From assembly GCA_020636225.1 (NCBI GenBank), contig JACJYI010000007.1, positions 82,352 to 146,351 on the forward strand: a DNA stretch of 64,000 bases, written 5' to 3'. Origin of the DNA: Lewinellaceae bacterium (lineage in GTDB: Bacteria > Bacteroidota > Bacteroidia > Chitinophagales > Saprospiraceae). The notes beneath the pieces are model-generated. The model was not told the DNA's origin, did not search any database, and saw nothing but the letters and a program-made list of their open reading frames with translations. Position numbers and translations under genes: made by a program. This document shows positions 1 to 64,000 of this stretch, one piece after another; the stretch's first letter is position 1; every line of letters begins with the position of its first letter.

Positions 1-274
1 GGCAGAGGGCCAGCAGGATGCCCGTGATCACGGCGCTGCCATCACCCAGGACAGACGCGCCGGGCGCCGGGGGCAGGAAGATGCGTTCGGCCATCCAACA
101 GGCCAGGACGCACACCAGGGTCATCAGCAGGGCGCTGATGCCGAACACCCATGCCGCCATCCCGACCACCGGCACCAGGGTGATCACCACCTCCCACATG
201 ATCCGGGGGGTACTCAGGCCGGAACGAAGAAAGGGTGAACTGGAAATAATGGTCTTCATCATCGACAGGGTCAT
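1..274 (-). CDS. rnfD: Rnf complex subunit D, N-terminal part (gene runs off the left edge)
   Basis: Absent from the ORF track because the window edge truncates it. My own minus-strand translation from the ATG at 274 gives MTLSMMKTIISSSPFLRSGLSTPRIMWEVVITLVPVVGMAAWVFG..., a typical RnfD/NqrB-type N-terminus. There is a 4-nt ATGA overlap with the rnfC stop (271-274). Confidence 0.7.
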   Translation of the reverse strand, partial: MTLSMMKTIISSSPFLRSGLSTPRIMWEVVITLVPVVGMAAWVFGISALLMTLVCVLACWMAERIFLPPAPGASVLGDGSAVITGILLALC

Positions 275-1638
275 TGGTTGGTTTGTTCCCGGATCTTCTT
301 CTCGCGCAACAGCCCCTTGGCGACCCGGAAACTCTGGACCAAAGGAATCGCGGACGGGCAAATGAAGGAACAGGATCCGCATTCAAAGCAATCCATCACA
401 TGCTGCTCCTCCATCTCCAGCCACAAGCCCTTACGGGCCAACAAGCCCAGCCGGGCTGGATTGAGGAATATCGGACAGGCATCCACGCAACGGCCGCAAC
501 GGATGCAGGAATAGGTGACCGGATCCACTACTTCCCGATCGGTGAGGACCAGGATTCCGGAGGTTCCTTTCATGACGGGTACATCCAGGTTCTTCTGGAC
601 CATCCCCATCATCGGTCCGCCCAGGAGGATCCGTGGCTCGGGGTGGGTTATGCCCCCACAGAAGTCGACTACTGCCTGCATGGGCGTACCAATGGGCACC
701 AGCACATTGGTCGGTCGTGCCAGGGCGGTGCCACTAACGGTCACGACCCGTTCCATGAGGGGCTTTCCTGTCCGGAAATATTCTGATATCGCCACAGCCG
801 TGCCCACATTGGACACCATAGCGCCCACATCGATGGGCAGCTTGCCACTGGGGACCTCCTCGCCCAGGATGGCAGAGATCATCATCTTCTCTGCGCCCTG
901 GGGATATTTGACCTCCAGGGGGATCACTTCGACCGGGATCCCCTGGCGAGCCACTTCCTGGCGAAGGACCTTTATGGCATCCGCCTTATTGGCTTCCACC
1001 GCGATGGCAATGCGCTCGGGATGGAGGAATCCCGCCAGGATCATGGTCCCATCCAACAGGGCTTCTGCCTGTTCGAGCATCACCCGATGGTCGCAGGTGA
1101 GAAAGGGCTCACACTCACAGCCATTCAGCATCAGGATCCGGACCGACTGGTCCGGCTTGAGGGAAAACTTCACATGCGCCGGAAAGGCCGCTCCTCCCAT
1201 CCCCACGATGCCCGCCATCTGGATGCCCCGGATCAGCTCGTCCCTGGTCAGGGTAGACGGATTGATCGCCTCCCGTGGTGGGAATACCTGGGGGGAGAAT
1301 CGATCTGTCCGGATCCGGATGCCCTCGACCAGCTGACCATTCTGGTGGTCCACCAGCTCGATGGCGGTAACCGTCCCGTCCACGGGAGAGTGCAGTCCTA
1401 CGGAGACAAATCCAACCGGTTCGGCGATCAATTCACCGCGCCGGACAACCTGGCCAACCCGCACGACCGGCCGGGACGGGGCACCGATATGCTGACCCAG
1501 CGGCAAGGTGTACTCATCGACAAACGGCACACGTTCGATCGGCCGGGTACAGGACAGTTCCTTGTATTCCGGCGGGTGCACGCCGTGCGGGAAGGTCAGC
1601 ACAGACCCGATATCCGTTGTCTGCTGTCCTGCCCTCAT
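271..1638 (-). CDS. rnfC: Rnf complex subunit C (NADH-binding/Fe-S subunit)
   Basis: 455 aa. It has a GGAAFPAHVKF motif and two CxxCxxCxxxCP ferredoxin motifs (CIRCGRCVDACP, CFECGSCSFICP) near the C-terminus, which is the RnfC architecture. ATGA overlaps link it to both neighbours. Confidence 0.85.
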   Translation of the reverse strand: MRAGQQTTDIGSVLTFPHGVHPPEYKELSCTRPIERVPFVDEYTLPLGQHIGAPSRPVVRVGQVVRRGELIAEPVGFVSVGLHSPVDGTVTAIELVDHQNGQLVEGIRIRTDRFSPQVFPPREAINPSTLTRDELIRGIQMAGIVGMGGAAFPAHVKFSLKPDQSVRILMLNGCECEPFLTCDHRVMLEQAEALLDGTMILAGFLHPERIAIAVEANKADAIKVLRQEVARQGIPVEVIPLEVKYPQGAEKMMISAILGEEVPSGKLPIDVGAMVSNVGTAVAISEYFRTGKPLMERVVTVSGTALARPTNVLVPIGTPMQAVVDFCGGITHPEPRILLGGPMMGMVQKNLDVPVMKGTSGILVLTDREVVDPVTYSCIRCGRCVDACPIFLNPARLGLLARKGLWLEMEEQHVMDCFECGSCSFICPSAIPLVQSFRVAKGLLREKKIREQTNQ

Positions 1639-4600
1639 GATGTCATCTCGTTTTTCTCTGCCGATGTGAAGGCGTCGGGCCGCTCCTGGCGGCTGCGCGA
1701 CAGGTGGTAGAGGCGGTCTGCCAGCTGGACCCTGACCTCTTCGCGGAAGGTGGCCTTCAGGTCGGCCAGTTGACGTTGATAGTCGGCTTCCAGGGATTGC
1801 TGTCGTTCCGTGAATGCCGCGGTCAGCTCCTGCCGGATCTGCCGGGTCTCATCGGTCTGGCCGGATCTGATCCTGCCGGCCAGTTCCAGCCAGGTGGTCC
1901 ATTCCCGGTTCAGGACAGCGGACCAGTCGGCAGTCGTGGATGTCCCCCGGCTCCAGACGGACCGGACATGGTCGGACAGCAGGCTATCCACGGGAATGCC
2001 CGGTTCAGGTACTGCCTCCAGGTGAAGATGATCGGCCAACAGGGCATGATCCCCCTGAGGAACGGCCATGATCAGGGGAAACAGGCCGGCCACCAGCAGC
2101 TCTTCAGCATGTTGCAGCCAGTGGGTATCCTGGCCACTGTATCCCAGTACGCTCACCAGGGCCGGGCCGGAAGAGGCCAGGCAGCTCTGCAGTGCCGTAG
2201 CAAAATGAGCCATTCGGCAGGGACTGGTCTGGACGACGGGCAGTTGCCCGGCCGTCAGCCAGGGCAACAACCATCCCTGGCGGGCATAGGTATCCTCCGG
2301 AGCAGGCAATTGGTCCTGGATCACCACGACCTTGACCGGCATGTCCCCGGAGAGGAGTCGGGAGGCTTTGTGCAATGGCAGGTCGGCCCATTCCCGGGCC
2401 GTGGTCACCACCACGAGCGGTGGCAACAATCGCTTCTCTTCCCGGGTCAGGTCTGCCCAGGTGATCGCCTGCAGGGCCGTGTCATGGATCTCCGGTCGAT
2501 AGTTCTGCTTGATCTGGAGATCAGCCAGTCGCAATAGCCGGACCTGGCCCAGGACCCATTGTTGCTGGGCCAGCAGGACCCCCTGGACACGATCCAGGTC
2601 CAGGCTGGATTCCACCCACACGGGCACCTGGAAGGGCTGATAGGGGAATTGGACCAACCGGTCACCCCATTCGCCGGACAGCATGATTCCATACCGACTG
2701 CGACCACCACCGGTGGTTCCTTTCTTCAGGGCCTCCTCCAACATGGCCAGTTCCCGGCTGGTATGGATCCACTGGCTGAGCTGGGCGGTATCCACCCGTT
2801 TGCCGGGGCCTTCGGAGGGTAGCCTGGCCAGGAGGTCATCCAGGGCCAGCTTTCGGTCCCCGGCTTCATCGATCACCCGCTCGAGATCCGGGCTCAACCT
2901 GTCGGGAAGAGCCTGCTGGAAGTGGTCTTTTGCTAGTTCATCCAGACCTTGCCGAAGTTGGGCCAGATCAGATAAAATGGCTTGCCACACCGGTTGCCCC
3001 TGGGCTTCCAGGAGGGCCGTCAGGCTGTGCAGGATCATCCGGGCGGGGGCCACCTCGGGATCTTCCGGTCCGCCGACCATGGATTGATAGTGATGCCGAC
3101 TGAGCATCAGGGCGCTCAATGGGATCACCTCCGGATGGAGGTGCATGGCGTGGATGGTCTCTCCAGGTGTATCCGGGAGGGCCTCCCACAAGGCATAGGC
3201 TTGCGTACTTCGGGCCAGTGCCGGTTCATCGGCTGACAGGGTGAGGGCATCTACCGGGCAAACGTCCACACACCGCCCGCAACTGGTACAGGCATGCGGA
3301 TCAATGGCTATGGTGAACAGTTCGCCCGAGCTGGAACGCTGCTGTTCGCGGGAGGCATAGTAGAGATCCGTGACCGCCCAGGGAAGCTCCTGGAGCATCT
3401 CGCGGAGAGCGGACCAATCCTGGAGCGTGGCTGCTCGCTTTTGCGCGTCCATCCCCATCTGGTCCATCAGTTCGGTCAGTGCTTCCTCCCCCTTGCCTAA
3501 CGGATCGACCTCCCCTGTGGCGAGCTTGGCCGACCAGAAGGTGACCAGATTCTTGATCAATGGCGTCAGGCTGCTGGTCGACCCACCACGCCGGGTCCAT
3601 TCCGTCATGCCCGAGCGAATGAGGCTTTCCAGCCCGATAGCCAATGAGGGCATGGCCCCATAGGGGCATTGCACCATACAGGATCCACATCCGGTACAGA
3701 GACCGGGATCCATGACCGCGATCCCCTTCCAGGATTCTTCCTGCGGCCGAAGCAATTCGCTCAACGGCGGGATCACCCCCTGCATGTAGAACGGATCGGT
3801 ATCGATCATACCGGCATCCTCCTTGAGGATCACCTCATGATAGAACCGGGCCAGTCGGCTGAAGGGAGGCCCCTGGTCGGCCTGCTCGCGCACCAGTGCC
3901 GAGAGGGATAATGGTGTTCGACCAGATGCCGGGGAGACGGGATGTGCCTCCGTTCGGGTGGACAGCAACCCGTCATTCAATCCCGGGAAATAGCGGGTGA
4001 GGGTATCGCGCAACACCTCTTTCTGACCGGAACCCGAGGCGATGGGCAACAGGGACAGGTCGAGATAGACTGTAGATGGCCCCTGCTGCCGGGACCGCAT
4101 ATGCTCCTGCAGCGCATCCAGTGCGGCCGGGGCCAAGGGTGACGCATAGACTGCTTGGATCCATCGCACGCCTGGCCGATCCGGCAGGGCCTTTCCGGAC
4201 AACAAATCGTGAAGGGGTGCCATCCAACCGGCGGCCACCTGGTCGATCGGAAGAAGTGAGCCGATCACGGATGCCTTTCGGGTCGCTTCCTCCCATTCCT
4301 GTTGTGGAAAGGGTTGCAGGTGCCGGAGACTGATGCAGGCCGTCTGCTTGCCGGAATGGGAGGAGGCATAGGCCTGGCGGGCGTCATATGCCTGGGCAAG
4401 CAGGAGTTCAGATGCCTGCTCCCTGCCCAGGATGTGCACCCCCCCGGAATGTCCTGGCAGGATCAGGTTCAGGGCTGATTCCGCCTCGGCGATCTGTCGG
4501 CCAAGATCGCGATGCCGGAAGACACTTCGGGCCAGGGACGACCGCACCCCATCGCGCCAGGATGCCGAGGCATACCGGGTGACGGGCTGGTCAAAGGAAA

Positions 4601-5180
4601 ACTGATTGGGGATCCGCCGGCGGCGAGGTCCATATACGATCTCCTGGGCGGGGTCCGGGGAAGGGATGATCTCATCCGGCATGCCGAGCCAGGCACACAA
4701 TTCATTCATGTTGACCCGGGCCTCTTCCCGATGAACATTCGGGTCGGCGATCACCAGGACCGGGGTCAGGGTTTGTTCGGCAATGGCATGGGCCAGGAAG
4801 GTCAGCCGTCGGGCATCCAGGTCATCCATGGCCTGAAAGACGATCCAATCCTCCATGCCGGGCAGCATGGCGGGGGCATGCACGACCAGGGGCAATTGAC
4901 GATCGGCGATCAGCCGCCGATCCGGTTCGGGGAGATCCCCGGGTTGGCGCAGGAAGATGGCGACCCGCTGGCCTGCGGCGGCCATGCCCAGGCACTGGCC
5001 GATCCCCCTGGAGCTGATCAGCTCGACGGGGCGTCCAAACGCATTCCGGTCTGCCTTAGGGGCGACAAACCCATCGGGAAGCAACAAGCCGTTGCATACC
5101 GACATTTCCAGGGCCACCAGGTCATTCAGGCCATCCTGTGGACTGTTTCCAGCGGATTGATATGGGGCAGACACCTTCAT
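1635..5180 (-). CDS. Large PFOR-like Fe-S protein (about 1181 aa) embedded between rnfB and rnfC
   Basis: The N-terminus resembles PFOR domain I by eye. The centre has two 4Fe-4S motifs (CTGCGSCMVQCP, CTSCGRCVDVCP), as in PFOR domain V. I could not find a GDG...NN thiamine-PP motif. The ATG at 5180 gives an ATGA overlap with the rnfB stop (the TTG at 5186 in the track is less likely), and the stop overlaps the rnfC ATG. Confidence 0.6.
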   Translation of the reverse strand: MKVSAPYQSAGNSPQDGLNDLVALEMSVCNGLLLPDGFVAPKADRNAFGRPVELISSRGIGQCLGMAAAGQRVAIFLRQPGDLPEPDRRLIADRQLPLVVHAPAMLPGMEDWIVFQAMDDLDARRLTFLAHAIAEQTLTPVLVIADPNVHREEARVNMNELCAWLGMPDEIIPSPDPAQEIVYGPRRRRIPNQFSFDQPVTRYASASWRDGVRSSLARSVFRHRDLGRQIAEAESALNLILPGHSGGVHILGREQASELLLAQAYDARQAYASSHSGKQTACISLRHLQPFPQQEWEEATRKASVIGSLLPIDQVAAGWMAPLHDLLSGKALPDRPGVRWIQAVYASPLAPAALDALQEHMRSRQQGPSTVYLDLSLLPIASGSGQKEVLRDTLTRYFPGLNDGLLSTRTEAHPVSPASGRTPLSLSALVREQADQGPPFSRLARFYHEVILKEDAGMIDTDPFYMQGVIPPLSELLRPQEESWKGIAVMDPGLCTGCGSCMVQCPYGAMPSLAIGLESLIRSGMTEWTRRGGSTSSLTPLIKNLVTFWSAKLATGEVDPLGKGEEALTELMDQMGMDAQKRAATLQDWSALREMLQELPWAVTDLYYASREQQRSSSGELFTIAIDPHACTSCGRCVDVCPVDALTLSADEPALARSTQAYALWEALPDTPGETIHAMHLHPEVIPLSALMLSRHHYQSMVGGPEDPEVAPARMILHSLTALLEAQGQPVWQAILSDLAQLRQGLDELAKDHFQQALPDRLSPDLERVIDEAGDRKLALDDLLARLPSEGPGKRVDTAQLSQWIHTSRELAMLEEALKKGTTGGGRSRYGIMLSGEWGDRLVQFPYQPFQVPVWVESSLDLDRVQGVLLAQQQWVLGQVRLLRLADLQIKQNYRPEIHDTALQAITWADLTREEKRLLPPLVVVTTAREWADLPLHKASRLLSGDMPVKVVVIQDQLPAPEDTYARQGWLLPWLTAGQLPVVQTSPCRMAHFATALQSCLASSGPALVSVLGYSGQDTHWLQHAEELLVAGLFPLIMAVPQGDHALLADHLHLEAVPEPGIPVDSLLSDHVRSVWSRGTSTTADWSAVLNREWTTWLELAGRIRSGQTDETRQIRQELTAAFTERQQSLEADYQRQLADLKATFREEVRVQLADRLYHLSRSRQERPDAFTSAEKNEMTS

Positions 5181-6076
5181 TGCCAATAATGATTTTCAAG
5201 GTCCTCTTCCATACGGATCGGTTCGATCTGACCGAAGGCCGGGCGGTTCCTGGAGGGTGAGGCAAACTGAGGCCCTTCCAGCCAGACAATGGCATTGGTA
5301 GGGCATCGGCGAATGGCCTCCCTCGCTTCCAGGTGCCGCAAGTCGGTCTTCACCCGGGCCACGTGATGATCGATCTCCACCAGCCCGGGAGACGCATCAG
5401 CGACGCACTTGCCACAGGCTGTGCAGGCGACACTGCATCGGTTCAGGGCCAGGTCGCCTTCCAGTTCAGACTTGCATTGCACGTACAGATGCTGGCTTTC
5501 GGGAATGAGCTCGAACAAGCCCTTGGGACAGATCTCCACGCAATCGCCACAGGCGACACAGCGATCCGGTGTCACCACCGGCAGGCCATCCTCGTTCATG
5601 TGGATGGCGTCGAATTCGCAGACATCCATGCAATCACCCAATCCCAGGCAGCCCCAGGAGCAGGCCTTAGGCCCGCCATTGACGACGGCCTCCCCCCGAC
5701 AGGTGGAGAGGGTGCCGTGATACTCCGCCAGATGGTGGGCTTCTGCCTTGCCTCCGGCACAGCGCAATCGGGCAATGATGCGTTCTTCTGCCCCGGCATC
5801 GATCCCCAGGAAGCCGGCGATCTGCTCGATCGCTTCCGGAGAGGACACCGTGCATTTTCCCGGCTTGACCTCTCCCTTGATGACCAGTTCGGCGAACGCC
5901 CGGCAGCCCGGCTGTCCGCAGGCGCCGCAGTTGGCATGGGGCAGCATGTCTTCGACGGCATCGATCCGGGGGTCTTCAAACACCTTCAGCTTGACCGAGG
6001 CGACTGCCAGGATCACGGCAAAGAACAGGCCCAGTCCCACCAGAATGCTCAGGCCGATGATGTATTCCTGCATCAT
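5177..6076 (-). CDS. rnfB: Rnf complex subunit B (polyferredoxin)
   Basis: It has an N-terminal TM helix (IIGLSILVGLGLFFAVILAV), then the RnfB-type CGACGQPGCRAF motif and several 4Fe-4S motifs (e.g. CVACGDCVEICP). Start chosen at MMQEY (6076). Confidence 0.8.
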   Translation of the reverse strand: MMQEYIIGLSILVGLGLFFAVILAVASVKLKVFEDPRIDAVEDMLPHANCGACGQPGCRAFAELVIKGEVKPGKCTVSSPEAIEQIAGFLGIDAGAEERIIARLRCAGGKAEAHHLAEYHGTLSTCRGEAVVNGGPKACSWGCLGLGDCMDVCEFDAIHMNEDGLPVVTPDRCVACGDCVEICPKGLFELIPESQHLYVQCKSELEGDLALNRCSVACTACGKCVADASPGLVEIDHHVARVKTDLRHLEAREAIRRCPTNAIVWLEGPQFASPSRNRPAFGQIEPIRMEEDLENHYWQ

Positions 6077-6125
6077 GGCGTTGTAGGGTTTCGGTGGTGG
6101 AATCCGATCATGGTCGTGGCAGTTG

Positions 6126-8639
6126 TCAATTCCAGGCACTGGCCTTTTCGATCAGGGCTTCCAGACCCGGCTCATTCGGGTTGACCGGTGCCCCGGGATG
6201 GATGATGCTCACCGGGCAGGCTTCAGCGGCCTTGACCAACTCCGCGAACGTTCCGGCCTGGATATCCGCTATGAACGCCTGCTTCTGGTCATTGTACTGA
6301 AACATGCGCTTGTTGAGATTGATGCACTCGTTGCATGAGGTGCATAGCGCCGAATCGATCCAGGCTTCCTGGACCAGGGTTGGCTTGGGCGCAGCCTTGG
6401 GCGGCTCGGGTGAAGGCTCCGGACTGGCCTCCGGCGCGGGAGGCTCCAACGGGGCTTCCTCGATCGGCGCTGCCGGACGAGTGGCCACCCCGCTCACCTG
6501 GACTGGGTCCATCTCCAGGAGCACACGGGCAAGGTCATCCATGGCGGCCCTACCCGCCTCCTCCACGGCTGTTGCCATAGCCCGGGCGTGAGCCGCTTCG
6601 AGGTCCATCGTGGTCTGCTTGAGCTGTTGTTCAAATTCGTGGGTCAACTGTTCCCTGGCCTGGTCCGCATGGAAATTGTGGATCCCGGAATGCTCCTGAA
6701 TGACATGCCAGAACCCAAGTCGCTCCTCGCACGCCCTGGCCAGCGTCATCGTGACAGCCGCCCGGACCATCCGTCGATCCGGCAGGACCATCCAGATGAA
6801 GGGGACCTTGCCGATGCGTTCGCTCGCCCCGAGGACCAGGTAATCGGTGACGGACAGCAGGTCTTCAGTCACATAGGACTCGGGGACCACCTGAAAATGC
6901 CGGAGCAACTGTGGAAACAAGGCCGCATAGTCGACCGGTGTCACCCCGGCGGTCAGTTGGACCTCTTCGATGCCCTGTCGGCAGGTGATCGTCTGGGTGA
7001 CCCAATCCGCTTCGGGCTCCGGATTGTCCGCAACGGTAAAGCGGCTGCCCCAACTGGCGGTGGGATCGCCATTCATCAGAAAGGAGGGCGACTCCCTGGA
7101 CACGAGAGCGGCATGATGACCAAGCAGGTCGGCCGGATCGCCCGGATCCAGGATATGGAAGAGTGCCGTATGCTCGGCTCTCAATCCCATGCTGATGCTA
7201 TGATAGAGGTGAGCGGGATCAACGGCGGAGGTCTGCAGCACGAATGCGTCCCGATAGGCCAGGGCTAGCATGCCGGGTTCAGCCCGATAGGCCCATTCCT
7301 CCGCGGCCTCCGGATACGGGCTGGACAAACAGACCGTGCGGATCGGCCACCCCATGGTCAGCACCTTGCCAAAGGCCAGGGCCTCATGGGTGAGCAGGGC
7401 CTTCCGGTCGGTCAGGGCCACGATGGGCGGACAAGCCAGTTGCTCCTCCGGCGTGAAAGAGGCCCAGTTGAAATGCACGAAGTAATGGTCGTGCACGGAG
7501 GGATCGTATTGGCCGGCCAGCTCAAGGTGAGCGATCCGGACGGCAGAAAAGAACCTTGCCGCGAGGGCAGACAATTCCTGGAATGCATGGACGGCATCCT
7601 GCAGGATATGGCCGCGTTCGGAAAGGAACCATCGGGCGTCCTGCAGCAGCGGATCCATCATGTCCTCGACACTGGCGCCCTGTTCGCGTTGCACGACCAT
7701 CCAGGCCGGATGGGCGAAGAGGCGATCGGGACCTTCATCCAGCCAGAAACGCACCTCCTCCAGTCGGTGAAGGCGTTCCTGGGGGATCTGATTGGACGAT
7801 TGATCCGGCAACAGGTCCGACAGCTCATTAAAGTTGAGAAACGCGTCTGCAAAGTCAAGCTTGGAACGGAGGTGCTCCGGCGTCCGGGCATCGATCCCCT
7901 TCTCCTTTTCGACCGCCAGCAGATCCGAGATCCGGTCCTTGAGCGGACCGACCTCCTCTATCCACATGCGACGGGTGAGCTCATGGCGATCATTGAGCAG
8001 GATGGCCAGGATCTGCAAGATGCCGGTGTGGGAGAAATCGATGATGTAACCGGATTTGGGCAAATGCTTCCCCAATTCGCCCAGCACAGCCTGGTCGGGT
8101 TCCCGGATGGACAGATCCCGGATCAACTGATCGCTGACAATGGGCCAGCCTTCGGCCAGGGAAGTCACTCCCTTCTGGCCGATCACACGACGAAAGCCAA
8201 GGAGCAACCTGGGCATCTGGTCCTTGATCAGGCGCCCCTGATGGTCTTCCGGGGCAAATTGATTGACCGATTGCCGGATCAGCTCTTCCAGGGGCAGGCA
8301 GGTCGCCTCCAGCCCGGTGCCGACCCAGCAGGGATAGAATCCCGAATACGCACCTGCCTGGAGAAAGGGCTCGAATACTGCCGGGATAGGTCGCTGGTCA
8401 TCACTTCCCACACCACCACCTTTTCCACTATGGTGAAACAGGCGCAGGATGCGCCAGTAGGCCTGCAGGTCCGCCGGCGCAGCCGGTTCGGATGGCTCCA
8501 GTATCGGCAGTTCGGCACGTTCGTTCGACGGCTCGGCGGCAGTCATTTCCTGATTCGGCGGGGTGGACAGATAGGTCCTTGCCCCTTCGGTGAAGAACTG
8601 GTCGAGGAGATCGTTGGATGGAGAATGCTCATTCATCAT
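6126..8639 (-). CDS. Large uncharacterised protein (837 aa) with a C-terminal tethered ferredoxin domain
   Basis: Long unambiguous ORF. A Pro/Ala/Glu-rich linker (PAAPIEEAPLEPPAPEASPEPSPEPPKAAPKP) is followed by CTSCNECINL...AEACPVSIIHPG, a single-cluster CxxCxxC...CP ferredoxin. It starts 12 nt after the korB stop. Confidence 0.6.
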   Translation of the reverse strand: MMNEHSPSNDLLDQFFTEGARTYLSTPPNQEMTAAEPSNERAELPILEPSEPAAPADLQAYWRILRLFHHSGKGGGVGSDDQRPIPAVFEPFLQAGAYSGFYPCWVGTGLEATCLPLEELIRQSVNQFAPEDHQGRLIKDQMPRLLLGFRRVIGQKGVTSLAEGWPIVSDQLIRDLSIREPDQAVLGELGKHLPKSGYIIDFSHTGILQILAILLNDRHELTRRMWIEEVGPLKDRISDLLAVEKEKGIDARTPEHLRSKLDFADAFLNFNELSDLLPDQSSNQIPQERLHRLEEVRFWLDEGPDRLFAHPAWMVVQREQGASVEDMMDPLLQDARWFLSERGHILQDAVHAFQELSALAARFFSAVRIAHLELAGQYDPSVHDHYFVHFNWASFTPEEQLACPPIVALTDRKALLTHEALAFGKVLTMGWPIRTVCLSSPYPEAAEEWAYRAEPGMLALAYRDAFVLQTSAVDPAHLYHSISMGLRAEHTALFHILDPGDPADLLGHHAALVSRESPSFLMNGDPTASWGSRFTVADNPEPEADWVTQTITCRQGIEEVQLTAGVTPVDYAALFPQLLRHFQVVPESYVTEDLLSVTDYLVLGASERIGKVPFIWMVLPDRRMVRAAVTMTLARACEERLGFWHVIQEHSGIHNFHADQAREQLTHEFEQQLKQTTMDLEAAHARAMATAVEEAGRAAMDDLARVLLEMDPVQVSGVATRPAAPIEEAPLEPPAPEASPEPSPEPPKAAPKPTLVQEAWIDSALCTSCNECINLNKRMFQYNDQKQAFIADIQAGTFAELVKAAEACPVSIIHPGAPVNPNEPGLEALIEKASAWN

Positions 8640-8651
8640 TCCGGGTGTTGG

Positions 8652-9608
8652 TCAGACGGCAAATTTGTCAAACTCCTCTTCGAGGACCTGCAGCTTCTGC
8701 TCGGGCGTCGCTCCCAGGTTGTGAGCACCATACAGGTCATAGCGGGGAGCGGTCTTGTCCTGGTAATACAAGCCCAGGTAGAACATGTCCGGATCCTCGC
8801 TGTACTCCCGGGCCTTGTTGATATCCTTCGGATCGTGCTGGACGGTATGCTTGAACAGATTGGCCGTAGCCATATCCACCTCGATGCCATCCGGGTGCTG
8901 CAACAGGGTCATGTGTTCCTTGTCGCCGACCATCTGTTTGGCCTGTTCAGGCAGGAACTTGGTGCAGCGCATCATGATCTTTACGAAGGAGAAACCCTGA
9001 TGCTCGTGGGCCGCTTTAATGGTGGCATACAGGTGACCGGGGATCCAGTCGGCCGTTTGGGCTACGAAGGAGACGTTGGCCACACCCAGGGTCGATTGGA
9101 CCGGATTGATGGGTGGCAATACCGAGCCATGCGGGTGGGTATTGGAAATGGTCCCCATCGGTGAGGTTGGCGACGTCTGCTTCTTGGTCATCCCGTAGAT
9201 CTGGTTGTCGAACAGGAGGACGGTCAGGTTCATGTTGTAGCGAATGCTGTGGATCCAGTGGCCAGCACCGATGGACAGGCAGTCACCGTCACCGGTCACC
9301 ACAAAGACATTGAGATCGGGTCGGCGAAACTTGACGCCTTCCGCAACCGGGAACGCCCGGCCATGGAGGCCATGGAACCCGTAGGTCTTCATGTAGTGAG
9401 GAAAGCGGCTGGAGCATCCGATACCCGAGACGAACACCGTCTTCTCCGGAGGCAGTTGCTTCTCCTGGCAGAGGCGCTGGACAGCTGACAATACCGAGTG
9501 GTCGCCGCATCCCGGGCACCATCGGGCCACACCTTTTTCATAATCCCCGGTGGAGTAATACTTGTCGGGAACTTCCAGTACACAGGGGTCAGGTTTCAAT
9601 CCGTACAT
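8652..9608 (-). CDS. korB: 2-oxoacid:ferredoxin oxidoreductase beta (TPP-binding) subunit
   Basis: It has the WCPGCGDHSVL and GIGCSSRFP motifs and a GDGD TPP region. Start set at MYGLK (9608), 2 nt after the korA stop. The longer track ORF (to 9698) would overlap korA by about 90 nt. Confidence 0.85.
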   Translation of the reverse strand: MYGLKPDPCVLEVPDKYYSTGDYEKGVARWCPGCGDHSVLSAVQRLCQEKQLPPEKTVFVSGIGCSSRFPHYMKTYGFHGLHGRAFPVAEGVKFRRPDLNVFVVTGDGDCLSIGAGHWIHSIRYNMNLTVLLFDNQIYGMTKKQTSPTSPMGTISNTHPHGSVLPPINPVQSTLGVANVSFVAQTADWIPGHLYATIKAAHEHQGFSFVKIMMRCTKFLPEQAKQMVGDKEHMTLLQHPDGIEVDMATANLFKHTVQHDPKDINKAREYSEDPDMFYLGLYYQDKTAPRYDLYGAHNLGATPEQKLQVLEEEFDKFAV

Positions 9609-9610
9609 GA

Positions 9611-11506
9611 TCAGGCGTTCTGAGGTTGAGTAATAGTTCGAATCGCATCCAGGATGGATTTGGGGCGCATGGGCTGGCCATGCACATTGGAAAAGCATCC
9701 AATGTCTACCAGGGTCCGGGCACGCAGGACCCAGGCCAGCTGGGCGTACCGGCGGTGTTCGGCAGGTACAAATTCATCATCGACGGCGTCGCTGTAATTG
9801 ATCTCGGCAGTCACCACGTTCTTGAACCGGCTGAAGATCTGCTTCAACTCCGGCTCGAATGGGCTCATGAACCGCAAATGCAGGGAGGAAACGGCGATGC
9901 CCTCTGCCCGGGCACGATCGACGGCCTCCTCGATGGCTCCGCGGGTGGAACCCCAGCCGACGACCAGCAGATCGCCCTGATCGTCGCCATGGATTCGGGG
10001 TGGTTTCAGTGTGCGGGCGAAGGCCGCCAGTTTGCGGCTGCGCATGGTCGAACTGCGCTGATTGACCTCCGGCAGGTAGGATACTCTGCCTTCCTTATTG
10101 TGATTGAGGCCGGTCACGGTGAATTCACCACCGCGCTGTCCCGGAATGGGACGCTTGCTGATGCCGTTGGACGGTTCCCACTCGTAGGGATTGAGTCCCT
10201 GCGGCCAGGGAGACTGGTCGATGGGAGGAGCGAACCATTCCTTTCGTGGTTTCGGTCGGGCGAAGGGCTGGACCCCGGTAGCCAGGTTGGAGTCGGTCAG
10301 CACAAAGACCGGCGTCCGGAAGGCTTCGGCGATCTGGCGGGCCAGGATGACGAACTGGAAGCATTCTTCAATGGTAGAGGGTGCCAGGACGATCTTGGGG
10401 GTGTCCCCGGGTTGTCCGTACAGGACAGCGAGCAGGTCGCTCTGTTCCACCTTGGTAGGCATCCCTGTGGAGGGACCGCCGCGCTGGACATCGATGATCA
10501 CCAGGGGCACCTCTGCCATGACGGCCAGCCCGATGAATTCGGTCTTCAGGGCCAGGCCGGGGCCGGAAGTGATGGTCACGGCCGGCTTGCCGGAATAGGA
10601 ACTCCCGATGGCAAACCCGATGGCCGCGATCTCATCCTCCGCCTGGTGAACCAGTCCACCGGCGCGCTCGAAGCACTCGGCCAGGTGGTGAGAGGCTGAG
10701 GTTGCCGGGGTAATGGGATACATGGAGCAGACCTCGATACCCGAAGCGATCACCCCGAGGCTGAGGGCCTCATTGCCATTCATCACCACCTGATCAATCT
10801 CACCCAGGGTAGGTGGCAGGTCATACAGGAAGTCCAGATGCTTGCCAGCCCATTCAAACCCGCCCTGCAGCAGCTGGAGGTTGACATCCACGACTTGCTG
10901 GGATTTCTTGCGGAAGGTATGCCGGATCTGATCGGCAGCGATCTCGATGTCGCGATTGTACAACTGGCAAAGGAGGCCCAGAACCCACATGTTCTTTCCG
11001 CGGCGGGCGTCGGGCACGACCTTGAGGCATTCCTCCTGCATGGGGATCTCGTAGACCTCAAAGCCGAGGCGCTTGAAGTCGGCCACCGCCCGGGCGTAAT
11101 TCTCCCGCACCTCCTCATCATCGTGGGAGGCCCACATGCTTTCCAGCAGGATCTTGGTCCCTTTCTGGTAGGCACCCTGTTCGATCCGGGAATACGGGGC
11201 GATCTCGTTAAAGGCCACGACAATGTTCGCCTCGTCGCCGGCATTGCTGACCACTCCTGATCCGATGCGAATGCGGATGCCGGAGGCACTTTCCTTGGTG
11301 CGGGGAGGTGGTTGGATATCGGAAGGAATGATCTCTACCGTCCAGACACCGTTGCCCATTTTGGCACTGATGGCACCAAAGCTCTGTCCGGCCTTCTGGG
11401 CCCCTTCGCCGGAGTCGCTGACGATCTCCACGATGTGTTCAGACAGGGTGGTTCGTTCTCGGGTAGCCGGAACTGGTCCGGCAGTGGTTGTCGATTGTCC
11501 TGACAT
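9611..11506 (-). CDS. korA: 2-oxoacid:ferredoxin oxidoreductase alpha subunit
   Basis: It has the YPITPATSASHHL and RGGPSTGMPTKVEQSDL motifs typical of the KorA/OorA family. Start chosen at MSGQSTT (11506). Confidence 0.85.
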   Translation of the reverse strand: MSGQSTTTAGPVPATRERTTLSEHIVEIVSDSGEGAQKAGQSFGAISAKMGNGVWTVEIIPSDIQPPPRTKESASGIRIRIGSGVVSNAGDEANIVVAFNEIAPYSRIEQGAYQKGTKILLESMWASHDDEEVRENYARAVADFKRLGFEVYEIPMQEECLKVVPDARRGKNMWVLGLLCQLYNRDIEIAADQIRHTFRKKSQQVVDVNLQLLQGGFEWAGKHLDFLYDLPPTLGEIDQVVMNGNEALSLGVIASGIEVCSMYPITPATSASHHLAECFERAGGLVHQAEDEIAAIGFAIGSSYSGKPAVTITSGPGLALKTEFIGLAVMAEVPLVIIDVQRGGPSTGMPTKVEQSDLLAVLYGQPGDTPKIVLAPSTIEECFQFVILARQIAEAFRTPVFVLTDSNLATGVQPFARPKPRKEWFAPPIDQSPWPQGLNPYEWEPSNGISKRPIPGQRGGEFTVTGLNHNKEGRVSYLPEVNQRSSTMRSRKLAAFARTLKPPRIHGDDQGDLLVVGWGSTRGAIEEAVDRARAEGIAVSSLHLRFMSPFEPELKQIFSRFKNVVTAEINYSDAVDDEFVPAEHRRYAQLAWVLRARTLVDIGCFSNVHGQPMRPKSILDAIRTITQPQNA

Positions 11507-11638
11507 GATTTCAGATTGACCGCTTCTTTTTGCGTAGCTAAACGATAGGCCAAAGTCCGGGTATTTGGGAGCCTGATAAATGATCTGAATCAATGGTGAC
11601 GGGTATCATGGTCATGGAGGAGGGATGAGGGATGGGTC

Positions 11639-11670
11639 GAGGAGTTGAGGAGTTGAGGAGTCGAGGAGGA
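11639..11670. repeat. Tandem octamer GAGGAGT(T/C), 4 copies
   Basis: Read directly as gaggagtt gaggagtt gaggagtc gaggagga. The complementary motif ctcaacttctcgactcctcc recurs at about 16637 and 16985. Confidence 0.8.
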
Positions 11671-11755
11671 GGTTATGCCTGCCCGCCGCAGCCCCCCCCT
11701 GAGGACTCAGGGTGATGGCCGGATCCAAACTTGACCTTCACGGCCAACGTCAGGG

Positions 11756-11873
11756 GACCGAAGACCGAGGACCGAAGACTGAGGACTGAGGACTGAGGAC
11801 CGAGGACCGAGGACTCCCTGACACCTAGACACCTGACAAACCCATAAACGAATAAACTCATAAACGAATAACC
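11756..11873. repeat. Composite repeat copy A: heptamer microsatellite (GAC[C/T]GA[A/G], 8 copies) plus conserved core
   Basis: gaccgaa gaccgag gaccgaa gactgag x3 gaccgag x2 is followed by gactccctgacacctagacacctgacaaacccataaacgaataaactcataaacgaataa. The same core follows heptamer tracts at 16074 and 16733. Confidence 0.8.
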
Positions 11874-12017
11874 CTTTCAACCCCTCAATTTGCCAGCAGA
11901 AACAAAGACAGGAGGAACCGGCAAGCTATAATATTTACGTTCCCTTAGTATTCCTCTCATCTGGAGGTAACATACCGGTAATATCCTTGTGGTTTGATCA
12001 ACCTTACAACCACAACC

Positions 12018-14779
12018 ATGAGGAACATCGCCATTCTATTCGGACTTCTGTTCAGCTTGACGCTCCATGCCCAGACCGGCGTGCTCAGCGGACGCATTAT
12101 CGATGAATCCAACCTGCCACTTCCCGGAGCCACACTCAGCCTGGGCGGTGAACAAGGTGCCTTTTCCAATGCCAGCGGGTATTACACCTTCGCCGCCTTG
12201 CCGGTCGGAACATATACCCTGAACGTATCTTTCATCGGCTATGAAACCCAGGAGGAACAGGTCACCATCACGGCCGGTGAAACGACCGTGCTTGACGTTC
12301 AGCTGACGCCCGGACTGAATCTCCAGGAAGTGGTGGTCACCAGTCAGCTGCGGGGCCAGGCAAGAGCACTGAACAACCAGTTGGCGAATGACAACATCAC
12401 CAACGTCATCGCTTCCGATCAGATCGGTCGGTTCCCGGATGCCAACATCGGGGATGCCATGAAGCGAATCCCGGGCATCAACGTGCAGTATGACCAGGGT
12501 GAGGCCCGGTTTGGCAATATTCGGGGCACCGCTCCCCAGCTGAATGCCATTACCATCAACGGCGAACGGATCCCTTCCGCCGAAGCAGAGATCCGATCGA
12601 TCCAGCTGGACCTGATCCCGTCGGACATGATCCAGACCGTCGAGGTCAACAAGGCCGTCACTCCTGACATGGACGCTGATGCCATCGGTGGCTCCGTCAA
12701 CCTGGTGACCCGCGCCGCTCCCTATGAACAGCGGATCTCCGGCACCCTGGGCGCCGGCTACAACATCCTGGCCGAAAAGCCCACCTTCAATGGCTCCCTG
12801 ATCTTTGGCGACCGGTATGCCGGGAACAAGCTCGGGGTCATCCTCAGTGCATCCTATTTCGACAACAATCTCGGCTCGGACAACGTCGAAGCCGAATGGA
12901 CCTATGACGACGCCAACGACAACGATCGCTTTGACGAAGGCGAGGAAACTTGGGCCGAAGAGATCCAGATCCGGCAGTACTATCTGCAGCGGATCCGTCA
13001 GAGCTATTCCCTGTCGCTTGATTATGCCTTCAACCCGAATCACACCATCTTCTTCAAGGGCATCTACAACCGGAGGAAGGACTGGGAAAGCCGCTATCGC
13101 TCCATCTTTTCCGATATCGAGAATGACAACGGCCAATGGGTAGGCGAGCTGCAACGCGAGGTGAAGGCCAGCACGAAAGACAATAAATATGCCCGCCTGG
13201 AGGACCAGGAGATGCTGAACTATGCCCTGTCCGGCAAGCACCTTCTGGGCAACGCCACCCTGACCTGGTCGGCCAACTACGCCAAGGCATCAGAAGACCG
13301 GCCCAACGAACGATACTACGAGATCGCCACTGACGGAACAGTGGATTTGACCACGGATTTCTCCAATCCGGAAAAACCTTTTGCCCAGGCGGTGGATCCA
13401 CTCTTCCAGAATCCGAGCAGTGCCTGGGAGTTCCCGAGTTGACCGAGGAATTCCAAAACACGACCGATGAGGACATCAATGGCCGCATCGACCTGGATTT
13501 CCCTATCAACCTGGGCAACAACCCGGGCTCGATCAAGATCGGGGGCCGTATCCGCACCAAGATGAAAGACCGGAAGAATGATTTCTACAGTTACGAACCG
13601 ACCACGGATGCTGTCTTTGACAACAGCCTGTTGGATACCGAGAACCTGACCAAGGACAACTTCCTTCCCGGCGACTATGAGGTGGGCACCTTCACGACCA
13701 AGGAATACGTGGGAGGCCTGAACCTGACCGGCCCGGATTTCGAAGGAGAACAGGACTTGAGCGAACTGGCAGGTAATTTCAATGCCTCGGAAAGCATTCT
13801 GGGTGGTTACGCCATGTTGCGTCAGAACGTGGGGAAAAAACTGCTCGTCCTGGCGGGACTCCGACTTGAACAGACGAACCTGGAATACGAAGGATTTACC
13901 TACGACGATGAGGAGGAAACACTGGATGCCACACCCAAGGCCACCAGCGACTATCTGAATGTGTTGCCCGGGATACACCTCAAGTACAATGTGGCTCCGC
14001 GCTCCGTCCTCCGCCTGGCCTGGACCAATACGCTCGCCCGCCCGAACTACTTCGACCTTGTGCCCTACCGGCAGATCGAAGACGGCGAGGAACTGTCGAT
14101 CGGCAATCCGGCTCTGAATGCTACCACCTCCATGAACCTTGACCTGATGGCCGAGCATTATTTTGGCAATGTCGGCCTGGTGTCCGGAGGTGTGTTCTAC
14201 AAGGATGTACAGGACTTCATCGTCAATCAGACCTTTGATGACTATACGTTTGAAGGTCGGGAATGGGCATCGTTCTCTCAGCCCATCAACGGAGGCAATG
14301 CCTCCCTGCTCGGATTCGAGGTGGCCTTCCAGCGTCAACTGGATTTCATCGCCCCTGCCCTGCGAGGTGTCGGTGTCTATTTCAACTACACGTATATTGA
14401 CTCGGAAGTCACAGATTTCAACTTCGAAGGCCGCGAGAATGACAAGCTGGAATTGCCTGGCTCGCCCAAGCACACCCTGAATGCCTCCCTGGCCTGGGAG
14501 GGTCGTCGGTTCACATCCCGCCTGTCCCTGAACTATGCCAGCGACTTCCTCTCGGAGGTTGGCGAAGAATCATTTGGCGATATCCATTACGACCAGGTGA
14601 CCTACCTGGACCTGAATTTCAGTTACAGCCTGAACAAGAACTGGGTAATCTATGCCAACGCCAATAACCTGCTGAACCAACCACTGCGATTCTTCCAGGG
14701 CGTATCTGACCAGACCTACCAGGCAGAATATTATAACACACGCTTTGACCTGGGCGTGAAGTTTGACTTCACCCGATAG
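12018..14779 (+). pseudogene. TonB-dependent receptor (CarboxypepD_reg-like N-domain, plug, barrel) split by a frameshift near 13430-13442
   Basis: Two abutting ORFs (to 13442, and from 13439) together read as one ~920-aa TBDR. It has a signal peptide (MRNIAILFGLLFSLTLHAQ) and ends in a terminal aromatic residue context (FDLGVKFDFTR). The second ORF is in the -1 frame, consistent with a 1-nt loss in ...gagttcccg(g)agttgacc.... It could also be a sequencing error. Confidence 0.6.
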
Positions 14780-14907
14780 TCAGGGTAATCGATTTCCTTC
14801 AGGACCATTTGCCGGGTACAGAATCCTCTGGCATCCGGCAAATGGTCCTCCCTGTCTTAGCTTTTCATGATCAGACTGGTTTAATTTCGTCATTCCAATC
14901 CATCCTG

Positions 14908-16068
14908 ATGATCCATGCACTTCGCTCGACGGTTTTGCTCTTGATTGCCGTCTGTTTCCTTGCCTGTCGCCAGCAGCCTTCCGGTTCAAAACCCCCGGTT
15001 CGATCCAGCGGGGAGATCGAGGCCCGGGAGGATTCGCTGCAATTGCAGGCCGCCTATGCCCGGCAGCGACTCATCCAGTGGTCCATCACACCGGATGCCG
15101 AGACCCGGGCCATTCATGCCAATTCTGAAGAGGACGCGGCAGATGATCCCGCCATCTGGGTCCATCCGACGGATGTCTCCAGGTCCATGATCTACGGATC
15201 CAACAAGAAAGGCGGGTTGGCCAGTTACAACCTGACCGGGGAGGAAGTCGCCTACTACGCGATCGGGAATGTCAACAACGTGGATATTCTGGACCAGTTT
15301 CCCCTGGGGAAGGACCGTGTGCCGATCCTCGGCTGCAGCAATCGCACCCACCAATCGATCGACCTGTTCCGCATCGACATGCCGACGGGTGAGCTGAAGC
15401 CTGTCACAACAGACACCCTGTTCACCGATCCGGCCTTGGTCGACGACATCTACGGCTTCTGTTTTGCCGTTGATCGCCAGACCAACACAGCATACTGTGT
15501 GATCAATGCCAAGAATGGCCTGGTCCAGCAGTTCCGGATGGTCGACAAAGGAGGCCGCATCGCCATGGAGCTGGCCCGATCGATACAAATGGACTCCCAG
15601 CCGGAAGGCATGGTGGCCGATGCGGAGACGGGATTCCTCTACATCGGGGAAGAAGGTCGCGGTATTTGGAAAACAGCGATCGATCCGTCTGCCGGCACGC
15701 AGAAGACATTGATCAAAGGCAGTGACGACAGCAATCCCAACATCAGCTATGATATCGAAGGCTTGAGTATGTACAAAGACGGAGACTCCGGATACCTCGT
15801 TGCGAGCAGCCAGGGCAATTTCTCCTATGCCGTGTTCGAGCGGTTGGGCGACAACCGGTATGTCGGCAGTTTCAAGATCGTGGATGGAAATGGTCTGGAT
15901 GGTGTGGAGGAGACGGACGGCCTGGACATCGTCCGGGATTCCCTCAGCCCGATGTATCCCAGAGGGCTACTGGTCGTCCAGGACGGCTTCAACTACGAAG
16001 GCGAGACGATGGTACCCCAGAATTTCAAGCTGATCAGTATGACGAAGGTACTGGAGCTGTTGAAGTAA
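14908..16068 (+). CDS. Beta-propeller 3-phytase, lipoprotein
   Basis: The AADDPAIWVHPTD...YGSNKKGGLASYNL motif is typical of the BPP phytase family. A lipobox-like signal (LLLIAVCFLAC) follows the ATG at 14908. Confidence 0.75.
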   Translation: MIHALRSTVLLLIAVCFLACRQQPSGSKPPVRSSGEIEAREDSLQLQAAYARQRLIQWSITPDAETRAIHANSEEDAADDPAIWVHPTDVSRSMIYGSNKKGGLASYNLTGEEVAYYAIGNVNNVDILDQFPLGKDRVPILGCSNRTHQSIDLFRIDMPTGELKPVTTDTLFTDPALVDDIYGFCFAVDRQTNTAYCVINAKNGLVQQFRMVDKGGRIAMELARSIQMDSQPEGMVADAETGFLYIGEEGRGIWKTAIDPSAGTQKTLIKGSDDSNPNISYDIEGLSMYKDGDSGYLVASSQGNFSYAVFERLGDNRYVGSFKIVDGNGLDGVEETDGLDIVRDSLSPMYPRGLLVVQDGFNYEGETMVPQNFKLISMTKVLELLK

Positions 16069-16073
16069 GGAAT

Positions 16074-16290
16074 GACGGAGGACTGAGGACCGTGGACCGA
16101 GGACTCCCGGACGCCTAGTCACCTGACTAACCATTAACCGAATCAACTCATAAACGAATAAACTCATACCTGTCCGCCGTGGCGGAAACGAATAAACCCA
16201 TAAACCCTTCTACCTGCCAGGAACGAGTGGAAAAACTGCCGGCTGGCAGGGAGGACCAAAGACAAAAGACCGAAGACCGTGGACCGAGGA
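16074..16290. repeat. Composite repeat copy B (heptamers, ~150-nt core, heptamers)
   Basis: gacggag gactgag gaccgtg gaccgag, then the core gactcccggacgcctagtcacctgactaaccattaaccgaatcaactcataaacgaataaactcatacctgtccgccgtggcggaaacgaataaaccca...ctacctgccaggaacgagtggaaaaactgccggctggcaggga, then gaccaaa gacaaaa gaccgaa gaccgtg gaccgag. Confidence 0.85.
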
Positions 16291-16311
16291 GAAGTTGTTC
16301 GTTACAATCCT

Positions 16312-16355
16312 CGGGAGTATTCTAAAAAGTGTTGACCCTCTATAGAATACTCCCG
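16312..16355. repeat. Perfect 13-bp inverted repeat (cgggagtattcta / tagaatactcccg) with an 18-nt spacer
   Basis: Read directly from the sequence. The related half-site gggagtat recurs at about 16543. Confidence 0.8.
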
Positions 16356-16430
16356 TGAGAGATGTTGTTGCAATCGTTGTATTGATATCGCCTTGTCATC
16401 CCCGGTGCAATTGATCTCGAATGCTACACA

Positions 16431-16474
16431 GACGGAATACTGACGGAATACTGACGGAATACTGACGGGATATA
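16431..16474. repeat. Tandem 11-mer GACGGAATACT, 3 copies plus one degenerate copy
   Basis: gacggaatact gacggaatact gacggaatact gacgggatata, read directly. Confidence 0.85.
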
Positions 16475-16732
16475 TGTGGAGTATCTGTACTGTAACTCTA
16501 CTTCAGTAACCCACTATCCCTACAGGTTGAGAAGCTGGATACGGGAGTATATCCGAGAGAAGTAGATGCTGCAATGTCAACGCGCCTTTAGCGCAGCTGG
16601 CCGGACTTCGGTGCAAACACCGGGTGGATGTTTTCCTCAACTTCTCGACTCCTCCACTCCTCCCCCTCATAACCTCCAAACTCCCGCCTACCGGCGAGGC
16701 AGGCATAACCTCAATACCCGGTTGCTAGGGAG

Positions 16733-16970
16733 GACGGAAGACCGGAGACCGGAGACCGTGGACCGAGGACCGAGGACCGAGGACCGAGGACTCCCGGACG
16801 CCTAGTCACATGACTAACCATTAACTGAATCAACTAATAAACGAATAAACTCATACCTGTCCGCCGTGGCGGAAACGAATAAACCCACTAACGCATCTAC
16901 CTGCCAGGAACGAGAGGAAAAACTGCCGGCTGGCAGGGAAGACGGAGGGACGGAGGGAGACCTCAGTACA
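16733..16970. repeat. Composite repeat copy C (9 heptamers, ~150-nt core, GGA-rich tail)
   Basis: gacggaa gaccgga x2 gaccgtg gaccgag x4 is followed by a core nearly identical to copy B (a few substitutions, e.g. cacatgac vs cacctgac). Confidence 0.85.
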
Positions 16971-17385
16971 GATGATTCTTCTCCTCAACTTCTCGACTCC
17001 TCCACCTGCCTGACACCAAGACGGTGAGCTTAAACGTGCCAGATTGCTGAGCAATGTGAAAGACCTGAGGACAGGATTACTTGCAGTGATCCTGAAGATG
17101 GGGGGAAAGTGGGGAGTGGTGGGTGGAGAGTTGAGTGTAGGGAATGGACAGAAGAAATGACGTCCCTCCAAACTCATAAACTCATAACCTCATAACCTCT
17201 CGGATGGAGAGACGAAGGGCCGAATAGGGGCCAGCCTGGCAACCTACTTGAACGACTAGAGGCCAGGATTGCTGGCGCGATCCTGAAGATGGGGGGATTC
17301 AAGCCGCAAAGGCTGCGCCCTGTGGGCGCGCCTTTTGCATATCTGGCCGGCCTTCGGTGCAAGCACCGGGCCAGCCAGATATGCA

Positions 17386-17414
17386 AAAGGCTGCCGACTT
17401 CGTCGGCAGCCTTT
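17386..17414 (-). terminator. Probable native terminator of tRNA-Pro, now stranded next to the displaced tRNA 3' fragment
   Basis: On the minus strand, 7 nt after the tRNA fragment, the stem aaaggctgccgac / gtcggcagccttt forms with a 3-nt loop. It is followed by ttgc. Confidence 0.5.
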
Positions 17415-17420
17415 GCGGTT

Positions 17421-17466
17421 TGTCGGGGTGACAGGATTTGAACCTGCGACCACACGCCCCCCAGAC
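17421..17466. repeat. attL: 46-bp direct repeat, a displaced copy of tRNA-Pro positions ~31-73 plus 2 nt
   Basis: tgtcggggtgacaggatttgaacctgcgaccacacgccccccagac is identical base for base to 41109-41154. The flanks diverge immediately on both sides. Confidence 0.9.
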
Positions 17467-17591
17467 AACAATTTTATACTTTTTGATATCTATCGATTTT
17501 TTCAACACATTCGTATATGACTGATTTTCTGCTATTTATAAGATTCGCTCATCATGGTTGCTTATCGAGAATTGTCGTTATTTTGCAGAAT

Positions 17592-17613
17592 TGTTTACAC
17601 CATGTTTACACCA
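17592..17613. repeat. Perfect tandem 11-mer TGTTTACACCA x2, 12 nt upstream of the integrase ATG (candidate arm-type / operator site)
   Basis: Read directly. A 14-nt identical string caccatgtttacac plus the variant tgcttacacc occurs at 41034-41059, just inside attR, in the same orientation. Confidence 0.6.
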
Positions 17614-17624
17614 GACGCGGAAAA

Positions 17625-18848
17625 ATGGCCTCTGCAAAACTCATTCGATACAAGTATAAGGTGCTCTCTGATGGCTCCTCCCCCATCATGGTTCAGGTCA
17701 TCCATAACAGGAAGATCGCCCGTTATGCCGTAGGATCCGATTACAAATGCACGGAGGAGCAATGGGATGATGCAGCCAGGGAGTTCACCAGAAGATTCTA
17801 TGGGTATAAGGAAAAGAATAAGGTGCTGAAAACGGTGGAGCTTCGGGCTTCCGAAATCCTGGACGACCTGATCAAATCAGGCAAACCCTTCACCTTCCAA
17901 TTGTTCGAAGAGCGATTCAGGTCCATCAGCCGGAATCCACCCACGGTCTACAAGTTCTTCGACATCCGAGTTTCCGAACTGACAGAGAAAGGCAAGGTCG
18001 GTAACGCCCGAGTCTATGCCGATATGAAGCGAGCCCTGATGAACTACTCCCCCAATCCGAATCTGATGTTTCCGGACATTGATTATGCCTTCCTGGACGG
18101 CTTCGAAACCCATCTGCTCAAAAGGAACTGTAGTGGTGGTGGCGTCCATAACTACATGCGCACCCTTAGAGCGTTGATCAATGAAGCAATCCGAAGACAA
18201 TTCCTCCCTGCTGAACTCTATCCATTCAAGAACCAGTTCAATCCCAAAGGCTACTCCCTGGCTCATCTCAAATCCAAAGCCAGTCCCAGGGCATTATCAT
18301 CCAAGGACCTGGAGAAGTTGAAAACCTTTAAGGTTGATCTACATCCCCACCTCAACTTTGCCTACAAAATCTTCATGTTCAGCTATTACAGCCGGGGCAT
18401 GAACTTCAAGGACATCGCCCAACTCCGAAAGGCCGACATCTATGACAATCGCCTGAACTATACACGTGCTAAGACAGGAGGAAACTTCACCATCAAAGTA
18501 TCGGCCAACCTCCAGGCCATCATCGATGAGTTCAATGACCCTGAAAGTGATTACATATTCCCAATTCTCTCCAGTCTTCACCAGACACCTCTCCAGATCA
18601 AATATCGAATCAGCAAGAAGCTCAAGGAAGTGAATGCGGGGTTGAAAGACATTTCAGACCTACTGGATATTGGTACAACTCTTACAACCTATGTAGCACG
18701 TCATACTTATGCCACCACTCTGAAGCGCCAATCGGTTGACATATCCAAGATCAGTCAGAGCCTGGGCCATGCGGATGTCATGACCACAAAGAATTACTTG
18801 GAAAAATTTGAACTCAGTGAAATAGATGAACTGGATGACCTTCTTTGA
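17625..18848 (+). CDS. Tyrosine recombinase / site-specific integrase (Bacteroidota type)
   Basis: 407 aa from MASAKLIRYKYKV. The C-terminal catalytic region has ARHTYATTL and LGHADVMTTKNYLE (the HxxR ... H ... Y pattern). It lies adjacent to attL. Confidence 0.85.
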   Translation: MASAKLIRYKYKVLSDGSSPIMVQVIHNRKIARYAVGSDYKCTEEQWDDAAREFTRRFYGYKEKNKVLKTVELRASEILDDLIKSGKPFTFQLFEERFRSISRNPPTVYKFFDIRVSELTEKGKVGNARVYADMKRALMNYSPNPNLMFPDIDYAFLDGFETHLLKRNCSGGGVHNYMRTLRALINEAIRRQFLPAELYPFKNQFNPKGYSLAHLKSKASPRALSSKDLEKLKTFKVDLHPHLNFAYKIFMFSYYSRGMNFKDIAQLRKADIYDNRLNYTRAKTGGNFTIKVSANLQAIIDEFNDPESDYIFPILSSLHQTPLQIKYRISKKLKEVNAGLKDISDLLDIGTTLTTYVARHTYATTLKRQSVDISKISQSLGHADVMTTKNYLEKFELSEIDELDDLL

Positions 18849-19413
18849 CCAGAGTGTCGTCAGATCAGGTCATTCGGATATATGCTTTCTAGGTGTGGGA
18901 GTCCCATATAGGCAAGATTATAGCACAACCTAGTAAAGGACTTGATCCTTCATCCAACGTTCAAGGTCCATCCATTTTGGAAGTTTCAGCTACTGGAGCC
19001 ATGTCGACAATAGCTACAAGATTCTACAAGGAGCCCCTAAATTGCTTCCGTGTACATCAATCTCAATGCTGAATTATTAAATAAGCAATTGGAGCCACTA
19101 CTACCTCATAATTGCCATTTTGTAAGGCAGCAGCATCAGTATGATGCTCCGACTGCACATGGATGTTTTGAAGATCGCTACTCATTTGCAACGGGTATAG
19201 AATGAAGGAGTTAACAATTGATTATCAAATTTTTACGCAGCACTTTTCCACCAGTCTTCAGATAGCTAAAAACTCCAGAAAACCTGCCATCCAATCTTTT
19301 TTCAACTTTTTCACCTCAAGGGGAACTTATTTGGCAGTTCAATGCTTATTTCAAACATAATGTTTTAACTAGTTGCTGGGAATACATGATATTAAGCAGC
19401 GTGGTAGATTTAT

Positions 19414-20586
19414 ATGGTTAAAAACAAACTCAACATCAAAGAAGTAACTCGTCACATAAAACACACGGTTGAACGGGAACTTTGGGCACGTGCTGCCGGA
19501 CGTTGCCAGTTCATCGGGTGCAATCGGCTACTCTACAAGTCTCCTTTAACCCAGGAGCGGGTAAACATTTCGGAGAAGGCTCACATCTATTCTTTCTCTC
19601 AAGATGGTCCAAGGGGATGGGGCCCGTTCCAAAAGAACCCTGAAAGCCTTAATGATGTCTGCAATCTGATGCTCATGTGTCATGACTGCCATAAGACTAT
19701 AGATCAGGATACAGACGGTTCCAAGTATTCTGGATCGCTGTTGCAGCAATGGAAAAAGGAACATGAACACCGAATTCTCATTGTAACTGGAATTGCAGTA
19801 ACCAGAAAGTCTCATGTGGTATTCTACGGAAGCAACATTGGTGAACAACGTTCTCCACTTCAGCATGAGGACGCCAAATCAGCGATATTTCTAGAACGCT
19901 TTCCGGTATCGGAAAACGCTATTTGCCTATCCATGTCATGCTCACATGAGGATAATACAGTAGGGTTCTGGGAAACAGAATCAGCTCATCTGAAGCGGGT
20001 CTTTGATCAAAAGGTTCTACCTGTGATTGAACATGACCCAATAAAGCATTTCTCATTGTTCGCCCTGGCCCCGATTCCATTGTTAATCCAGCTGGGGACA
20101 CTATTTACGGACAAAATTACCGTGGATACTTATCAGCCGATCCGGGAGCCTAAAGGCTGGCACTGGCAAAAATTCCCTGATGGTTTTGAATTCCTCATCA
20201 AAAAGCCTGAAAAGTATGATGCAGCCCCGGTACTGGTAATCTCATTGAGTGATAATATCAATCATGATAGGATCAAGACGGTCATGGGCGAAGAAGTTTC
20301 TGTATGGGAATTGACCGTACCAGAAGAACACATAGGCAACGACAATATCCGTAATCGTGCGCAACTGTCCATGATGCGTAAAATCATCCGAAAACTTATG
20401 GTCCTGATTAAGGATTCGCATGGATCTACAACTCCACTTTCCGTTTTCCCAGCAATGGCTGTTTCCTGTTCCATTGAAATGGGAAGAGCAAGAATGCCTA
20501 AGGCGGATATGCCTTGGATCATCTATGACCAGAACAACAAGGAAAAGAAGTTTATTAAAGCGATAACCATAGGAAACAGCCAATGA
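19414..20586 (+). CDS. cap5: CBASS effector: HNH endonuclease fused to a SAVED sensor domain (Cap5-like)
   Basis: The N-terminal HNH region reads EKAHIYSFSQDGPRGWG...NLMLMCHDCHKTIDQD. The C-terminal ~260 aa have SAVED-like features (HVVFYGSNIG..., FSLFALAPIPLLIQLGTLF). ATGA overlap with the next gene. Confidence 0.8.
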   Translation: MVKNKLNIKEVTRHIKHTVERELWARAAGRCQFIGCNRLLYKSPLTQERVNISEKAHIYSFSQDGPRGWGPFQKNPESLNDVCNLMLMCHDCHKTIDQDTDGSKYSGSLLQQWKKEHEHRILIVTGIAVTRKSHVVFYGSNIGEQRSPLQHEDAKSAIFLERFPVSENAICLSMSCSHEDNTVGFWETESAHLKRVFDQKVLPVIEHDPIKHFSLFALAPIPLLIQLGTLFTDKITVDTYQPIREPKGWHWQKFPDGFEFLIKKPEKYDAAPVLVISLSDNINHDRIKTVMGEEVSVWELTVPEEHIGNDNIRNRAQLSMMRKIIRKLMVLIKDSHGSTTPLSVFPAMAVSCSIEMGRARMPKADMPWIIYDQNNKEKKFIKAITIGNSQ

Positions 20587-21776
20587 TTACTAATGAACAA
20601 AAACAAGTTGTCATAGACAACATTGTCAAATTGCTGGAACTCCCTGATTCGGCCTATGACAAAGCCCGTAAAAGGTATGAGGATCTCGGGGAGTGGTTTG
20701 ACCGTAATGAATCAACCGTTTCTAGTAACAATCCGCATATTTTCCCACAGGGATCCTTCCGACTTGGGACAGCGATACGTCCACTTGATGAAAATGAAGA
20801 ATATGACCTTGATCTTGCTTGCAAGCTTCAGGATGGGATTTCCAAGGATAGTCATACCCAGGAAACCCTAAAAAACCTGATTGGCATTGAACTGGAAGCC
20901 TATCGGATAGCAAGAGGAATCAAAAGTGAACTTCAACCAAAGCATCGCTGCTGGCGTCTTGAATATCAGGATGACCTTAATTTTCACATGGATATTGTTC
21001 CATGTATTCCAGCAGATGAAAAAAGGCGTATGGCAATATTTGAGTCTATCCGGAGGACTGGATTGGACGAATTTGTGGCCGTGGCCGCGTCCCAGACTAC
21101 GATATCCATAACAGATGACAGGCACAAGGGCTTTCCGCATATATGCGGTGACTGGAACATTAGTAATCCAGAAGGATATGCCAAGTGGTTTGAATACCGA
21201 ATGAATCCACAGCAAACCAGAATCCTACTGGAAATGTCGCAGGTAGACAATGTGCCCTTGTTCAAAAAGAAAACGCCTTTGCAGCGGGCGATTCAGATTC
21301 TGAAGCGCCACCGTGACAACTGGAGCAAGGACAACCCGGAATCCAAGCCTATTTCAATCATTATCACAACTCTCGCTGCAAGGGCCTATAACGGTGAAAC
21401 AGATATTGTAGAGGCGCTTGGCAATGTATTAGAAAAAATGGGTGGTCTGGTAAACCCGAAAAAGCCAAGGGTGCCCAACCCTGTGGACCCGGATGAAGAC
21501 TTTGCCGACCGCTGGTACAGGCCGGATTGTCTGCATTTGCGATTGGAGGAACACTTCTTTTCCTGGCTTTTACAAGCAAATACAGATTTCAGGCATATTA
21601 CTTCTACGAATGATATTGAATTTCTCAGTGATCAACTCGAAGAGAAGTTTTCATTGCGAGTAAATAAGATGGAGCTTAGGGAACAACTGGGAATCAACGC
21701 TACTATCGGTGACATAATGACTCCCAAAACACACACGATTGACCGACAAGACTCGGCCAGACCATGGAAAAAGTAG
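20583..21776 (+). CDS. cGAS/DncV-like nucleotidyltransferase (CD-NTase, SMODS family)
   Basis: It has the PQGSFRLGTAIRP...EEYDLDLACKL motif (GS...[DE]xD Pol-beta NTase signature) and a third acidic residue in LNFHMDIVPCIP. The N-terminal helix pattern (VIDNIVKLLELPDSAYDKARKRYEDLGEWF) is typical of the family. Confidence 0.8.
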   Translation: MITNEQKQVVIDNIVKLLELPDSAYDKARKRYEDLGEWFDRNESTVSSNNPHIFPQGSFRLGTAIRPLDENEEYDLDLACKLQDGISKDSHTQETLKNLIGIELEAYRIARGIKSELQPKHRCWRLEYQDDLNFHMDIVPCIPADEKRRMAIFESIRRTGLDEFVAVAASQTTISITDDRHKGFPHICGDWNISNPEGYAKWFEYRMNPQQTRILLEMSQVDNVPLFKKKTPLQRAIQILKRHRDNWSKDNPESKPISIIITTLAARAYNGETDIVEALGNVLEKMGGLVNPKKPRVPNPVDPDEDFADRWYRPDCLHLRLEEHFFSWLLQANTDFRHITSTNDIEFLSDQLEEKFSLRVNKMELREQLGINATIGDIMTPKTHTIDRQDSARPWKK

Positions 21777-21780
21777 CTCA

Positions 21781-22452
21781 ATGAGAGTATCGGAAATCAA
21801 TGGGCTGAGTCAGTTTCTGTTGGACTATCCTGGCATGTCGACATCTCCTTGCTCTGTTCAAGGCGTTTGCCTGCGTGGAAATTTTCAATTCCAAGCCTGC
21901 GAGTCTGTCGGTGGTAAAATAGTTGATTCCTACAAGCTGGAAATCATTGTTCCCAGCAAATTCCCTCAGGCTCTTCCTGAAGTTACGGAAACCGGTGGCA
22001 AAATAAAGCGTGACGGAAATTTTCATGTCAATTCTGACGGTAGCCTTTGTCTTGGATCGCCTCTGAGGTTGCTGAGAAAGGTCCATAGTGCTCCTAGTCT
22101 GACAGGCTTTGTCGATCAATGTCTAATACCGTACCTATATGCTGTTTCATACAAACGGATAAACGGAGGAGATTTTATTTTTGGCGAGTTGGCTCATGGT
22201 GAACAAGGCATTGTGGATGATTATTCCGCAATGCTTGGGTTGAATGAAAAGCATCAGGTAATTCAGGCCATTCAGCTACTGGGGATTAAGAAACGGATAG
22301 CAAATAAAAAGTCCTGTCCTTGTAGATGTGGGAGAAGACTCGGGGCGTGCCCGTTTCACCACAAATTGAATGAACTTCGCAAAATGGCCCCTGTGTCCTG
22401 GTTTAGGAAGCATGATTTAGTCATCAATACTCCACCATTACCAGTAAAATAG
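21781..22452 (+). CDS. Stand-alone E2 (UBC-fold) ubiquitin-conjugating-like protein (short Cap2-like) with a C-terminal Cys-rich motif
   Basis: GNFHVNSDGSLCLGSP matches the E2 HPN...G.(I/L)CL active-site signature. The C-terminus has KSCPCRCGRRLGACPFHH (SEC-C-like metal motif). The ATG lies 4 nt after the CD-NTase stop. No E1 or JAB domain is present. Confidence 0.7.
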   Translation: MRVSEINGLSQFLLDYPGMSTSPCSVQGVCLRGNFQFQACESVGGKIVDSYKLEIIVPSKFPQALPEVTETGGKIKRDGNFHVNSDGSLCLGSPLRLLRKVHSAPSLTGFVDQCLIPYLYAVSYKRINGGDFIFGELAHGEQGIVDDYSAMLGLNEKHQVIQAIQLLGIKKRIANKKSCPCRCGRRLGACPFHHKLNELRKMAPVSWFRKHDLVINTPPLPVK

Positions 22453-22973
22453 GAGTAATAGCAGAACTTTGAAATCAGCACATTAGACTTGACCAATGGT
22501 AGATGGTCATATTGAACTCCTATATCCTGCAATGCCAGATGACTTGCCCGACTTTTGGCAATTCAAATCCTTTAGAAAGGCAAGCTTGTATTCAACGCAA
22601 CGGCAACAAAAAGATAAAGAGAATCACCCATAAATATTGTCGTTTCTGAGAAAGTTATTCACAGGTGGGTGTAACCCTCTTGAATGGATGAGTCATATAC
22701 TTTGGAATATGCACACTCTTGAAATGTGGCGCCATTACCGCAGTGGGTAGATGGACCAATAAGGGTCAAAATCCGAGAAAGTTTCACTTTATTTCTCCTT
22801 AAGTCGTCTTGAGTCTCCTTAAGTGGCATTTGTCGGACATCCATTAATCCTAGCCATTACCTTAACCACGAAATGAACATCTACCGGGAATTCACCCAGC
22901 TTCGGGCCAGAATACTTACTCTAGCCACGTTGAACAGGTACCCCGATTGGAAATTGTAATAAAGATACCCACC

Positions 22974-23312
22974 ATGATCATCCTCCAGCTCAATGAAGAC
23001 CAACTCAAGAATGCCCTGGAGGAGGTACTGAGGAAGGTGCTCGCTGAAAGGCAACCCGGATTGGAGCAGACAACAACTCCAATACAATTGAAGGAGCTGC
23101 TGACTATTGAGGAGGCTGCCATCTTCCTGAATCTGGCCAAACCAACCATTTACAGCCTCACCAGCCGTCGGGAACTACCATTTTTCAAAACTGGAAAGAA
23201 GCTCTACTTCAAACGTTCAGAACTATTATCCTGGATTGAAAAAGGCAAGCAGAAGACTATAGAGGAAACTGTTGATAATCTCCGTTTGAAACGCAAAAGA
23301 AAAGGAAACTGA
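22974..23312 (+). CDS. Excisionase-family helix-turn-helix DNA-binding protein
   Basis: LLTIEEAAIFLNLAKPTIYSLTSRRELPFFKTGKKLYFKRSELLSWIEKG is the typical MerR/Xis-like HTH_17 pattern of Bacteroidota mobile elements. Start at the ATG at 22974. Confidence 0.65.
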   Translation: MIILQLNEDQLKNALEEVLRKVLAERQPGLEQTTTPIQLKELLTIEEAAIFLNLAKPTIYSLTSRRELPFFKTGKKLYFKRSELLSWIEKGKQKTIEETVDNLRLKRKRKGN

Positions 23313-23609
23313 ACAAGCCTTCGTCTATTCAGTTTGGGCTTCCGCTCCATTAGTTAATTGAAGATTGTCTACTCCCGTCTGAAAAAGACTTTGCAAGACC
23401 TTAGTGCAGGGAGAATGGCAATAGAGCCCGGAAGGTAGCTAGCTTCGACAGAAATGGAACACATAAATCCTCTGTCCTTCAACCAGAATTCCGAAAAATC
23501 AACTATTTCTCACAACATGTGAATCTCAGATTATAACAGATGTTTTACAAAAGTTAAACCGGTCTTTTAAAAGATTTATCTGTTCTGCAAACATCACAAC
23601 CTATTGACT

Positions 23610-23933
23610 ATGAGCAAAATACTTGAAATGAAGCGAATTTTCAAACTGAAAGACAGCTTCGAATACGAGTTCACGGAGGTAAAAAACCCAAAATACAATG
23701 CCCTGGAAGCCGCATTGGCTGTGGCACAAGGTAGATTCTATCCAGAACAGGAAACCGTCATCGTCCGTAAACTGGTCAAAAGGAAAACCTCCCACATCCT
23801 CTACCGCATACGATGTGACTACTGTGGAGGGACAAGCACTTGGGTTGGACGTAAGGATGCCAAATTCTGCTCCGCAGGCTGTAGGAAAATGGCCTATAAT
23901 GAACGTAAGACCATGACCAACCATGGAGAATAG
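23610..23933 (+). CDS. Small Zn-ribbon protein, unknown function
   Basis: 107 aa with the CDYCGG...FCSAGCRKMAY four-Cys motif. Coding status is plausible but has no further support. Confidence 0.4.
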   Translation: MSKILEMKRIFKLKDSFEYEFTEVKNPKYNALEAALAVAQGRFYPEQETVIVRKLVKRKTSHILYRIRCDYCGGTSTWVGRKDAKFCSAGCRKMAYNERKTMTNHGE

Positions 23934-23978
23934 TACCCTTTATACATGCGAGCAAAAAAGCACCTGTCGGAACACGGC

Positions 23979-26405
23979 TCACTCCACCACCACCCTGGCC
24001 ACTTTGGCACCCCTGTTGTCCTCCGCATCCACCCGTAGGATATACATCCCTGAGGGAAGGTGCCCCAGGTCCAGATCAAGGGTATTGTTGGAGATCTGTC
24101 GCTCTATGACAACCACACCCTGAACATCCCGGACCGTCAATCGGCCACTTTCCGGTAGATCGTTGATATATACTATGCCGGATGTCGGATTGGGTGTCAC
24201 GACTAGTGGCTCAACTGGTACAGCAGGGATCAAACCACTGGTTTCGTCCTGGAAGATGGCGATAAACGCATCATATGCTCCGGAATTACTGGTTTTATTC
24301 CCATCAGGTGTAGAAATCGCATCCTTTGAGAAAGCTGCACCGGCTATGACAATTTGATCGTCACCAGATAGAGCGCAATCATCGATGCCATCACCATCGT
24401 CCCCTCCATAATATGTTGCCCACTGACGAGAACCGTCAGGACTGAACTTGCATAATAAGCCATCGGAAATGCCTTCCTTTTGGACGTCATATCCATCCGG
24501 ACTGGCAATATTATCCAGAGAAGACGTCCCTCCGGACAGATAAATGTCATTTGCAGTGTTGACCGCTAACCCTGTCCCGAAATCTGAGGATTGACCTCCG
24601 TAACATGTCCCCCAAAGAAAAACACCATTCGGTGAAAATTTGGCTAAAAAGGCGTCGGAAGAACCTCCTCCGTATTCCACTTGATGTGCGCCCTGGCTGA
24701 CAACGTAATCCTCTCTATCTGTCTCCCCAGTCACAATGACATTATTCAACATGTCGATTTCTATATCGTACGCTCTCGTATCATTGCCACCAAAATAAGT
24801 CGACCAAATTCGTTCGCCGTCCTTTGTAAACTTGAATATCAAGGCATTCTGTGAGCCATTGATATCTTCCTGGTGAGCGCCAGGAGAGGCTAAGATATTG
24901 TCAAAATCCCACCATGCTTCACCGCCAAACAAAATATTGCCATCATGATCAATTGTACAACAATGCCCCCTCTCAATAGTATATGGAACCCCAATGTAAG
25001 ATCCCCAATCTAATTCACCTGCAGCATCCAAAGCCATAATGAATGCATCAGTACCATCTCCACCATATTCAGGTTGGAAAGTTCCCTGGGTTGAAATCCC
25101 AACAGGTGAAGTAGTGCCGCCAACCAGAATAATCCTGCCACTATCATCAATGGAGCATCCGTTCACATAATCCTGTTCTGTTCCTCCGATATACGTACCC
25201 CAAACACGAACTCCATCCCCATTCAACTTGACTAAAAAACCGTCTTTCGAACCTCCAATATAGACAGGTTTTGTCCCATCAGGTGAGGCAATTCCTGTAG
25301 TTGATTCCGTTTCGCCTCCCAGGAACGTGTTTCCATCCACATCAATTTTACAGCTGTTGACTCCATCCTCCCCGGATCCGCCGATATAGGTTGCCCACGA
25401 CAGTTCACCATTGGCTAAATACTTGGCCACTACACCATCATATGTTCCTCCTCCATAGGACACCTGATGAGCGCCCACAGTAGCAATCATGCTGGTTGAT
25501 ACCGTTTCTCCGGCGGCAACGATATTCCCTTGTCCATCCACACTGGTTGACCTGAAAAAATCATTCTTACTCCCCCCAAAATACGTTCCATATAACCGCA
25601 CCGGTGGATCAATGATTAAGGGCAAAGTCGGATCGACCAGCCCGGCCAATTCAAACCGGACTATCTCGCCATCCACTACCCAATGCGAAGCCACTTCCTT
25701 ACCGTCCTGATGAGCATACACCGGCCCCTCGAGAATATCACCAAAGGGGGTGTGCATCACCAACTCACCACGGGTATTGATCGATAATTCGGCACCAGAT
25801 ATGGCCAAAGCAATCTGGCTATAATCAGCCCCAGGCTGAACCACAAAATCCGATTCAAGACCACCATATTTGCCCTGGTAGTATCGCAGGTCAATACCCA
25901 TATAGATGTCTTTCATGGTCACCGACTGCCAGGACCGGACGTTCAACGCTGGTTCAGCGCCAAGGGGTACATTATAGAAATGACTGACTGAACTTGAACG
26001 ACCGTCGGACACAACCTCCGCACGTTCGTTAGCTCCCAGGTAGTTCACATCCACCCGATAGATCGTGATGGGCTGCTCCAGGGCTTCTACATCAAGATCA
26101 TGCTTACTTCTCTTCATCTTACTCAACAGTTCTTTTTGTTGAAACCATCCAGGATACTGTACCATCTGGTAATGAATCCCTCCGGCTGTCAGGTGATAGG
26201 ACAACCCGTCCACCTCGCCATAGTACAACACATCTGGCCGGGGCATATCGTGTTGATCCCTCACTTGGCCTTTGTTCTCCAAGAAGAGGTCGAGCTGGAC
26301 TTTCTCGGGTGGTGAAAAGGCGAACAACGGAAGGCAACCGATGGCTATTGCGCTTATAATCAACATCTTACGCAATATCAATACCGAAGGGGATACAGAA
26401 CTCAT
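23979..26405 (-). CDS. Secreted SBBP-type beta-propeller repeat protein with T9SS C-terminal sorting domain
   Basis: It has repeated YIGGSGEDGVN...DGN..LGGET.S motifs. The C-terminus reads VVTPNPTSGIVYINDL...LPSGMYILRVDAEDNRGAKVARVVVE. There is an N-terminal signal peptide. Confidence 0.75.
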   Translation of the reverse strand: MSSVSPSVLILRKMLIISAIAIGCLPLFAFSPPEKVQLDLFLENKGQVRDQHDMPRPDVLYYGEVDGLSYHLTAGGIHYQMVQYPGWFQQKELLSKMKRSKHDLDVEALEQPITIYRVDVNYLGANERAEVVSDGRSSSVSHFYNVPLGAEPALNVRSWQSVTMKDIYMGIDLRYYQGKYGGLESDFVVQPGADYSQIALAISGAELSINTRGELVMHTPFGDILEGPVYAHQDGKEVASHWVVDGEIVRFELAGLVDPTLPLIIDPPVRLYGTYFGGSKNDFFRSTSVDGQGNIVAAGETVSTSMIATVGAHQVSYGGGTYDGVVAKYLANGELSWATYIGGSGEDGVNSCKIDVDGNTFLGGETESTTGIASPDGTKPVYIGGSKDGFLVKLNGDGVRVWGTYIGGTEQDYVNGCSIDDSGRIILVGGTTSPVGISTQGTFQPEYGGDGTDAFIMALDAAGELDWGSYIGVPYTIERGHCCTIDHDGNILFGGEAWWDFDNILASPGAHQEDINGSQNALIFKFTKDGERIWSTYFGGNDTRAYDIEIDMLNNVIVTGETDREDYVVSQGAHQVEYGGGSSDAFLAKFSPNGVFLWGTCYGGQSSDFGTGLAVNTANDIYLSGGTSSLDNIASPDGYDVQKEGISDGLLCKFSPDGSRQWATYYGGDDGDGIDDCALSGDDQIVIAGAAFSKDAISTPDGNKTSNSGAYDAFIAIFQDETSGLIPAVPVEPLVVTPNPTSGIVYINDLPESGRLTVRDVQGVVVIERQISNNTLDLDLGHLPSGMYILRVDAEDNRGAKVARVVVE

Positions 26406-26599
26406 GGTCGTATGAAATTTGAATGATTCAGGTTGGAGCAAGATAGCAAATCATGATGAATCCAGCGCCTAATTTTATATCGGTCGTAGATTTGTACTAC
26501 AAGTCTCAACAAAAGCATGTGACATCTCAAAGGAAAATACCAACGCAATGCAGACTAATTTTCATCCGCTAACTTAGCCCTTTCGACATCCGTGGACAG

Positions 26600-26646
26600 G
26601 GTGGCTCACTATGGACCGAAATAGGTGGGTCAGTATGACCGAAATA
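26600..26646. repeat. Imperfect tandem ~24-mer (ggtggctcactatggaccgaaata / ggtgggtcagtatgaccgaaata)
   Basis: Read directly. It abuts the truncated end of the primase remnant. Confidence 0.7.
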
Positions 26647-26647
26647 A

Positions 26648-26819
26648 TCATTCCATCTTCTGGATCATCTCGATGGTGTCGCCGCTTCCTGCTTTGCAGT
26701 TGCTACTAAAACAAGTCCATGTATTTGTTTTGGGATAGATCTGCATTGATGGGGTCTTGTCATCAATGATTGAGTACGGTTTGGATGCTGAGAGTAGCTT
26801 TGATGTCGCTGATTTCCAT
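26648..26819 (-). pseudogene. Remnant of a CHC2 zinc-finger DNA primase gene (mobile-element type)
   Basis: My translation gives MEISDIKATLSIQTVLNH* and then, in another frame, DDKTPSMQIYPKTNTWTCFSSNCKAGSGDTIEMIQKME*. The CPFH half of the CHC2 finger and the whole toprim/catalytic body are missing. Confidence 0.7.
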
Positions 26820-26929
26820 ATCAAATGTTAAAGTCAAAAAATATTTTATTGGAACTATCAGACACAAAAGTAGATTATAATTCCAAAACTACAAAGAACT
26901 ATCAGCTCTATTTACGTCTTTTAATTACG

Positions 26930-26937
26930 TATCTTTG
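26930..26937 (+). promoter_or_regulatory. Candidate Bacteroidota -7 promoter box (TAnnTTTG) for the XRE gene
   Basis: tatctttg lies 39 nt upstream of the ATG at 26976. I found no convincing -33 element. Confidence 0.3.
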
Positions 26938-26975
26938 CTGTATCACTGTATTTTTAGACACTTAATGGGCTTATA

Positions 26976-27314
26976 ATGGACAAAATCGCTATAACAATAA
27001 CTAATCTTCGTAAAGAAAAAGGATGGTCACAGACCGACCTGGCTGATAAAAGTGGGGTATCTCGTGAGATGATCGGCAAGTACGAAAGAGGCAAAGCGGT
27101 TCCTTCTGTAGATGCAGCCAAAAAAATAGCCGACGCTTTTGACGTCAGCTTAGATTATCTTGTTGGTGAAGGCATCAATGCCACCTTTGACAAAAAGACT
27201 GTCTCAAGACTTCAGGAAATTCAAAACATGGACTCCAAGTCTAAAGACAACCTTTTTAATATTATCGATGCTGTCATTCGTGATTACAATACTCAGAAGG
27301 CTTATGCTGGATAG
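26976..27314 (+). CDS. XRE-family helix-turn-helix transcriptional regulator
   Basis: LRKEKGWSQTDLADKSGVSREMIGKYERGKAVPSVDAAKKIADAFDVSLDYLVG is a canonical HTH_3 sequence. Confidence 0.85.
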   Translation: MDKIAITITNLRKEKGWSQTDLADKSGVSREMIGKYERGKAVPSVDAAKKIADAFDVSLDYLVGEGINATFDKKTVSRLQEIQNMDSKSKDNLFNIIDAVIRDYNTQKAYAG

Positions 27315-27745
27315 TCTTTTAGATACTCTTCTTTGACTGCTGTTTTTGGTACAATAATCAAGTCTTCTTTTCTATTCCAAGGTATTATACCTGGGATATT
27401 CGCACCCTCAAAATAAGTCAAAAATTGATACCATTCTTCAACTAATTTGACCATCTCTTCTGTAGGTATTTCAAATGGCTCAAACTCATCGAAGTAACCA
27501 CTAACTTTAGTAATTTCGCTTTCAATAAAAATATCACATTTATCTTCTGCCTCTAATTTTATTACTTGTTGACTACTCTTAATTTCTCTTAACTTTTCGA
27601 GAAGGTCAAACACCTTATTAGATTTTGCCAACTCTCTTCTAAAAACATAACTTATAGGGTCATATTTTATCGGCCCAATATTCATTACTGGAACTTGATC
27701 TCCATTCTTTAATATCACTAACTTATAACTTCTTGTCCACCACAT
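27302..27745 (-). CDS. Putative immunity protein for the upstream EndoU toxin
   Basis: 147 aa, acidic, with no signal peptide. It starts 9 nt after the toxin stop on the same strand. The assignment is positional only. Confidence 0.45.
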   Translation of the reverse strand: MWWTRSYKLVILKNGDQVPVMNIGPIKYDPISYVFRRELAKSNKVFDLLEKLREIKSSQQVIKLEAEDKCDIFIESEITKVSGYFDEFEPFEIPTEEMVKLVEEWYQFLTYFEGANIPGIIPWNRKEDLIIVPKTAVKEEYLKDYPA

Positions 27746-27754
27746 ATTTGAAAA

Positions 27755-30097
27755 TTAAGGAAAGTTAGGTAATACAGGAAATGCTGAAATCACATGTCCA
27801 TCAGCATGCAAATAATAATTAATCAGTTGTCCTCCTTGTGTGGTTCCCTCCCATATGTTTCCAGAGGTATTTGTAGGATTATTATTCATAACATACTTCA
27901 ATTCATCCATAACTCTAAATTCATCCCACGAATCAGGCCAAAACGATTTCCTACCTCCGCTACTAAATACAGCTCCATAAAATCCCTCACTTGTTTCTGA
28001 TATTCTATCAACCAATTTTCTGGCATCGTCATTCAAAATAGCAGATATATGATGACGTCCACCTCCACTGTCTCCTCTAAAAATATGCTTTACTGTTTTG
28101 TCAGTTATAGCAGGATGATTTGCATGACTTACAACATCATCAATAGGCTTTATTCCTCTTTGAATCGCAGCAGATAAACCTTCAAGGACATTTGTATTTG
28201 TTTTAATTGTAGTCGGACAATTAAAAGCAAACTCCCACGCCTTAACCCCATCATCACCAAAAGTCTCAATAAACTGTCGGAACTCAGGACTAGCTGAAAT
28301 CAAATCACGATGAAAGGATTGGGCTATCTCATTACTACTGAAGCCATACTTTTCAACAAAATTCTTTAATGCTGGTGAAATATCATCTGTTATGGAACCT
28401 ACTTTAAGCAGTCCATTTGCTTCTTTCTTAACCGTAAATAAATCTGAAGAAACTTTTACAAAATACTTCCCAGCTTTGTAAATGATATACAATTCAGTCC
28501 CAATAATAAATGCAGACAATATTGCATTACCATAGTCACCCTTATATAGATATAATAAACCTTCAGTTAAACCAGCTGCAATGGCAACTGGTGCAGAAGA
28601 GACCACACCTACTGCTCCTGCTACAAATATATATGTATCTACATCCAGCAGAACCTCTCCAGTTTTATCTTTAATTTCATTCAATAATGTAAACATTGAA
28701 AAGGAATCACCCTCCCATTTAGTCCCTAGTGGTTTAAATGACATAAAATAATTGCCACTTGGATCATACAGCCAATAGTCATAAGAGAGACCATCCTCAT
28801 TCCATCGGTAATAAACCCATCCTTCATATGTAAGCTGCCAAAAACCTCCTGTGCCATCAGGCCGAATAACAATATCCTTATCTAATGAATACGGGCCCAA
28901 ATCCATTTTTTCTGGTGCACCTTTATTAGGGCAAGGATATAGACCGTTATTTGTATAGTCAATAACCTTATATTGATTAGTATCACCGTACGTATAGGGA
29001 AGGATATTATTATAGTCATTAAAATTATCCATTCCCAACTGATCATCAAGCCTGTCTGGAACAAGAGTATAATCCCAATCAAAATTATGACTCACCAGGC
29101 TATCAACTCCGCCATCCCTTGCTAAATCGACAAATGGAACTGGGTAGTTTAAATTGTACACGTGAGAAACACAATTCTCTCTGGCATTCCCAACATTGAC
29201 TTGAGCAATATCCCCAATCCCCCAGTGCTCTTTAAACGCATAAGCATTAGTCCCCTCCTTACAATTATGGCGATAACCTGCAAACTTTTCTAAATTAGCA
29301 CTATAAACACAAGACCTGTAAAATACATCATCAATCAAGAATCCATGCAAGGTACCATTAGGTTGAAAAATGGCATTACTCGGATAGCCTGGAAATGTTA
29401 CAACAGCACCCGTCTCTGAAACAAAATTCAGGTTAAAGAATTTTTCAGAAACATCAATCGGGAAGGCACCCGGAATCTTATGCTCCACCATTTCACTCAA
29501 CCCTGAATTGCACTCCAGTGAACGACCTATGCTTGATCTTTCATATCCGCGGCTTTCTTGATTTAAATAGCAACATACACCTTCTCTGAGCAAATAGAGC
29601 AAACGGTCAATTGCCATCATCGATGCAAGCATGTAATTTTCAGGTTTCCCACCATAAAAAACGTCAAACTCAATCTGAACTTGATTTTCAATATATTCAA
29701 TATTAATACAACTATCTAGACTACAATTTAAGCTCAGTTCAACGAATATCTTTGACCAAACACCCTTCACATCAGACAACTTATTAAAAAGCAATCGATT
29801 TTGATTATTTGCGAGTCCTCTGCTTATATCCAAGATATCTGATGTATCCATTTGGGCAGTATTGTGCACATATGCACCAAAATCATAAACTCTAAAGTCA
29901 AGAGGGAAGATGTTTGAATCAAGTGCAATATTTACCTCCTCAAAATAATTGATCACTTCAGAAGCCTTGGCTTCCAATGCAGGTTCATATACACTCCTGT
30001 CCATTCCAGATTGATCTGGAAGCAGGAGGAAGTTGTCTTGAGACCTGGCTTCAACACTAAAAAATAAACCTAGAATGAAAAATATAAATATCCGCAT
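27755..30097 (-). CDS. Polymorphic toxin with a C-terminal bacterial EndoU-type RNase domain
   Basis: It has a signal peptide (MRIFIFFILGLFFSVEARSQ), a long N-terminal region and a hydrophobic segment (YIFVAGAVGVVSSAPVAIAAGL...FIIGTELYIIY). The C-terminus reads KHIFRGDSGGGRHH...SFWPDSWDEFRVMDELKYVMNNNP...GHVISAFPV and matches the EndoU_bacteria pattern. Confidence 0.65.
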   Translation of the reverse strand: MRIFIFFILGLFFSVEARSQDNFLLLPDQSGMDRSVYEPALEAKASEVINYFEEVNIALDSNIFPLDFRVYDFGAYVHNTAQMDTSDILDISRGLANNQNRLLFNKLSDVKGVWSKIFVELSLNCSLDSCINIEYIENQVQIEFDVFYGGKPENYMLASMMAIDRLLYLLREGVCCYLNQESRGYERSSIGRSLECNSGLSEMVEHKIPGAFPIDVSEKFFNLNFVSETGAVVTFPGYPSNAIFQPNGTLHGFLIDDVFYRSCVYSANLEKFAGYRHNCKEGTNAYAFKEHWGIGDIAQVNVGNARENCVSHVYNLNYPVPFVDLARDGGVDSLVSHNFDWDYTLVPDRLDDQLGMDNFNDYNNILPYTYGDTNQYKVIDYTNNGLYPCPNKGAPEKMDLGPYSLDKDIVIRPDGTGGFWQLTYEGWVYYRWNEDGLSYDYWLYDPSGNYFMSFKPLGTKWEGDSFSMFTLLNEIKDKTGEVLLDVDTYIFVAGAVGVVSSAPVAIAAGLTEGLLYLYKGDYGNAILSAFIIGTELYIIYKAGKYFVKVSSDLFTVKKEANGLLKVGSITDDISPALKNFVEKYGFSSNEIAQSFHRDLISASPEFRQFIETFGDDGVKAWEFAFNCPTTIKTNTNVLEGLSAAIQRGIKPIDDVVSHANHPAITDKTVKHIFRGDSGGGRHHISAILNDDARKLVDRISETSEGFYGAVFSSGGRKSFWPDSWDEFRVMDELKYVMNNNPTNTSGNIWEGTTQGGQLINYYLHADGHVISAFPVLPNFP

Positions 30098-30342
30098 TGC
30101 AACTGGGTGATAGTGGCTAAATTCATTCATATGATACTCCATTAATTAAGATCATTAAATATTCCATAAAACAGTCAAAATAAACAGGAATCCATAGTGC
30201 AGCTTCAACGACTTCAAGTAATCTTAATAAGGTTTTTCACCAAAACTAATTCCATCTACGCTTCCATTCAGATAAACGATTCAGGAGAAAACAAAGTCAC
30301 TTTCAATAGTGCTTCAAATTATCCATGTGTAAATATTTCAAC

Positions 30343-31404
30343 TTACTTTTTTACAACTTTGCCTAAACATCTACCTCCTTCCATCACAATCCAATAGACT
30401 CCTGAAGGCAACATGCTGATGTCTGCATCAATTATTGTCTGTTCATCTGATAATTTTTGTATTGACAGCTCAAGTGATCCTATACTACTGAAGAAATCAA
30501 TTCTATTAACTGCTTTGGCCACCCCATTATCATTAATCTGAATTTGCATCAAACCTGTAGTTGGCGAAGGCCAAATTTTGGCATCCTCAGCATTTTCTAT
30601 TGCCATGAAATTCCCTCCAATCTCAACAATGCATTCCTCCTTGACAACAGAAGTTAGGCTCCACAGTACATTTGAAGTATCCTCGGCATTCTGAATGTGT
30701 GGCCCTCGCCCAAAAAGCACTTGTTGATTACTTCCACATTGCACATTCCACACTACATCAGAATGATTAGTAATAGGATTGGTATATTCCAGGATTAGAT
30801 CACTATCATCTGCCCAATGGACACTGACTGCCTCACTGATCGAATTGGCCACTCCCAATAGCACATTGCCAAATGTTATCCCAAAACCATGGTTTTCACT
30901 TTTAAACCCATGGACATAGAGGAATAAACGTTCATTTTGATTTACCTCAAGTGCTGCACCATAATTGTTCTGCCCCTTCGGACAACCCATCATCTCAAAA
31001 TAATCCACCTCGCCTGCTCTCAACCCGGTAGCTCCCATGCAGCCAGAATGACCATCAGCAGACCTCCCTCCCCCTACACATCGTACCGCCTCCAAAGCTC
31101 CGCAGTCATTCCCTTTGAACAATGTAAAATCCAGATCCTGATCCGGATCATCCGGTACCAGGTCAAAGGCCAGTTGGCCACTCCGCCCGATCTTCAGCTC
31201 CAGCCAGATACCGGCTACCTCCTGAAAATCGTCCACACAGGGCATGGCCCCATTATCAGTCAGGGTACCCTCAAAGAGGTGATCGATATGCATGTATTTG
31301 TTGCATGTCACCAGTAATGGTGTGGCACAACTGCTACCATCTTGGGCCAGGAGGGCAATGGATATTAATGATAGTGTCGTCATGAAGATCAGGCTTCGGA
31401 TCAT
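30343..31404 (-). CDS. Secreted protein with PPC-like N-domain and T9SS C-terminal sorting domain
   Basis: It has a signal peptide (MIRSLIFMTTLSLISIALLAQ), the DLDFTLFKGNDCG motif and a C-terminal IWPSPTTGLMQIQIND...LPSGVYWIVMEGG CTD. It starts 12 nt after the FN3 gene. Confidence 0.6.
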   Translation of the reverse strand: MIRSLIFMTTLSLISIALLAQDGSSCATPLLVTCNKYMHIDHLFEGTLTDNGAMPCVDDFQEVAGIWLELKIGRSGQLAFDLVPDDPDQDLDFTLFKGNDCGALEAVRCVGGGRSADGHSGCMGATGLRAGEVDYFEMMGCPKGQNNYGAALEVNQNERLFLYVHGFKSENHGFGITFGNVLLGVANSISEAVSVHWADDSDLILEYTNPITNHSDVVWNVQCGSNQQVLFGRGPHIQNAEDTSNVLWSLTSVVKEECIVEIGGNFMAIENAEDAKIWPSPTTGLMQIQINDNGVAKAVNRIDFFSSIGSLELSIQKLSDEQTIIDADISMLPSGVYWIVMEGGRCLGKVVKK

Positions 31405-31416
31405 CTTCGATATTGT

Positions 31417-33627
31417 TTACAGATTGAAGATCAAGGTGGAAGGTTCGCTCATCGGACTGGTGGTGCCGTCGTCAAACAGGGCTACCACTTTATATCGGTA
31501 TCGATGGGTATGCTGCACCTTGTGGTCAATAAACCGGTAGGTGCCGCTCACATTCACCGAGGAAGTAACAGAATCATACATCCCCTGTGCTTCACTCAGA
31601 TTGTACACGGCGTACTGCACATACGGGTTTCCATCCTTCGACCGGTAGATCTTGAATCCGACCAGCTCCTTATAGAATCCATAATTCCATCCGATTGCAA
31701 TTCCGATTTTCTTGTTTACTGAAGGGCCTGTACCATTAATATCAGATATATCGATACTGTCCACTGCCGGCCACATGGGAGAAAGGCCCTGAAGAGTGGC
31801 CACGTTGGATAAAGATGTGTTCCCAGACAAGTCAATAGCTTCCACAACATATTCATATGCCTGTTTGCCATTGGCCACCGAATCAATGTAATTCTTGTCA
31901 GAGGGGCTGTGTGTTACTTCAGTAAGAATCTCCCAATCTGGCAAACCCATCCGTCTTCGCTTGATGCGGTATTTGTCCATATCTGTACTACTACTCGGTG
32001 TCCAATAGATCCGGTTGACATTGGCCTGGGTGCCACTTCTTGTGATCACAGCCGGACTTGGAGGTACCACATCTGGGAGGGAGATCATGGCCGGATCAGA
32101 AAACTCAGACAGGTTCCCATTATAGTCAACAGCTTTGATCTTTACCCAGGTGGAGGACTCCAAGGTTTCCAACTCGATGATGTATTGGAAGGATGTGTCC
32201 CGAACTGGTGTCAGGGTTAATTGTGTATAAAACAAGGTATCCCGATTGCTGTAGAATACCCGATATCCATCCACATCCTCCTCCAAGTTGGGTGTCCAGC
32301 TGACCGTAACCTGGCCCAATGTACTGACTACCCCCACCGGTGTAGCCGGTTTGCCCGGAGGGATTGTATCCAGCAGTTGAGCAAAATGGGACCAGCATTC
32401 CGCGTGATACCCATGGATATCGTACACCTTGACTTTGTAGTAATTGCCCCGCAATGGTGTCGCATCCTGCCAGGTTCGCACAGTAGGCCCGAGCAAATTG
32501 GCCCCGGATACGACCTCGTACGGCCCTTCATCCCGATGGCTACGCAATATCTCGAAGCCTTCGATCTCGCTATTGTGTTCTGAAGGATACTGCCAGTACA
32601 CTTCGATGACTTCATTGTCAACCACATCCAAACTGTCAATTCTTGGTATGATACCCACCGGATTGGGGCGGTTGAGCACATGGATGGTGTCCGACCACGC
32701 CGAGGTGCGTCCGAACGCATCTTTTCCACGCACCCGATAAATGTAAGTCTGACCAATCTGGCTGACCGTATCAATATGCATGAATCGATCAACAAACTTG
32801 TCACTGACCGGTGAATTCAGCATCGGGAGATCCGACAGGTCGGAGAAGTTAATTCCGTCCTCCGACCGCTCAATGTCATAGCTGATAAATTCCCTCTCAT
32901 ACCCCTTCCAGCCGAGGGTCATATAGCCGCCCTTCCCAAGGCCAACCATAAATTGAGGAACATGGGCAACAAACAGGGTATCGTTGCAACTTAACTTGAC
33001 ATAACCAGATAACAATACGGGTGACACTGAATCACCCAATAGTTCTACCCGATATATATAGGTGGTACCAGCTACGGCTGAAGTATCCACAAACCCAAGA
33101 CCAGAGAGATGGGCGGCCATAAAGGAATACTCTCCTGCCAGCAGGTTCATTTGATACCGGTTTTCCCATTCTGTATCCAGCTTGTAGGCCTGCATCAAGG
33201 CACTGGTATCGCCCAGGGAGATTTCAAGGGAATCACCGAATATGGCCCCTCCGGCCAGCTCGACATTGGCATCTTGCAATGTATCCATCAATTCACCCCA
33301 GATGGATGTATCTGCAGGAAGAACGATTGAATCCAACACAACCAAGGTAGACAGGGCATTAGGTGGCACACTGTCTGTATAGCTATGGACATATCGACTG
33401 ATCCTATACCCATTTGCCAAACCCTGTTTCCAAAATTCTTTTTCGGATGGAGCCCATCGAAGTAGAATGGAATCGCAAGACAACACAGCTCCACGTATGG
33501 ATAACAAGGGAGCCTTTGAAGAGATGGTCTGGGCGCTTACCCATCCGGTCAGCATGACAACCAGAACACTACAGGCAATCAGCCGTCCTTTCAACCGGAT
33601 ATGGAAATATTCTATTCTTTTTTTCAT
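31417..33627 (-). CDS. Secreted fibronectin type III repeat protein
   Basis: It has a signal peptide and several FN3-like modules (e.g. VTVSWTPNLEEDVDGYRVFYS, RIYWTPSSSTDMDKYRIKRR). Confidence 0.6.
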   Translation of the reverse strand: MKKRIEYFHIRLKGRLIACSVLVVMLTGWVSAQTISSKAPLLSIRGAVLSCDSILLRWAPSEKEFWKQGLANGYRISRYVHSYTDSVPPNALSTLVVLDSIVLPADTSIWGELMDTLQDANVELAGGAIFGDSLEISLGDTSALMQAYKLDTEWENRYQMNLLAGEYSFMAAHLSGLGFVDTSAVAGTTYIYRVELLGDSVSPVLLSGYVKLSCNDTLFVAHVPQFMVGLGKGGYMTLGWKGYEREFISYDIERSEDGINFSDLSDLPMLNSPVSDKFVDRFMHIDTVSQIGQTYIYRVRGKDAFGRTSAWSDTIHVLNRPNPVGIIPRIDSLDVVDNEVIEVYWQYPSEHNSEIEGFEILRSHRDEGPYEVVSGANLLGPTVRTWQDATPLRGNYYKVKVYDIHGYHAECWSHFAQLLDTIPPGKPATPVGVVSTLGQVTVSWTPNLEEDVDGYRVFYSNRDTLFYTQLTLTPVRDTSFQYIIELETLESSTWVKIKAVDYNGNLSEFSDPAMISLPDVVPPSPAVITRSGTQANVNRIYWTPSSSTDMDKYRIKRRRMGLPDWEILTEVTHSPSDKNYIDSVANGKQAYEYVVEAIDLSGNTSLSNVATLQGLSPMWPAVDSIDISDINGTGPSVNKKIGIAIGWNYGFYKELVGFKIYRSKDGNPYVQYAVYNLSEAQGMYDSVTSSVNVSGTYRFIDHKVQHTHRYRYKVVALFDDGTTSPMSEPSTLIFNL

Positions 33628-33671
33628 TTTACTTCTTTCTTAACGGTGAAGGTTTCCCGAACGGCTTGCCG

Positions 33672-36600
33672 TTAATGTTGCCAGGGCAGGGTTACATCAA
33701 ACGAACCAAATCCCTTGTTTGTCTTCTGTTTGGGTGAATACCAGAATCGAATTTTTGTATCAGAGTTCACTTCAACAGAGAGGCTTTGTGGCAACCGGAT
33801 GGTGTTATACAGATCTTGACTTTCAGAAGTTGTAAATAGATCCTTCAAACAAGGCGGCAATAATGAATATGGTTGTCCATGGGCATAGTCGGCTAGTGGC
33901 CCATGCCCCTGCTCCCCACAGCCGGTTTGCACATAATCAATATAGTTCATTCTGTCAAACTGGACCTCCATCGCATTCGTCAATAATGGCAGATCTTCCT
34001 GCAAATACCAGGGAATGGTGTTGACCAATACCAACTGGTCGTACCGTTGATTCTCACCATTTATTTCAACAGTTCCTGCTGAATCCTGCATGGCAAAGAA
34101 TACACTTTCGCTATAATAGTCATTTATCTCCGCGCTGAAGAAAAGTACATCAAACGTCAAATCAGCACTCAACACAAACTGACCCGGTGATCTATTGGCA
34201 ATAAAATAGCGGTATGGAGCAAGCCATGTTGTAGAGGCATCATCCACAACTTTCCAGTTGAAAAACGGGGGCAGGCCATTGTACCCATGGATTTCATAAT
34301 CATCAAATCCTTCAAACCCGGACAGGCGGTAGGCCACTGGTTGGCCAGTCAGGATCGTGTCGAAAGACATTGAATTGACCATCGCCTGCATTTTCTCTGT
34401 CCACGTATCATGCAGGCTGGTTCTGAACGGAATGGAAAACAACACCCGTTCGGTCTTCAAGGTATCGTCAAAATCGGTATTGGCCATACACTTGACAAAC
34501 CCATTCATCGAACCACCCGGCAATCCCTGAGGCCAGGATCCTACCACCGGATTGATGAGCTCACGTGATGTGCCATTTCCGGAAAATCCACCATTGCCTT
34601 CACCACCAAAGACAGGAGGTTCAGGAGGGTCATCCACTTTGAATCCCTGAAGGATATCCAATGTATATTGGGTTTCCGGCTCAGTCACCGACCAGTCCAC
34701 CTCAAAATTAACCTGGTTGCTCTGGCAATCATAAAATACAGGTCCTTCGGTGATGACTTCCTCTCCTTGCTTCAGGCGATACATGCTACGCGCATTTACT
34801 GGTACTTTAGCAAACAAGTAGTATTGGCCCGATGCCAGTTTTACATAGGCATGCTTGGCATCGGCATCCCCAGGCAAGAAATATTGCTGTCCCTCATGAG
34901 GATAACTTTCTGCCACATTGTCCGGGAGAATGATATCTGGCAGTTCTCCGGTTGAGAAACTGCTGATCAGCGTGTCACGATCCTGTAGCTCACCATTCAC
35001 CTCCACATACGCATACGCTTTGATCTGGTAATTAAAATCCGGACGTAAAAACTCCTTAAACTTGACGGCTATTTCCATTCCCCCTTCCTGCCTGGACCAA
35101 CTGAATTTTTCATTTCCAGCGCTGGAAATAAAATCAATACGCTCGATCTTGATGAGGTATATGGATGTATCCTGACCCTCAACACGCTCTATGGGTGTAT
35201 CCACCGGATAATTCATGTAGATCACCGGGCTGACGTTCACAGCGACATCCTGAGATCCATGAGCAGGATCCATATAATCAAAGACAACCAGATCCATTAC
35301 ATAGGCCGAAGAATCAGGATTGAGCAATTCACATTTTGTCCCGAATTCTACATTGAAGCGAGTTGAACCTTTGATGATACCCAGTATATTGTAATTCGCC
35401 TTGACAATCCCCTGTGCCCATACGGGATTGGGCAACTGGGCACGCAATAAGATACCAGCTTGTATGTCGGCTATGGTGCCTTTTCGTTCCTTAAAAAGGA
35501 ATTTGAACTTGTACCCCAGGTGAGCGGCCAGGTAGGCATACATCTGCCCCGTGGCATACCAACCATTGATGCCCGGCTTTTCGTAGTTATGCGCACACAA
35601 TGCATCATACTGCATCATGGCCAGATCATACCCCACTGTCAGATTGGCGTAGAACGTAAAGATCCACACCTTGGTGGTATCGGCATTCAGGGTAAATTTC
35701 GACCCATGCATGAATCCGCCACCTTTGGCCATTTGGGAGTTGAGTGTAAACGTTGGTGGTACATCAAAAAAGTCAGATAGCTCACCCTCCAATTCAGCTA
35801 CTTTTGGAAGTCTGGAGCCGAGGCAGAAATAGGTAGTAAAAGTAGCGTCTATACCTGGCACGATACTGACCCGCATACCTCCAGGTTGGTTAGGCTCACC
35901 GACCCACAAATACCAATCTTTTGGGCCTATTTTAAATCGCACATCACTAAGCTTGCCAACATCCGAAGAATCAGCTATTCCTATCAACACATTTCCAAGA
36001 GACATGTAGGACTTGAAGTTGGCATCAAATGTATTTTCAGAGCTATCGTATGATAAATTAAAAAATGCCCTGATTGGTCCTTCTGCACACATACCTTGAT
36101 CCAATGGGTCGCCACCTGACTCATCATAGGTGGAAGGGGCATCAATATTCAAGGCAGCCATACATTGGAAATTGCCAAGAATGTTCAGTGTAAATCCCCC
36201 TGTTTCTTCAAAGATGTTCATGGCAAATGAGGCATTCCCATTCAATGCTTCCTCACTTTCTGCCGTCATGAATGCCATGGCCAGTTTCAATCCCCAGGAA
36301 TGATTGAATGGCGTATAGGTAACCCCTGAAAGACTTAGCCCCAGTCCACGATTCTTTATCATGTCGGTGGTCACCGAATCCTGAGACATAGCCGAAGACA
36401 ATTGCACATTGTCATGTCCACTTGAAGCCATGTTGTACCAGAATCCTCCTCCAAAACCGTTCATTACCAGGGGTGGAAACAGGGGGATCCCACCCGGAAT
36501 GGTGACCATCACATCCACCATGCCATACTTGTATCCTTCATTATGCTTACCGAACATGCCCATGGCCTGTACAGCACCTTCAAATTTGGCAAACTTGACA

Positions 36601-39600
36601 GCTACAGCTCCCTGGAAACCTGTTCCATACTGGCTATCATTTTGATACTTGATCAATGAGCCTTTGATATAATCGACTCCCGTGCAGCTGCCTTCAATGG
36701 TGATCTGGTAGAAATTGAACTTTTCATATTTCCACTTGTGATGAATGGAGCTGGTGTCAATGTATCCCTGAATACCAAAATCAAAGGCCACCTTCAGGTC
36801 AACCCCACTGGTTGTCAGCCCCATGTCGGTCAGGAAAACCGCTTCAATGGCGCCCGGTTGGTTCGGGGCCTCCCGTAGTCCGATCCTGTCAAAATTGAGT
36901 TCAAATCCCAGGTAGTCAATTCCTTTTAATGGAAAGGACCAATATCCGATGTTGCGGATCGCCTTTCCTTTATTGGACAGGATCACCTGATCAAAATGGA
37001 TATCTTCAATGGCCAGGGGGTCGTCGCCATCCTTCTGGATATCCAGAGTTCCGTTGAGGGTAGCAATTACTTCAAATCCACTCCCTCTGTCGAACATGGA
37101 GATGGAGGTATTCGGGTACAAGGTTACATCTGCATAGATAGCTGGAGCCCTCAGGGCACTATTCACTTCCAGGTCAAACTGGAATCGTCCGTATGAATCC
37201 AAAAATGCCAGGTAACTGAAACAATCCATCGGCTTGATGGTATCCGACTCATTCTCTACCGATTTAAACAGAGGCACATGGAGGTATCCCTGCATATTCC
37301 CTTTGTGGAAACGGTTTTCCAGCACATGGATGGCCAATGTATCAATGGAGAAGCCCCATCCCGAACAGGAACCCTGATCCAAAGGCAACAGATTTCCGGC
37401 ATTGATCTGTCCACTGGCCCCATAATCATCGAAGACAAAATGCTGTAGCCCCAAGGTGATGTTACCTGAGTCCTTCCTGGCCATATCCTGGGGCAAGGTC
37501 ACATTCAATTCTTCAAAATATACCCCTTGCCAGGTGGTCTCACCCAGCATCGGATGACTGTATCCATCCGGGTAAATGATGCCTTCCGGGTTCAAGGCGT
37601 CACTGAAATCCAGCCAAACATTGTCCAACCGAAATTTGTACTCTTCTTTTTTGGTGACCGCAAAAGGGTCCACATCAATCTGGACAAGAATATCTGACCA
37701 GGAATCGAAATCACCTACAATGGATGCGGTGACATAACCGTCACTCAGTGGCTCCAATGTGACTGAATCCAGGGGGGTCAAATACTCCCGACAAAACTCG
37801 ATGTTGGCTTCAACAGAAAGCCCTTCAAAACCCGTGCAACCCCAATTGATAAATGTTTGGCCATTCTCTCCGACCAGGGTCAGCCGCATGGCTTTGCCCA
37901 ATGGAATGGGGGGTGAATTGTTCAGGAGCGTTATTTTTCCGGGCACTTCAAGCCCCCCCGGATTGAATGCAATGTCTTCCGCACCAAAGAGGACACGTTT
38001 CCCGGATTGCACCTCCAGAATAAACCAGGCATCCAGAGTGGCTCCCTGAGGGTTGACGACAATGGAATCCAGATAGATGGTATAGGTCAGACTGCCGATC
38101 TCCCGATTCAATTCCAGAGGCTGGCCAAAAACTTCACTTCCGCCTGAGACAGGCATGATTTCAGCCTTGAGTCCCGTCTTTTTCAGTTGGTTTATCTTAT
38201 CGTCTATATCGTCACCTGATACAGACGCATAGGGCCTGGCTTGCTCAAATAAGTTATCTACCCAATCCGGGGCTGCACTACACCCGACTCCGGAGGGGAA
38301 GCTGGTCTGCAAGACTTCCGGTTGGAATGGTCTATGCAGGACTCGTTCCAATGGAGAACTTGAACGGGGCTCCCGGAAGGCAGAAACAACATACTTTCCA
38401 AAACGCAATTGAAAATCTTCAACCAATTTGGCGTACACCAGGTTTTTTACAAAAAGCTTGAGTTTCTGGGCAGTACCGATATGTTCGGCCAACTCAGCTG
38501 AATCCATGGACATGATATACGGCTGAATGAACGCTTGAAAAGGCGCCAATGCATCATCCTGGTTGGTTTGAAGCAGCTGAATGATGGAGTCCAGCAAATG
38601 CTCCATGTTCAGGAGAGTGTGCAGGTATTTGTCGCAATGGTACAGATCAAAATGGTGTTGTTCCAGTGCCATAATCTGTTCATCCCTGCCGGAAAAGTTG
38701 CTGTACTTCTGAGGCTCGCGTACAAAATGCTGATGCAACCCCTCCTGGAAATACTCCCCGTTCTGACCAAACAGGAAAACGGTGTCCAGGCCTTTGGCGA
38801 CGACAATATCCTCCATGTCATCCCGGATATTCCCGCAATTACCCCGATATACCCCAATCAGGCTGTCATTGAGCCAGTCGAACTGTTCGATGCTCCAAAT
38901 GATTGCTGAATCCACTTGGGTTTCATGGGCACTCCAGAATTTTACTCCTTCATCAGTAGGATTCCCTCCGGATGGAATCAACCAGTAATAGGGAGGGCTG
39001 GCCTGAGGGTTACATGGATTACCCAGTGAATCCACTCCAGCCTGGCTGCATCCGTTGGGATTGTAAATGGTTCCAGTTTCCACATGGATTCCATTGGCAT
39101 TAAATCCATTCGGATCAAAATTAGGATTAAAGGGCATCCCCTCCTCCCAACCGGGGTATGGCGGAATCTTCTGATACAACCCACTTGAATCAAAACCAAA
39201 TGAATTCAACCCGGTAATGGGATCAAAGGCATAGGGATCAGGTGAAGGTGGGATGCAACTGAAGGTTGCCGGTGCCGGTTGGACCATCAAATTCTGCATC
39301 CTGGTTCTGGCGTTTGCATCATTTTTGACCTTGATGTCTCCTGATTCGACTATGAAATCAGTGTTCACCAAAATGGATGAAAACTCGACACCTACACGCT
39401 TATTTCCAAAAGGAACGGCCATGGTCCCGGTGCCATTGTACACACCATTCCCTTGATGGAAACGGGTTTTGACAATAACCGGAAACCCGTACGCCAGAAT
39501 CACATCGTTTACCTGGAGACCCGTGTACGGGCTGCCGCTGACCACTGCGGTGTCAGGAGTGGTACCACAAAAGATGTCCTGAAAGGTCGTATCCCCCAGT

Positions 39601-40583
39601 GTTTGAATGGTGACATCCGGAGGCATGTTCTCACAGAAGTCGTCAATGTCAAAGCGGGAGCTACCGAACGAAGCTTGAACGGAGATGTCATAATAGGTCC
39701 CGGATTGCAGCGGAATCATCCGTACATGTGAACTGTCTTGCCAGGTTATCTCCGTCCATTGGTCACTTCCCTGAACTCTGTACCGTGCTCTGTACCAGGG
39801 GCCATTGGCATAAAACCCGGGTGCAGGTCCACTGACTGTAACCGTGACACCATCTTCGGTGATATCGGATACAGCAAAGGAATAGGAAAGACTTGAGCAA
39901 TCCACTGACCGACTTCCGTCATCCAGATCCGGTATCGGAACGTGAACCCAATCCGAGTATAACAATACACCATTTTGATACCGGCACAACTTCCGAATCA
40001 CCATGGATTGGAGTGCTTTGATTCTGTCCCGCTCAAAGCTGTAGGTGGATGTTGGATCACAATCAATCAATGCGGTTTGGGCGGTCTCATGCTCTCCGGT
40101 CAGTTTGATCTGAAATCCTTCAGCATGTTGTGGAGCAGGGTCATGCCAGTTCAACTGGATTAAATCTTCATCAATAACATCCCAATAAATACCAGAGGGT
40201 CGTTCACACTCCGGCCAAAAGGAAAAGGGGACAGATTGATAGACAGGATTGCCGGTCAATGCTGAAACAAGGACAAATGTGTATTGATCTCCTCCGGGAA
40301 AGATGGCTGAAGGATGCGGAATTTGGACGGAGGTCACGGGCCAGGACATCCATTTGGTCCAGAGTACTTTTTTCTCATCATCCAAGATATGGATAATGGC
40401 TGCAGATTCCGAGATATGCAGATTGGGCAAATTCAACACCAGTACATCCTGATCGACCAGATAGGTGGGTGAGCTGACCGGGTCAACGAACGCACAGGAC
40501 GACAGTGATTCTGCCATCGCTGTATGGAGGGGGAATAGGGTCAAGACAACCAACAAGGCTTTCCATGGGTGTAGAAAACTCAT
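33672..40583 (-). CDS. Giant secreted protein (about 2303 aa), no recognisable catalytic domain
   Basis: It is an uninterrupted 6.9-kb ORF in AT-rich DNA, so it is certainly coding. It has a signal peptide (MSFLHPWKALLVVLTLFPLHTAMA) and two FN3-like modules near the N-terminus. The rest looks beta-rich and is unassigned. Start at the ATG at 40583 (the track uses the TTG at 40610). Confidence 0.5.
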   Translation of the reverse strand: MSFLHPWKALLVVLTLFPLHTAMAESLSSCAFVDPVSSPTYLVDQDVLVLNLPNLHISESAAIIHILDDEKKVLWTKWMSWPVTSVQIPHPSAIFPGGDQYTFVLVSALTGNPVYQSVPFSFWPECERPSGIYWDVIDEDLIQLNWHDPAPQHAEGFQIKLTGEHETAQTALIDCDPTSTYSFERDRIKALQSMVIRKLCRYQNGVLLYSDWVHVPIPDLDDGSRSVDCSSLSYSFAVSDITEDGVTVTVSGPAPGFYANGPWYRARYRVQGSDQWTEITWQDSSHVRMIPLQSGTYYDISVQASFGSSRFDIDDFCENMPPDVTIQTLGDTTFQDIFCGTTPDTAVVSGSPYTGLQVNDVILAYGFPVIVKTRFHQGNGVYNGTGTMAVPFGNKRVGVEFSSILVNTDFIVESGDIKVKNDANARTRMQNLMVQPAPATFSCIPPSPDPYAFDPITGLNSFGFDSSGLYQKIPPYPGWEEGMPFNPNFDPNGFNANGIHVETGTIYNPNGCSQAGVDSLGNPCNPQASPPYYWLIPSGGNPTDEGVKFWSAHETQVDSAIIWSIEQFDWLNDSLIGVYRGNCGNIRDDMEDIVVAKGLDTVFLFGQNGEYFQEGLHQHFVREPQKYSNFSGRDEQIMALEQHHFDLYHCDKYLHTLLNMEHLLDSIIQLLQTNQDDALAPFQAFIQPYIMSMDSAELAEHIGTAQKLKLFVKNLVYAKLVEDFQLRFGKYVVSAFREPRSSSPLERVLHRPFQPEVLQTSFPSGVGCSAAPDWVDNLFEQARPYASVSGDDIDDKINQLKKTGLKAEIMPVSGGSEVFGQPLELNREIGSLTYTIYLDSIVVNPQGATLDAWFILEVQSGKRVLFGAEDIAFNPGGLEVPGKITLLNNSPPIPLGKAMRLTLVGENGQTFINWGCTGFEGLSVEANIEFCREYLTPLDSVTLEPLSDGYVTASIVGDFDSWSDILVQIDVDPFAVTKKEEYKFRLDNVWLDFSDALNPEGIIYPDGYSHPMLGETTWQGVYFEELNVTLPQDMARKDSGNITLGLQHFVFDDYGASGQINAGNLLPLDQGSCSGWGFSIDTLAIHVLENRFHKGNMQGYLHVPLFKSVENESDTIKPMDCFSYLAFLDSYGRFQFDLEVNSALRAPAIYADVTLYPNTSISMFDRGSGFEVIATLNGTLDIQKDGDDPLAIEDIHFDQVILSNKGKAIRNIGYWSFPLKGIDYLGFELNFDRIGLREAPNQPGAIEAVFLTDMGLTTSGVDLKVAFDFGIQGYIDTSSIHHKWKYEKFNFYQITIEGSCTGVDYIKGSLIKYQNDSQYGTGFQGAVAVKFAKFEGAVQAMGMFGKHNEGYKYGMVDVMVTIPGGIPLFPPLVMNGFGGGFWYNMASSGHDNVQLSSAMSQDSVTTDMIKNRGLGLSLSGVTYTPFNHSWGLKLAMAFMTAESEEALNGNASFAMNIFEETGGFTLNILGNFQCMAALNIDAPSTYDESGGDPLDQGMCAEGPIRAFFNLSYDSSENTFDANFKSYMSLGNVLIGIADSSDVGKLSDVRFKIGPKDWYLWVGEPNQPGGMRVSIVPGIDATFTTYFCLGSRLPKVAELEGELSDFFDVPPTFTLNSQMAKGGGFMHGSKFTLNADTTKVWIFTFYANLTVGYDLAMMQYDALCAHNYEKPGINGWYATGQMYAYLAAHLGYKFKFLFKERKGTIADIQAGILLRAQLPNPVWAQGIVKANYNILGIIKGSTRFNVEFGTKCELLNPDSSAYVMDLVVFDYMDPAHGSQDVAVNVSPVIYMNYPVDTPIERVEGQDTSIYLIKIERIDFISSAGNEKFSWSRQEGGMEIAVKFKEFLRPDFNYQIKAYAYVEVNGELQDRDTLISSFSTGELPDIILPDNVAESYPHEGQQYFLPGDADAKHAYVKLASGQYYLFAKVPVNARSMYRLKQGEEVITEGPVFYDCQSNQVNFEVDWSVTEPETQYTLDILQGFKVDDPPEPPVFGGEGNGGFSGNGTSRELINPVVGSWPQGLPGGSMNGFVKCMANTDFDDTLKTERVLFSIPFRTSLHDTWTEKMQAMVNSMSFDTILTGQPVAYRLSGFEGFDDYEIHGYNGLPPFFNWKVVDDASTTWLAPYRYFIANRSPGQFVLSADLTFDVLFFSAEINDYYSESVFFAMQDSAGTVEINGENQRYDQLVLVNTIPWYLQEDLPLLTNAMEVQFDRMNYIDYVQTGCGEQGHGPLADYAHGQPYSLLPPCLKDLFTTSESQDLYNTIRLPQSLSVEVNSDTKIRFWYSPKQKTNKGFGSFDVTLPWQH

Positions 40584-41033
40584 CTGCAAACTGTTGAAAT
40601 GATAATACAATCCTATATCGACATGACCGATAAATCCCTTGAGGACAAGAGTTCAATCAGTCATTCCTGTATTTCTGGAATGACGTTTGTGGCACCAGAA
40701 ACAAATTTGCCTCTTTCGGCAAGGTTCATTTCAAAATAAATCTGTCGGTTGCGAAGTAAATATAGAATTTGAATTGAATATGTAGTACATGTTCACAATA
40801 AAAACACAAAAGTTAATACTGACATTACACATATGTGCAAAACGCGAATCCCGGGTAGATGACCGGACAATGAATCGGCTATAACAGGGTATGAGTGGCC
40901 GATCAATTCAATGGTATCCCATCGAAAATGCATACACATCAGGTGACAAACCAATTAATAACGCCTAATGAGGGAATTCTAAACTTGTACAATATGGCGA
41001 AATCGGTCAATGTAGTGCCCAGAGAATACGAAA

Positions 41034-41059
41034 CACCATGTTTACACTATGCTTACACC
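41034..41059. repeat. Arm-type repeat pair inside attR (caccatgtttacac, tgcttacacc)
   Basis: It shares a 14-nt identity with the tandem 11-mers at 17592-17613, in the same orientation, and lies 49-75 nt from the att core. Confidence 0.55.
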
Positions 41060-41060
41060 G

Positions 41061-41098
41061 GAAAAGAAAAAAGGAGTTGCAATTTCTCGCAACTCCTT
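41061..41098 (-). terminator. Rho-independent terminator for the tRNA-Val/tRNA-Pro transcript, supplied by the island
   Basis: On the minus strand, 12 nt after the tRNA-Pro 3' end, a perfect 10-bp stem aaggagttgc/gcaactcctt forms with an 8-nt loop. It is followed by ttttttcttttcc. Confidence 0.7.
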
Positions 41099-41108
41099 GA
41101 TAATCAGA

Positions 41109-41154
41109 TGTCGGGGTGACAGGATTTGAACCTGCGACCACACGCCCCCCAGAC
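41109..41154. repeat. attR: 46-bp direct repeat inside intact tRNA-Pro
   Basis: Identical to 17421-17466. Confidence 0.9.
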
Positions 41155-41184
41155 GTGTACTCTACCGGGCTGAGCTACACCCCG
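41111..41184 (-). tRNA. tRNA-Pro (anticodon GGG)
   Basis: The reverse complement is CGGGGTGTAGCTCAGCCCGGTAGAGTACACGTCTGGGGGGCGTGTGGTCGCAGGTTCAAATCCTGTCACCCCGA. It folds as a cloverleaf with a 7-bp acceptor stem, anticodon loop CTGGGGG and a TTCAAAT T-loop. CCA is not encoded. Confidence 0.85.
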
Positions 41185-41196
41185 AACGACGTGCTG

Positions 41197-41274
41197 TGGT
41201 GGGTGTTACAGGATTCGAACCTGTGACCTCTACCCTGTCAAGGTAGCGCTCTAAACCAACTGAGCTAAACACCC
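41197..41274 (-). tRNA. tRNA-Val (anticodon GAC), CCA encoded
   Basis: The reverse complement is GGGTGTTTAGCTCAGTTGGTTTAGAGCGCTACCTTGACAGGGTAGAGGTCACAGGTTCGAATCCTGTAACACCCACCA. It forms a clean cloverleaf with anticodon loop TTGACAG. Confidence 0.9.
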
Positions 41275-41321
41275 GTTTTCCCTGGCCATCTCCATCGAGA
41301 TGGCTGAACAGGGACGCAAAA

Positions 41322-43178
41322 TTAATCGATTTTCCCGGAAAACAATATACCCCTGGCCGCAGAAATTCCATCTTTTCCCTGCCACCGGAGGAAACAGGTG
41401 CCCGGTACCGGATCGGCAATCCACCAATCCATCTGATTTCCAGCCACTAAGTTCACCGACACCCGTTCGATCTCTCTTCCCGTAACATCGAGCAGGATCA
41501 GCTCACCGTCCAGGTCACGACCGGCCCGAATGGTCATCCGGTCAGCGACCGGGTTGGGGAAGATGGACATGCCGGTCCGGTCCGTCCAGGTCAGGCCGGA
41601 CAACTGGACCTCTATTGTGTTGGACAGGCGCGGACAATCATCCGTACCCCGGGCGATCACATAGTAGGTGCCGGAATAGCCCGCCAGCCACCAGGGCTCA
41701 GTCGTTGTCCCGATCAAGGTATCCGCCAGATACCAGTCGTAGGTCAGGTATCCCTCATCTGCCAACAGGGTATCCCCCTGCAGCGTCATCCCAAACGGCA
41801 CCTGGTCCGGTGGCACCACCTCCGCGTCCAGCTCCAGTGTACATCCGTTGCAATCCGTCACCACGATCGAATAAGGCCCCGCACAAAGGTCCGTCAATCC
41901 TGGCCAGGGATCGTTGGGTGGATTGCCACCGCCGGTGATCTGGTACGAAAACGGCGCACACCCGCCGTTGAGCTCCAACAGGATCTCCCCGTCGCAGGTA
42001 TCCGGACAGGACACAAACCCACCGATGGCCTGCCCCGCCAGGCTACACGGCGTAGTGATCCGGTAGATGATCCCGGTGCCGATGCCGGCTACATACAGTT
42101 CGCCATCCTCATCCTCCCCGAAGGCCACATACTCCTGGTTGCCCAGGTTGGCCAGCTGGGTGTTGATCCAGCCGCCCTGGCCGTCCGGTTCGAGCGACCA
42201 GAAGATCCCGGTGCAATAATCCGTATAGATATACTTGCCGTACAAGGTTGGGTGTTTGCTGCCCCGGTAAACATACCCTCCGGTGATCGAACAGCCGATG
42301 GCATTGGTGTTCTGGTAGACATGCACAGGAGGCACATAGCTGTTGGCCGGTCCACATCCGCTGGTATTGAAGGGCACAAATCCTTCATAGCATCGCCAGC
42401 CGTAATTCAGTCCACCCGGCGAGCCGGCGGGTTCCATGTCCACTTCCTCCCATTGATCCTGTCCGACATCGCCGATCCATAGATCGCCCGTCATCCGGTC
42501 GAAACTGATGCGCCACGGATTGCGCAGGCCCAGTGACCAGATCTCCGGCAGGGTTTCCGCTGATCCGGCAAAGGGGTTGTCGGTTGGAATGGCATAGGGC
42601 GTGCCCCCATCCACATCCAGTCGCAGCATCTTTCCCAGGAACTCCTTCGGATTCTGGGATCGGTTGCCCGGGTCGCCCCCACTGCCCCCATCACCCAGGC
42701 CGACATACAGGTAGCCGTCGGGGCCAAAGGCCAGGTCGCCGGCATTGTGGTTGCTGAACGGTTGGTCGACCACAAGCAGGACCAGTTCGGACATGGGGTC
42801 CGCCTGGTCGGGATCGGCTGTCGATCGGGTGAATCGCGAGATCCGGGTATCCCCGTCATTGCCGGTATAGTTCACAAAGAAATGCCCGTTGCTGGCATAA
42901 TCTGGATGGAAAGCCAGTCCAAGCAATCCCCGCTCATTGGCACCCGAATTCACGATCGGGTCAATATCCAGGAATGGCGTGGCCAGAACATTGCCCTGCA
43001 GATCGGATATCCGGATCCGCCCGCCCTTTTCCACGATATACAAACGGTCATCACCGGCATGCTTGATATCTACCGGAAGCGAAAATCCGTTCGCCACAGG
43101 TTCCAGCAGAATGTCCTGTGCGAGACCGGTGTGGAGGAACAAACAGATGATCGGAAAGAGCAGAATGAATTTGGGCAT
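41322..43178 (-). CDS. PQQ-dependent (glucose/sorbosone) sugar dehydrogenase family beta-propeller with SprB-like repeat and T9SS CTD
   Basis: LEPVANGFSLPVDIKHAGDDRLYIVEKGGRIRI...ERGLLGLAFHPDY is typical of the GSDH family. The C-terminal IFPNPVADRMTIRAG... sequence is a sorting domain. Start at MPKFILLF (43178). Confidence 0.7.
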   Translation of the reverse strand: MPKFILLFPIICLFLHTGLAQDILLEPVANGFSLPVDIKHAGDDRLYIVEKGGRIRISDLQGNVLATPFLDIDPIVNSGANERGLLGLAFHPDYASNGHFFVNYTGNDGDTRISRFTRSTADPDQADPMSELVLLVVDQPFSNHNAGDLAFGPDGYLYVGLGDGGSGGDPGNRSQNPKEFLGKMLRLDVDGGTPYAIPTDNPFAGSAETLPEIWSLGLRNPWRISFDRMTGDLWIGDVGQDQWEEVDMEPAGSPGGLNYGWRCYEGFVPFNTSGCGPANSYVPPVHVYQNTNAIGCSITGGYVYRGSKHPTLYGKYIYTDYCTGIFWSLEPDGQGGWINTQLANLGNQEYVAFGEDEDGELYVAGIGTGIIYRITTPCSLAGQAIGGFVSCPDTCDGEILLELNGGCAPFSYQITGGGNPPNDPWPGLTDLCAGPYSIVVTDCNGCTLELDAEVVPPDQVPFGMTLQGDTLLADEGYLTYDWYLADTLIGTTTEPWWLAGYSGTYYVIARGTDDCPRLSNTIEVQLSGLTWTDRTGMSIFPNPVADRMTIRAGRDLDGELILLDVTGREIERVSVNLVAGNQMDWWIADPVPGTCFLRWQGKDGISAARGILFSGKID

Positions 43179-43375
43179 GGTAACAAGGTTTGAACAAGTA
43201 TAGCAAATTTTCCCAGCCTGTTTGCTCCAGGGGGCCAATTCCTGTTCAGGGGAATGGTGTTTCTGACAGGTTTGTCTTTGTCCGACAGTTCTCTCCTTTT
43301 TCTGGGTGCTTCGGTTCGGATGAACTATTTTTGTTGTTCTACACTTTCATGTCTTTGATCAAGAACCAGGTGCTC

Positions 43376-46300
43376 ATGTCTATTCGAACCTTCCTGGCTG
43401 CCGTTGCAGCCCTTCTCTGCCTTGCTCCCCTCAGTGGCCAGACCCCCTGGGTCAGGACCGACCGGGCCTTTATCACCGCCCAAACCGGGGATGCCTATGT
43501 CATGCCCCATACAGGTGACTTCTACCAATTGGATTTCTCGCAATTGGTCCAGTCCCTGCAACAGGGGGCCAACACCATCCTCCTGCCGGACGCCCAGGGC
43601 CAGCTCATCGAGTTCGACGTCCAGTTCAGCCGGGTGGCCGAACCGGGTTATTACCAGAAACACCCGATGACCGGGACCTACAAGGTCCGGGCAGTACGTG
43701 ACGCCTCCATCCACGGACGGATCGATCATACCCTATCCGGTTTCCACGCCATGATCCGGGATCACGGCCAGGTCTGGATGATCGACCCGGTCTTCAAGGA
43801 CCGCACCGATCTGTACGCCAGCTACCTGAAAGATGACTATCACGTGGAGGGGACTAAACCCGTATTTGAGTGCGAACCCGATCTGGGCATGACCGCGGAT
43901 CCTCAGGAGCCCGTCGGCGCCACCACGGTGGCCAGCATGCGTCAGGCCACGGCCGACCTCCTTCGCTACCGTCTGGCTATGGCCACGACCGGCGAATACG
44001 CCAGCTTCCACGGCGGAACAGTGGCCAAGGTCAGCGCCGAGCTGATCACCCTGGTCAACCGACTGAATGAGGTGTACGAAATCGACCTGGGTGCCCATCT
44101 GGACCTGATCGCCAACAATGACGATCTCATCTTTCTGGATCCTGCGACTGACGGATATACCAATGGCAGCCCCCAGGCTATGCTGCAAGAGAATCCCAAT
44201 GTGATCTCCGCGATCATGCCATCCTCGTCCTATGACATCGGGCATGTCCTGGGCACCGCCCTGGCCGGTGGCACGGTCGGACTGGCCTCCCTGGCCTCTG
44301 TCTGCACCGGCAACAAGGCCCGGGCCATGAGCTCGCTCTTTGTCCCCAAGTTCGATCCCTTCTACGTCGATATCGTCGCCCACGAGTTCGGCCACCAGTT
44401 CGCCGCCCAGCACTCCTTCAACAAGTGTGACGAGATGAATGAAAATCCGTCCACCGGCTGGGAACCCGGCAGTGGGAGCACCATCATGTCCTATTCGGGT
44501 TCCTGTGGTATCAATAATGTCCAGGACAATTCCGGGGCCTATTTTCACGGTGGCAGCCTGGAGCAGATGAAGGTCTTTGTGACCACCGGTGCCGGTGCAG
44601 GCTGCGCCAATGCCGAGCCTACGGCCAATGAGGTTCCCACGGTTTCCCTGTCCTACACCAACGGGTTCACCATTCCGATCAGTACCCCGTTCAAGTTGCA
44701 CGCCGAGGCCACGGATGCCAACAACGACAACCTGACCTATTGCTGGGAACAGATGGATACCGGCCCGATCACTGATGCCGGTTCGCCGGTACTGAACAGT
44801 CCGTTGTTCCGCAGTTTCGATCCTACCTCGGATTCCATGCAATGGTTCCCCCAGCAGTTTCGGATCATCCAGAATTTCAACAGCAAGTTCGAATTGCTGC
44901 CGACCTATACCCGTGACATGAACTTCCGGGTCACAGTTCGCGATAATAACCCGGAGGTCGGTGCGATCGCCCGGGCCGATGTCAGTTTCAAGGCATCTGA
45001 CCTGGCCGGTCCGTTCACGGTGGCCAAGTTCAATACCGTGGATACGGTCCGGCAGGGTGAATATGTCGAAGTCACCTGGAATGTGGCCAACACCGATGTC
45101 TTCCCGGTCAATTGCAAGTCGGTCAATATCAAGCTATCCACCGATGGAGGGTACAACTTTCCTTACGTGTTAGCCTCCAACGTGCCCAACAACGGGTCGT
45201 TCTTCGTGACCATGCCCATCGTCCAGACCACCTCAGGGCGGATCATGGTTGAAGCGGCAGACAATATCTTCTACGATATCAACAATGCCAACCTGCGCAT
45301 CCTGCCTCCCACCCAACCGACCTTTGCCATCAACGTGACACCTTATGAGCAAGTGACCTGCATCCCAGATGCAGCCACCATCACCATCGATGCTACCTCC
45401 CTGTTGGGCTTTACGGAGCCGGTGACCTTCGAGATCACCTCCGGCCTTCCTCCCGGCGCTGTGGCCAACTGGAGTGCCAATCCGGCCACACCGACGGAGC
45501 AGGTGACCCTCTCCCTGGACCTGAGTGGCGTCACCCAGACAGGACTCTACGAACTGGTGATCGAAGCCTCAGCTGCCGGTGCACCCACCCAGGTACGGAA
45601 TGTGTTCGTGGATGTCTATCGCAATGATTACAGCAGCCTGGATGCCCTTTCCCCTGCCAGTGGCACCGGGGGCATCAGTGTATCCCCCCTGCTGACCTGG
45701 GTTGACCAGGCCGATGCGGATACCTATACCGTCGAGGTGGCTACCAGCCCGGCCTTCGGTGCTTCCGTGGTCGCCACACAATCAGGGTTGACGACGGCCC
45801 AGTACCAGGTCACGGCAACGCTGCTGGAGAACACCCTTTATTTCTGGAGGGTCATCCCTTCCAACCCCTGTGGAACGGCCACCGATGTGCCGGTCTATGC
45901 CTTCCATACCCTGACAATCTCCTGCGACGAACTGACCAACAACACCGAATACACCATCGCCAGCACCGGGTTGAACTCTGTCGAGAGCATCATCAATGTA
46001 CCGGTCAACGGTCCGGTCGGACTGGTCCGGGTCAAGAACATCCTGGGCAACCACCAGAACATCGGCAACCTGCGCGGCAACCTGAAGGGCCCCGATGGCA
46101 AGACTCGCCGCCTGTGGAACCCTCAATGTTCCTTCATCGGAGGGGACATCAACATGGGCTTCAACGATGATTCACAGGCAACCTTCGCCTGCCCGCCCGA
46201 CAATGGCGATATCTACAAGAGTGTCGAGCCCCTGGCCGATTTCACCGGTGACCCGATCATGGGCGATTGGTCGCTGATCATCCAGGACATCCAGACCGGT

Positions 46301-46969
46301 GCCGGTGGCAAACTGACCAGCTGGACCCTGGAATTCTGCACCAGCGTTGCCCTCAATGCCCCCTATCTGGTGACCAATGATACCCTGCGCGTCAAGCCTG
46401 CCGGATCCGGCGTCATCGACGGACTCCTGCTGCTCAGCCAGGACGCGGACAACGCCCCTGCAGAACTGGTCTACACGGTGGTCAACCGGACCCAGAAAGG
46501 TGACCTGACCCTCAACGGCTCGCCCCTGGGCAATGGTGGCCAGTTCACCCAGGCGGATATCGATGGTGGCGCCCTGGCCTATTCGCACAATGGCACGGCT
46601 GAAGAAGATGACAGCTTCACCTTCACGGTAGAAGATGGCAATGGTGGCTGGTTCGGGATCGAGCGCTTTGCCATCCTGACCAGCAACTCCGTATCCACGC
46701 TCAACCCGGATGCGGCCTCATTGAACATGTCCCTCTGGCCCAACCCGGCCAAGGAACAGTGTACCCTGATGATCCCCGGCCAGGTCATCACGGCGGCCAA
46801 CCTGATGGTGATCAACACGCTTGGCCAACAAGTGCCTGTTGCCGTTACTCAGGAAGGTCCGGACCGCCTGGCCATCCAGACCACCAACCTGACCACCGGG
46901 CTGTACTATGTCCAGGTAGCGGTCGGTGATCGTCTGGCGGTCAGCAAATTGCAGATCAGTGCGGAATAA
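43376..46969 (+). CDS. Secreted metzincin (reprolysin/M12B-like) zinc protease with P-domain, cadherin-like module and T9SS CTD, paralog 1
   Basis: It has the HEFGHQFAAQH zinc motif, a proprotein-convertase P-domain-like segment (GDWSLIIQDIQTGAGGKLTSWTLEFC) and the C-terminal LWPNPAKEQCTLMIPG... CTD. The start could be 43349 or 43376. Confidence 0.75.
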   Translation: MSIRTFLAAVAALLCLAPLSGQTPWVRTDRAFITAQTGDAYVMPHTGDFYQLDFSQLVQSLQQGANTILLPDAQGQLIEFDVQFSRVAEPGYYQKHPMTGTYKVRAVRDASIHGRIDHTLSGFHAMIRDHGQVWMIDPVFKDRTDLYASYLKDDYHVEGTKPVFECEPDLGMTADPQEPVGATTVASMRQATADLLRYRLAMATTGEYASFHGGTVAKVSAELITLVNRLNEVYEIDLGAHLDLIANNDDLIFLDPATDGYTNGSPQAMLQENPNVISAIMPSSSYDIGHVLGTALAGGTVGLASLASVCTGNKARAMSSLFVPKFDPFYVDIVAHEFGHQFAAQHSFNKCDEMNENPSTGWEPGSGSTIMSYSGSCGINNVQDNSGAYFHGGSLEQMKVFVTTGAGAGCANAEPTANEVPTVSLSYTNGFTIPISTPFKLHAEATDANNDNLTYCWEQMDTGPITDAGSPVLNSPLFRSFDPTSDSMQWFPQQFRIIQNFNSKFELLPTYTRDMNFRVTVRDNNPEVGAIARADVSFKASDLAGPFTVAKFNTVDTVRQGEYVEVTWNVANTDVFPVNCKSVNIKLSTDGGYNFPYVLASNVPNNGSFFVTMPIVQTTSGRIMVEAADNIFYDINNANLRILPPTQPTFAINVTPYEQVTCIPDAATITIDATSLLGFTEPVTFEITSGLPPGAVANWSANPATPTEQVTLSLDLSGVTQTGLYELVIEASAAGAPTQVRNVFVDVYRNDYSSLDALSPASGTGGISVSPLLTWVDQADADTYTVEVATSPAFGASVVATQSGLTTAQYQVTATLLENTLYFWRVIPSNPCGTATDVPVYAFHTLTISCDELTNNTEYTIASTGLNSVESIINVPVNGPVGLVRVKNILGNHQNIGNLRGNLKGPDGKTRRLWNPQCSFIGGDINMGFNDDSQATFACPPDNGDIYKSVEPLADFTGDPIMGDWSLIIQDIQTGAGGKLTSWTLEFCTSVALNAPYLVTNDTLRVKPAGSGVIDGLLLLSQDADNAPAELVYTVVNRTQKGDLTLNGSPLGNGGQFTQADIDGGALAYSHNGTAEEDDSFTFTVEDGNGGWFGIERFAILTSNSVSTLNPDAASLNMSLWPNPAKEQCTLMIPGQVITAANLMVINTLGQQVPVAVTQEGPDRLAIQTTNLTTGLYYVQVAVGDRLAVSKLQISAE

Positions 46970-46985
46970 GTCCGCAGGCGAATCA

Positions 46986-47026
46986 ATGGAAAGAGATCCC
47001 GGCACACCAGCGGGGTCTCTTTCCAT
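46986..47026 (+). terminator. Stem-loop after protease paralog 1
   Basis: atggaaagagatcccg / cggggtctctttccat forms 16 bp with one mismatch and a 9-nt loop. There is no strong T-run. Confidence 0.45.
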
Positions 47027-47124
47027 ATCCAAACAATCGGTTTTGGATCCGATCCTCCGCCAAACCATTCATGAACAAGTCAAGGCATTCGACCATTTCA
47101 TATTCAGCTAAATTGTATTCCAGC

Positions 47125-50100
47125 ATGCGCCTTTTGATCAGCTCGTTGTTTCTGCTATTGTTCGGGTCATTGATGGCCCAATCCGGCTCATCCCTCTGGA
47201 CGATGAAATCCCGTGCCTGGGTCGAAAGCCAGGGCCAGGAGATGTATGTCCAGCCAGCCACTGGTCGCTATGCGACCCTCGATCTGCAGGAAGTGCGCCG
47301 GCAATTGCCCCAGGGCGGCAACGGTACCCTCCTGATCCCCGGTCCGGATGGCGTGGAGGTCGCCTATGCGGTGATCTGGTCACCCTCTGCGGAGGCCGGT
47401 TATTTCGAGCGGCATCCCCAGACAGGCACCTTTCGGGTACAGGCCTTGCATGATCGGACGATCAAGGGGCGGATCGATTACAATGAAAAGGGCTTTCACG
47501 CCTTCATCCATCACCAGGGTCGAACCCTGATGATCGATCCGGTCTTCGTTGATCGCGATGATGTGTATGCCATCTATTTCAAGGATGAATACTACGATGA
47601 GACCACTGAACGCCCCGCCTTCAACTGCCTGCTGGAGGAAGAACCGGATGTCAGCGACCCGGTCGAGGTACAATCCGCACCGCCCGTCTCCAGTCTCCGC
47701 AGCGGATCGGTGGTCTTGAAAACCTATCGTATCGCCATCTCCGCGACCGGGGAATACACCAATTTCCATGGTGGCAAGGCCGCTGCCAGTGCCGAGATCG
47801 TCACCGCCGTCAACCGGCTGAATGCAGTGTTGGAACTGGAAATGGGTGTCCATCTCAACCTGATCGCCGCAAATGACCTGATCATCTTTACCAATCCGGC
47901 TACAGACGGCTTCACCAACGGGGAGACGGATATCATGATCAATGAAAATCCCACTGTGATCTCCCAGTTCATTGCCAGCAGTGCCTATGATATCGGGCAT
48001 GTGTTCGGGGTAGCTACCAATGGCCAGGTCGGACTGGCCCAGCTGGCCTGTGTCTGTACCAACTCCAAGGCCCGTGGCGTGAGTGGCGGGTTCACCCCCA
48101 AGTTTGACGGTTTCTATATTGATATCGTTGCCCACGAGGTCGGGCACCAGTTTTCAGCATCGCACTCTTTCAACAAATGCGTGAACGAGAACCCTGGTAC
48201 CGGATGGGAGCCGGGCAGTGGTTCGACCATCATGTCCTATGCCGGATCATGCGGGCCCAACAATGTCAAGAACTCTTCTGACGATTACTATCACGGAGGC
48301 AGCCTGGGGCAGATGAAGAACTTCATCCGGGTCGGCGCCGGCGCCCAGTGTGGGGAAGACATCCCCACAGACAATGATCCTCCGGTCCTCACCCTTGATT
48401 ACACCAATGGATTTTCCATCCCCATTTCCACCCCGTTCATCCTGGAGGCATCCGCTGTCGACCCGGATGGGGACGACCTCACGTATTGCTGGGAAACGAT
48501 CGATACCGGACCGATCACCGATGCCGGATCGCCCATCATGAACTCTCCCCTGTTCAGGAGCTTCATCGCCACATCCGATTCATCCAGGGTCTTCCCCAAG
48601 ATGTACAAGGTAGCCCAGGACATCTATGACAAGTTCGAGCTGCTGCCCACCTATTCCCGCGATATGACCTTCCGGGTCACGGTGAGGGACAATAATGCGC
48701 AGTCCGGCAGCATCGATCAGCAGGATGTAGCCTTCAAGGCTACTGAGCTGGCCGGACCATTCGTGGTCACTTCCTTCAACACGGTGGATACGGTCCGCCA
48801 GGGTGACTATGTCCCGGTGACCTGGGATGTGGCCAATACCGACCAGTATCCGGTGTACTGCCAGGCTGTATCGATCTATCTGTCGACCGATGGCGGGCAG
48901 ACCTTCCCCATCCAGCTGGCGGAGAACGTCCCCAACACGGGATCCTTCAACGTGACCATTCCTCCGGTGACCACCAATGCCGGCCGGATCATGGTCCGGG
49001 CCGCAGACAATATCTTCTTCAATATGTCGACCGAGAATCTTCGGATCCTGCCGCCGACTTCGCCCGCCTTCTCCCTGGACATTACCCCTTATTCCCAGGT
49101 GGCCTGTGTACCGGACCTGGTCACCCTGCAACTGGAGACCGGCTCTCTCCTGGGCTTTGCCGACGAGATTACCTTCAGCATCCAGACCGGATTACCTCCG
49201 GGGGCTGTTGCCACCTTCAGCCAATCGACGGTCGTCCCACCGGCATCGGTGCAGCTACAGATCGATCTTAGCGGGGTCACCCAGGGCGGTGAATACGACC
49301 TGGAGATCCTGGCCGAGGCCAATGGCATGCCAACAGCCGTTCGGCCTGCCAGGCTCCGGGTGTTCCGGAGCGATTACAGTTCGCTGGACGCTCTTGACCC
49401 ACCCAGTGGCAGCAGTGGCATCGGCAGCTCGCCGCTCCTCGCCTGGATCGAGCAGGAAGATGCCCAGACCTATACCCTGGAGTTGGCCACCAGCCCGGCA
49501 TTCGGGGCCACCACCTTCCTCACCGAGACCGGACTGACCGAGCCCTCCTACCAGACCTTGCTCACCCTGGATGCGAATACCCTCTATTTCTGGCGTGTGC
49601 GCCCAGCCAATATCTGCGGTTCACCCGAGGATGTGCCCGTTTATGCATTCCACACCATCAGCCTGAATTGTACGGACCTCACCGATGACACGGAATACAG
49701 CATTACCAATCAGGGCCTGAGTTCGGTGGAGAGCGTGATCGATATCCCCAATAGTGGCATGGTCAGCGAGGTCAGAGTACAGAATATAACGGGCACCCAC
49801 CAGTCCATCGGCGACCTGCGTGGATTCCTGGAAAGCCCCAAGGGAACGAAAGTGCGCCTCTTTGCCGGCAAGTGTTCCTTCATCGCCGGGACGATCAACA
49901 TGGGATTCAATGACGAGTCCGCCCTGCCATTCAACTGCCCTCCCAGCCAGGGGAACATCTATGCCAGTGAAGAACCACTGGGCGCCATCTCCGGAGAAGA
50001 TATCGCCGGTGAATGGAAACTGATCCTCCAGGATCTGGCCATTGGCGGCGGCGGCAAACTGAGCAGTTGGACCCTGCGGCTGTGTACCGATGTCAGCCTC

Positions 50101-50712
50101 AACAATCCCTTCCTGGTGAAAAAGGACACCATGAACCTGCTTCCCGGGGCCACGAAGGTATTGTCCAATGATCTCCTGCTGACCGAAGACCAGGACAACA
50201 CACCTGCAGAACTGACCTATACCCTCGTCCAGGTGCCTGCACACGGCCTGCTCCGGCTCAATGGTATTGTGTTGGCCGTTGGGGCAACCTTTACCCAGGC
50301 CGATATCGATCAGGGGAATCTGACGTATGAAGACACTTCTCAGGCAGAAGGCCTGGATGGCTTCCTCTTCACCGTGCAGGATGGCCAGGGCGGCTGGTTC
50401 GGGATCGAGCAATACCCGATCCGCACGACCATGACCGTCTCCGTGAATAACCTGCTGCCTGGCGAAATCGGGTTGGAAGTATTCCCCAATCCGACCACCG
50501 GCGACCTCTACCTGCAGATCCGGGATACAGACCTCCAGCCGACACAGGTCCAGATCGTCAACATCCTGGGCATGGCCGTGCCGGTGTCTGTCCTGACCAA
50601 TGGAAGCAACCGCCTTCATGTCGACCTGTCGCGAGTGCCTGATGGAATCTACCTGGTCCGTGTATTCCTGCCGGAAGGCCAGGCCGTCACCAAGGTGCAG
50701 GTGCACCGATAA
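47125..50712 (+). CDS. Secreted metzincin zinc protease, paralog 2 (same architecture)
   Basis: It has the HEVGHQFSASH motif and is collinear with paralog 1 along the whole length, including long identical stretches (e.g. LTYCWE..D TGPITDAGSP..NSPLFRSF). It has a T9SS CTD. Start at MRLLISSLFLLLFG (47125). Confidence 0.75.
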   Translation: MRLLISSLFLLLFGSLMAQSGSSLWTMKSRAWVESQGQEMYVQPATGRYATLDLQEVRRQLPQGGNGTLLIPGPDGVEVAYAVIWSPSAEAGYFERHPQTGTFRVQALHDRTIKGRIDYNEKGFHAFIHHQGRTLMIDPVFVDRDDVYAIYFKDEYYDETTERPAFNCLLEEEPDVSDPVEVQSAPPVSSLRSGSVVLKTYRIAISATGEYTNFHGGKAAASAEIVTAVNRLNAVLELEMGVHLNLIAANDLIIFTNPATDGFTNGETDIMINENPTVISQFIASSAYDIGHVFGVATNGQVGLAQLACVCTNSKARGVSGGFTPKFDGFYIDIVAHEVGHQFSASHSFNKCVNENPGTGWEPGSGSTIMSYAGSCGPNNVKNSSDDYYHGGSLGQMKNFIRVGAGAQCGEDIPTDNDPPVLTLDYTNGFSIPISTPFILEASAVDPDGDDLTYCWETIDTGPITDAGSPIMNSPLFRSFIATSDSSRVFPKMYKVAQDIYDKFELLPTYSRDMTFRVTVRDNNAQSGSIDQQDVAFKATELAGPFVVTSFNTVDTVRQGDYVPVTWDVANTDQYPVYCQAVSIYLSTDGGQTFPIQLAENVPNTGSFNVTIPPVTTNAGRIMVRAADNIFFNMSTENLRILPPTSPAFSLDITPYSQVACVPDLVTLQLETGSLLGFADEITFSIQTGLPPGAVATFSQSTVVPPASVQLQIDLSGVTQGGEYDLEILAEANGMPTAVRPARLRVFRSDYSSLDALDPPSGSSGIGSSPLLAWIEQEDAQTYTLELATSPAFGATTFLTETGLTEPSYQTLLTLDANTLYFWRVRPANICGSPEDVPVYAFHTISLNCTDLTDDTEYSITNQGLSSVESVIDIPNSGMVSEVRVQNITGTHQSIGDLRGFLESPKGTKVRLFAGKCSFIAGTINMGFNDESALPFNCPPSQGNIYASEEPLGAISGEDIAGEWKLILQDLAIGGGGKLSSWTLRLCTDVSLNNPFLVKKDTMNLLPGATKVLSNDLLLTEDQDNTPAELTYTLVQVPAHGLLRLNGIVLAVGATFTQADIDQGNLTYEDTSQAEGLDGFLFTVQDGQGGWFGIEQYPIRTTMTVSVNNLLPGEIGLEVFPNPTTGDLYLQIRDTDLQPTQVQIVNILGMAVPVSVLTNGSNRLHVDLSRVPDGIYLVRVFLPEGQAVTKVQVHR

Positions 50713-50750
50713 TTACCGGCCCCCAGGCGGCAGGATGCAACCGTTCTGCG

Positions 50751-50784
50751 ACAAAGCCTGTCTATGCACATAGACAGGCTTTGT
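50751..50784 (+). terminator. Rho-independent terminator after protease paralog 2
   Basis: A perfect 14-bp stem acaaagcctgtcta / tagacaggctttgt forms with a 6-nt loop, followed by catgttttg. Confidence 0.65.
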
Positions 50785-50924
50785 CATGTTTTGCCTCCTC
50801 ACATCCTTGATCAATCACCATCGTCATCCGTCCGGTAAAAGGGAATTCTCGTCGAAAAGTTTGAGCGACTCATGTGGAAACCTGCTTCCTTCGCAACTAT
50901 TATTTGGACAACTCAATCTAGCGT

Positions 50925-53360
50925 ATGAATCATCTGTTCTCTCTGTTGCTCGTGTTCACGAGCAGCTTCCTCCTGGCGCAGGGAGGCCAACTCACCGGTT
51001 CACTGCAGAATGCTGATCAGGAACCGCTGATCTTCGCCAATGTAGCCTTGTATGACACATCGACCAACGCGCTGGTCAAGGCCGAGGCAACCAATGAGCA
51101 GGGGGCCTTCACCCTGGTCAGCATTCCGTCCGGGGTGTACCGGTTGGTAGCCACCTATGTCGGCCTGCCCGACCTCGTCAGGGAGGAAATCCTCATCACC
51201 GAGGATCGTTCCACGGACCTGGGCCTGCTGACCTTTCCGGTCCAGGCCATCGAACTGGCCACCGCTACCGTGAAGGCAGACCGCGCCCTGGTAGAGATCA
51301 AACCCGACCGGACGGTCTTCAATGTGTCGGGGACCATCAACAGTGCAGGTGCGGACGCACTTTCCCTCCTCAGAAAGGCTCCCGGCGTGCTGGTCGACAA
51401 CAACGACAACATCAGTGTGCTGGGCCGCTCCGGGGTCCTCATCTACGTCGATGGCAAACTGCTACCCCTGAATGGCGATGCCCTGTCAGCCTATCTCAAC
51501 AACCTGCAGGCCGACCAGATCGACCGGATCGACATCATCTCCAACCCCGGCGCCAAATACGACGCGGAAGGCAATGCCGGGATCATCGATATCCACCTGA
51601 AGAAGGACAAGAACCACGGCGCCAACGGATCCGTCAACGCAACTGTCAGTCAGGGGCGCTATTTGCGTGAGAACACCGGTGCCAACGGAAATTTCCGCAA
51701 TCGCTTCATGAACGTCTTCGGCAATGGCAGCCTCTACAAAGGTCAGGGCTTCAACAACATTGACTTCACCAGTACCCAGAATGGCCTGGCCCTGGATGAG
51801 ATCAACCGGTTCGGCAATCAGTACCAGGGGTATGAGGCCCGCCTGGGCACGGACTTCTTTATCGGAGCCAACCACACCATCGGCTTCCTGGTCAGCCAGG
51901 GCCAGCACATGGCTGACCGGAACACCTACAACCGGGTGAGCATCGCCAACCAGCAGATGCCTTCCCAGATCGACAGCGTCCTGATCGCCCGAACCACTGG
52001 TGAGGACGACCGCTTCCGCAACACCTTCAATCTGAACTATCGGTATGACAACAAGAAAGGCCGCATCCTGAACATCGATGCAGACTATGGCCGGTTCCGG
52101 AATGACAGCAAGCGGATCCAGCCCAACCAGTATTTCGACGCCACCCAGCAGAACCTGTTGACCGAGATCACCAATGAATTCGACACCCCCACGGATATCG
52201 ACATCTCCACGTTCAAGGTCGATTACGAGCAAGACCTCTGGGGTGGAAAATGGGCCGTGGGAACCAAGGCCAGCCGGGTGGCCTCCGACAATACCTTCCT
52301 GGTCTACCTGGTCGAGGATGGCTCCCCGGGTCTGGATCTGAACACCTCCAATACGTTTGAATACGACGAGGATGTATATGCGGGATATACCAATTATTCC
52401 AGGTCCATCAACAAGGCCTGGAGCTTCTCCGCCGGATTGCGGGTCGAGCATACCGATGCCACCGGCAACCTGATGGCCTTCCGACCCGACCTGATGGAGC
52501 CACCGGTGGAGTTGAACTATACCAACTGGTTTCCTTCGGCCGGCCTGACCTGGCAGGTCTCACCCAAGCAGACCCTGGCCCTGAACTACGGCCGGCGCAT
52601 CAATCGCCCGGACTACAACGTGCTCAATCCATTCAACAACCAGCTCAGCCAGCTGTCCTACGAGCGGGGAAATCCCTTCCTGCGTCCGGAGATCGTGAAC
52701 AACCTGGAACTGGGGTACACCCTGAACTACCGGTACAACCTTAAGGTGGGGTACAGCAAGACCACCGACCAGATCACCCACCTGATCGGCCCGGATGAAA
52801 ACGACCCCAGGGCCAACTTCATCTCCTGGGAGAACCTGGCCGAGCAGACCATCTGGAGTGCCAACATCAGCGCTCCCGTGCAGGTGACCAAATGGTGGAA
52901 TGCCTATGTCAACCTGAATGCCTCGCATCTCGACAACCAGGCCGACTATGGGGATGGTGCCATCGTGGATGTACAGGCCTTCACCTACAATATCTACCAG
53001 CAGTCCACCTTCACCCTGCCCTTTGGATTCAAGGGCGAGATCTCCGGCTGGTTTTCCGGCCCGGGTATCTGGGGAGGTGTGTTCGAATACGACCCCAGCT
53101 GGAGCCTGGATGTCGGCCTGCAGCGGCGATTCCTGAACGACCAGATGAATGTCCGCCTGAACATCAGTGACATCTTCTATGAATCCTACTGGTCGGGTGT
53201 CTCCTCCTTCAATGGCCTGGTCAGCACCGGGTCGGGCAACTGGGACAGCCGGCGGGTCAGCCTGAGCATCAGCTACGACATGGGCAACAAGAATGTCAAG
53301 TCGCGGAAACGGAAGACCGGACTGGAGGAAGAGGCCGGCCGTGTCGGCTCCAATAACTGA
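50925..53360 (+). CDS. Outer-membrane beta-barrel / TonB-dependent-receptor-like protein with CarboxypepD_reg-like N-domain
   Basis: It has a signal peptide, a GSLQNADQEPLIFANVALYD...GAFTLVSIPSGVYRLVATYVG domain, a plug-like ADALSLLRKAPGVLVDNNDNISVLGRSGVLIYVDGK segment and a long barrel. Confidence 0.7.
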   Translation: MNHLFSLLLVFTSSFLLAQGGQLTGSLQNADQEPLIFANVALYDTSTNALVKAEATNEQGAFTLVSIPSGVYRLVATYVGLPDLVREEILITEDRSTDLGLLTFPVQAIELATATVKADRALVEIKPDRTVFNVSGTINSAGADALSLLRKAPGVLVDNNDNISVLGRSGVLIYVDGKLLPLNGDALSAYLNNLQADQIDRIDIISNPGAKYDAEGNAGIIDIHLKKDKNHGANGSVNATVSQGRYLRENTGANGNFRNRFMNVFGNGSLYKGQGFNNIDFTSTQNGLALDEINRFGNQYQGYEARLGTDFFIGANHTIGFLVSQGQHMADRNTYNRVSIANQQMPSQIDSVLIARTTGEDDRFRNTFNLNYRYDNKKGRILNIDADYGRFRNDSKRIQPNQYFDATQQNLLTEITNEFDTPTDIDISTFKVDYEQDLWGGKWAVGTKASRVASDNTFLVYLVEDGSPGLDLNTSNTFEYDEDVYAGYTNYSRSINKAWSFSAGLRVEHTDATGNLMAFRPDLMEPPVELNYTNWFPSAGLTWQVSPKQTLALNYGRRINRPDYNVLNPFNNQLSQLSYERGNPFLRPEIVNNLELGYTLNYRYNLKVGYSKTTDQITHLIGPDENDPRANFISWENLAEQTIWSANISAPVQVTKWWNAYVNLNASHLDNQADYGDGAIVDVQAFTYNIYQQSTFTLPFGFKGEISGWFSGPGIWGGVFEYDPSWSLDVGLQRRFLNDQMNVRLNISDIFYESYWSGVSSFNGLVSTGSGNWDSRRVSLSISYDMGNKNVKSRKRKTGLEEEAGRVGSNN

Positions 53361-53380
53361 TCCTTCCATTCGGACATCAG

Positions 53381-53416
53381 AGGGGCATATGGACGTATCC
53401 ATGTGCCCCTTTTTCT
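53381..53416 (+). terminator. Rho-independent terminator
   Basis: The stem aggggcatatgga / tccatgtgcccct (one G-T pair) is followed by tttttc. Confidence 0.65.
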
Positions 53417-53514
53417 GGTGATCCCATGAGATATCCTGCCTTCTGGCCCCGGTAGGCCTTTGCAGGCCGGTCTTTTGCTATTTTTGTCCCTTGATCCAAC
53501 CGGAAACCAATCAC

Positions 53515-56190
53515 ATGATCAGGGTAGGTATTTTTTTTGGCGGTCCCTCCCGTGAGCGGGAGATCAGTTTTGCGGGAGGCCGCACGGTATTCGACAACCT
53601 GAACAAGCAACTGTTCGAGCCGGTCCTCTATTTTATTGACAGCCGGCGCCACCTGATCGAGCTGGATTGGAGCTACATGTACAAGGGCACCATCCGCGAC
53701 TTATACCCGCCTGCTGCCGAGCTGCCGCCGAGTCCTCACCATTTCCAGATCTATCTGGAATCCCTGGGGAAGATGTCGGAGGAAACGATGCAGCGGATCG
53801 CGGGATCCGTGGGTGTCCTCCGGCAATGGACCGACCTGCCCGGTCGGATCGACCTGGCCTTCCTGGCCCTGCACGGCGAGTTTGGTGAAGACGGACAGAT
53901 TCAGGGCCTCCTGGAAAGCCTGGACATCCCCTACACCGGCAGTGGCATCCGGGCCAGTGCGATCGGGATCGACAAGGGCATCCAGAAGAAACTGATGCAT
54001 GCCGGCGGGTTTTCCGGTCCGGAACATCGCGTCATCCATCGGCAGGACTGGCTCTCCGGTGACATCGCTGCTTTCTTCAGCGATGCACGATCCACCTTCG
54101 GCCAGAAAGTGGTGATCCGCCCGGCCAACCAGGGGTCATCCATCGGCGTGTCCATCATCGACCTGGAGGACATCGACGTCTTTCAGCAGGCAGTGGACCA
54201 GGCATTCTTCCGCTGGCGACTGTCGGGGTCGACCTGGCGATCCATGGCCCCCGATGCACGGGTGCAATGGGTCCGACAGATCAGCGATATCCGCAGCGGG
54301 AGCGGGTTCCCCCTCCTCCTCAATGACAAGATCATCCATCACCCGGAGGAATTACTCACCTCCCTGACTTCGGAACCCGAGGAAGCCTGGCTGCTGGAAA
54401 GCATCTCGGCCGAGCACACCGTCCTCCTGGAGGGATTCATCCAGGGCAAGGAATTCTCCTGCATCGTCATCCGAAAGGAAAATGGCACCGCGGTTGCCCT
54501 GCCCCCGACGGAGATCATCAAGGGCGGGGAGGTCTTCGACTACCGGTCCAAATACCTTCCCGGCCTGTCCCGAAAGGAAACGCCGATCCATCTGCCCGAT
54601 GAGCAGATCCAGGCGATCCGTCGGGAATGCGAGCGATTGTTCCACTACCTCGACTTCCAGGTCTACGCCCGGATCGACGGGTTCATCCTGGAGGATGGAA
54701 CGATCTTCCTCAATGACCCGAATACGACTTCGGGGATGATGCCCTCGTCCTTCTTCTTCCACCAGGCCGCGGAGATCGGCATCAACCCCTCCCAGTTCCT
54801 GACCTATATCATCCGGACCTCCCTGCAGGAACGGCTGGCCCATGCCACGAGCCTGCCGGCCTGGAAGCCCCTCCTGGGCCAACTGGATGAGCAACTGGCT
54901 GACCTCCATGAGCAGGAGTCACAACGCACGAAGATCGCCGTGATCCTGGGCGGCTACAGCTCGGAACGACATATCAGTGTGGAAAGCGGTCGGAACATCT
55001 ATGAAAAGCTGTCGTCCTCGGCGAAATACGAGCCGGTACCCGTCTTCCTGACCGGATCGGCCGGCGCCCATGAGCTCCATGTCATCCCGGTCAATCTCCT
55101 CCTGAAGGACAATGCGGATGATATCCATGACCGCTTGCAGCACTGGAAGGTCCACCCGGTGATCGAGGAGATCAAGCACCAGTGCCGGGAGATCACGGGC
55201 AAGTATGCCTATGCGGATGCGCCGATGGAGCCCCGGCAGCTGACCTATGAGCAACTGGCCAATGAGGTGGACGGCGTCTTCATCGCCCTGCACGGTCGGC
55301 CCGGGGAAGACGGAGAGGTGCAACGCCAGCTCGAAGAGGTCGGACTCCCCTACAATGGGTCGGATGTCCCGTCGTCCCGAATCACCATCGACAAGTATCG
55401 CACCCTGCATATTCTGGGTGAGCATGGTTTCCCTGTCGCCCGCCAGCATCTTGCCTCCAGGGCATTGTGGCTGCAGGATCCCGACCGATGGGTCGCGGAG
55501 CTGGAGGAACGATTTACCTATCCCTTCATCGGCAAGCCTGTAGACGACGGGTGCAGTTCCGCCGTCAAGGTGATCCGCAACCGGGCCAGCCTGGAAGCCT
55601 TCGCTGCCGCGCTGTATCGCGACCAGGAAGAGGTCCCGGAAGCACTGCGAACGATCCTGGATCTCCGGCCCAAGGAAGAGTTTCCCCGCAAGGAAAACAT
55701 CCTCTTCGAGACATTGATCTCCCGGGAAGGAACCGCACATTTCCTGGAAGTGACCGGTGGACTGGTGACCCATTGGAAGGATGGACAATGGGTCTACGAG
55801 GTGTTCGAACCATCAGAGGCACTGGCCGGGAGCGAGATCCTCTCCCTGGAAGAGAAATTCCTGGCCGGGGAAGGCCAGAACATCACCCCGGCACGATTCA
55901 GTCCTGACCCGTCAGAGGCTGCCCGGATCTCCGGCATCGTCCGCTCGGACCTTGAGAAGGCCGCCCGCCTCCTGGGTGTGCGTGGCTATGCCCGGATCGA
56001 TGCCTTCGTCAAGATATTTGCCGATGGCCGGGTCGAGACCTGGGTCATCGAAGTAAACTCCCTGCCCGGCATGACCCCGGCGACCTGTATCTTCCACCAG
56101 GCTGCCATCAACGGCTATACACCCTATCATTTCATCGATCAGATCCTTGAATTCAGCTTCCATGAGCGAACCCAACGCCACCCTGCTTAA
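53515..56190 (+). CDS. ddl: Tandem-duplicated D-alanine--D-alanine ligase family (two complete ATP-grasp modules in one 891-aa chain)
   Basis: Module 1 runs IRVGIFFGGPSREREISFAGG ... ALHGEFGEDGQIQGLLESLDIPYTGSG ... ARIDGFILEDGTIFLNDPNTTSGM. Module 2 runs KIAVILGGYSSERHISVESG ... ALHGRPGEDGEVQRQLEEVGLPYNGS ... ARIDAFVKIFADGRVETWVIEVNSLPGMT. Confidence 0.75.
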   Translation: MIRVGIFFGGPSREREISFAGGRTVFDNLNKQLFEPVLYFIDSRRHLIELDWSYMYKGTIRDLYPPAAELPPSPHHFQIYLESLGKMSEETMQRIAGSVGVLRQWTDLPGRIDLAFLALHGEFGEDGQIQGLLESLDIPYTGSGIRASAIGIDKGIQKKLMHAGGFSGPEHRVIHRQDWLSGDIAAFFSDARSTFGQKVVIRPANQGSSIGVSIIDLEDIDVFQQAVDQAFFRWRLSGSTWRSMAPDARVQWVRQISDIRSGSGFPLLLNDKIIHHPEELLTSLTSEPEEAWLLESISAEHTVLLEGFIQGKEFSCIVIRKENGTAVALPPTEIIKGGEVFDYRSKYLPGLSRKETPIHLPDEQIQAIRRECERLFHYLDFQVYARIDGFILEDGTIFLNDPNTTSGMMPSSFFFHQAAEIGINPSQFLTYIIRTSLQERLAHATSLPAWKPLLGQLDEQLADLHEQESQRTKIAVILGGYSSERHISVESGRNIYEKLSSSAKYEPVPVFLTGSAGAHELHVIPVNLLLKDNADDIHDRLQHWKVHPVIEEIKHQCREITGKYAYADAPMEPRQLTYEQLANEVDGVFIALHGRPGEDGEVQRQLEEVGLPYNGSDVPSSRITIDKYRTLHILGEHGFPVARQHLASRALWLQDPDRWVAELEERFTYPFIGKPVDDGCSSAVKVIRNRASLEAFAAALYRDQEEVPEALRTILDLRPKEEFPRKENILFETLISREGTAHFLEVTGGLVTHWKDGQWVYEVFEPSEALAGSEILSLEEKFLAGEGQNITPARFSPDPSEAARISGIVRSDLEKAARLLGVRGYARIDAFVKIFADGRVETWVIEVNSLPGMTPATCIFHQAAINGYTPYHFIDQILEFSFHERTQRHPA

Positions 56191-57052
56191 CCGGCTCCGA
56201 CGGGGCTTCGGATCCCTGGTCCATTTCGTGTCCTCGGCCGTGTTCATCAACAACCTGCTGGCCCTGATCGGTGTGTCAGCCTTCCTGATCCTCTTCGTCT
56301 CCTGGTGGTTGCGATGCTACACCCATCACGGCCAGAAGCTGATCATCAAGAACTATGTAGGAGTCCTCGTCCAGGATGCCCGTGAAGATGCCGATGATCA
56401 CAGCTTCGAGATGGTGGTGGAAGACAGCGTCTTCATGGTGGGCAAGCCTGCCGGGGTGATCCTGACCCAGAATCCGGCGCCCGGGGCCGCCGTCAAGAAA
56501 AACCGGAAGATCTACGTCACCATCACCAAGGAGGCGGCTGACCAGATCCCCTTTGCCAGCCTGCCCATGATGTATGGCAAGGAGATCAATGTGATCCGGA
56601 AGACCCTGAAGCAGCGGTTCCAGATCGACACGGAGATTGTCGGCGAGCGCTTCGATGAAGGCCCTCCCAATGTGGTCCTCGAGGTGATCTACGCCGGCGA
56701 CACCCTGATCAACCGGGTTCGAAAAACAGCACCCAAGGTCTCGGTGGATAAAGGGGGCACCATCCAGTTCGTGATCTCCAAGGATGTCAGTGAATCGGTG
56801 CAGCTCCCCGACCTGGAATGCCAGACCCTCAATGATGCCGATTTCCTACTCAAAGCCAGCCGACTGGTGCTGGGTGAATTACACCTGGATGAAACGGTGA
56901 CCAACCGATATTCCGCCTTTGTGATCCGGCAGCAACCGGCCTATGCCCCCGGCCTCATCGTGACCAAGGGCGATACCGTCCAGGTGTGGCTGACCCAAGC
57001 CAGGCCGGCCCGTTGTCCGGATGTCCTGCCAGACAATCAATACGAGGAATAA
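56162..57052 (+). CDS. PASTA domain-containing membrane protein
   Basis: It has a TM helix (LLALIGVSAFLILFVSWW) followed by PASTA-like repeats (...GVILTQNPAPGAAVKKNRKIYVTITK). It overlaps the ddl end by 29 nt. Confidence 0.6.
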   Translation: MSEPNATLLNRLRRGFGSLVHFVSSAVFINNLLALIGVSAFLILFVSWWLRCYTHHGQKLIIKNYVGVLVQDAREDADDHSFEMVVEDSVFMVGKPAGVILTQNPAPGAAVKKNRKIYVTITKEAADQIPFASLPMMYGKEINVIRKTLKQRFQIDTEIVGERFDEGPPNVVLEVIYAGDTLINRVRKTAPKVSVDKGGTIQFVISKDVSESVQLPDLECQTLNDADFLLKASRLVLGELHLDETVTNRYSAFVIRQQPAYAPGLIVTKGDTVQVWLTQARPARCPDVLPDNQYEE

Positions 57053-57095
57053 CGAGAAGCAACATCTCCTGACCGAATACGTTCAAAATGGTGAA

Positions 57096-59594
57096 ATGAT
57101 CACGATGTCCAGAAAGACCTTACCCTTCTCTTCACTACTCATACTCCTGGCTTCACTGCTGATGATGCCCCTGAATGCCCAGATCGAGGAAGTTCCGCTG
57201 AACGGATCCCCTCAGGTTGCCCGGGCATATCACCAGCAAATGGTACCAGCCCGGAAGCCGCTTGGTGTGAACCTCCGGGGCGACAGAATTAACGAGAAAT
57301 GCCTCGCGGCCGGGGACACCATGTTCTTTTGTGTCGATACCTCCGGTATTGGCGCTGGTGCCACCCTGCAGATCGTGACCTGCAGCCCGGTCCAGTATGG
57401 GGACGTTGCCCTGGATTCCTCCTGCATTCGCTACATCGCCCATCCGGATGTCACCTTTGGTGTGGATACGCTTTGCCTGGAGGTCTGTGATGCCAATGGC
57501 GCATGTACCACCACTTCCTTCACCGTCCATGCCCACCGGGCGATCATCCATGAGACTGCACCGCTGATCACCTTGGGGAACAATGCCACAAAGGATATCT
57601 GCCAGACCCGTGACCTGGCCCTGGGCCAACCCGTATACGATGTCCTGGGTGCCATCAAGAGGCAAACCGGCACTGTGATCACCCTGGACAGCTGCTACCG
57701 GTACCTCACCGGTCGTTTCGCCGGTCTCGACGAGGTGATCTATCTGGCCAACTATCCCGTCTGTGTAACCGACACCTTCATCCAGCCATTCCGGGTGACC
57801 GGTGATACCATCGATCTGCCGTTCTTCGATGACTTCTCCTATCCTGGTCCCTATCCGGATCCATCCAAATGGCTGGACGACCGCGCCTATGTCAATGATC
57901 GCATGGCCTGGCAACCCCCATCCATCGGGGTGGCCACCCTGGATGGCCTGGACGAACAGGGCCGCCCCTATGACCTGGCCGGCACGGAACGGGACATCCT
58001 GACCTCTCCCTACTTCGACCTGTCGGTCTATTCTCCGGCGGACAATCTCATCTTCAGCTTCTGGGCCCAACCCAAGGGCCTGGGATTCCGGCCCGAAGTC
58101 AAGGACAGCCTGGTGGTGGAATTCAAGGACATCAACGGGATCTGGCAGGAAGCCGAGCGCATCCCCGGATATGTCAGCTCTATTGCCAATGACAGCCTGG
58201 CGCCCTTCGTGTACAGAGCCTATGGCCTGGGCAATGCGGACTATCTCTACAAGGGTTTCCAGTTCCGGTTCCGCAATCGTTCCGATCTGACCGGGTCCCT
58301 GGACCTGTGGCACATCGACTATGTCCGCCTCGGTGAGAACCTGACCAAGGAGAACCAGGATATTGCCTTCACTGCAAGGCCCAATACACTTTTGGATACT
58401 TACACTGCCATGCCGTGGCGACATATCCAGCCAGACCCCAGTGCCTGGCTGGACGCGGTCCTTCAGATCGGCCTGTACAATCACTTCCCGCTCGTCGAAT
58501 CGGCGAACCCAAGCGAAGTAGAGATCGTGGACCGGATCAGTGGCCAGACACTGGTGTCCAATATCACCCTGCTGGAATTGCCCCCGGTGGTTCCCGTCAA
58601 TCAGCGCGACCTGGCACCCGGCATGCATGCCTTCACCAATACCCTGAACGCACCCAACCTGGCTGCCGACCTGCAGGCCCTGTCCCCTGGCAGTCAGGGG
58701 GTCGAACTGGAGATGACCTTCCGGTTCGAGCAAGACCAGGAGTCCAATATCGGTGAGCCGGTGGCCCTGCGAAACAACGAGGTGCATGAAGTCACCAACC
58801 TGACCAACTATTTCGCCTATGATGACGGCTCAGCAGAAAGTGCGATCATCGCGACCAAATCCGGCACCCAGGTAGCGGTCAGGTACACGTCCGCGATCGC
58901 GGATACCCTTCGCGCGATACAGTTCCATTTCCCGAGGTACAATGTCAATGTGACCACCCAGTATTTCAACCTGCGGATCTGGGCCGGTTCGCTGAACAGC
59001 ACCCCGATCTATGAGGATTTCTTTGTCAAGCCCTTCTATCCGGACCTGGTGTTCATTGATTCGCTACAGGCCTTCACCACCTATGTCCTCTACGATGAGG
59101 ATGGCAACACGGTCGGCATTCCGATCCCGGAAGGGGACTTTTACGTCGGTTGGCAGCAGGGAAGCAATGTCGATGACCCGATCCCGGTGGGCTATGACAA
59201 GAACCACCCGTCCGGCTCCGATCATGCCTGGCTGAACACTGCCGGCACCTGGATCCCTTTCCCCATCTCCTTGAGGGGGGCATTGATGATCCGACCCGTG
59301 GTAGGTGATGAAACTCCGACCAATACTCCTGACCTTGCCGCCGTAGAGCATCCCCTGGAGCAACATCTCCGGGTCTACCCCAATCCCAGCAGAGGGATGA
59401 TCTACCTGGATGCCGGAATGCCGACAGGCACATGGACCATCCAGGTGGTGGACATGCTGGGCCATCCGGTAGTGAGCTTCCCCTGGAGCCCTCAGATCGA
59501 CATGGGACAATTGCCTTCAGGCTGGTACACCCTGCTCATCCGGGACCAAGACGGGCAGCCCCTGGCCCGGCGTCCGGTGATCCTGCAGGATTGA
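57096..59594 (+). CDS. Secreted protein of unknown function with T9SS C-terminal sorting domain
   Basis: It has a signal peptide (LPFSSLLILLASLLMMPLNAQ) and the C-terminal LRVYPNPSRGMIYLDAG...LPSGWYTLLIRDQDG sequence. Confidence 0.6.
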   Translation: MITMSRKTLPFSSLLILLASLLMMPLNAQIEEVPLNGSPQVARAYHQQMVPARKPLGVNLRGDRINEKCLAAGDTMFFCVDTSGIGAGATLQIVTCSPVQYGDVALDSSCIRYIAHPDVTFGVDTLCLEVCDANGACTTTSFTVHAHRAIIHETAPLITLGNNATKDICQTRDLALGQPVYDVLGAIKRQTGTVITLDSCYRYLTGRFAGLDEVIYLANYPVCVTDTFIQPFRVTGDTIDLPFFDDFSYPGPYPDPSKWLDDRAYVNDRMAWQPPSIGVATLDGLDEQGRPYDLAGTERDILTSPYFDLSVYSPADNLIFSFWAQPKGLGFRPEVKDSLVVEFKDINGIWQEAERIPGYVSSIANDSLAPFVYRAYGLGNADYLYKGFQFRFRNRSDLTGSLDLWHIDYVRLGENLTKENQDIAFTARPNTLLDTYTAMPWRHIQPDPSAWLDAVLQIGLYNHFPLVESANPSEVEIVDRISGQTLVSNITLLELPPVVPVNQRDLAPGMHAFTNTLNAPNLAADLQALSPGSQGVELEMTFRFEQDQESNIGEPVALRNNEVHEVTNLTNYFAYDDGSAESAIIATKSGTQVAVRYTSAIADTLRAIQFHFPRYNVNVTTQYFNLRIWAGSLNSTPIYEDFFVKPFYPDLVFIDSLQAFTTYVLYDEDGNTVGIPIPEGDFYVGWQQGSNVDDPIPVGYDKNHPSGSDHAWLNTAGTWIPFPISLRGALMIRPVVGDETPTNTPDLAAVEHPLEQHLRVYPNPSRGMIYLDAGMPTGTWTIQVVDMLGHPVVSFPWSPQIDMGQLPSGWYTLLIRDQDGQPLARRPVILQD

Positions 59595-59608
59595 TCGAAC
59601 GACAGGTT

Positions 59609-60085
59609 TCAGGATCGTGAGCGGATCTTGTGTACGTAGGCATCCAGCCGATGGGCCTTGTCCATCTGGCTGACCTTCTTGCGGGCATCGGCTACATTGG
59701 TATAGGCCCCGATCCCCACAGCGTAGATCGTTCGCCGACCGGAAAAGACCAGGACTTCAGCCTGGCGGTAGCCCAGTTTCTTCAATCTGGCCAGATGCTT
59801 TTCCGCTCGTCCTTCCGTCTGGAAACTGCCGGCCAATACCAAAAAGGGGCCCTCGCCTACCCGGTGAGCTGGGTCATTGCTGAATACGGCACGATACAGG
59901 GAGCTGGTGGTATCGGAAAAGGTGAATTGGGGCTCGGACTGAAGAGCCTCCTCTTCGGAAAAGGCGTGACGCTTGTCGTTCCGGGCCTGCATCTGCTCCA
60001 TAGCCCGGTAGAGGATATGGCCGACGGCAAAAAAGCCGACCATAACCGCACTCATCAGAAAGACTGTCCGGTAGCGGTTTGTCAT
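59609..60085 (-). CDS. SPOR domain-containing membrane protein
   Basis: It has an N-terminal TM segment. The C-terminal FLVLAGSFQTEGRAEKHLARLKKLGYRQAEVLVF...YAVGIGAY sequence is SPOR-like. Confidence 0.6.
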   Translation of the reverse strand: MTNRYRTVFLMSAVMVGFFAVGHILYRAMEQMQARNDKRHAFSEEEALQSEPQFTFSDTTSSLYRAVFSNDPAHRVGEGPFLVLAGSFQTEGRAEKHLARLKKLGYRQAEVLVFSGRRTIYAVGIGAYTNVADARKKVSQMDKAHRLDAYVHKIRSRS

Positions 60086-60141
60086 AAGAGAGGACCTATA
60101 GCAAGACCAGTAACGCGCTGGTCAGCACTTTATGGTTCGGA

Positions 60142-60678
60142 TCAGAAAGAATTCTTCCACATCATCGATTCGACCGGCTTGTCAGTCCGGGAATTGTACT
60201 TCGCTGATGGCTTGTGATTGTAGAGATTCTCGATCTCCCCATCCACCTTGAAATAGATCAGCTGACCGATCGGCATACCCCGGTAGACCCGAACCGGCAA
60301 AGTGCAGGAGATCTCCAGGGTCCAGGTATTGCAGAACCCGACATCTCCCTTGCCAGCGGTGGCATGGATATCGATCCCCAACCGGCCCACACTGGATTTC
60401 CCTTCCAGAAAGGGGACTGCAGAATGGGACTCGGTATACTCCTCCGTCACCCCCAGATACAACTGCCCCGGCTGCAACACATAGCCTTCCTCGGGAATCT
60501 CGATGTATTCGATCTCATTGTGCTTCCGGGCATCCAGCACCGGATCTTTGTAGATGGCCAGCCAACGTCCGAGGTGCACATCGTAACTGTTCGTTCCCAG
60601 ATGCTCGCGATGGTAGGGTTGGATGACGATCTCGCCAGTTGCGATGGATTCCAGGATCTTGATATCGGACAGGATCAT
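60142..60678 (-). CDS. dcd: dCTP deaminase
   Basis: MILSDIKILESIATGEIVIQPY...NSYDVHLG...LPFLEGKSSVGRLGIDIHATAG matches the Dcd family. Start at the ATG at 60678, not at the upstream extension. Confidence 0.8.
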   Translation of the reverse strand: MILSDIKILESIATGEIVIQPYHREHLGTNSYDVHLGRWLAIYKDPVLDARKHNEIEYIEIPEEGYVLQPGQLYLGVTEEYTESHSAVPFLEGKSSVGRLGIDIHATAGKGDVGFCNTWTLEISCTLPVRVYRGMPIGQLIYFKVDGEIENLYNHKPSAKYNSRTDKPVESMMWKNSF

Positions 60679-61006
60679 AAGCTCGGTGTGAATTGGGGCG
60701 TAAAGGTAGGTCGCATCAGGCAATTGGAAGGGGCTTCCATGCGGGAATCTCCCGATCCGGGAGAAGGAATATTCGACCAAGTCTGGCATCTGAATGGAAA
60801 TCCTCTTAGATTGAGGATGGAATGACGATTCAAGATCCATAAAGCACCAGCGACACCTGATGGCTCCAGGGGGAAGCCAGGAGGTTTGGTATGTGAAACA
60901 CGATCATCATTCCGCACAGATGCAAGCCCGGCTGTCCAGTCGGGCTTTTTTATGTCCACGCCCCAAGATCGGACTGGAGACCTGTTTCGGATTGGGGGTA
61001 TCCCGG

Positions 61007-61939
61007 CTACATTCCCTGTCTGCCAGTCCAAATGCACACCGTCCGGTCATCGGACGCGGACACGAGCTGGTTGTACTCCCCTGACCAGAACAGGGCATTG
61101 ACGGAGTGCCGGTGTCCCTGGTCGCGCACCGTTTCCAGGGTTTGGCGCAATTCGCCGGTGGTCGTATCCCAGATGCGAATGGTCTTGTCCCGGCTGGCCG
61201 TTGCCAGCCATTGTGCGTCGGGCGAGAGGGCCAGGGCGTTGACGGTATACCAATGAGCGGCCATGGAGGGCATTTCCAGAGGGCGTCCCAACCGGTCCCA
61301 GCGCCTGAGATGCGCATCCCGTCCGCCACTCCACAGCTGGTCGCCGGCACCATTGAATTGAAGGGAAAAGACCGAAGGCAAATGGGCATCGGCGATCCGC
61401 TTGCGCAGGGCCATCCGCAAGGGATCGATCAGGCAGATGGATCCGTCGCTGCATCCGGCCGCCAGGACCTCCCCGGAGGGATCGAAGACCAGCGACCGGA
61501 TGGAGGCTCCGCTGATCTGCAAGCTTTCTTCAGACTGTCTCAGATTGGCCGACCAACGGGTGATCAGGCCATCGCCCCCCCCGCTGAACACCATCCCGTC
61601 ATACACGGCAAAAGAGAAGGTGCCCTTGCGGTGATGCTGGATATGCCTGCTGCGGTCAGCATCACCGAGATCGATCCAATGCACCCCACCATGCATGTCC
61701 CCGGCCAGGACCACCTGATCCTCCCGGAGCATGGTCACGGCGAACACCTGGCCCTCCACCCGGGCGATCAGACGGCCCGGATCGGGGTTGGCCAGATCCC
61801 AGCGCACGATCCACCCCTCGCCTCCGGCGCTGAGGAATGTACCTGCCTCCGGACCATTGCACAGGGCGTAGACGGCCCCTTCATGGCCGGTGAGGCGATG
61901 CAGCAGGCGAATGGGTGAATAATCGGCAACCATGTACAC
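61007..61939 (-). CDS. WD40 repeat protein
   Basis: It has repeated GH...WD-like units (GHEGAVYALC, IVRWDL, LRRWD, IRIWD, VCIW). Confidence 0.7.
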   Translation of the reverse strand: MYMVADYSPIRLLHRLTGHEGAVYALCNGPEAGTFLSAGGEGWIVRWDLANPDPGRLIARVEGQVFAVTMLREDQVVLAGDMHGGVHWIDLGDADRSRHIQHHRKGTFSFAVYDGMVFSGGGDGLITRWSANLRQSEESLQISGASIRSLVFDPSGEVLAAGCSDGSICLIDPLRMALRKRIADAHLPSVFSLQFNGAGDQLWSGGRDAHLRRWDRLGRPLEMPSMAAHWYTVNALALSPDAQWLATASRDKTIRIWDTTTGELRQTLETVRDQGHRHSVNALFWSGEYNQLVSASDDRTVCIWTGRQGM

Positions 61940-62055
61940 CCCAAACCATCGACTGGCAGGAAAGGTTGAGCAATCGAGAGATCGGTGAATGGATTCTTGA
62001 CGCCAGTGGCCATGAATTTCCCCATGTTTGAATTTTTCGTTTACTTCATCCCACC

Positions 62056-62715
62056 ATGTCGCTTCAATACGCCAGACAGATCCCCCACCGAGCCCTCCTG
62101 GGCACCTGGGCCATTGAGGAACCTGTCGAATGGTTTGCCGAACGGCTGGTGCTCTCCCGGGAAGAAGCCGATGAAGTGAGCCGGTTGCCGGAGAAGAGCC
62201 GGCATGACTGGATGGCCACGCGTTATCTCATCCACCTGTTCACCGGTTCGCGAGAGCGCGTGCCCGCCAGGAAGGATGTGTTTGGCCGCCCCTTTCATCC
62301 TGAATCGGGATACCATCTTTCCCTGAGCCATACCAGGGGATTCGGGGCAGCGATTCTGTCGCCGTCCGCTGCAGGCATCGATATCCAGCGATGGGACCAC
62401 CGAATGCACCGGGTCGCCCACAAATTTGTCAATGATGAAGAATGGAGCTGGTCGGAAGGGACCTGGCAGGAGGCCTATCACCATGTCCTGTGGGGAGCGA
62501 AGGAGTCTCTCTACAAGGCCCACGGCCGGCGACAGCTCAACTTCCTGACCAACCTCCACTGTGAAGCCTTTGCCTATACTCCCCTGGGCGGCCAGACGGA
62601 AGCATTCATCAGTCTGCCTTCGGGCCTGACCCGCGTATTCGATCTCTACTATCGCCCGACGGCAGAGACCATGCTGGTCTATGTGATCGAAAAGGACGGA
62701 GATGTCTCTTCCTGA
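62056..62715 (+). CDS. 4'-phosphopantetheinyl transferase (Sfp-type)
   Basis: It has the LSLSHTRGFGAAIL, GIDIQR and WGAKESLYKAHG motifs. Confidence 0.7.
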   Translation: MSLQYARQIPHRALLGTWAIEEPVEWFAERLVLSREEADEVSRLPEKSRHDWMATRYLIHLFTGSRERVPARKDVFGRPFHPESGYHLSLSHTRGFGAAILSPSAAGIDIQRWDHRMHRVAHKFVNDEEWSWSEGTWQEAYHHVLWGAKESLYKAHGRRQLNFLTNLHCEAFAYTPLGGQTEAFISLPSGLTRVFDLYYRPTAETMLVYVIEKDGDVSS

Positions 62716-62772
62716 ACCGAACGGGACGATCCGGGACAGCACAAACCGTCAGGATTCCATTATTTTCGCACC

Positions 62773-63216
62773 ATGCGAATCCTTTTCCTCCTGAGCCTCC
62801 TCCTGATCGGGCTGACCGCCTGCCAGCGCCAGGCACCTGCTCCACCAGACACCGGCATCCTGCCTACTGATTTTCAGGTGTTCTACGAACTGTTCCATCG
62901 CGACAGTTCCTACCAGATGGAACATATCCGGTTTCCCCTGGAAGGCCTGCCCGACTATGCCGACAGCCTGACCATCGCCTCCGGTCAATATGCCTGGGAG
63001 GCCGAGGATTGGGTCATGCACAAGCGGCAACTGGCCGATGACCCGGAATTCCAGAGGGTGGTCACCATGTTCGGCGACTTTGTGGTGCGGGAGCGTTTCG
63101 TCCACAAGGAACGACCCTTAATGACGGAGAGGCGGTTCGAGAAGGTCCAGGATGAATGGTATCTGATCTATTACGCAGGACTGAACACCTATCACCATAC
63201 CGGTGATCACCAGTAA
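62773..63216 (+). CDS. Lipoprotein, unknown function
   Basis: Lipobox MRILFLLSLLLIGLTAC. There are no other assignable features. Confidence 0.5.
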   Translation: MRILFLLSLLLIGLTACQRQAPAPPDTGILPTDFQVFYELFHRDSSYQMEHIRFPLEGLPDYADSLTIASGQYAWEAEDWVMHKRQLADDPEFQRVVTMFGDFVVRERFVHKERPLMTERRFEKVQDEWYLIYYAGLNTYHHTGDHQ

Positions 63217-64000
63217 CGCCCGGACTTGAGATATTCCTGAACATATTCCGTGATGCCGTCCTCCAGTGAGGTGAAGGGTCGGTCATATCCGGCTTCGATC
63301 AGCTTGGTCATATCCGCCTGGGTGAAATACTGGTAGGTATCACGTATGTCAGCAGGTGTATCGATAAATGTGATCGAGGGGTCCAGTTCGAGTGCCTGGA
63401 AGGTCTGCGAGGCCAGATCCAGGAATGTCCGGGCCTGCCCGGTACCGAGATTGTACAGTCCGGAGGCAGGCTGTTCATTGATCAGGAAGCGAAGCGCTTC
63501 GACGACATCCTTCACATAGATAAAATCCCGTTGCTGCTCCCCATCCTTGACATCAGGGCGGTGCGAACGGAACAGTTTCATGCTGCCTGTACGATCGATC
63601 TGATGGTAGGTATGGTAGACCACCGAGGCCATTCGGCCCTTGTGATACTCATTCGGCCCGTAGACATTGAAGAACTTGACACCCGCCCAGAACGGTGGTG
63701 CCTCCTTCTGGGCCAGGGCCCAGACGTCGAAGTCCTGCTTGCTCTGCCCGTAGGGGTTCAACGGCTTCAAGTCATGGACGAGGCTGTGATCATCTGAATA
63801 TCCCAACGTTCCATCCCCATAGGTAGCCGCACTGGAGGCATAAACCAGGGGGATCTGATACCGGGTACAAATGTCCCAGACCTTCTTGGAGTAGTTCAGG
63901 TTCAGCTCGTCAAAAATGGCCACACTCTGCTCAGCCGTGTCCGTCCGCGCACCCAGATGAACCACCATATCGATCATACCCGGTACCTGCTCGAACCAGT
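63207..64000 (-). CDS. hldD: ADP-L-glycero-D-manno-heptose 6-epimerase, C-terminal part (N-terminus beyond the right edge)
   Basis: YASSAATYGDG...LNPYGQSK...FFNVYGPNEYHKGRMASVV...QQRDFIYVKDV matches the HldD/RfaD family. The reading frame stays open to the window edge. Confidence 0.8.
   Translation of the reverse strand, partial: WFEQVPGMIDMVVHLGARTDTAEQSVAIFDELNLNYSKKVWDICTRYQIPLVYASSAATYGDGTLGYSDDHSLVHDLKPLNPYGQSKQDFDVWALAQKEAPPFWAGVKFFNVYGPNEYHKGRMASVVYHTYHQIDRTGSMKLFRSHRPDVKDGEQQRDFIYVKDVVEALRFLINEQPASGLYNLGTGQARTFLDLASQTFQALELDPSITFIDTPADIRDTYQYFTQADMTKLIEAGYDRPFTSLEDGITEYVQEYLKSGRYW

Follow-up and report, generated by a model that had tools for sequence, protein, structure and literature searches.

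Features of the locus

Positions 17421-41154 of the DNA analyzed here, a stretch of 64,000 nucleotides (the window) from an uncultured Saprospiraceae bacterium (Bacteroidota), are bounded by two exact copies of a 46-mer, TGTCGGGGTGACAGGATTTGAACCTGCGACCACACGCCCCCCAGAC, and hold the genes and sites listed in Table 1. The right copy lies in an intact tRNA-Pro(GGG) gene, adjoined at 41197-41274 by a tRNA-Val(GAC) gene called by both ARAGORN and Rfam. Because ARAGORN and Rfam place tRNA-Pro at 41110-41184, this copy takes in the final 2 nt on the 5' side of the anticodon stem, the anticodon loop and the remainder of the tRNA through its 3' end, plus 1 nt beyond. The left copy, at the tRNA-distal, integrase-side junction, falls outside every tRNA called by ARAGORN and represents the 3' part that the gene originally had, now displaced. 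A search of the window allowing up to 3 mismatches returned no further copy, with 0 expected in 100 shuffles, and no second att copy was found inside the island.

Each 46-mer is accompanied by a terminator. The hairpin beyond the left copy pairs 17389-17397 with 17403-17411 and is followed by TTTTG on the tRNA strand. A simple terminator scan does not call it; an identical hairpin directly follows tRNA-Pro in the four related genomes whose site is empty (L001, L002, L004 and L005). This original terminator has been displaced by the island and now lies 23.7 kb from tRNA-Pro. An island-borne terminator now closes the tRNA-Val/tRNA-Pro transcript, and its hairpin is also found after tRNA-Pro in a fifth genome, L003.

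The island (17467-41108) has a GC content of 0.446, against 0.589 for the left and 0.579 for the right flank; GC is low over the entire 23.7 kb, and the tetranucleotide distance to the flanks is up 3- to 5-fold within the island. The most AT-rich part is a block at 26482-30342 (GC 0.366). The original prediction is thus borne out as regards the pair of identical 46-mers, the identity of the right copy as the anticodon-loop-to-3'-end part of an intact tRNA-Pro, the old terminator beside the orphan copy, the abrupt change of composition at both repeats and the AT-richest block at 26.4-30.3 kb.

Table 1. Genes and sequence features at the tRNA-Pro locus, in window coordinates
Feature	Position	Strand	Basis
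Original chromosomal tRNA-Pro terminator hairpin, TTTTG tail	17384..17411	-	9-bp stem GGCTGCCGA/TCGGCAGCC
Orphan 46-bp copy of tRNA-Pro 3' part	17421..17466	-	Exact repeat of 41109-41154
Tandem 11-bp repeat pair TTGTTTACACC ATGTTTACACC, candidate arm-type sites	17591..17612	+	Motif search
Tyrosine integrase, 407 aa	17625..18848	+	Pfam Arm-DNA-bind_5, Phage_int_SAM_5, Phage_integrase
Gene-free spacer between integrase gene and CBASS operon, 565 bp, GC 0.396	18849..19413	.	Gene calls
CBASS effector, HNH endonuclease fused to SAVED sensor (Cap5-like)	19414..20586	+	Pfam, PADLOC
CBASS CD-NTase (cGAS/DncV-like cyclase), 397 aa	20583..21776	+	PADLOC PDLC00780 E=6e-120
CBASS E2-only ubiquitin-conjugating-like protein, 223 aa	21781..22452	+	PADLOC PDLC00859 E=1.7e-87
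Excisionase-family HTH protein, candidate recombination directionality factor	22947/22974-23312	+	HTH_17 E=1.4e-14
Conserved backbone ORF, 107 aa	23610..23933	+	Called in same-strain and sister-island contigs
Secreted beta-propeller-repeat protein, T9SS type A sorting domain	23979..26405	-	DUF7948 E=6e-44
Primase remnant, 58-codon CHC2 zinc-ribbon fragment	26648..26824	-	Zn_ribbon_DnaG, PHROG 360
Cro/CI-type HTH regulator, 112 aa	26976..27314	+	HTH_3 E=2.4e-20
Candidate immunity protein, 147 aa	27302..27745	-	Position and strand; begins 10 bp after toxin gene
Putative toxin with C-terminal EndoU RNase domain, 791 aa	27755..30130	-	EndoU_bacteria E=1.1e-7
353-aa protein, weak T9SS C-terminal sorting domain	30343..31404	-	Por_Secre_tail E=1.5e-5, below cut-off
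String of fn3-like domains, 736 aa	31417..33627	-	Pfam fn3
Giant secreted protein, about 2,300 aa, uncharacterized family	33672..40583	-	Gene call
Second tandem 11-bp repeat pair ATGTTTACACT ATGCTTACACC, candidate arm-type sites	41038..41059	+	Motif search
Island-borne intrinsic terminator	41071..41098	-	12-bp stem, then TTTTCTTTTC
46-bp repeat copy within intact tRNA-Pro, tRNA-proximal junction	41109..41154	-	Exact repeat
Intact tRNA-Pro(GGG), integration target	41110..41184	-	ARAGORN; Rfam tRNA 60.7 bits

Empty and occupied sites in related genomes

The order GSDH-tRNA-Val-tRNA-Pro recurs in the four related Saprospiraceae genomes L001, L002, L004 and L005, where tRNA-Pro is directly joined to the sequence found here beyond the orphan 46-mer. 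These sites are exactly the predicted empty attB, with the flanks joined through one 46-mer. L003 carries a sister island in the same tRNA gene. The end sequence, terminator and arm repeats of that island are the same as here, and its GC content is about 0.10 below that of its flanks; a contig 97% identical to L003 (L067) displays the remainder of that sister island. The 46-bp 3' part of tRNA-Pro is identical across L001-L005, and its 30-nt 5' part, compared by eye, has the same reading in all five. Insertion by a tyrosine integrase that regenerates the 3' part of tRNA-Pro, as first proposed, is backed by the four relatives lacking the island and by the sister island of L003; no relative was found with the same genes in a region of host-like composition.

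One might still imagine that the two 46-mers are a chance pair or part of a dispersed repeat, and that the low-GC region is ancestral and was deleted in other genomes. Nothing but abstract possibility speaks for such a history, to which we assign a negligible probability: the 46-mer exists in only two copies, with 0 expected by chance, and is not dispersed; in four independent genomes the two flanks meet exactly at a single copy; the integrase lies 158 bp from one copy; and composition breaks at the ends. We rejected it, as the copy count and the empty-site joins refute it.

In contig L060, an orphan tRNA fragment adjoins the gene for an integrase that has 89% identity to the one in the window. 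As the flank of this occupied site is 95.5% identical to that of the empty site in L001, the element is polymorphic for presence and absence in one lineage. The orphan-copy geometry is shared with L060 and L061, and likewise with L065 and L066, which use their own host's tRNA-Pro-like sequence. In every checkable case (the window, L060, L061, L065 and L066) the integrase and the intact tRNA occupy opposite ends.

Integration module and backbone genes

The integrase is of Bacteroidota type. Its true start is at 17625, 158 bp from the left 46-mer, and the resulting 407 aa match the length of its homologues (956 sequences, typically about 401-416 aa). At least 23 metagenome contigs encode this exact protein. 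R257, K283, R359, H382 and Y391 occupy invariant alignment columns. The histidine of the HxxR box is replaced by tyrosine (Y356), a substitution that is probably tolerated since it is invariant throughout the family. The motif ATGTTTACACY (up to 1 mismatch) has 6 matches in the window versus 1.25 expected, and 4 of the 6 make up two tandem pairs at the island ends. The left pair is set 125 bp in from the left core, with 13 bp separating it from the integrase start; it is kept upstream of the integrase in L059-L062, and a variant, TGTTTTAAC, is found in L063, L065 and L066. The right pair lies 50 bp inside the right core, in the same place as in L003.

About 4 kb from the integrase gene, the excisionase-family HTH protein matches TIGR01764 ('excise', E=1e-12) and PHROG 66 (excisionase). 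It is 57% identical over 70 aa (tblastx) to the HTH_17 gene of L062, and L063 and L065 likewise have an HTH_17 gene downstream of the integrase. Judging from its family, it is the likely directionality factor. The 107-aa ORF that follows is homologous to a 120-aa gene located after HTH_17 in L062 and matched no family in profile searches. Relatives of the integrase share a common layout of integrase, variable defense cargo, HTH gene and primase/helicase. Here, the primase is represented by a 58-codon fragment terminated by a stop codon, which matches Zn_ribbon_DnaG (E=2.7e-5, 24.3 bits, slightly below the 24.9 cut-off) and PHROG 360 DNA primase (E=4e-4). Domain searches revealed no relaxase or transfer domain in any ORF scanned, and no phage structural genes were found in the island. 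These results agree with the earlier reading of the module: an intact integrase (full length, domains complete, catalytic residues invariant), an Xis-like gene, a primase that is only a remnant, and no mob/tra genes.

PHROG matches for the integrase, the HTH regulators/excisionases and the primase fragment could also be taken to indicate a degraded prophage or phage satellite instead of a plain island or mobilizable element. Relatives do have VapE-like or DnaB-like genes along with primase genes, like many satellites, and defense cargo beside an integrase resembles P4-like satellite hotspots. We consider a phage origin improbable, given that capsid, terminase, portal, tail and lysis domains were found in none of the ORFs, that 50,697 phage records contain no nucleotide match, that the identity of the integrase to phage-borne ones does not exceed 31% and that a viral-contig scan gave no relative. 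More generally, the island has no nucleotide match among known phages and plasmids.

Cargo genes

The integrase gene is followed by a spacer in which no gene is called in any same-strain contig and no Rfam match is found; it falls within a gap-free alignment of 5,035 nt with L059 (87.8% identity overall). Next comes the cargo, left unnamed in the original prediction, beginning with an E2-type CBASS operon that PADLOC scores as complete, its profiles matching over nearly their full length. The effector matches SAVED (E=1.6e-41), HNH_2 (E=7.7e-7) and, over its full length, PDLC00739 (PADLOC, E=3e-140). The CD-NTase matches Pfam DncV-like_NTFase and SMODS and has the motifs QGSF, DLDL and HMDIV in its translation, while the E2 protein, also 223 aa long in same-strain contigs, contains the motif FHVNSDGSLCLG.

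In the rest of the island, four genes encode proteins of secreted or surface type, two of which carry T9SS sorting tails. The DUF7948 protein ends in such a tail (Por_Secre_tail, E=4.6e-9; TIGR04183) and is 65% identical to its sister-island copy. The 353-aa protein is kept in L067 (69%), L068 (41%) and L071 (31.5%). For the fn3 protein, which is 91% identical in the sister island, an AlphaFold2 model (pLDDT 84.5) predicts about 7 beta-sandwich domains behind an N-terminal helix, and Foldseek returns generic fn3 arrays only. The giant protein has no sequence match in Pfam, NCBIfam, PADLOC or PDB; its C-terminal half has 1,678 representative relatives, and it is encoded as two separate genes in L071. 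The model of this half has many long beta-hairpins and weakly resembles large outer-membrane barrels.

Between these genes lies the AT-rich block, where the sister island holds other genes, consistent with the mosaic structure proposed originally. The Cro/CI-type regulator of this variable block is absent from the sister island in L067, and the toxin position holds a different gene in L067, L068 and L071. The EndoU_bacteria match of the toxin scores 32.7 bits, above the Pfam cut-off of 25.3; the protein has a signal peptide and hydrophobic segments near residues 505-560, and a single non-self relative was found (39% identity). The 147-aa ORF after it is called in most same-strain contigs covering that position; because it matches no family in Pfam, NCBIfam, PADLOC or PHROGs, we infer a putative immunity function from position and strand. 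The two would form a swappable toxin/immunity cassette, probably used against competing bacteria. The uncharacterized cluster of giant-protein and toxin genes is the most novel part of the island.

The island could also have a composite origin, in which a small NBU-like element (integrase, cargo slot, HTH gene and primase) captured or fused with a 17-kb chromosomal surface/toxin block and thereby lost its replication module, only the left 6.5 kb being true mobile backbone. Such a history is quite possible, though we lean slightly against it, and it does not conflict with integration of the whole at tRNA-Pro. Integrase relatives at 50-56% identity share just the integrase, the HTH_17 gene and the 107/120-aa ORF, with primase/helicase next; the backbone stops at 23933, convergent with the DUF7948 gene; and the giant/fn3/353-aa cluster also occurs outside recognizable islands in Chitinophaga and Lewinellaceae chromosomes. 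However, the whole 23.7 kb is bounded by att, missing from empty sites and low in GC throughout, and no internal att remnant marks any fusion point. The same combination is found in the L003/L067 lineage, and it therefore moves or persists as one unit.

Proposed mechanism and present mobility

The boundaries, the sites that are empty or occupied in relatives, the genes present and the intactness of the catalytic residues are directly observed, and we regard the region, with high confidence, as an integrative genomic island inserted at tRNA-Pro by its own integrase. The tyrosine integrase encoded by the island would catalyze recombination between the attP of a circular form and the chromosomal attB, which consists of the 3'-terminal 45 nt of tRNA-Pro(GGG). 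Strand exchange would most likely take place within the anticodon stem-loop, because the identity block begins 2 nt before the anticodon loop. The island would thus bring a perfect substitute for the 3' part of the tRNA together with a new terminator, and shift the original 3' part and terminator 23.7 kb away. The 11-bp repeat pairs at both ends are likely arm sites for the N-terminal arm-binding domain of the integrase, and the excisionase-family protein may set directionality. The replication module, for which relatives carry primase/helicase genes, is cut down to a zinc-finger stump. The cargo falls into two payloads: a complete E2-type CBASS beside the integrase, for abortive-infection defense against phage, and a 17-kb block of secreted and surface proteins with a swappable EndoU toxin/immunity cassette, probably directed against competing bacteria.

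According to the original prediction, the island may still excise. The perfect repeats, the intact integrase and the Xis-family gene favor it; yet all seven same-strain contigs spanning the left junction (L082, L084, L085, L088, L092, L093 and L097) are integrated, and for this reason present-day excision is only plausible. Since no replication, relaxase or transfer genes are left, horizontal spread would need a helper.

It is also possible, although less likely than not, that the island integrated once and is now a fixed, immobile remnant retained for its useful cargo (CBASS, toxin/immunity and surface proteins). Island identity is 99.76-100% across all same-strain contigs read, which, with the seven integrated junctions, the 58-codon primase stump and the missing relaxase and transfer genes, would fit immobility; the toxin/immunity pair would moreover punish island loss. 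Several cargo proteins have diverged about as much as flanking genes between host lineages: from the window to the L003 lineage, the giant (74%), 353-aa (69%) and DUF7948 (65%) proteins are no more conserved than the products of flanking genes (68-78%), and the island may accordingly be an old resident of the lineage that was repeatedly lost. On the other hand, the two 46-bp copies still match perfectly, the arm repeats have been conserved, and the full-length integrase, with its invariant catalytic residues, shares 93% identity with its sister-island counterpart, against 68-78% for flanking proteins; a lineage with 95% identical flanks includes both carriers and non-carriers of a close relative of the island. 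That excision products are missing from assemblies says little, because assemblies seldom catch rare excision products. We retain the integrative island, plausibly still able to excise, as the preferred reading.

Comparison with known systems

The defense operon resembles E2-CBASS (type II 'short' CBASS, Serratia CdnG-E2, PMC12948482) in its nuclease-SAVED effector, long CD-NTase and an E2 that stands alone, lacking E1 and JAB partners, but differs in its effector-first order and Saprospiraceae host. The surface/toxin block recalls the TANFOR polymorphic toxins of Bacteroidetes (PMC7073777), in which a large protein gene likewise lies amid Fn3, SprB and T9SS-tail proteins, and a variable toxin (EndoU is reported) is sometimes encoded in an adjacent gene followed by an immunity gene. 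However, even a threshold as loose as E<=10 brings up no TANFOR (TIGR02542) match in the toxin, the fn3 protein or the giant protein, and the last of these belongs to a separate, unannotated family.

As a mobile element, the island is of an ordinary, well-understood kind. In the Islander survey (Hudson, Lau and Williams 2015, PMC4383910), 3,760 of 3,919 islands use the 3' fragment and 2,083 have an anticodon-centered attP, the combination of a displaced 3' fragment and an anticodon-centered attP being the commonest class. Our island shares with them the tyrosine integrase, the intact tDNA and same-orientation displaced 3' fragment at its ends, and an identity block beginning at the anticodon loop; its uncultured Saprospiraceae host and the tRNA-distal position of its integrase set it apart. 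Within the same phylum, and compared by description, integrative mobilizable elements also carry a tyrosine integrase acting at tRNA 3' ends: NBU1 at tRNA-Leu, NBU2 at tRNA-Ser and the 13-kb Tn6031 of Sphingobacterium at the 3' end of a tRNA-Pro gene (PMC5704250). Further likenesses are a small HTH candidate directionality factor and a primase-type backbone gene, a remnant here and intact in L062 and L065. Unlike these elements, the island has no MobP relaxase or oriT that we could find, and its cargo consists of phage defense, toxin and surface proteins, not antibiotic resistance. The nearest experimentally proven parallel to the proposed mechanism, again compared by description, is the 10K island of another member of the Bacteroidota, Riemerella anatipestifer (PMC6764341): it is smaller, uses another tRNA and carries other cargo, but its integrase alone precisely integrates and excises it at a 53-bp att in tRNA-Arg.

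Attachment repeats and composition of the island

The reading of this locus as a tyrosine-integrase island in tRNA-Pro is supported overall by its boundaries, its composition and its state in related genomes. The 46-mer TGTCGGGGTGACAGGATTTGAACCTGCGACCACACGCCCCCCAGAC occurs in the window only at the two ends of the island, even when up to 3 mismatches are allowed (0 copies expected by chance), and is the sole long direct repeat bounding the region. In agreement with the original observation of an exact repeat pair, the right copy lies in an intact tRNA-Pro(GGG) and the left copy is a displaced 46-bp 3' fragment, located downstream of the tRNA and on the same strand (see table). Read in tRNA orientation, the repeat starts 2 nt before the anticodon loop (GT-CTGGGGG-GCGTG..., with the loop set off by hyphens) and ends one base past the tRNA 3' end. 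No decayed internal att copy was found within the island, which we therefore describe as a single element rather than a tandem array. The originally noted shift in base composition is confirmed by two measures: GC content is 0.446 in the island against 0.589 and 0.579 in the left and right flanks, and the tetranucleotide distance to the flanks rises 3- to 5-fold within the island. An Rfam search of the entire window returned the two tRNAs and nothing else.

Features of the island and its surroundings (coordinates in the window)
Feature	Coordinates	Strand	Remarks
TonB-dependent receptor, first ORF	11994-13442		Plug, CarboxypepD_reg; 474 aa
TonB-dependent receptor, second ORF	13439-14779		beta-barrel; 446 aa; 4-nt overlap with first ORF
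Repeat-rich interval, phytase gene to island	16069-17420		1.35 kb
183-nt direct repeat	16074-16256, 16761-16943		93% identical; partial third copy at 11784-11871
Hairpin module	17260-17371
Displaced tRNA-Pro 3' fragment (left 46-mer)	17421-17466	minus
11-bp tandem pair, left	17591-17612		same orientation as right pair
Integrase gene	17625-18848		Arm-DNA-bind_5, Phage_int_SAM_5, Phage_integrase domains
Spacer	18849-19413		565 bp, gene-free, AT-rich
HNH-SAVED effector	19414-20586		PADLOC effector, near full length, E=3e-140
CD-NTase	20583-21776		397 aa; PADLOC cyclase, E=6e-120
Stand-alone E2	21781-22452		PADLOC E2 PDLC00859, E=1.7e-87
HTH_17 / TIGR01764 'excise' protein	22974-23312
AT-rich block	26482-30342		GC 0.366
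CHC2 zinc-ribbon fragment	26648-26824	minus	58 codons
147-aa ORF		minus	starts 10 bp past toxin stop; no family match
791-aa protein		minus	C-terminal EndoU_bacteria, residues 681-790, 32.7 bits (Pfam cut-off 25.3)
353-aa protein		minus	weak T9SS tail
fn3-string protein, 736 aa		minus	downstream of giant-protein gene
Giant secreted protein	33672-40583	minus	about 2,300 residues
Giant-protein C-terminal module	34290-37394	minus	aa 1073-2107, about 900 residues
11-bp tandem pair, right	41038-41059		same orientation as left pair
Island-supplied terminator of tRNA operon	41098-41071	minus	strong; 12-bp stem and T run
Right 46-mer	41109-41154
tRNA-Pro(GGG)	41110-41184	minus	ARAGORN and Rfam
tRNA-Val(GAC)	41197-41274	minus	ARAGORN and Rfam

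Empty and occupied sites in related genomes

Genes flanking the island are of Bacteroidota type and encode a TonB-dependent receptor, a phytase, a GSDH/SprB protein and T9SS-tailed reprolysin proteins. When the GSDH protein, which adjoins the tRNAs, was compared with 185,579 species genomes, the closest sequences came from Saprospiraceae/Lewinellaceae MAGs (76-87% identity). Five such genomes (L001-L005) keep the gene order GSDH, tRNA-Val, tRNA-Pro, with a single copy of the 46-mer in each. The comparison with relatives lacking the island, proposed at the outset, gave a clear result: in four of the five (L001, L002, L004 and L005) the interval is absent and the flanks are joined through one repeat copy, with AACAGCAAAGGCTGCCGACGAAGTCGGCAGCC... 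placed directly after the tRNA (minor variants in L001 and L004). The AACAGCAAAGGCTGCCGACGAAGTCGGCAGCC hairpin is the sequence that follows the orphan 46-mer in the window, from 17420 downwards. Since the tRNA runs straight into this same hairpin at the empty sites, it is the original tRNA terminator, as had been supposed from the sequence alone; a simple terminator scan did not call it. The junction in the four genomes is the predicted empty attB. For the strain of the window, an empty attB would read, in tRNA orientation, ...GTAGAGTACAC-[46-mer GTCTGGGGGGCGTG...CACCCCGACA]-AACCGCAAAGGCTGCCGACG; the corresponding attP circle would read ...AAGTATAAAATTGTT-[46-mer]-TCTGATTATCAAGGAGTTGCGAG.

The fifth genome, L003, is occupied. 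Its tRNA is followed by TCTGATTATCAAGGAGTTGCGA..., identical to the island end in the window, and beyond this point 9.4 kb align at 75.6% identity to window positions 40827-31495. The L003 island has a GC content about 0.10 below that of its own flanks, and its continuation can be followed in a further contig, L067, which is 97% identical to it. Two other contigs, L060 and L061, are occupied as well: each encodes an integrase 89% identical to that of the window, located 158-175 bp from an orphan 46-mer. The flank of L060 is 95.5% identical to that of the empty L001, so that both states exist within one lineage. From L060 and L001 it is evident that a near relative of this island has recently been acquired or lost.

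Exact protein matches to the toxin, integrase and neighboring phytase in assembled sequence retrieved about 30 contigs of the same strain, which come from many metagenome samples and share 99.76-100% identity with the window. All seven contigs that cross the left junction (L082, L084, L085, L088, L092, L093 and L097) carry the integrated form. Several others begin inside the 46-mer and many break there, as assemblies usually do at repeats. Neither an attP junction nor an empty site was present among these assembled contigs, which constitute a weak test for rare excision and contain no positive evidence for it.

Several observations concern the flanks themselves. In L001, the closest of the empty-site genomes, the attB flank and the phytase gene are separated by about 9 kb of poorly conserved DNA with a low GC content of 0.35-0.45 (L001 12270-21300); this stretch includes a 260-bp match to the start of the DUF7948 gene and its upstream sequence (window 26204-26464). 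The attB side of the tRNA seems to be a generally variable region. In the window, no gene is called in any same-strain contig in the interval between phytase and island, which contains, besides the 183-nt repeat, runs of GACCGAG-like heptamers and nested palindromes. Downstream of tRNA-Pro in L005, the hairpin module from the end of this interval is amplified to four copies in tandem (L005 12151-12747). Further upstream, the TonB-dependent receptor is split into two ORFs. As the same two proteins are called in every same-strain contig, an isolated sequencing error does not explain the split, which may reflect a frameshift that has become fixed or two genuinely separate genes.

Integrase and candidate recombination sites

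The integrase gene lies between the tDNA and the displaced fragment. We place its start at 17625 rather than 17517, because the close homologues are all about 407 aa long and cover 92% of the longer ORF. Residues R257, K283, R359, H382 and Y391 are invariant in an alignment whose members are as little as 35% identical; where the HxxR box has its first His, this family invariably has Tyr.

Two tandem pairs of an 11-bp sequence (consensus ATGTTTACACY) lie near the two ends of the island. The motif has six matches in the window for 1.25 expected, and the two pairs account for four of them. The repeats are kept upstream of the integrase in the related contigs L059-L062 and at the tRNA-side end of the L003 island, and occur as the variant TGTTTTAAC in L063, L065 and L066. 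In the circular form the two pairs would lie on either side of the core, 50 bp and 125 bp away from it. We infer that the pairs are candidate arm-type integrase sites. The HTH_17 / 'excise' protein, by its family match, is a candidate directionality factor.

Wherever a relative allowed a check, the integrase adjoins an orphan fragment and never an intact tRNA; the integrase stands at the tRNA-distal end in all five loci checked, the window included. In L062, whose integrase is 54% identical to that of the window, positions 1-45 resemble the anticodon stem-loop and 3' side of a tRNA-Leu(CAG), and the island boundary again falls 1-2 nt before the anticodon loop, as read by eye at one junction. 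This suggests that integrase relatives keep the crossover position while switching tRNA targets. The attP/integrase pair offers a ready-made candidate integration tool for Saprospiraceae and related Bacteroidota.

A shared backbone with variable defense cargo

Islands whose integrases are 50-56% identical to that of the window share a layout consisting of the integrase, one or more variable genes, an HTH_17 gene, small ORFs and replication genes. The variable cargo is a type IIG restriction-modification enzyme and a T5orf172 protein, followed by a VapE-like primase, in L062; a methyltransferase, an AAA_15/DUF4276 pair and a ResIII nuclease in L063; and a type III-like restriction-modification system in L065 and L066, which also have AAA_25 and Zn_ribbon_16/DUF6371 primase genes and whose integrase adjoins an orphan 3' fragment of the host's own tRNA-Pro(GGG). 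Among closer relatives, L059 (integrase 93% identical) shares the CBASS operon of the window, with 87.8% identity at the nucleotide level, and in L060 (89%) the integrase is followed by a different gene. The integrase family therefore carries defense cargo that differs by island, CBASS in the window and restriction-modification in relatives.

The window has in common with L062 the HTH_17 gene and a following small ORF (107 aa in the window, 120 aa in L062), past which its backbone ends, at 23933. In L067, an IS3-type transposase (HTH_Tnp_1; L067 18380-18939) lies beyond the HTH_17 gene, toward the position held by E2 in the window. The sole trace of a replication module in the window is the CHC2 zinc-ribbon fragment; the primase remnant noted originally is just this fragment, and intact VapE-like or primase genes are present in L062 and L065. 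The originally noted lack of mob/tra genes also holds: scans of the main non-overlapping island ORFs and of the small ORFs found no relaxase, mobilization or transfer domain, an oriT not being recognizable from sequence alone. A prophage or a phage satellite is an unlikely reading. The ORFs scanned contain no capsid, terminase, portal, tail, lysis or other phage structural domain, comparison with phage and plasmid collections gave no nucleotide match to the island, and its integrase is at most 32% identical to integrases in these collections. The integrase scan returned only two distant loci in metagenome contigs and no relative in viral contigs.

The CBASS operon of the window comprises three genes, each matched almost end to end by its PADLOC model, with no E1 or JAB partner and no other gene. 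The cyclase has visible GS, DxD and third-Asp motifs and the E2 protein a Cys-containing motif; PADLOC E1-E2 models score far lower and match the E2 part only. By these matches, the operon is of the E2-CBASS class (type II short) described in PMC12948482, and the HNH-SAVED fusion is a predicted cyclic-nucleotide-activated effector. The spacer that separates the operon from the integrase gene lies inside the gap-free 87.8% alignment with L059 and has no Rfam match; it might contain the promoter of the CBASS genes or a regulator.

Surface proteins and a probable toxin exchange slot

The tRNA-side part of the island is transcribed from the minus strand in the order giant protein, fn3-string protein, 353-aa protein, EndoU protein, 147-aa ORF. 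Beyond these, the block encodes a Cro/CI-type HTH regulator and, past the primase stump, a DUF7948 protein with beta-propeller repeats and a T9SS type A tail. In the sister island L067 the gene order is the same on either side, but where the window encodes the EndoU toxin, the 147-aa product and the HTH_3 protein, L067 has unrelated genes of 709 and 371 aa. Compared with L067, the AT-rich block is a swapped cassette, which bears out the mosaic structure initially proposed for the island.

The gene that follows the 353-aa gene differs in four loci: it encodes EndoU in the window, a protein with a weakly CdiA_C-like C-terminus (E=1e-4) in L071, a Lewinellaceae chromosome, and proteins of unknown type in L067 and in L068, another locus with a homologue of the 353-aa protein. 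The 147-aa ORF co-varies with the toxin gene and is a candidate immunity gene; a different small gene follows each variable gene (slot coordinates: L067 10443-14115; L071 13539-16632). The position looks like a toxin/immunity exchange slot. The variable proteins are only 12-25% identical in their N-termini, where they share a weak F[KR]VY..G.Y motif; a set of 5.8 billion proteins contains a single non-self homologue of the toxin. Because of this faint likeness and single homologue, 'polymorphic toxin' is a likely rather than a proven label for the EndoU protein. The neighborhood resembles that of TANFOR toxins (PMC7073777). NCBIfam searches of the giant, fn3 and toxin proteins gave no match to the TANFOR domain (TIGR02542) at E<=10, assuming that the model is part of NCBIfam release 20. 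Among PDB sequences, neither the giant protein nor the toxin has a match, and the 736-aa protein matches fn3 repeats only. For the model of the latter, Foldseek likewise gave only generic fn3 arrays; the Aureispira grappling-hook protein, at rank 28 among them, was dismissed as a specific relative.

The giant protein corresponds to two adjacent genes of L071 (997 and 1,236 aa). Giant and fn3 proteins cluster with SprB/T9SS-tail proteins in Chitinophaga (L070) and Lewinellaceae (L071) chromosomes, and the L071 cluster also has a homologue of the 353-aa protein. The C-terminal half of the giant protein has 1,678 representative relatives at E<=1e-3 (777 at E<=1e-30); its module invariably occupies the C-terminal part of the protein, whose length ranges over 1.2-5.4 thousand residues, and searches of Pfam, NCBIfam and PDB sequences gave no match to it. 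Long beta-hairpins dominate the AlphaFold2 model of this half (pLDDT 78, pTM 0.49), for which Foldseek retrieves large outer-membrane barrels with E down to 8e-7 and TM-scores of only 0.08-0.17. This is a hint of an outer-membrane barrel, not an assignment; the hairpins would weakly resemble very large barrels such as LptD, the FimD usher and the T9SS translocon SprA. We may go further and hypothesize, as a speculative and rather improbable reading, that the largest cargo is an undescribed Bacteroidota toxin-export or delivery locus, distinct from TANFOR and spread between species on a tRNA-Pro integrase island. Such a locus would comprise the giant secreted protein, the fn3-string protein, the T9SS-tail protein and the toxin/immunity exchange position. 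The giant/fn3/T9SS-tail cluster with its swappable toxin is widespread in public data, unannotated, and found here on a mobile island; the cluster is the part that deserves follow-up.

Age, movement and comparison with known elements

We compared protein identities between the window and the L003/L067/L059 lineage. The integrase (93%), the fn3 protein (91%) and the CBASS genes (about 80-87%, from tblastx segments) are more conserved than four flanking proteins (68-78%), so that recombination functions and some cargo genes exceed the surrounding chromosome in conservation, whereas the surface proteins do not (giant protein 74%, 353-aa protein 69%, DUF7948 protein 65%). This pattern fits transfer between lineages after their split, with fast-evolving surface genes. 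Alternatively, the island may have resided in place for long, with repeated precise loss.

As a mobile element, the island is a standard, indeed textbook, case of the Islander type: it has an intact tDNA, a co-oriented 3' fragment downstream, a tyrosine integrase between the two and empty relatives. Displaced 3' fragments with an anticodon-centered attP form the commonest Islander class (PMC4383910). Its documentary value lies in precise boundaries together with empty and occupied counterparts of the site among uncultured Saprospiraceae. The tyrosine integrase and the targeting of a tRNA gene 3' end recall IMEs of the NBU type. However, the island has no relaxase (MobP), and of the accessory excision primase there is only the 58-codon fragment; lacking a relaxase, it falls outside the IME definition. 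Its nearest named kin in kind are the Bacteroidota mobilizable elements NBU1, NBU2 and Tn6031 (PMC5704250) and the Riemerella 10K island, which is experimentally proven and has been used as an integration tool (PMC6764341). Like the island described here, Tn6031 sits in a tRNA-Pro gene (PMC5704250).

Follow-up and report, generated by a model that had tools for sequence, protein, structure and literature searches.

Fatma et al. describe CdnG-Cap5 operons as the most abundant CBASS system. The closest solved cyclase to the one reported here belongs to the Vibrio cholerae CdnG-Cap5 system (9woo; PMC12804361), in which the product of VcCdnG, 3'2'-cGAMP, activates the HNH-SAVED effector VcCap5 via tetramerisation; the published work left the third gene of this system aside. 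The CdnG-Cap5 systems of Asticcacaulis and Lactococcus (PMC8568899) likewise comprise three genes, encoding Cap5 and CdnG together with a third, conserved protein that is without a Pfam assignment and uncharacterised in that study, and 3'2'-cGAMP is again the signal, including for AsCdnG-Cap5. How a lone E2 acts is known from Serratia marcescens (PMC12948482; also Yan et al. 2024, as cited there), where SmE2, a protein of ~18 kDa encoded without E1 or JAB, processes the "long" clade-G cyclase SmCdnG and bonds covalently to its conserved C-terminal Gly. This published E2-only mechanism rests on a single E2 family. In Escherichia coli, the EcCdnG-Cap2-Cap3-Cap5 system (bioRxiv 10.64898/2026.03.04.709575) combines a clade-G cyclase, Cap5 and 3'2'-cGAMP with Cap2 (E1-E2) and Cap3 (JAB). 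Characterised CdnG-Cap5 and E2-CBASS operons, cloned alone, protect against phages (PMC12948482; bioRxiv 10.64898/2026.03.04.709575).

Here, we describe a related locus within a window of 64,000 nt (the whole stretch of DNA that was analysed) from an uncultured member of the Saprospiraceae (Bacteroidota). Very probably, the genes cap5-cdnG-E2 make up an intact E2-CBASS (type II short) operon, carried on a 23.7-kb island inserted at the 3' end of tRNA-Pro(GGG), with a mechanism that can be proposed from characterised homologues (Table 1). The locus is ordinary in that it is another copy of a widespread mobile CBASS cassette, the exception being the E2 family and the cyclase tail. What little it adds is that the cassette can now be placed on a tRNA-Pro island with defined borders in an uncultured member of this family.

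Table 1. Features of the cassette and of the island that carries it, in window coordinates.
Feature	Position	Strand	Description
Island end, att repeat	17421-17466	-	Perfect 46-nt direct repeat; displaced copy of the tRNA-Pro(GGG) 3' half
Tyrosine integrase, Bacteroidota type	17625-18848	+	Arm-DNA-bind_5, SAM_5 and Phage_integrase (Pfam 5e-10, 1.7e-19 and 4e-12)
Leader	18849-19413	+	565 bp, AT-rich; presumed promoter region of cap5
cap5	19414-20586	+	390 aa; predicted HNH-SAVED effector DNase (ORF listing)
cdnG	20583-21776	+	397 aa; clade-G-like CD-NTase (ORF listing)
Long E2-like partner gene	21781-22452	+	223 aa from ATG at 21781
HTH_17 (excisionase/AlpA-like) DNA-binding island protein	22947-23312	+	Pfam 1.4e-14
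Other island end	41109-41154	-	46-nt repeat, almost wholly within the intact tRNA-Pro(GGG) (repeat search)

The initial annotation had recognised three co-directional genes separated by a 4-nt overlap and then a 4-nt gap, and this arrangement is what we see on reading the ORFs and junctions: cap5 and cdnG share ATGA, and CTCA lies between cdnG and the E2 gene. The third ORF is open from 21739, and its internal ATG gives the 223-aa protein whose start matches that chosen by independent gene callers on five metagenome contigs as well as the alignment of homologues. The motifs quoted at that stage are all found in the translations, with AHIYSF, GPRGWG and NLMLMCHDCHKTID in gene 1, QGSF and YDLDL in gene 2, and HVNSDGSLCLG in gene 3. 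The leader had been called AT-rich and free of ORFs. Its length and composition are borne out (GC 0.396, compared with 0.447 in the cassette and 0.58-0.59 in the host flanks), whereas it is ORF-free only at a cut-off of at least 60 aa, since it holds three ORFs of 51-59 aa. An Rfam search of the leader gave no match, and no sigma-70-like site was found on its + strand by a scan whose coverage leaves Bacteroidota promoters outside. There is no support for a conserved small gene or regulatory RNA in the leader, given the lack of an Rfam match and the fact that the 565 bp cannot be aligned with the 586-bp leader of the Desulfuromonas cassette described below.

The island has a GC content of 0.446, against 0.58-0.59 in the host flanks, and the border repeats, integrase and atypical composition that mark a tRNA-integrated island are all present, in agreement with the earlier description of the cassette as island cargo. 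The intact tRNA-Pro(GGG) gene lies at 41110-41184. A flanking protein, 88-90% identical to proteins of Saprospiraceae MAGs, assigns the host to that family. The integrase is 407 aa long in three related contigs and 443 aa in two, the latter corresponding to the longer ORF from 17517. The island also encodes an EndoU polymorphic toxin. PADLOC found no further defence system on the island; the capH model is matched by an HTH protein (26976-27314), but CapP is missing and the protein is encoded at a distance of 4.5 kb.

All three cassette proteins are assigned by PADLOC profiles, the first two by Pfam as well, and chance resemblance is excluded because the PADLOC profile E-values run from 1e-87 to 1e-140. 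The first protein matches SAVED (1.6e-41, residues 194-386) and HNH_2 (7.7e-7) in Pfam and the endonuclease effector model in PADLOC (3.1e-140), and the SAVED and cGAS assignments for the cassette recur in NCBIfam. Its sequence matches in the PDB are Cap5 chains, namely 7rwk (3.7e-67), 8ysq, 7rwm and 7rws, and a full-length alignment to 7rwk (residues 22-383) retains the His of the AHI motif, the N...H motif and the Cys pairs. The HNH part contains His57, Asn84 and His93 together with a zinc site formed by Cys31, Cys36, Cys89 and Cys92. The profile search and the full-length Cap5 structures therefore agree on an HNH domain fused to SAVED, as first proposed, and at 390 residues, with HNH and zinc finger at the N-terminus and SAVED at the C-terminus, the protein has the architecture and size (~380-390 aa) of Cap5. 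The gene for this cyclic-nucleotide sensor domain directly adjoins, by the 4-nt overlap, the cyclase gene, as expected of CBASS.

The second protein scores above the cut-offs for both the DncV-like NTase family PF21654 (1.1e-12) and SMODS PF18144 (1.1e-8) and matches the PADLOC cyclase model at 6.3e-120. The initial annotation had named a failure of profiles to place gene 2 in the CD-NTase/SMODS family, or gene 1 in SAVED, as grounds for abandoning its reading; both were placed, and for gene 2 CdnG structures were matched as well. Its best three PDB matches are all CdnG enzymes, being 9woo (VcCdnG; 5.6e-116, full length), 8hsb (SmCdnG; 3.5e-30) and 7ljn (named BdCdnG in PMC12948482), with the clade A enzyme DncV at 2e-3, and from these nearest characterised homologues we assign it as clade-G-like. 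The NTase signature GS...DxD...D that CBASS cyclases carry is present as Gly57-Ser58, Asp75, Asp77 and Asp137, all invariant among homologues. Every donor- and acceptor-pocket residue of VcCdnG that was validated by mutation (PMC12804361) is also kept: Q55/G56/S57, D73/D75, K118/R120 and D135 correspond to Q56/G57/S58, D75/D77, K120/R122 and D137 here, and S193, K244/R247, S261 and E308/F310 to S194, K241/R244, S258 and E305/F307. It had been thought that the nucleotide signal could not be read from the sequence, but homology to VcCdnG and AsCdnG predicts 3'2'-cGAMP as the most likely product. An AlphaFold2 model of the cyclase (pLDDT 42, from an alignment of 29 sequences at 79-91% identity) was unusable.

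The third protein matches the PADLOC E2 model PDLC00859 nearly end to end (1.4e-87, residues 2-212), and E1-E2 models either weakly or through their E2 part only. Its N-terminal half is UBC-like, with H82-x-N...C90, and its C-terminal part forms helices and bears a SEC-C-like zinc motif, CPCxCG...C (C179/C181/C183/C190); H82, C90 and these four Cys are invariant in an alignment of 28 sequences, and RefSeq relatives bear the name "SEC-C metal-binding domain-containing protein". An AlphaFold2 model (pLDDT 87) gave UFC1, UEV and UBE2N as best Foldseek matches, at modest values (E 2e-3 to 1e-1, TM 0.35-0.54), and SmE2 was outside the top 50 fold matches; a PDB sequence search returned a chance match (E 0.21). 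The PADLOC match and the modelled fold uphold the original call, and gene 3 is an E2-like protein with a predicted UBC/UEV-like fold. This is more than was known of the third gene in the Asticcacaulis and Lactococcus systems, which show moderate sequence identity to the cassette. The type II short layout was likewise confirmed: besides the E2-like gene, a domain scan of ten other proteins of the island revealed no E1 or JAB module. In this respect the cassette differs from the E. coli system, with which it would share ubiquitin-like regulatory logic, and resembles that of Serratia.

The E2 family and the cyclase tail nevertheless set it apart from Serratia. Membership of the Pfam E2-CBASS family PF26395 was judged from precomputed Pfam fields and an HMM cross-search. 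The precomputed field is empty for gene 3 and for the 120 homologues listed, so that the class-defining family was not found here, whereas short E2s adjoining Gly-tailed cyclases carry it, and an HMM of the long family gave no cross-match to two short E2s (E 0.29-0.69). In Millman 2020, according to PMC8568899, the family that defines the class is PF14457. At 223 aa with an added SEC-C-like module, the protein belongs to a second E2 family, which pairs with cyclases ending in Pro-Trp and a few variable residues. Like SmCdnG, the cyclase is of the "long" type and extends at its C-terminus past the catalytic core, but its tail (...TPKTHTIDRQDSARPWKK) ends in ...DSARPWKK, where 109 close homologues give the consensus ...DSARPWEW; the final residue is Lys here and Trp in 101 of the 109. 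Of 85 full-length representatives at 50% identity, 58 have a tail that reads [KR]PW followed by 2-5 residues. Within the last 40 residues G370 alone is a conserved Gly, and among the close homologues none was found at or near the C-terminus, the site of SmE2 linkage. The earlier view that the role of the lone E2 cannot be read from the sequence needs qualifying: the role has been worked out for SmE2 (PMC12948482), but that mechanism is not simply transferable to this locus because the E2 family differs and the cyclase lacks a C-terminal Gly.

Cassettes of the same layout occur at 80-90% protein identity across many phyla and, judging from these matches, the cassette has spread horizontally and widely. 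In Desulfuromonas acetoxidans the order, the 4-nt overlap and the 4-nt gap are identical, and the cassette sits amid ordinary metabolic genes with no integrase within 6 kb on either side. Gene order is also kept on a Vibrio gigantis plasmid, which carries a near-identical copy of the VcCdnG system arranged cap5-cdnG-long-E2 with the tail ...PKPWFKQ; VcCdnG itself ends in KPW plus three residues, and its host belongs to another phylum than the Saprospiraceae. A phage origin was considered and set aside, with one distant match only (32% identity) in a phage collection. Relative to Desulfuromonas, dN/dS is 0.08 for cap5, 0.09 for cdnG and 0.14 for E2; all three genes are under strong purifying selection. 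A 3.6-kb segment containing the cassette is 100% identical in five independent assemblies.

Following the characterised homologues, phage infection would lead the clade-G-like cyclase to make 3'2'-cGAMP, which would be bound by the SAVED domain of Cap5 and convert Cap5 from dimer to tetramer, as modelled on VcCap5, AsCap5 and PaCap5 (PMC12804361, PMC8568899, PMC12141522). The HNH domains of the tetramer would then degrade DNA, and the infected cell would die ahead of phage release. A candidate trigger is a phage prohead protease that cuts a loop of the cyclase; a 2026 preprint describes such cleavage in enzymes of clade G. The E2-like protein would tune the cyclase via the invariant Cys90, and most likely engages the conserved cyclase tail, [KR]PW with its short disposable extension, much as SmE2 acts on the Gly-ending tail of SmCdnG.

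That the cassette chiefly serves the island, by stabilising it or keeping competing elements out in the manner of an addiction or inter-element competition module, and defends against phage only incidentally, is improbable. Its location beside the integrase and on the same mobile island as the EndoU toxin, as well as its dispersal over many phyla at such high identity, would fit this explanation, but the protection given by characterised operons cloned alone, and the Desulfuromonas copy with no integrase within 6 kb on either side, argue against it. We regard it as more improbable still that the cassette has lost its function and is decaying: against the divergent terminal Lys and the empty promoter prediction, from a scan that does not cover Bacteroidota promoters, stand three full-length ORFs with intact catalytic residues, the low dN/dS values and the identity of the sequence in five assemblies.

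A more serious rival to an operon with an active E2 concerns the third gene, which might encode an adaptor, UEV-like or zinc-dependent, that sits non-covalently on the [KR]PW tail and inhibits or recruits the cyclase without thioester or isopeptide chemistry. The absent terminal Gly, the conserved [KR]PW ending, the UEV domains (TSG101, Vps23) among the best fold matches, the SEC-C-like zinc module that is missing from the short E2 sequences compared, and the distinctness of the family from PF26395 would all be accommodated by such an adaptor. We nonetheless consider it rather unlikely, since neither Cys90 nor His82 varies across 28 sequences that reach down to 57% identity, the HxN...C arrangement is typical of active E2s, the Cys is retained even in a 230-aa relative (HMM E-value 3e-45), and a conserved motif followed by a short variable extension resembles a processed precursor.

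A tentative extension of the main reading is that long SEC-C-type E2s and [KR]PW-tailed CdnG cyclases form a distinct E2-CBASS branch, in which the E2 recognises, and possibly cleaves after, a C-terminal Pro-Trp instead of Gly. The branch would take in this cassette, VcCdnG and probably the CdnG-Cap5 operons of Fatma et al., and it would mean that bacterial ubiquitin-like C-terminal processing or conjugation reaches beyond Gly or Ala termini. Tail type and E2 type go together without exception in the clusters compared: the E2 is long in the five with a PW tail and of the short PF26395 kind in the four with an [FY]YG tail (Fisher p = 0.008, in a small sample). In a natural CdnG-E2 fusion (P0313, 616 aa), the long E2 module starts directly after QPW.

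The operon of cap5 (gene 1), cdnG (gene 2) and a gene for a long E2-like protein (gene 3) includes an E2-like gene, and a scan of the ten other island proteins revealed neither an E1 nor a JAB domain; its layout is therefore that of CBASS type II short (E2-CBASS). The initial annotation had assigned this class, read the three products as an HNH nuclease fused to a SAVED domain, a CD-NTase and a protein with an E2 signature, and regarded the operon as island cargo. The finding is real and the interpretation correct, as the data on each gene and on the island bear out, and every motif it quoted is found in the three translations. The locus belongs to a well-known, very common kind: CdnG-Cap5 was called the most abundant CBASS system by Fatma et al. 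2021 (PMC8568899), whose description of a third, conserved protein fits gene 3. The locus would probably have been picked up by a standard defence-finder, since existing PADLOC models recognise all three genes.

The co-directional arrangement with a small overlap and then a 4-nt gap was confirmed from the ORF listing and the junctions, which read ATGA (genes 1 and 2) and CTCA (the spacer between genes 2 and 3). The 223-aa start of gene 3 was picked by gene callers in five independent assemblies and agrees with the N-termini of 27 aligned homologues. The leader that separates gene 1 from the integrase stop codon had been described as AT-rich and ORF-free; its length of 565 bp stands and its GC content is 0.396, but it does contain ORFs, all of 51-59 aa.

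Coordinates of the operon, the island and neighboring features
Feature	Position	Strand	Remarks
TonB-dependent receptor (TIGR01782), first ORF	11994-13442	+	profile positions 1-384
TonB-dependent receptor, second ORF	13439-14779	+	profile positions 408-868
Non-coding stretch	16600-17420		just outside island left end
27-nt repeat	16631 and 16979		within non-coding stretch
Perfect 19-nt direct repeat	17088 and 17279		within non-coding stretch
Perfect 46-nt direct repeat	17421-17466 and 41109-41154		copy at 41109-41154 forms the 3' half of tRNA-Pro(GGG)
Bacteroidota-type tyrosine integrase	17625-18848		inside island, between the 46-nt repeats
Gene 1, cap5	19414-20586		390 aa
Gene 2, cdnG	20583-21776		397 aa
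Gene 3, long E2-like	21739-22452 (ORF)		ATG at 21781, 223 aa
HTH_3 protein	26976-27314	+
EndoU protein	27302-30142	-	795 aa, C-terminal EndoU nuclease toxin domain; span covers this protein and the 147-aa ORF that follows
Large ORF	33672-40610	-	2,312 aa
tRNA-Pro(GGG)	41110-41184
tRNA-Pro(GGG) and tRNA-Val(GAC) in tandem	41110-41274	-

In Pfam, gene 1 matches SAVED (1.6e-41, residues 194-386) and HNH_2 (7.7e-7); it also matches the NCBIfam SAVED model and the PADLOC endonuclease effector model (3.1e-140). Solved Cap5 structures (7rwk at 3.7e-67, 8ysq and 7rwm) align to it over its full length in a PDB sequence search, and it retains HNH His57 (in AHI), Asn84 and His93 together with four zinc cysteines. 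Gene 2 matches the Pfam DncV-like NTase and SMODS families, both above cut-offs, and the PADLOC cyclase model (6.3e-120). Its best PDB matches are CdnG enzymes throughout, namely 9woo (5.6e-116), the Serratia enzyme SmCdnG (8hsb, 3.5e-30) and 7ljn, named BdCdnG in PMC12948482, whereas Vibrio DncV matches at only 2e-3.

The nucleotide signal had been considered unreadable from the sequence; homology argues otherwise. The 9woo structure is V. cholerae CdnG (VcCdnG), whose product 3'2'-cGAMP activates VcCap5 via tetramerisation, and mutagenesis has validated its residues Q55/G56/S57, D73/D75, K118/R120, D135, S193, K244/R247, S261 and E308/F310 (PMC12804361). All of these are kept in gene 2 (Q56/G57/S58, D75/D77, K120/R122, D137, S194, K241/R244, S258 and E305/F307 in the 9woo alignment), nearly all being invariant among close homologues, and 3'2'-cGAMP is therefore the predicted product. 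The signals of AsCdnG from Asticcacaulis (PMC8568899) and of EcCdnG (bioRxiv 10.64898/2026.03.04.709575) agree. By analogy with these homologues, infection would activate CdnG to make 3'2'-cGAMP, which would be bound by the Cap5 SAVED domain; the HNH domains would then form a tetramer that cuts DNA, and infection would be aborted. For clade G, a preprint describes a trigger in which a phage prohead protease cleaves a surface loop.

E2-CBASS cyclases, 74% of which are clade G, exceed the cyclases of Cap2/Cap3 systems in length and have a highly conserved C-terminal glycine; the 18-kDa Serratia SmE2 acts as a protease and ends up joined covalently to the C-terminus of the cyclase (PMC12948482). 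The window departs from this picture in two linked ways, a cyclase tail without the glycine and a different E2 family. Gene 2 ends in ...TPKTHTIDRQDSARPWKK, and 109 ungapped close homologues share the consensus ...DSARPWEW, in which Pro394 and Trp395 never vary and a terminal glycine is absent. We surveyed tails more widely using one representative per 50%-identity cluster (∼1.8 billion proteins). Among the best 150 cyclase representatives, 85 were full-length matches, and 58/85 have P[WY], usually [KR]PW, within the last 12 residues, followed in 56 of the 58 by 2-5 variable residues; tails of the form [FY][YH]G plus 0-7 residues, or GF[GA], are seen in only a few. VcCdnG itself ends in KPW plus three residues, and a near-twin from Vibrio gigantis in PKPWFKQ. 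With its few variable trailing residues, the conserved Pro-Trp tail resembles a processed precursor.

Gene 3 matched nothing in Pfam, NCBIfam or the PDB sequence set, but residues 2-212 of its 223 match the PADLOC E2 model PDLC00859 (1.4e-87). A database search returned 588 homologues; every one is unnamed or "hypothetical", and no Pfam domain occurs in any of the 120 listed; some plasmid-borne relatives are labelled "SEC-C metal-binding domain-containing protein" in RefSeq. In an alignment of 28 sequences (identity down to 57%), His82 and Cys90 are invariant within FHVNxDGxLCLGSP, as is a SEC-C zinc motif-like CPCxC...C cluster (C179, C181, C183, C190). The His82/Cys90 pair has the HxN...C arrangement seen in active E2 enzymes. 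From the same alignment AlphaFold2 gave a confident model (pLDDT 87, pTM 0.82), whose best Foldseek matches in the PDB are UFC1, the UEV domains of TSG101/Vps23, UBE2N and UbcH5, with probability ∼1, modest E values (2e-3 to 1e-1) and TM scores of 0.35-0.54 over ∼125 residues. The N-terminal half is therefore UBC-like in its predicted fold, and the C-terminal ∼90 residues are an additional helical and zinc module. Most likely, the E2 controls the cyclase by way of Cys90, which would act on the conserved cyclase tail. The main rival is a non-covalent, UEV-like adaptor; the UEV domains among the fold matches speak for it, the invariant Cys90 against it.

Tail and E2 type co-vary in the sample compared, the neighborhoods of nine cyclase representatives from different clusters; a related locus, L001, is a second member of the window's own cluster. 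Each PW-tailed cyclase (the window and loci L050, L051, L052 and L057) is followed by a 217-244-aa Pfam-less protein that matches the long-E2 HMM at 1e-45 to 1e-125, whereas each [FY]YG-tailed cyclase (L049, L053, L055 and L056) is followed by a 142-153-aa protein of the short E2-CBASS family PF26395 (5 vs 0 and 0 vs 4 independent clusters; Fisher p = 0.008). The long-E2 HMM does not match the two short E2s tested, from L049 and L053 (E 0.29-0.69). By sequence, gene 3 thus belongs to a family other than PF26395. In a natural fusion, P0313 (616 aa), the long SEC-C E2 directly follows a QPW motif. The searchable literature yielded nothing on the PW tail or the long E2 family, and this co-varying pair, outside the published glycine-based mechanism, is the only non-routine point of the locus. 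Separately, the best 150 cyclase representatives include 49 with lengths of ∼470-620 aa (P0243, P0246, P0279-P0281 and others), most of which carry an additional conserved C-terminal domain ending ...HW[VI]ECF[IV]VKNGxCVARSGxFxVNI; the long-E2 HMM matched none of the 49 except the SEC-C fusions P0295 and P0313.

The island is bounded by the 46-nt repeat at tRNA-Pro, contains the integrase, and drops in GC content to 0.446 from 0.58-0.59 outside. Along with the operon it holds an HTH_17 excisionase-like gene, T9SS-sorted surface proteins and an EndoU-type toxin. The far end repeats just one part of the tRNA-Pro/tRNA-Val pair, the 3' half of tRNA-Pro. The host family is Saprospiraceae, because a flanking protein (POR/PFOR domains as called in L002, a related contig) is 88-90% identical to MAG proteins of that family. 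Five public assemblies, including the NCBI MAG GCA_020437245.1, contain the same island, and the 3,604 bp of leader plus cassette are 100% identical among them. At E <= 1e-20 the database contains 7,362 relatives of the cyclase; the best 120, which are 79-100% identical, belong to Sphaerochaetaceae, Nitrosomonas, Chlorobium, Desulfuromonas, Nitrospinota, Cyclonatronaceae and others, a spread that indicates frequent horizontal transfer. A Desulfuromonas acetoxidans cassette, surrounded by metabolic genes, has identical order, 4-nt overlap and 4-nt gap, and on a Vibrio gigantis plasmid the genes keep this order under the annotations [quoted passage not shown]. The operon is intact and under selection, with dN/dS against Desulfuromonas of 0.08 (cap5), 0.09 (cdnG) and 0.14 (E2) at dS > 1.

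The short repeats beyond the left end may be remnants of earlier integrations. The EndoU stretch is low in GC (0.36-0.38), and a 147-aa ORF after the EndoU protein, with no family match, is a candidate immunity gene. Island copies that are otherwise identical differ in this region, where some encode 791 aa and another 425 + 364 aa, a pattern typical of polymorphic toxin cassettes. The 2,312-aa ORF has zero Pfam matches and adjoins fn3 and T9SS-sorted surface proteins. The HTH_3 protein matches the PADLOC capH model (1.6e-15); it has no CapP peptidase nearby, lies 4.5 kb from the CBASS operon and is probably a generic XRE-type regulator. The split of the TonB-dependent receptor may reflect a genuine frameshift or pseudogene and not an error of sequencing, because it is also called in the independent assembly L002 (474 + 446 aa).

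Follow-up and report, generated by a model that had tools for sequence, protein, structure and literature searches.

A candidate polymorphic-toxin operon built around a TANFOR-less giant protein in a Lewinellaceae bacterium

Five neighboring minus-strand genes of a Lewinellaceae bacterium, at positions 27302-40583 of the 64,000-nt stretch of DNA that we analyzed (the window), are best explained as one functional unit. They encode a giant secreted protein, an FN3 partner, a small protein with a T9SS C-terminal sorting domain (CTD), an EndoU effector, and a probable immunity protein (Table 1). On balance, we favor the view that the region is a polymorphic-toxin cassette whose toxin-delivery scaffold has been rewired to T9SS, by a mechanism that we infer. 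The giant appears to be a divergent relative of the TANFOR giants, judging from a core that aligns to relatives with below-cutoff TANFOR hits. TANFOR giants are a little-studied bacterial weapon of Bacteroidota, known yet mechanistically unsolved, and the window operon represents a TANFOR-less version. An earlier note on this DNA had drawn the unit as three genes, from the giant to the CTD protein, and had thought it the likeliest spot in the window for something undescribed. Neither point held: the effector and probable immunity gene belong to the same conserved gene string, and core and FN3 partner relate the giant to a published class (PMC7073777).

The first three genes of the five, those of the giant and of the FN3 and CTD proteins, are tightly packed, with gaps of 44 nt (giant/FN3 gene) and 12 nt (FN3 gene/CTD gene). 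Together they span 10.2 kb, or ~43%, of a low-GC stretch of ~23.6 kb (~17.5-41.1 kb), and on this layout ORF calls and GC content agree with the earlier description. Each of the three proteins has a single Sec-compatible N-terminal hydrophobic segment, in keeping with the signal peptides predicted before. In the giant, for which a TTG at 40610 offers an alternative, longer ORF, this segment covers aa 9-27. The same tRNA-Val/tRNA-Pro pair that precedes the operon also lies upstream of the orthologous giant in a Saprospiraceae MAG (locus L005). A terminator-like hairpin follows the tRNAs, and the operon promoter must fall in 40584-41070.

Table 1. Features of the operon and its upstream edge (positions in the window)
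Feature	Position	Strand	Basis
Giant secreted protein, 2303 aa from ATG	33672..40583	-	ORF call
Giant aa 1-24, probable Sec signal peptide, MSFLHPWKALLVVLTLFPLHTAMA	40512..40583	-	Hydrophobic segment
Giant aa 25-330, clade-specific beta-sandwich-like modules, weakly FN3-like	39594..40511	-	PDB profile
Giant aa 445-535, Pro/Asn/Gly/Cys-rich motif region, PFNPNFDPNGFNANGIH...NPNGCSQ...	38979..39251	-	Alignment A2
Giant aa 540-799, helical-looking from sequence, clade-conserved	38187..38966	-	Sequence, alignment A2
Giant aa 800-1800, family-defining all-beta core	35184..38186	-	HMMER, AF2
Giant aa 1801-2303, conserved C-terminal tail without toxin domain or CTD	33675..35183	-	Relatives' alignments
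Multi-FN3 partner, 736 aa, signal peptide	31417..33627	-	Pfam fn3, PDB profile
Small secreted protein, 353 aa: Cys-rich N-domain and T9SS type-A CTD	30343..31404	-	Pfam, ortholog profile
CTD of the small protein	30373-30576
Polymorphic effector, 795 aa, signal peptide	27755..30142	-	Pfam, comparison with L014_793
Effector EndoU RNase domain, aa 681-790	27773-28102	-	Pfam EndoU_bacteria
Probable immunity protein, 147 aa, without signal peptide	27302..27745	-	Position, size
tRNA-Val(GAC), upstream edge of low-GC segment	41197..41274	-	ARAGORN
tRNA-Pro(GGG), directly upstream of operon	41110..41184	-	ARAGORN
Terminator-like hairpin, 12-bp stem and T-run, after tRNAs	41071..41098	-	Sequence

TANFOR-domain proteins are a Bacteroidetes polymorphic-toxin class (Jana, Salomon & Bosis 2020, Life Sci Alliance, PMC7073777) marked by an N-terminal TANFOR domain, TIGR02542 (T_forsyth_147). 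In the tables of that study, a giant of ~1500-2500 aa has an upstream gene of ~550 aa and a downstream COG3401/FN3 gene of ~660-700 aa. Fn3 and Por_Secre_tail are enriched nearby, EndoU is listed among the toxin domains, and in variant systems the toxin occupies a separate downstream gene (PMC7073777). The T9SS link of these proteins is a hypothesis (PMC7073777), and their export and toxin delivery are without experimental support.

The core of the window giant (aa ~815-1753) aligned with relatives L006-L011 and P0158-P0162 at 23-27% identity (E = 1e-36 to 1e-77). Of the relatives, P0159-P0162, P0072, and L011 had N-terminal TIGR02542 matches (E = 4.7e-10 to 5e-3), and L007 too counts among the TANFOR-hit-bearing ones. 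In all relatives scanned such matches fell short of the curated cutoff; P0159 is annotated by JGI as a TANFOR protein. The window giant itself is ruled out as a TANFOR-domain protein proper: TIGR02542 gave no match at E < 0.1, a local HMM from TANFOR-bearing relatives matched 18 family members and none of the six window-clade giants, and hhalign of the clade N-terminus against the TANFOR alignment returned a probability of 0.75%. Checked against characterized families, the giant maps in part to the TANFOR-domain proteins, through ~950 aa of core and the FN3 partner.

Shared with the TANFOR class are a Sec-signal protein of ~2000 aa or more (2303 aa, with a predicted signal, in the window), the homologous ~950-aa central core, a dedicated FN3 gene (~700 aa) as the next gene downstream, nearby T9SS-CTD proteins (the window operon has both an FN3 partner and a CTD protein), and a nuclease toxin (EndoU), two genes downstream, followed by a small candidate immunity gene. 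In contrast, the window giant has neither the TANFOR domain nor a fused toxin; the toxin is encoded apart, as a 795-aa protein that has a conserved ~650-aa N-region of its own. The ~550-570-aa upstream barrel and the PKD lipoprotein partner are missing, a clade-specific 350-aa Cys-rich CTD protein is present, and the operon lies at a tRNA, within a segment of foreign composition.

The giants are best explained as a very large, unannotated family that has a ~1000-aa all-beta core with a ~460-aa tail and includes the TANFOR giants. An exhaustive HMMER search found the core (aa 800-1800) in 2312 protein clusters at E ≤ 1e-3 and in 1664 at E ≤ 1e-30, and no Pfam or NCBIfam model matched the core family among 32 members scanned. 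By word-index searches, only about nine relatives had at least 39% identity to the giant core. Six clade loci are complete or nearly so (L001/L002, L003, L005, L012, and L014), and each encodes, in order, a giant, an FN3 protein, a small CTD protein, and an effector-like protein of 700-910 aa; the trio is thus co-conserved in other genomes. Upstream of the operon in L001 are Abi_C and DUF4238 genes.

Full-length homologs of the FN3 protein, in which a PDB profile search found FN3 arrays besides the Pfam fn3 match, adjoin every giant examined. When metagenome loci were fetched by the FN3 protein alone, 41 of 46 had a giant core directly upstream of the FN3 gene, and gene order and orientation are kept across phylum-level distances. 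These findings point to the FN3 protein as a specific partner of the giant, conserved over its full length.

The third component differs between loci. In the FN3-fetched metagenome loci, nine of ten complete giants occur with both TANFOR and a ~570-aa partner. This partner looks like an outer-membrane protein, putatively a barrel: 24 of 38 copies terminate in a Y-x-Y-x-F type beta-signal. It had no relative in Pfam or the PDB, and no homolog of it was found in the whole window. The tenth giant, from L017, has neither TANFOR nor the partner, and its locus encodes two effectors besides a small CTD protein. TANFOR with the barrel and T9SS-CTD with a separate effector appear to be mutually exclusive gene contents, and it is on this basis that we propose rewiring.

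Orthologs of the small CTD protein were found only in L001, L003, L005, L012, L014, and L017, the TANFOR-less clade. Its Por_Secre_tail match (aa 277-344) was marginal, scoring 25.7 bits where the cutoff is 27 (E = 1.5e-5), and a five-ortholog profile matched solved T9SS CTDs (7pzj, E = 1.7e-5). As the earlier note had it, this is the only sorting domain in the trio. The PPC-like domain that it had also assigned gained no support: Pfam at E < 0.1 gave Por_Secre_tail only, with no PPC in aa 20-190, a PDB profile search matched the CTD part and nothing beyond, and what the N-domain offers is conserved cysteines. Three sister loci (L001, L012, and L014) encode an additional ~560-aa protein after the giant, Kelch-like and with a CTD. 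The 353-aa protein resembles T9SS type A cargo (PF18962/TIGR04183) in its sorting domain, whereas Pfam and NCBIfam searches found no CTD in the other three secreted proteins (giant, FN3 partner, effector), so none of them is a canonical T9SS substrate. Elsewhere in the window, positions 23979-26441 and 43190-46969 encode further CTD proteins; T9SS core genes are absent from the window, and the presence of the machinery is therefore indirect.

The EndoU_bacteria match of the effector exceeds the Pfam cutoff (E = 1.1e-7, 32.7 bits), in agreement with the toxin previously placed next to the trio, with a CBASS close by. The effector N-region (aa ~11-667) includes a hydrophobic stretch rich in Gly/Ala (aa ~497-560) and is conserved: compared with L014_793, identity was 39% over aa 11-667 (E = 1e-147), after which the C-termini diverge. 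A second type of N-region occurs in L003, L005, L012, and L001, again with differing C-termini (PT-HINT, LysM, unknown). L014_793 weakly bridges both types (E = 0.0033, colinear); the direct match between the window N-region and the other subfamily was marginal (E = 0.084-0.1), which counts against the reading we favor. At the level of sequence, these comparisons show the effectors to be polymorphic, with a conserved N-region and an apparently swappable C-terminus.

Nine nucleotides after the toxin gene begins the 147-aa ORF, which matched nothing in the family databases, including PADLOC. From polymorphic-toxin gene order, its product is the probable immunity protein. GC content is 0.37 in the toxin gene and 0.32 in the immunity gene, compared with 0.45-0.49 in the remaining operon, and the syntenic L005 has a different toxin in the same position. 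Both observations suggest that the toxin module was exchanged recently, a point for the five-gene explanation.

In the toxin-delivery cassette that we envisage, the secreted components would cross the inner membrane by Sec, given their N-terminal hydrophobic segments, and the giant, together with the FN3 partner with which it co-evolves, would form a delivery scaffold associated with the envelope or surface, as their strict co-conservation suggests. In TANFOR-type relatives, the TANFOR domain and the ~570-aa barrel may act as an export signal/transporter pair, comparable to two-partner secretion. The window clade would have lost both, with T9SS-sorted accessory proteins serving instead as its means of reaching, or being retained at, the surface, as the exclusive gene content suggests. 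The small CTD protein may anchor or escort the others, as the earlier note supposed. The effector, separate from the giant, would presumably dock on the scaffold through its ~650-aa N-region and carry an exchangeable C-terminal module. Judging from family and gene order, the EndoU RNase would act in a neighboring cell, and the 147-aa cytoplasmic protein would protect the producer. A toxin-delivery scaffold or conflict system was one of several options in the earlier note, and it is the one we favor since an effector-type gene follows the trio in all six clade loci.

The likeness to two-partner secretion/CDI (CdiB-CdiA-CdiI) is by analogy. TANFOR relatives have a beta-rich giant with an N-terminal recognition domain and an adjoining ~570-aa barrel, and both systems have variable C-terminal toxins and immunity genes. 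No Pfam match or sequence relationship to TPS/Haemagg_act, FHA repeats, POTRA, or ShlB was found, and the window clade differs in having no barrel partner and a toxin that would act in trans. A broader reading, possible and put forward tentatively, is that the giant core and the FN3 partner constitute, with one further component, an unrecognized phylum-wide machine for envelope export and delivery in Bacteroidota-Ignavibacteriota-Chlorobiota, analogous to two-partner secretion/CDI. The third component would be the ~570-aa barrel with TANFOR as an "address" or, as in the window, T9SS-sorted accessory proteins, and polymorphic toxins would have been attached repeatedly, fused or in trans. If so, the window clade would be a natural "rewired" version in which the scaffold, not TANFOR, is essential for delivery, and T9SS could be co-opted for interbacterial toxin delivery.

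We consider it doubtful that the giant and FN3 protein are instead a structural or adhesive envelope assembly (a surface fiber, S-layer-like, or for gliding/attachment) with the toxin-immunity module as a hitchhiker. The TANFOR-type loci of barrel, giant, and FN3 that we inspected lie among housekeeping genes at native GC with no toxin nearby, so the ancestral giant-FN3 role may not be toxin delivery. Most sampled family members likewise have no fused toxin, and the tail after the core keeps a constant length (median, 463 aa) in 153 relatives, with motifs common to the A7 and A9 consensus. These points count against a toxin role, as does the 200-nt gap from the CTD gene to the toxin gene in the window, which bears on co-transcription. 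Moreover, both proteins are, like typical surface proteins, built largely from Ig/FN3-like and beta-rich modules. In the giant, the two N-terminal FN3-like modules noted earlier are only weakly so (PDB profile E = 0.05-0.1, aa ~239-309), and the Pro/Asn/Gly stretch (aa ~483-530), found as described, is strongly clade-conserved and not a linker; the surrounding aa 445-535 show dense invariant columns in a four-sequence alignment (A2). Against an adhesive assembly, every sufficiently long TANFOR-less locus has an effector-type gene after that of the small CTD protein, often within 2-45 nt, the long effector N-region is conserved and specific to these loci, and fused C-terminal toxins are frequent in published TANFOR giants (PMC7073777).

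The giant from aa ~800 to 2303 consists of the conserved all-beta core and tail. A confident AF2 model of aa 800-1800 (mean pLDDT 85.1, pTM 0.54) is all-beta, as the earlier label "beta-rich" implied; some 45 antiparallel strands, all of them long (10-21 aa), follow one another in hairpins. Such strands could belong to a huge outer-membrane beta-barrel of LptD/SprA scale, inserted by BAM, with the FN3 protein as a cap or plug on the periplasmic side or at the surface and the effector passing through the pore rather than by T9SS. The best Foldseek matches to the core were almost all outer-membrane barrels, LptD first (7omm_A, E = 8.5e-7, prob 1.0), followed by MtrB, SDBC SlpA, TonB-dependent receptors, and ushers. 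With a Sec signal and neither CTD nor lipobox, the giant could leave the periplasm by barrel insertion. We nevertheless judge this architecture unlikely. All TM-scores were ≤0.17, with rmsd ~30 Å and no global barrel match, and a pTM of 0.54 despite a pLDDT of 85 suggests several domains, not one rigid barrel. Rather than ending in a beta-signal, the core runs on into a ~500-aa tail, and TANFOR-type loci already have a separate ~570-aa barrel bearing such a signal. The likeness to LptD-type giant barrels lies in local long antiparallel beta-meanders; there is no sequence similarity, and the window core is internal to its protein.

Pfam and NCBIfam gave zero matches to the giant at E < 0.1, LptD and SprA included, in line with the earlier finding of no enzyme, TamB, or SprA motif and no CTD. 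A TamB/AsmA-like lipid-transfer protein was also rejected, with no DUF490/AsmA match in Pfam or NCBIfam and none in the top 50 Foldseek PDB matches.

That the operon is an anti-phage defense or exclusion system, part of an island with CBASS and integrase, is very improbable. A CBASS (SAVED-HNH + CD-NTase) and a tyrosine integrase do share the low-GC stretch, and the Abi_C and DUF4238 genes of L001 would fit as well. However, none of the five operon proteins, the giant included, matched PADLOC-DB 2.0, every component but the immunity protein is predicted to be secreted, and distant relatives occur in housekeeping contexts. L005 retains the operon and both flanks (win_1259, and win_638 through win_820), with no CBASS or integrase counterparts between the genes shared with the window flanks. 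The CBASS and integrase would thus seem to be a separate module, beyond the gene that is syntenic in the related genome, and the phage-exclusion barrier suggested earlier is set aside. Least credible of all, five unrelated neighbors forming no functional unit are contradicted by synteny at phylum-level distances.

The window giant differs from DUF6603 in giving no match to it at E < 0.1. A faint DUF6603 annotation is carried by P0007, whose context (Amidase_2 and transposases) also differs, and hhalign showed P0007 to be a remote homolog of the core at positions 211-790 (probability 98.2%, E = 4e-14).

The three minus-strand genes that the earlier note placed in a tight operon, encoding a giant protein, a fibronectin type III (FN3) protein and a small protein with a T9SS C-terminal sorting domain (CTD), were recovered as open reading frames with matching coordinates and spacings of 44 and 12 nt. 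At its N-terminus, each of the three proteins has a single hydrophobic segment that would fit a Sec signal. The CTD gene is followed, after a 200-nt gap, by a gene encoding an EndoU toxin and then by a small ORF. Because relatives share one gene order in which each position is orthologous and the fifth position is effector-like, the cassette is best delimited as five genes (27302-40583), and the toxin previously regarded as a neighbor would belong to it. The "hypothetical giant" can accordingly be reannotated as the putative scaffold of an EndoU toxin cassette. Running towards the putative immunity gene from the opposite strand is an XRE-type helix-turn-helix ORF; the two overlap by 13 nt at their 3' ends. 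Coordinates of all features are listed in the table.

Coordinates of the cassette, its surroundings and features of related loci (window positions unless a locus is named)
Feature	Location	Strand	Remarks
Giant	33672..40583	-	ORF, 2303 aa counted from ATG
FN3 partner	31417..33627	-	ORF, 736 aa
Small CTD protein	30343..31404	-	ORF, 353 aa
Effector	27755..30142	-	795 aa; signal peptide; C-terminal EndoU RNase domain (Pfam E 1.1e-7, over curated cutoff)
Putative immunity ORF	27302..27745	-	147 aa; no signal peptide; begins 9 nt after EndoU gene
XRE-type helix-turn-helix ORF	26976-27314	+	112 aa
DUF7948/beta-propeller protein (win_820)	23979-26441	-	820 aa; T9SS CTD; downstream of cassette
Unannotated ORF	21739-22452		237 aa; next after CD-NTase
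Type II-like CBASS	19414-21776		SAVED-HNH effector 19414-20586; CD-NTase 20583-21776
Tyrosine integrase	17517-18848		Arm-DNA-bind_5, SAM_5, Phage_integrase domains
Metalloprotease paralogues	43190-46969; 47071-50712		~1200 aa each
FN3 partner, L005	16879-19146
Toxin cassette position, L005	20223-23467		Effector, 709 aa; downstream gene, 378 aa
DUF4238 and Abi_C genes, L001	6374-8468		Just upstream of giant
P0007, L013	10001-15715		1904 aa
~550-580-aa partner	L011:6541-8247; L007:17607-19337; L015:5582-7315; L016:8334-9989; L062:2071-3765		L062 is one of ~30 metagenome loci
Second large ORF	L090:15979-21438; L048:18045-21275; L059:17549-20800		Metagenome loci

A first round of word-index searching found only four relatives of the giant (43-100% identity), and later searches added P0005, P0006, P0008 and P0009. 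The word-index homologue searches yielded 4, 3 and 15 proteins and badly underestimated the family compared with exhaustive HMMER searching. The window, loci L001/L002, L003, L012 and L014, and L005 from a Saprospiraceae metagenome-assembled genome share the same gene order, with orthology confirmed position by position using all-against-all BLASTP. The giant gene is followed by an optional gene for a ~560-aa Kelch-like CTD protein, and then by genes for a ~730-aa FN3 protein, a ~350-aa Cys-rich CTD protein and a 700-910-aa protein, and by small ORFs.

The 700-910-aa proteins behave as polymorphic effectors, with a conserved N-region and a variable C-terminus. The window toxin is 39% identical to its counterpart in L014 (L014_793) across aa 11-667 (E 1e-147), and the C-termini diverge: EndoU is present in the window effector and something else in L014. 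A second type of N-region is common to the effectors of L003, L005, L012 and L001 (HMM E 1e-114 to 1e-169), whose C-termini are unlike each other and include PT-HINT and LysM. This second type gave a weak colinear match to L014_793 (E 0.0033) and a marginal one to the window toxin (E 0.084-0.1). A Gly/Ala-rich hydrophobic stretch at effector aa ~497-560 is kept in L014. PDB sequence-profile searches with the effector, the immunity protein and the effector pair returned nothing useful. In L001, which diverges most among the window-type loci, the giant has DUF4238 and Abi_C (abortive-infection) genes just upstream; therefore, at least some cassettes reside in defence-rich variable regions.

The sorting domain proposed for the 353-aa protein was borne out: a marginal Por_Secre_tail match is backed by a five-orthologue profile that matches solved T9SS CTDs (7pzj, E 1.7e-5). 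Among the cassette proteins, only this one carries a CTD. Its Cys-rich N-terminal domain matches nothing, leaving the "PPC-like" label given to it unsupported. As a query against metagenomes, the small CTD protein retrieved nothing.

Both Pfam and the PDB profile show the FN3 partner to consist of serial FN3 domains. At every distant giant locus found by scanning GTDB species genomes, a full-length FN3 homologue (24-27% identity, ~690 aa) adjoins the giant. When we scanned metagenomes with the FN3 partner alone and annotated the 80 loci fetched with local HMMs, an ORF with the giant core (giant aa 800-1800) lay directly upstream of the FN3 gene in 41 of the 46 loci having enough upstream sequence. 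The pairing of giant and FN3 protein is specific and spans phyla. Between the window and L005, the FN3 partner is 91% identical, compared with 74% for the giant, 68% for the CTD protein and 65-76% for flanking genes, and the FN3 partner appears to be under unusually strong constraint. In one clade (L022, L033, L034 and L038), a barrel-like gene follows the FN3 partner and no giant-core ORF was detected in the available flanks; these loci have either a giant too divergent for the HMM or a giant-less variant.

The giant itself had zero matches at E<0.1 in Pfam, NCBIfam and PADLOC scans, and a clade profile searched against PDB sequences gave only weak FN3 matches at giant aa ~239-309. The GTDB scan revealed distant relatives with 23-25% identity across giant aa ~815-1753, one of which reaches aa 2102, in Saprospiraceae, Chitinophagales, Runella defluvii, Ignavibacteriales and a Chlorobi bin. 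Exhaustive HMMER searching with a profile of the core detected 2312 cluster representatives at E<=1e-3, 1664 of them at E<=1e-30. In 153 members, the tail behind the core is near-constant (median 463 aa, interquartile range 445-491), and the region ahead of the core is highly variable. Core plus tail agree with the ~1500 aa of beta-rich sequence described in the earlier note. Family members are named "hypothetical protein" in their sources, and no Pfam or NCBIfam model matched the core in any of the 32 members scanned. By these profiles, the giants constitute a very large family that lacks a model in either database. One remote homologue, P0007, could be aligned by hhalign to positions 211-790 of the core (probability 98.2%), and to judge from it the fold of the core may be present outside the TANFOR-type family as well. 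P0007 carries a faint Pfam DUF6603 annotation, for which a literature search found no papers, and is encoded next to an Amidase_2 protein amid transposases.

The published TANFOR set comprises 339 large proteins, mostly with a Sec signal and almost exclusively from Bacteroidetes (Jana, Salomon and Bosis 2020, PMC7073777). Many carry C-terminal toxin domains, EndoU included; at some loci, the toxin is instead encoded in the immediately downstream gene, followed by immunity genes (PMC7073777). Fn3 (COG3401), SprB, PKD and Por_Secre_tail are enriched around TANFOR genes, and export by the T9SS was stated by the authors as a hypothesis, the secretion route not having been identified (PMC7073777). 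The supplementary table lists a TANFOR protein of 1465 aa flanked by a 561-aa gene upstream and a 666-aa COG3401 gene downstream, as well as entries from Runella and Dyadobacter in which the upstream gene encodes ~550 aa (PMC7073777), architectures that agree with the distant loci found here. Our literature search turned up no further work on TANFOR biology since then and nothing newer on T9SS and polymorphic toxins for this system.

JGI lists one relative of the giant, P0159, as a "TANFOR domain-containing protein". The NCBIfam TANFOR model TIGR02542 matched the N-termini (aa ~30-190) of P0159 (E 4.7e-10), P0160 (E 6e-9), P0072 (E 5e-7), P0161 (E 5.7e-5), the L011 giant (E 1.6e-3) and P0162 (E 5e-3), all under the curated cutoff of 67 bits. 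The window giant matched neither TIGR02542 nor a local TANFOR HMM, though the latter detects 18 other family members. A diverged TANFOR domain at its N-terminus was ruled out by the negative local HMM and an hhalign probability of 0.75%. Thus, the window giant shares its body and FN3 partner with TANFOR proteins but lacks their defining domain. Because TIGR02542, the local HMM and hhalign were all negative, it is best classed as a TANFOR-less relative and not as a strict TANFOR protein. Its homology to a published class of toxin proteins overturns the view that nothing in the operon was assignable and that it was genuinely undescribed. At several metagenome loci (L090, L048 and L059), the giant-FN3 pair is followed, a few kb on, by another large ORF with a TANFOR-like N-terminus and no giant-core HMM match; TANFOR therefore also occurs on core-less proteins. 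The 471-aa Cellulophaga entries in the published table likewise have TANFOR on proteins without the core (PMC7073777).

At the TANFOR-type loci L007-L011, L015 and L016, a conserved ~550-580-aa protein (25-33% identity) adjoins the giant, and Pfam and PDB searches gave no relative of it. A terminal Phe in a Y-x-Y-x-F type pattern is the classical beta-signal of outer-membrane proteins. Since 24 of 38 copies end in this pattern, the protein is probably a dedicated outer-membrane barrel. No homologue was found in the window or in any window-clade locus, and there was no BLAST or HMM signal for a barrel fused into the C-terminal tail of the giant or encoded elsewhere in the window. Among the metagenome loci fetched with the FN3 partner, nine of ten complete giants have both TANFOR and the barrel, and all nine TANFOR-bearing ones have the barrel. 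The sole exception, L017, has neither; its two effector genes and its small CTD protein of the Cys-rich kind make it a locus of the window type. For this reason, TANFOR with barrel and CTD protein with in-trans effector look like alternative solutions around one scaffold. The co-occurrence of TANFOR and barrel in the sampled loci suggests a two-partner-like export route rather than the T9SS, a route that is not discussed in PMC7073777.

Collectively, what is conserved is the ~1500-aa beta-rich body together with its dedicated FN3 partner, and not TANFOR itself. The TANFOR-less clade swaps TANFOR and barrel for T9SS-CTD proteins, and its toxins are separate, exchangeable and equipped with a dedicated N-region. 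On balance, we lean towards reading the window locus as a toxin-delivery scaffold cassette rewired to T9SS-CTD proteins. The giant and FN3 protein would form an envelope or surface scaffold, and one or more T9SS-sorted accessory proteins would stand in for the TANFOR-barrel export pair. The effector N-region would serve as a docking part, its Gly/Ala-rich stretch might aid membrane translocation, EndoU would cut RNA of the target cell, and the 147-aa protein would confer immunity. Of the roles raised in the earlier note, that of a toxin-delivery scaffold or conflict system is the one supported, by the five-gene order and by an effector with a conserved N-terminal and a variable C-terminal part ending in EndoU. 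One main rival reading, which we regard as unlikely, gives the scaffold a role in structure or adhesion and makes the toxin a hitch-hiker; it accommodates the FN3 array and is at odds with this gene order. New here are the TANFOR-less, in-trans-effector, T9SS-CTD variant, the recognition of the conserved scaffold as a large family without a Pfam or NCBIfam model, and the putative barrel partner of TANFOR-type loci. The locus bears on how Bacteroidota deliver polymorphic toxins outside the T6SS. If the points made above on the conserved body, the barrel and the TANFOR-less clade are confirmed, they would supply an inventory of components for a new delivery system and a natural experiment with which to take it apart.

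We modeled the core using AlphaFold2. A 6-sequence alignment was unusable (pLDDT 40.8), and a 49-sequence alignment gave a mean pLDDT of 85.1 and a pTM of 0.54. In the model, hairpin follows hairpin for a total of ~45 long antiparallel strands of 10-21 aa, accompanied by three short helices. The best Foldseek matches in the PDB were LptD/LptDE, ApoB100, SDBC SlpA, MtrB, TonB-dependent receptors and ushers, with E down to 8.5e-7 and TM-scores <=0.17, and BFVD returned nothing meaningful. The core is thus predicted to be an all-beta meander without a global match in either database, and we did not label it a barrel, tail fibre or TamB-like groove because there was no such match. The other main rival reading, in which the giant would itself be an outer-membrane barrel translocon, seems unlikely; outer-membrane proteins are among the best matches, at the low TM-scores noted.

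The cassette falls within a segment, about 17.5-41.1 kb, whose GC content is 43-50% against a background of 58-62%. On its upstream side, the giant is directly preceded by tRNA-Val, tRNA-Pro and a strong terminator-like hairpin. Besides the operon, L005 has in common with the window the two tRNAs (Val and Pro), win_638 (76% identity) and win_1259 (70%) upstream, and win_820 (65%) downstream, the last marking the far edge of the common segment. The operon is ~10 GC points under its flanks in both. At the toxin cassette position, L005 has a different effector and a different downstream gene, and GC in the window is 0.37 for the toxin and 0.32 for the immunity gene vs 0.45-0.49 for the remaining operon. 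The lower GC and the different effector in syntenic L005 point to recent exchange of the toxin/immunity cassette. We infer that the operon was an old acquisition at the tRNA site, before the split of the two species, with the toxin cassette exchanged later.

The integrase and CBASS pair lies beyond win_820 as seen from the cassette. That the operon is part of an integrase/CBASS element is unlikely: the tRNAs, the flanks on either side and the DUF7948 gene all recur in L005, where the interval they enclose contains neither an integrase nor a CBASS, in a comparison that runs as far as that gene. Integrase and CBASS appear to be a module separate from the toxin operon, and phage defence, despite the CBASS nearby, is a very unlikely role for the cassette. 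An unannotated ORF comes next after the CD-NTase. On the other side of the cassette lies a tandem pair of paralogues, 54% identical to each other, whose products are reprolysin-like metalloproteases that also carry cadherin-like, P-domain and T9SS CTD modules; L005 has a single copy, 70% identical to the first window paralogue.
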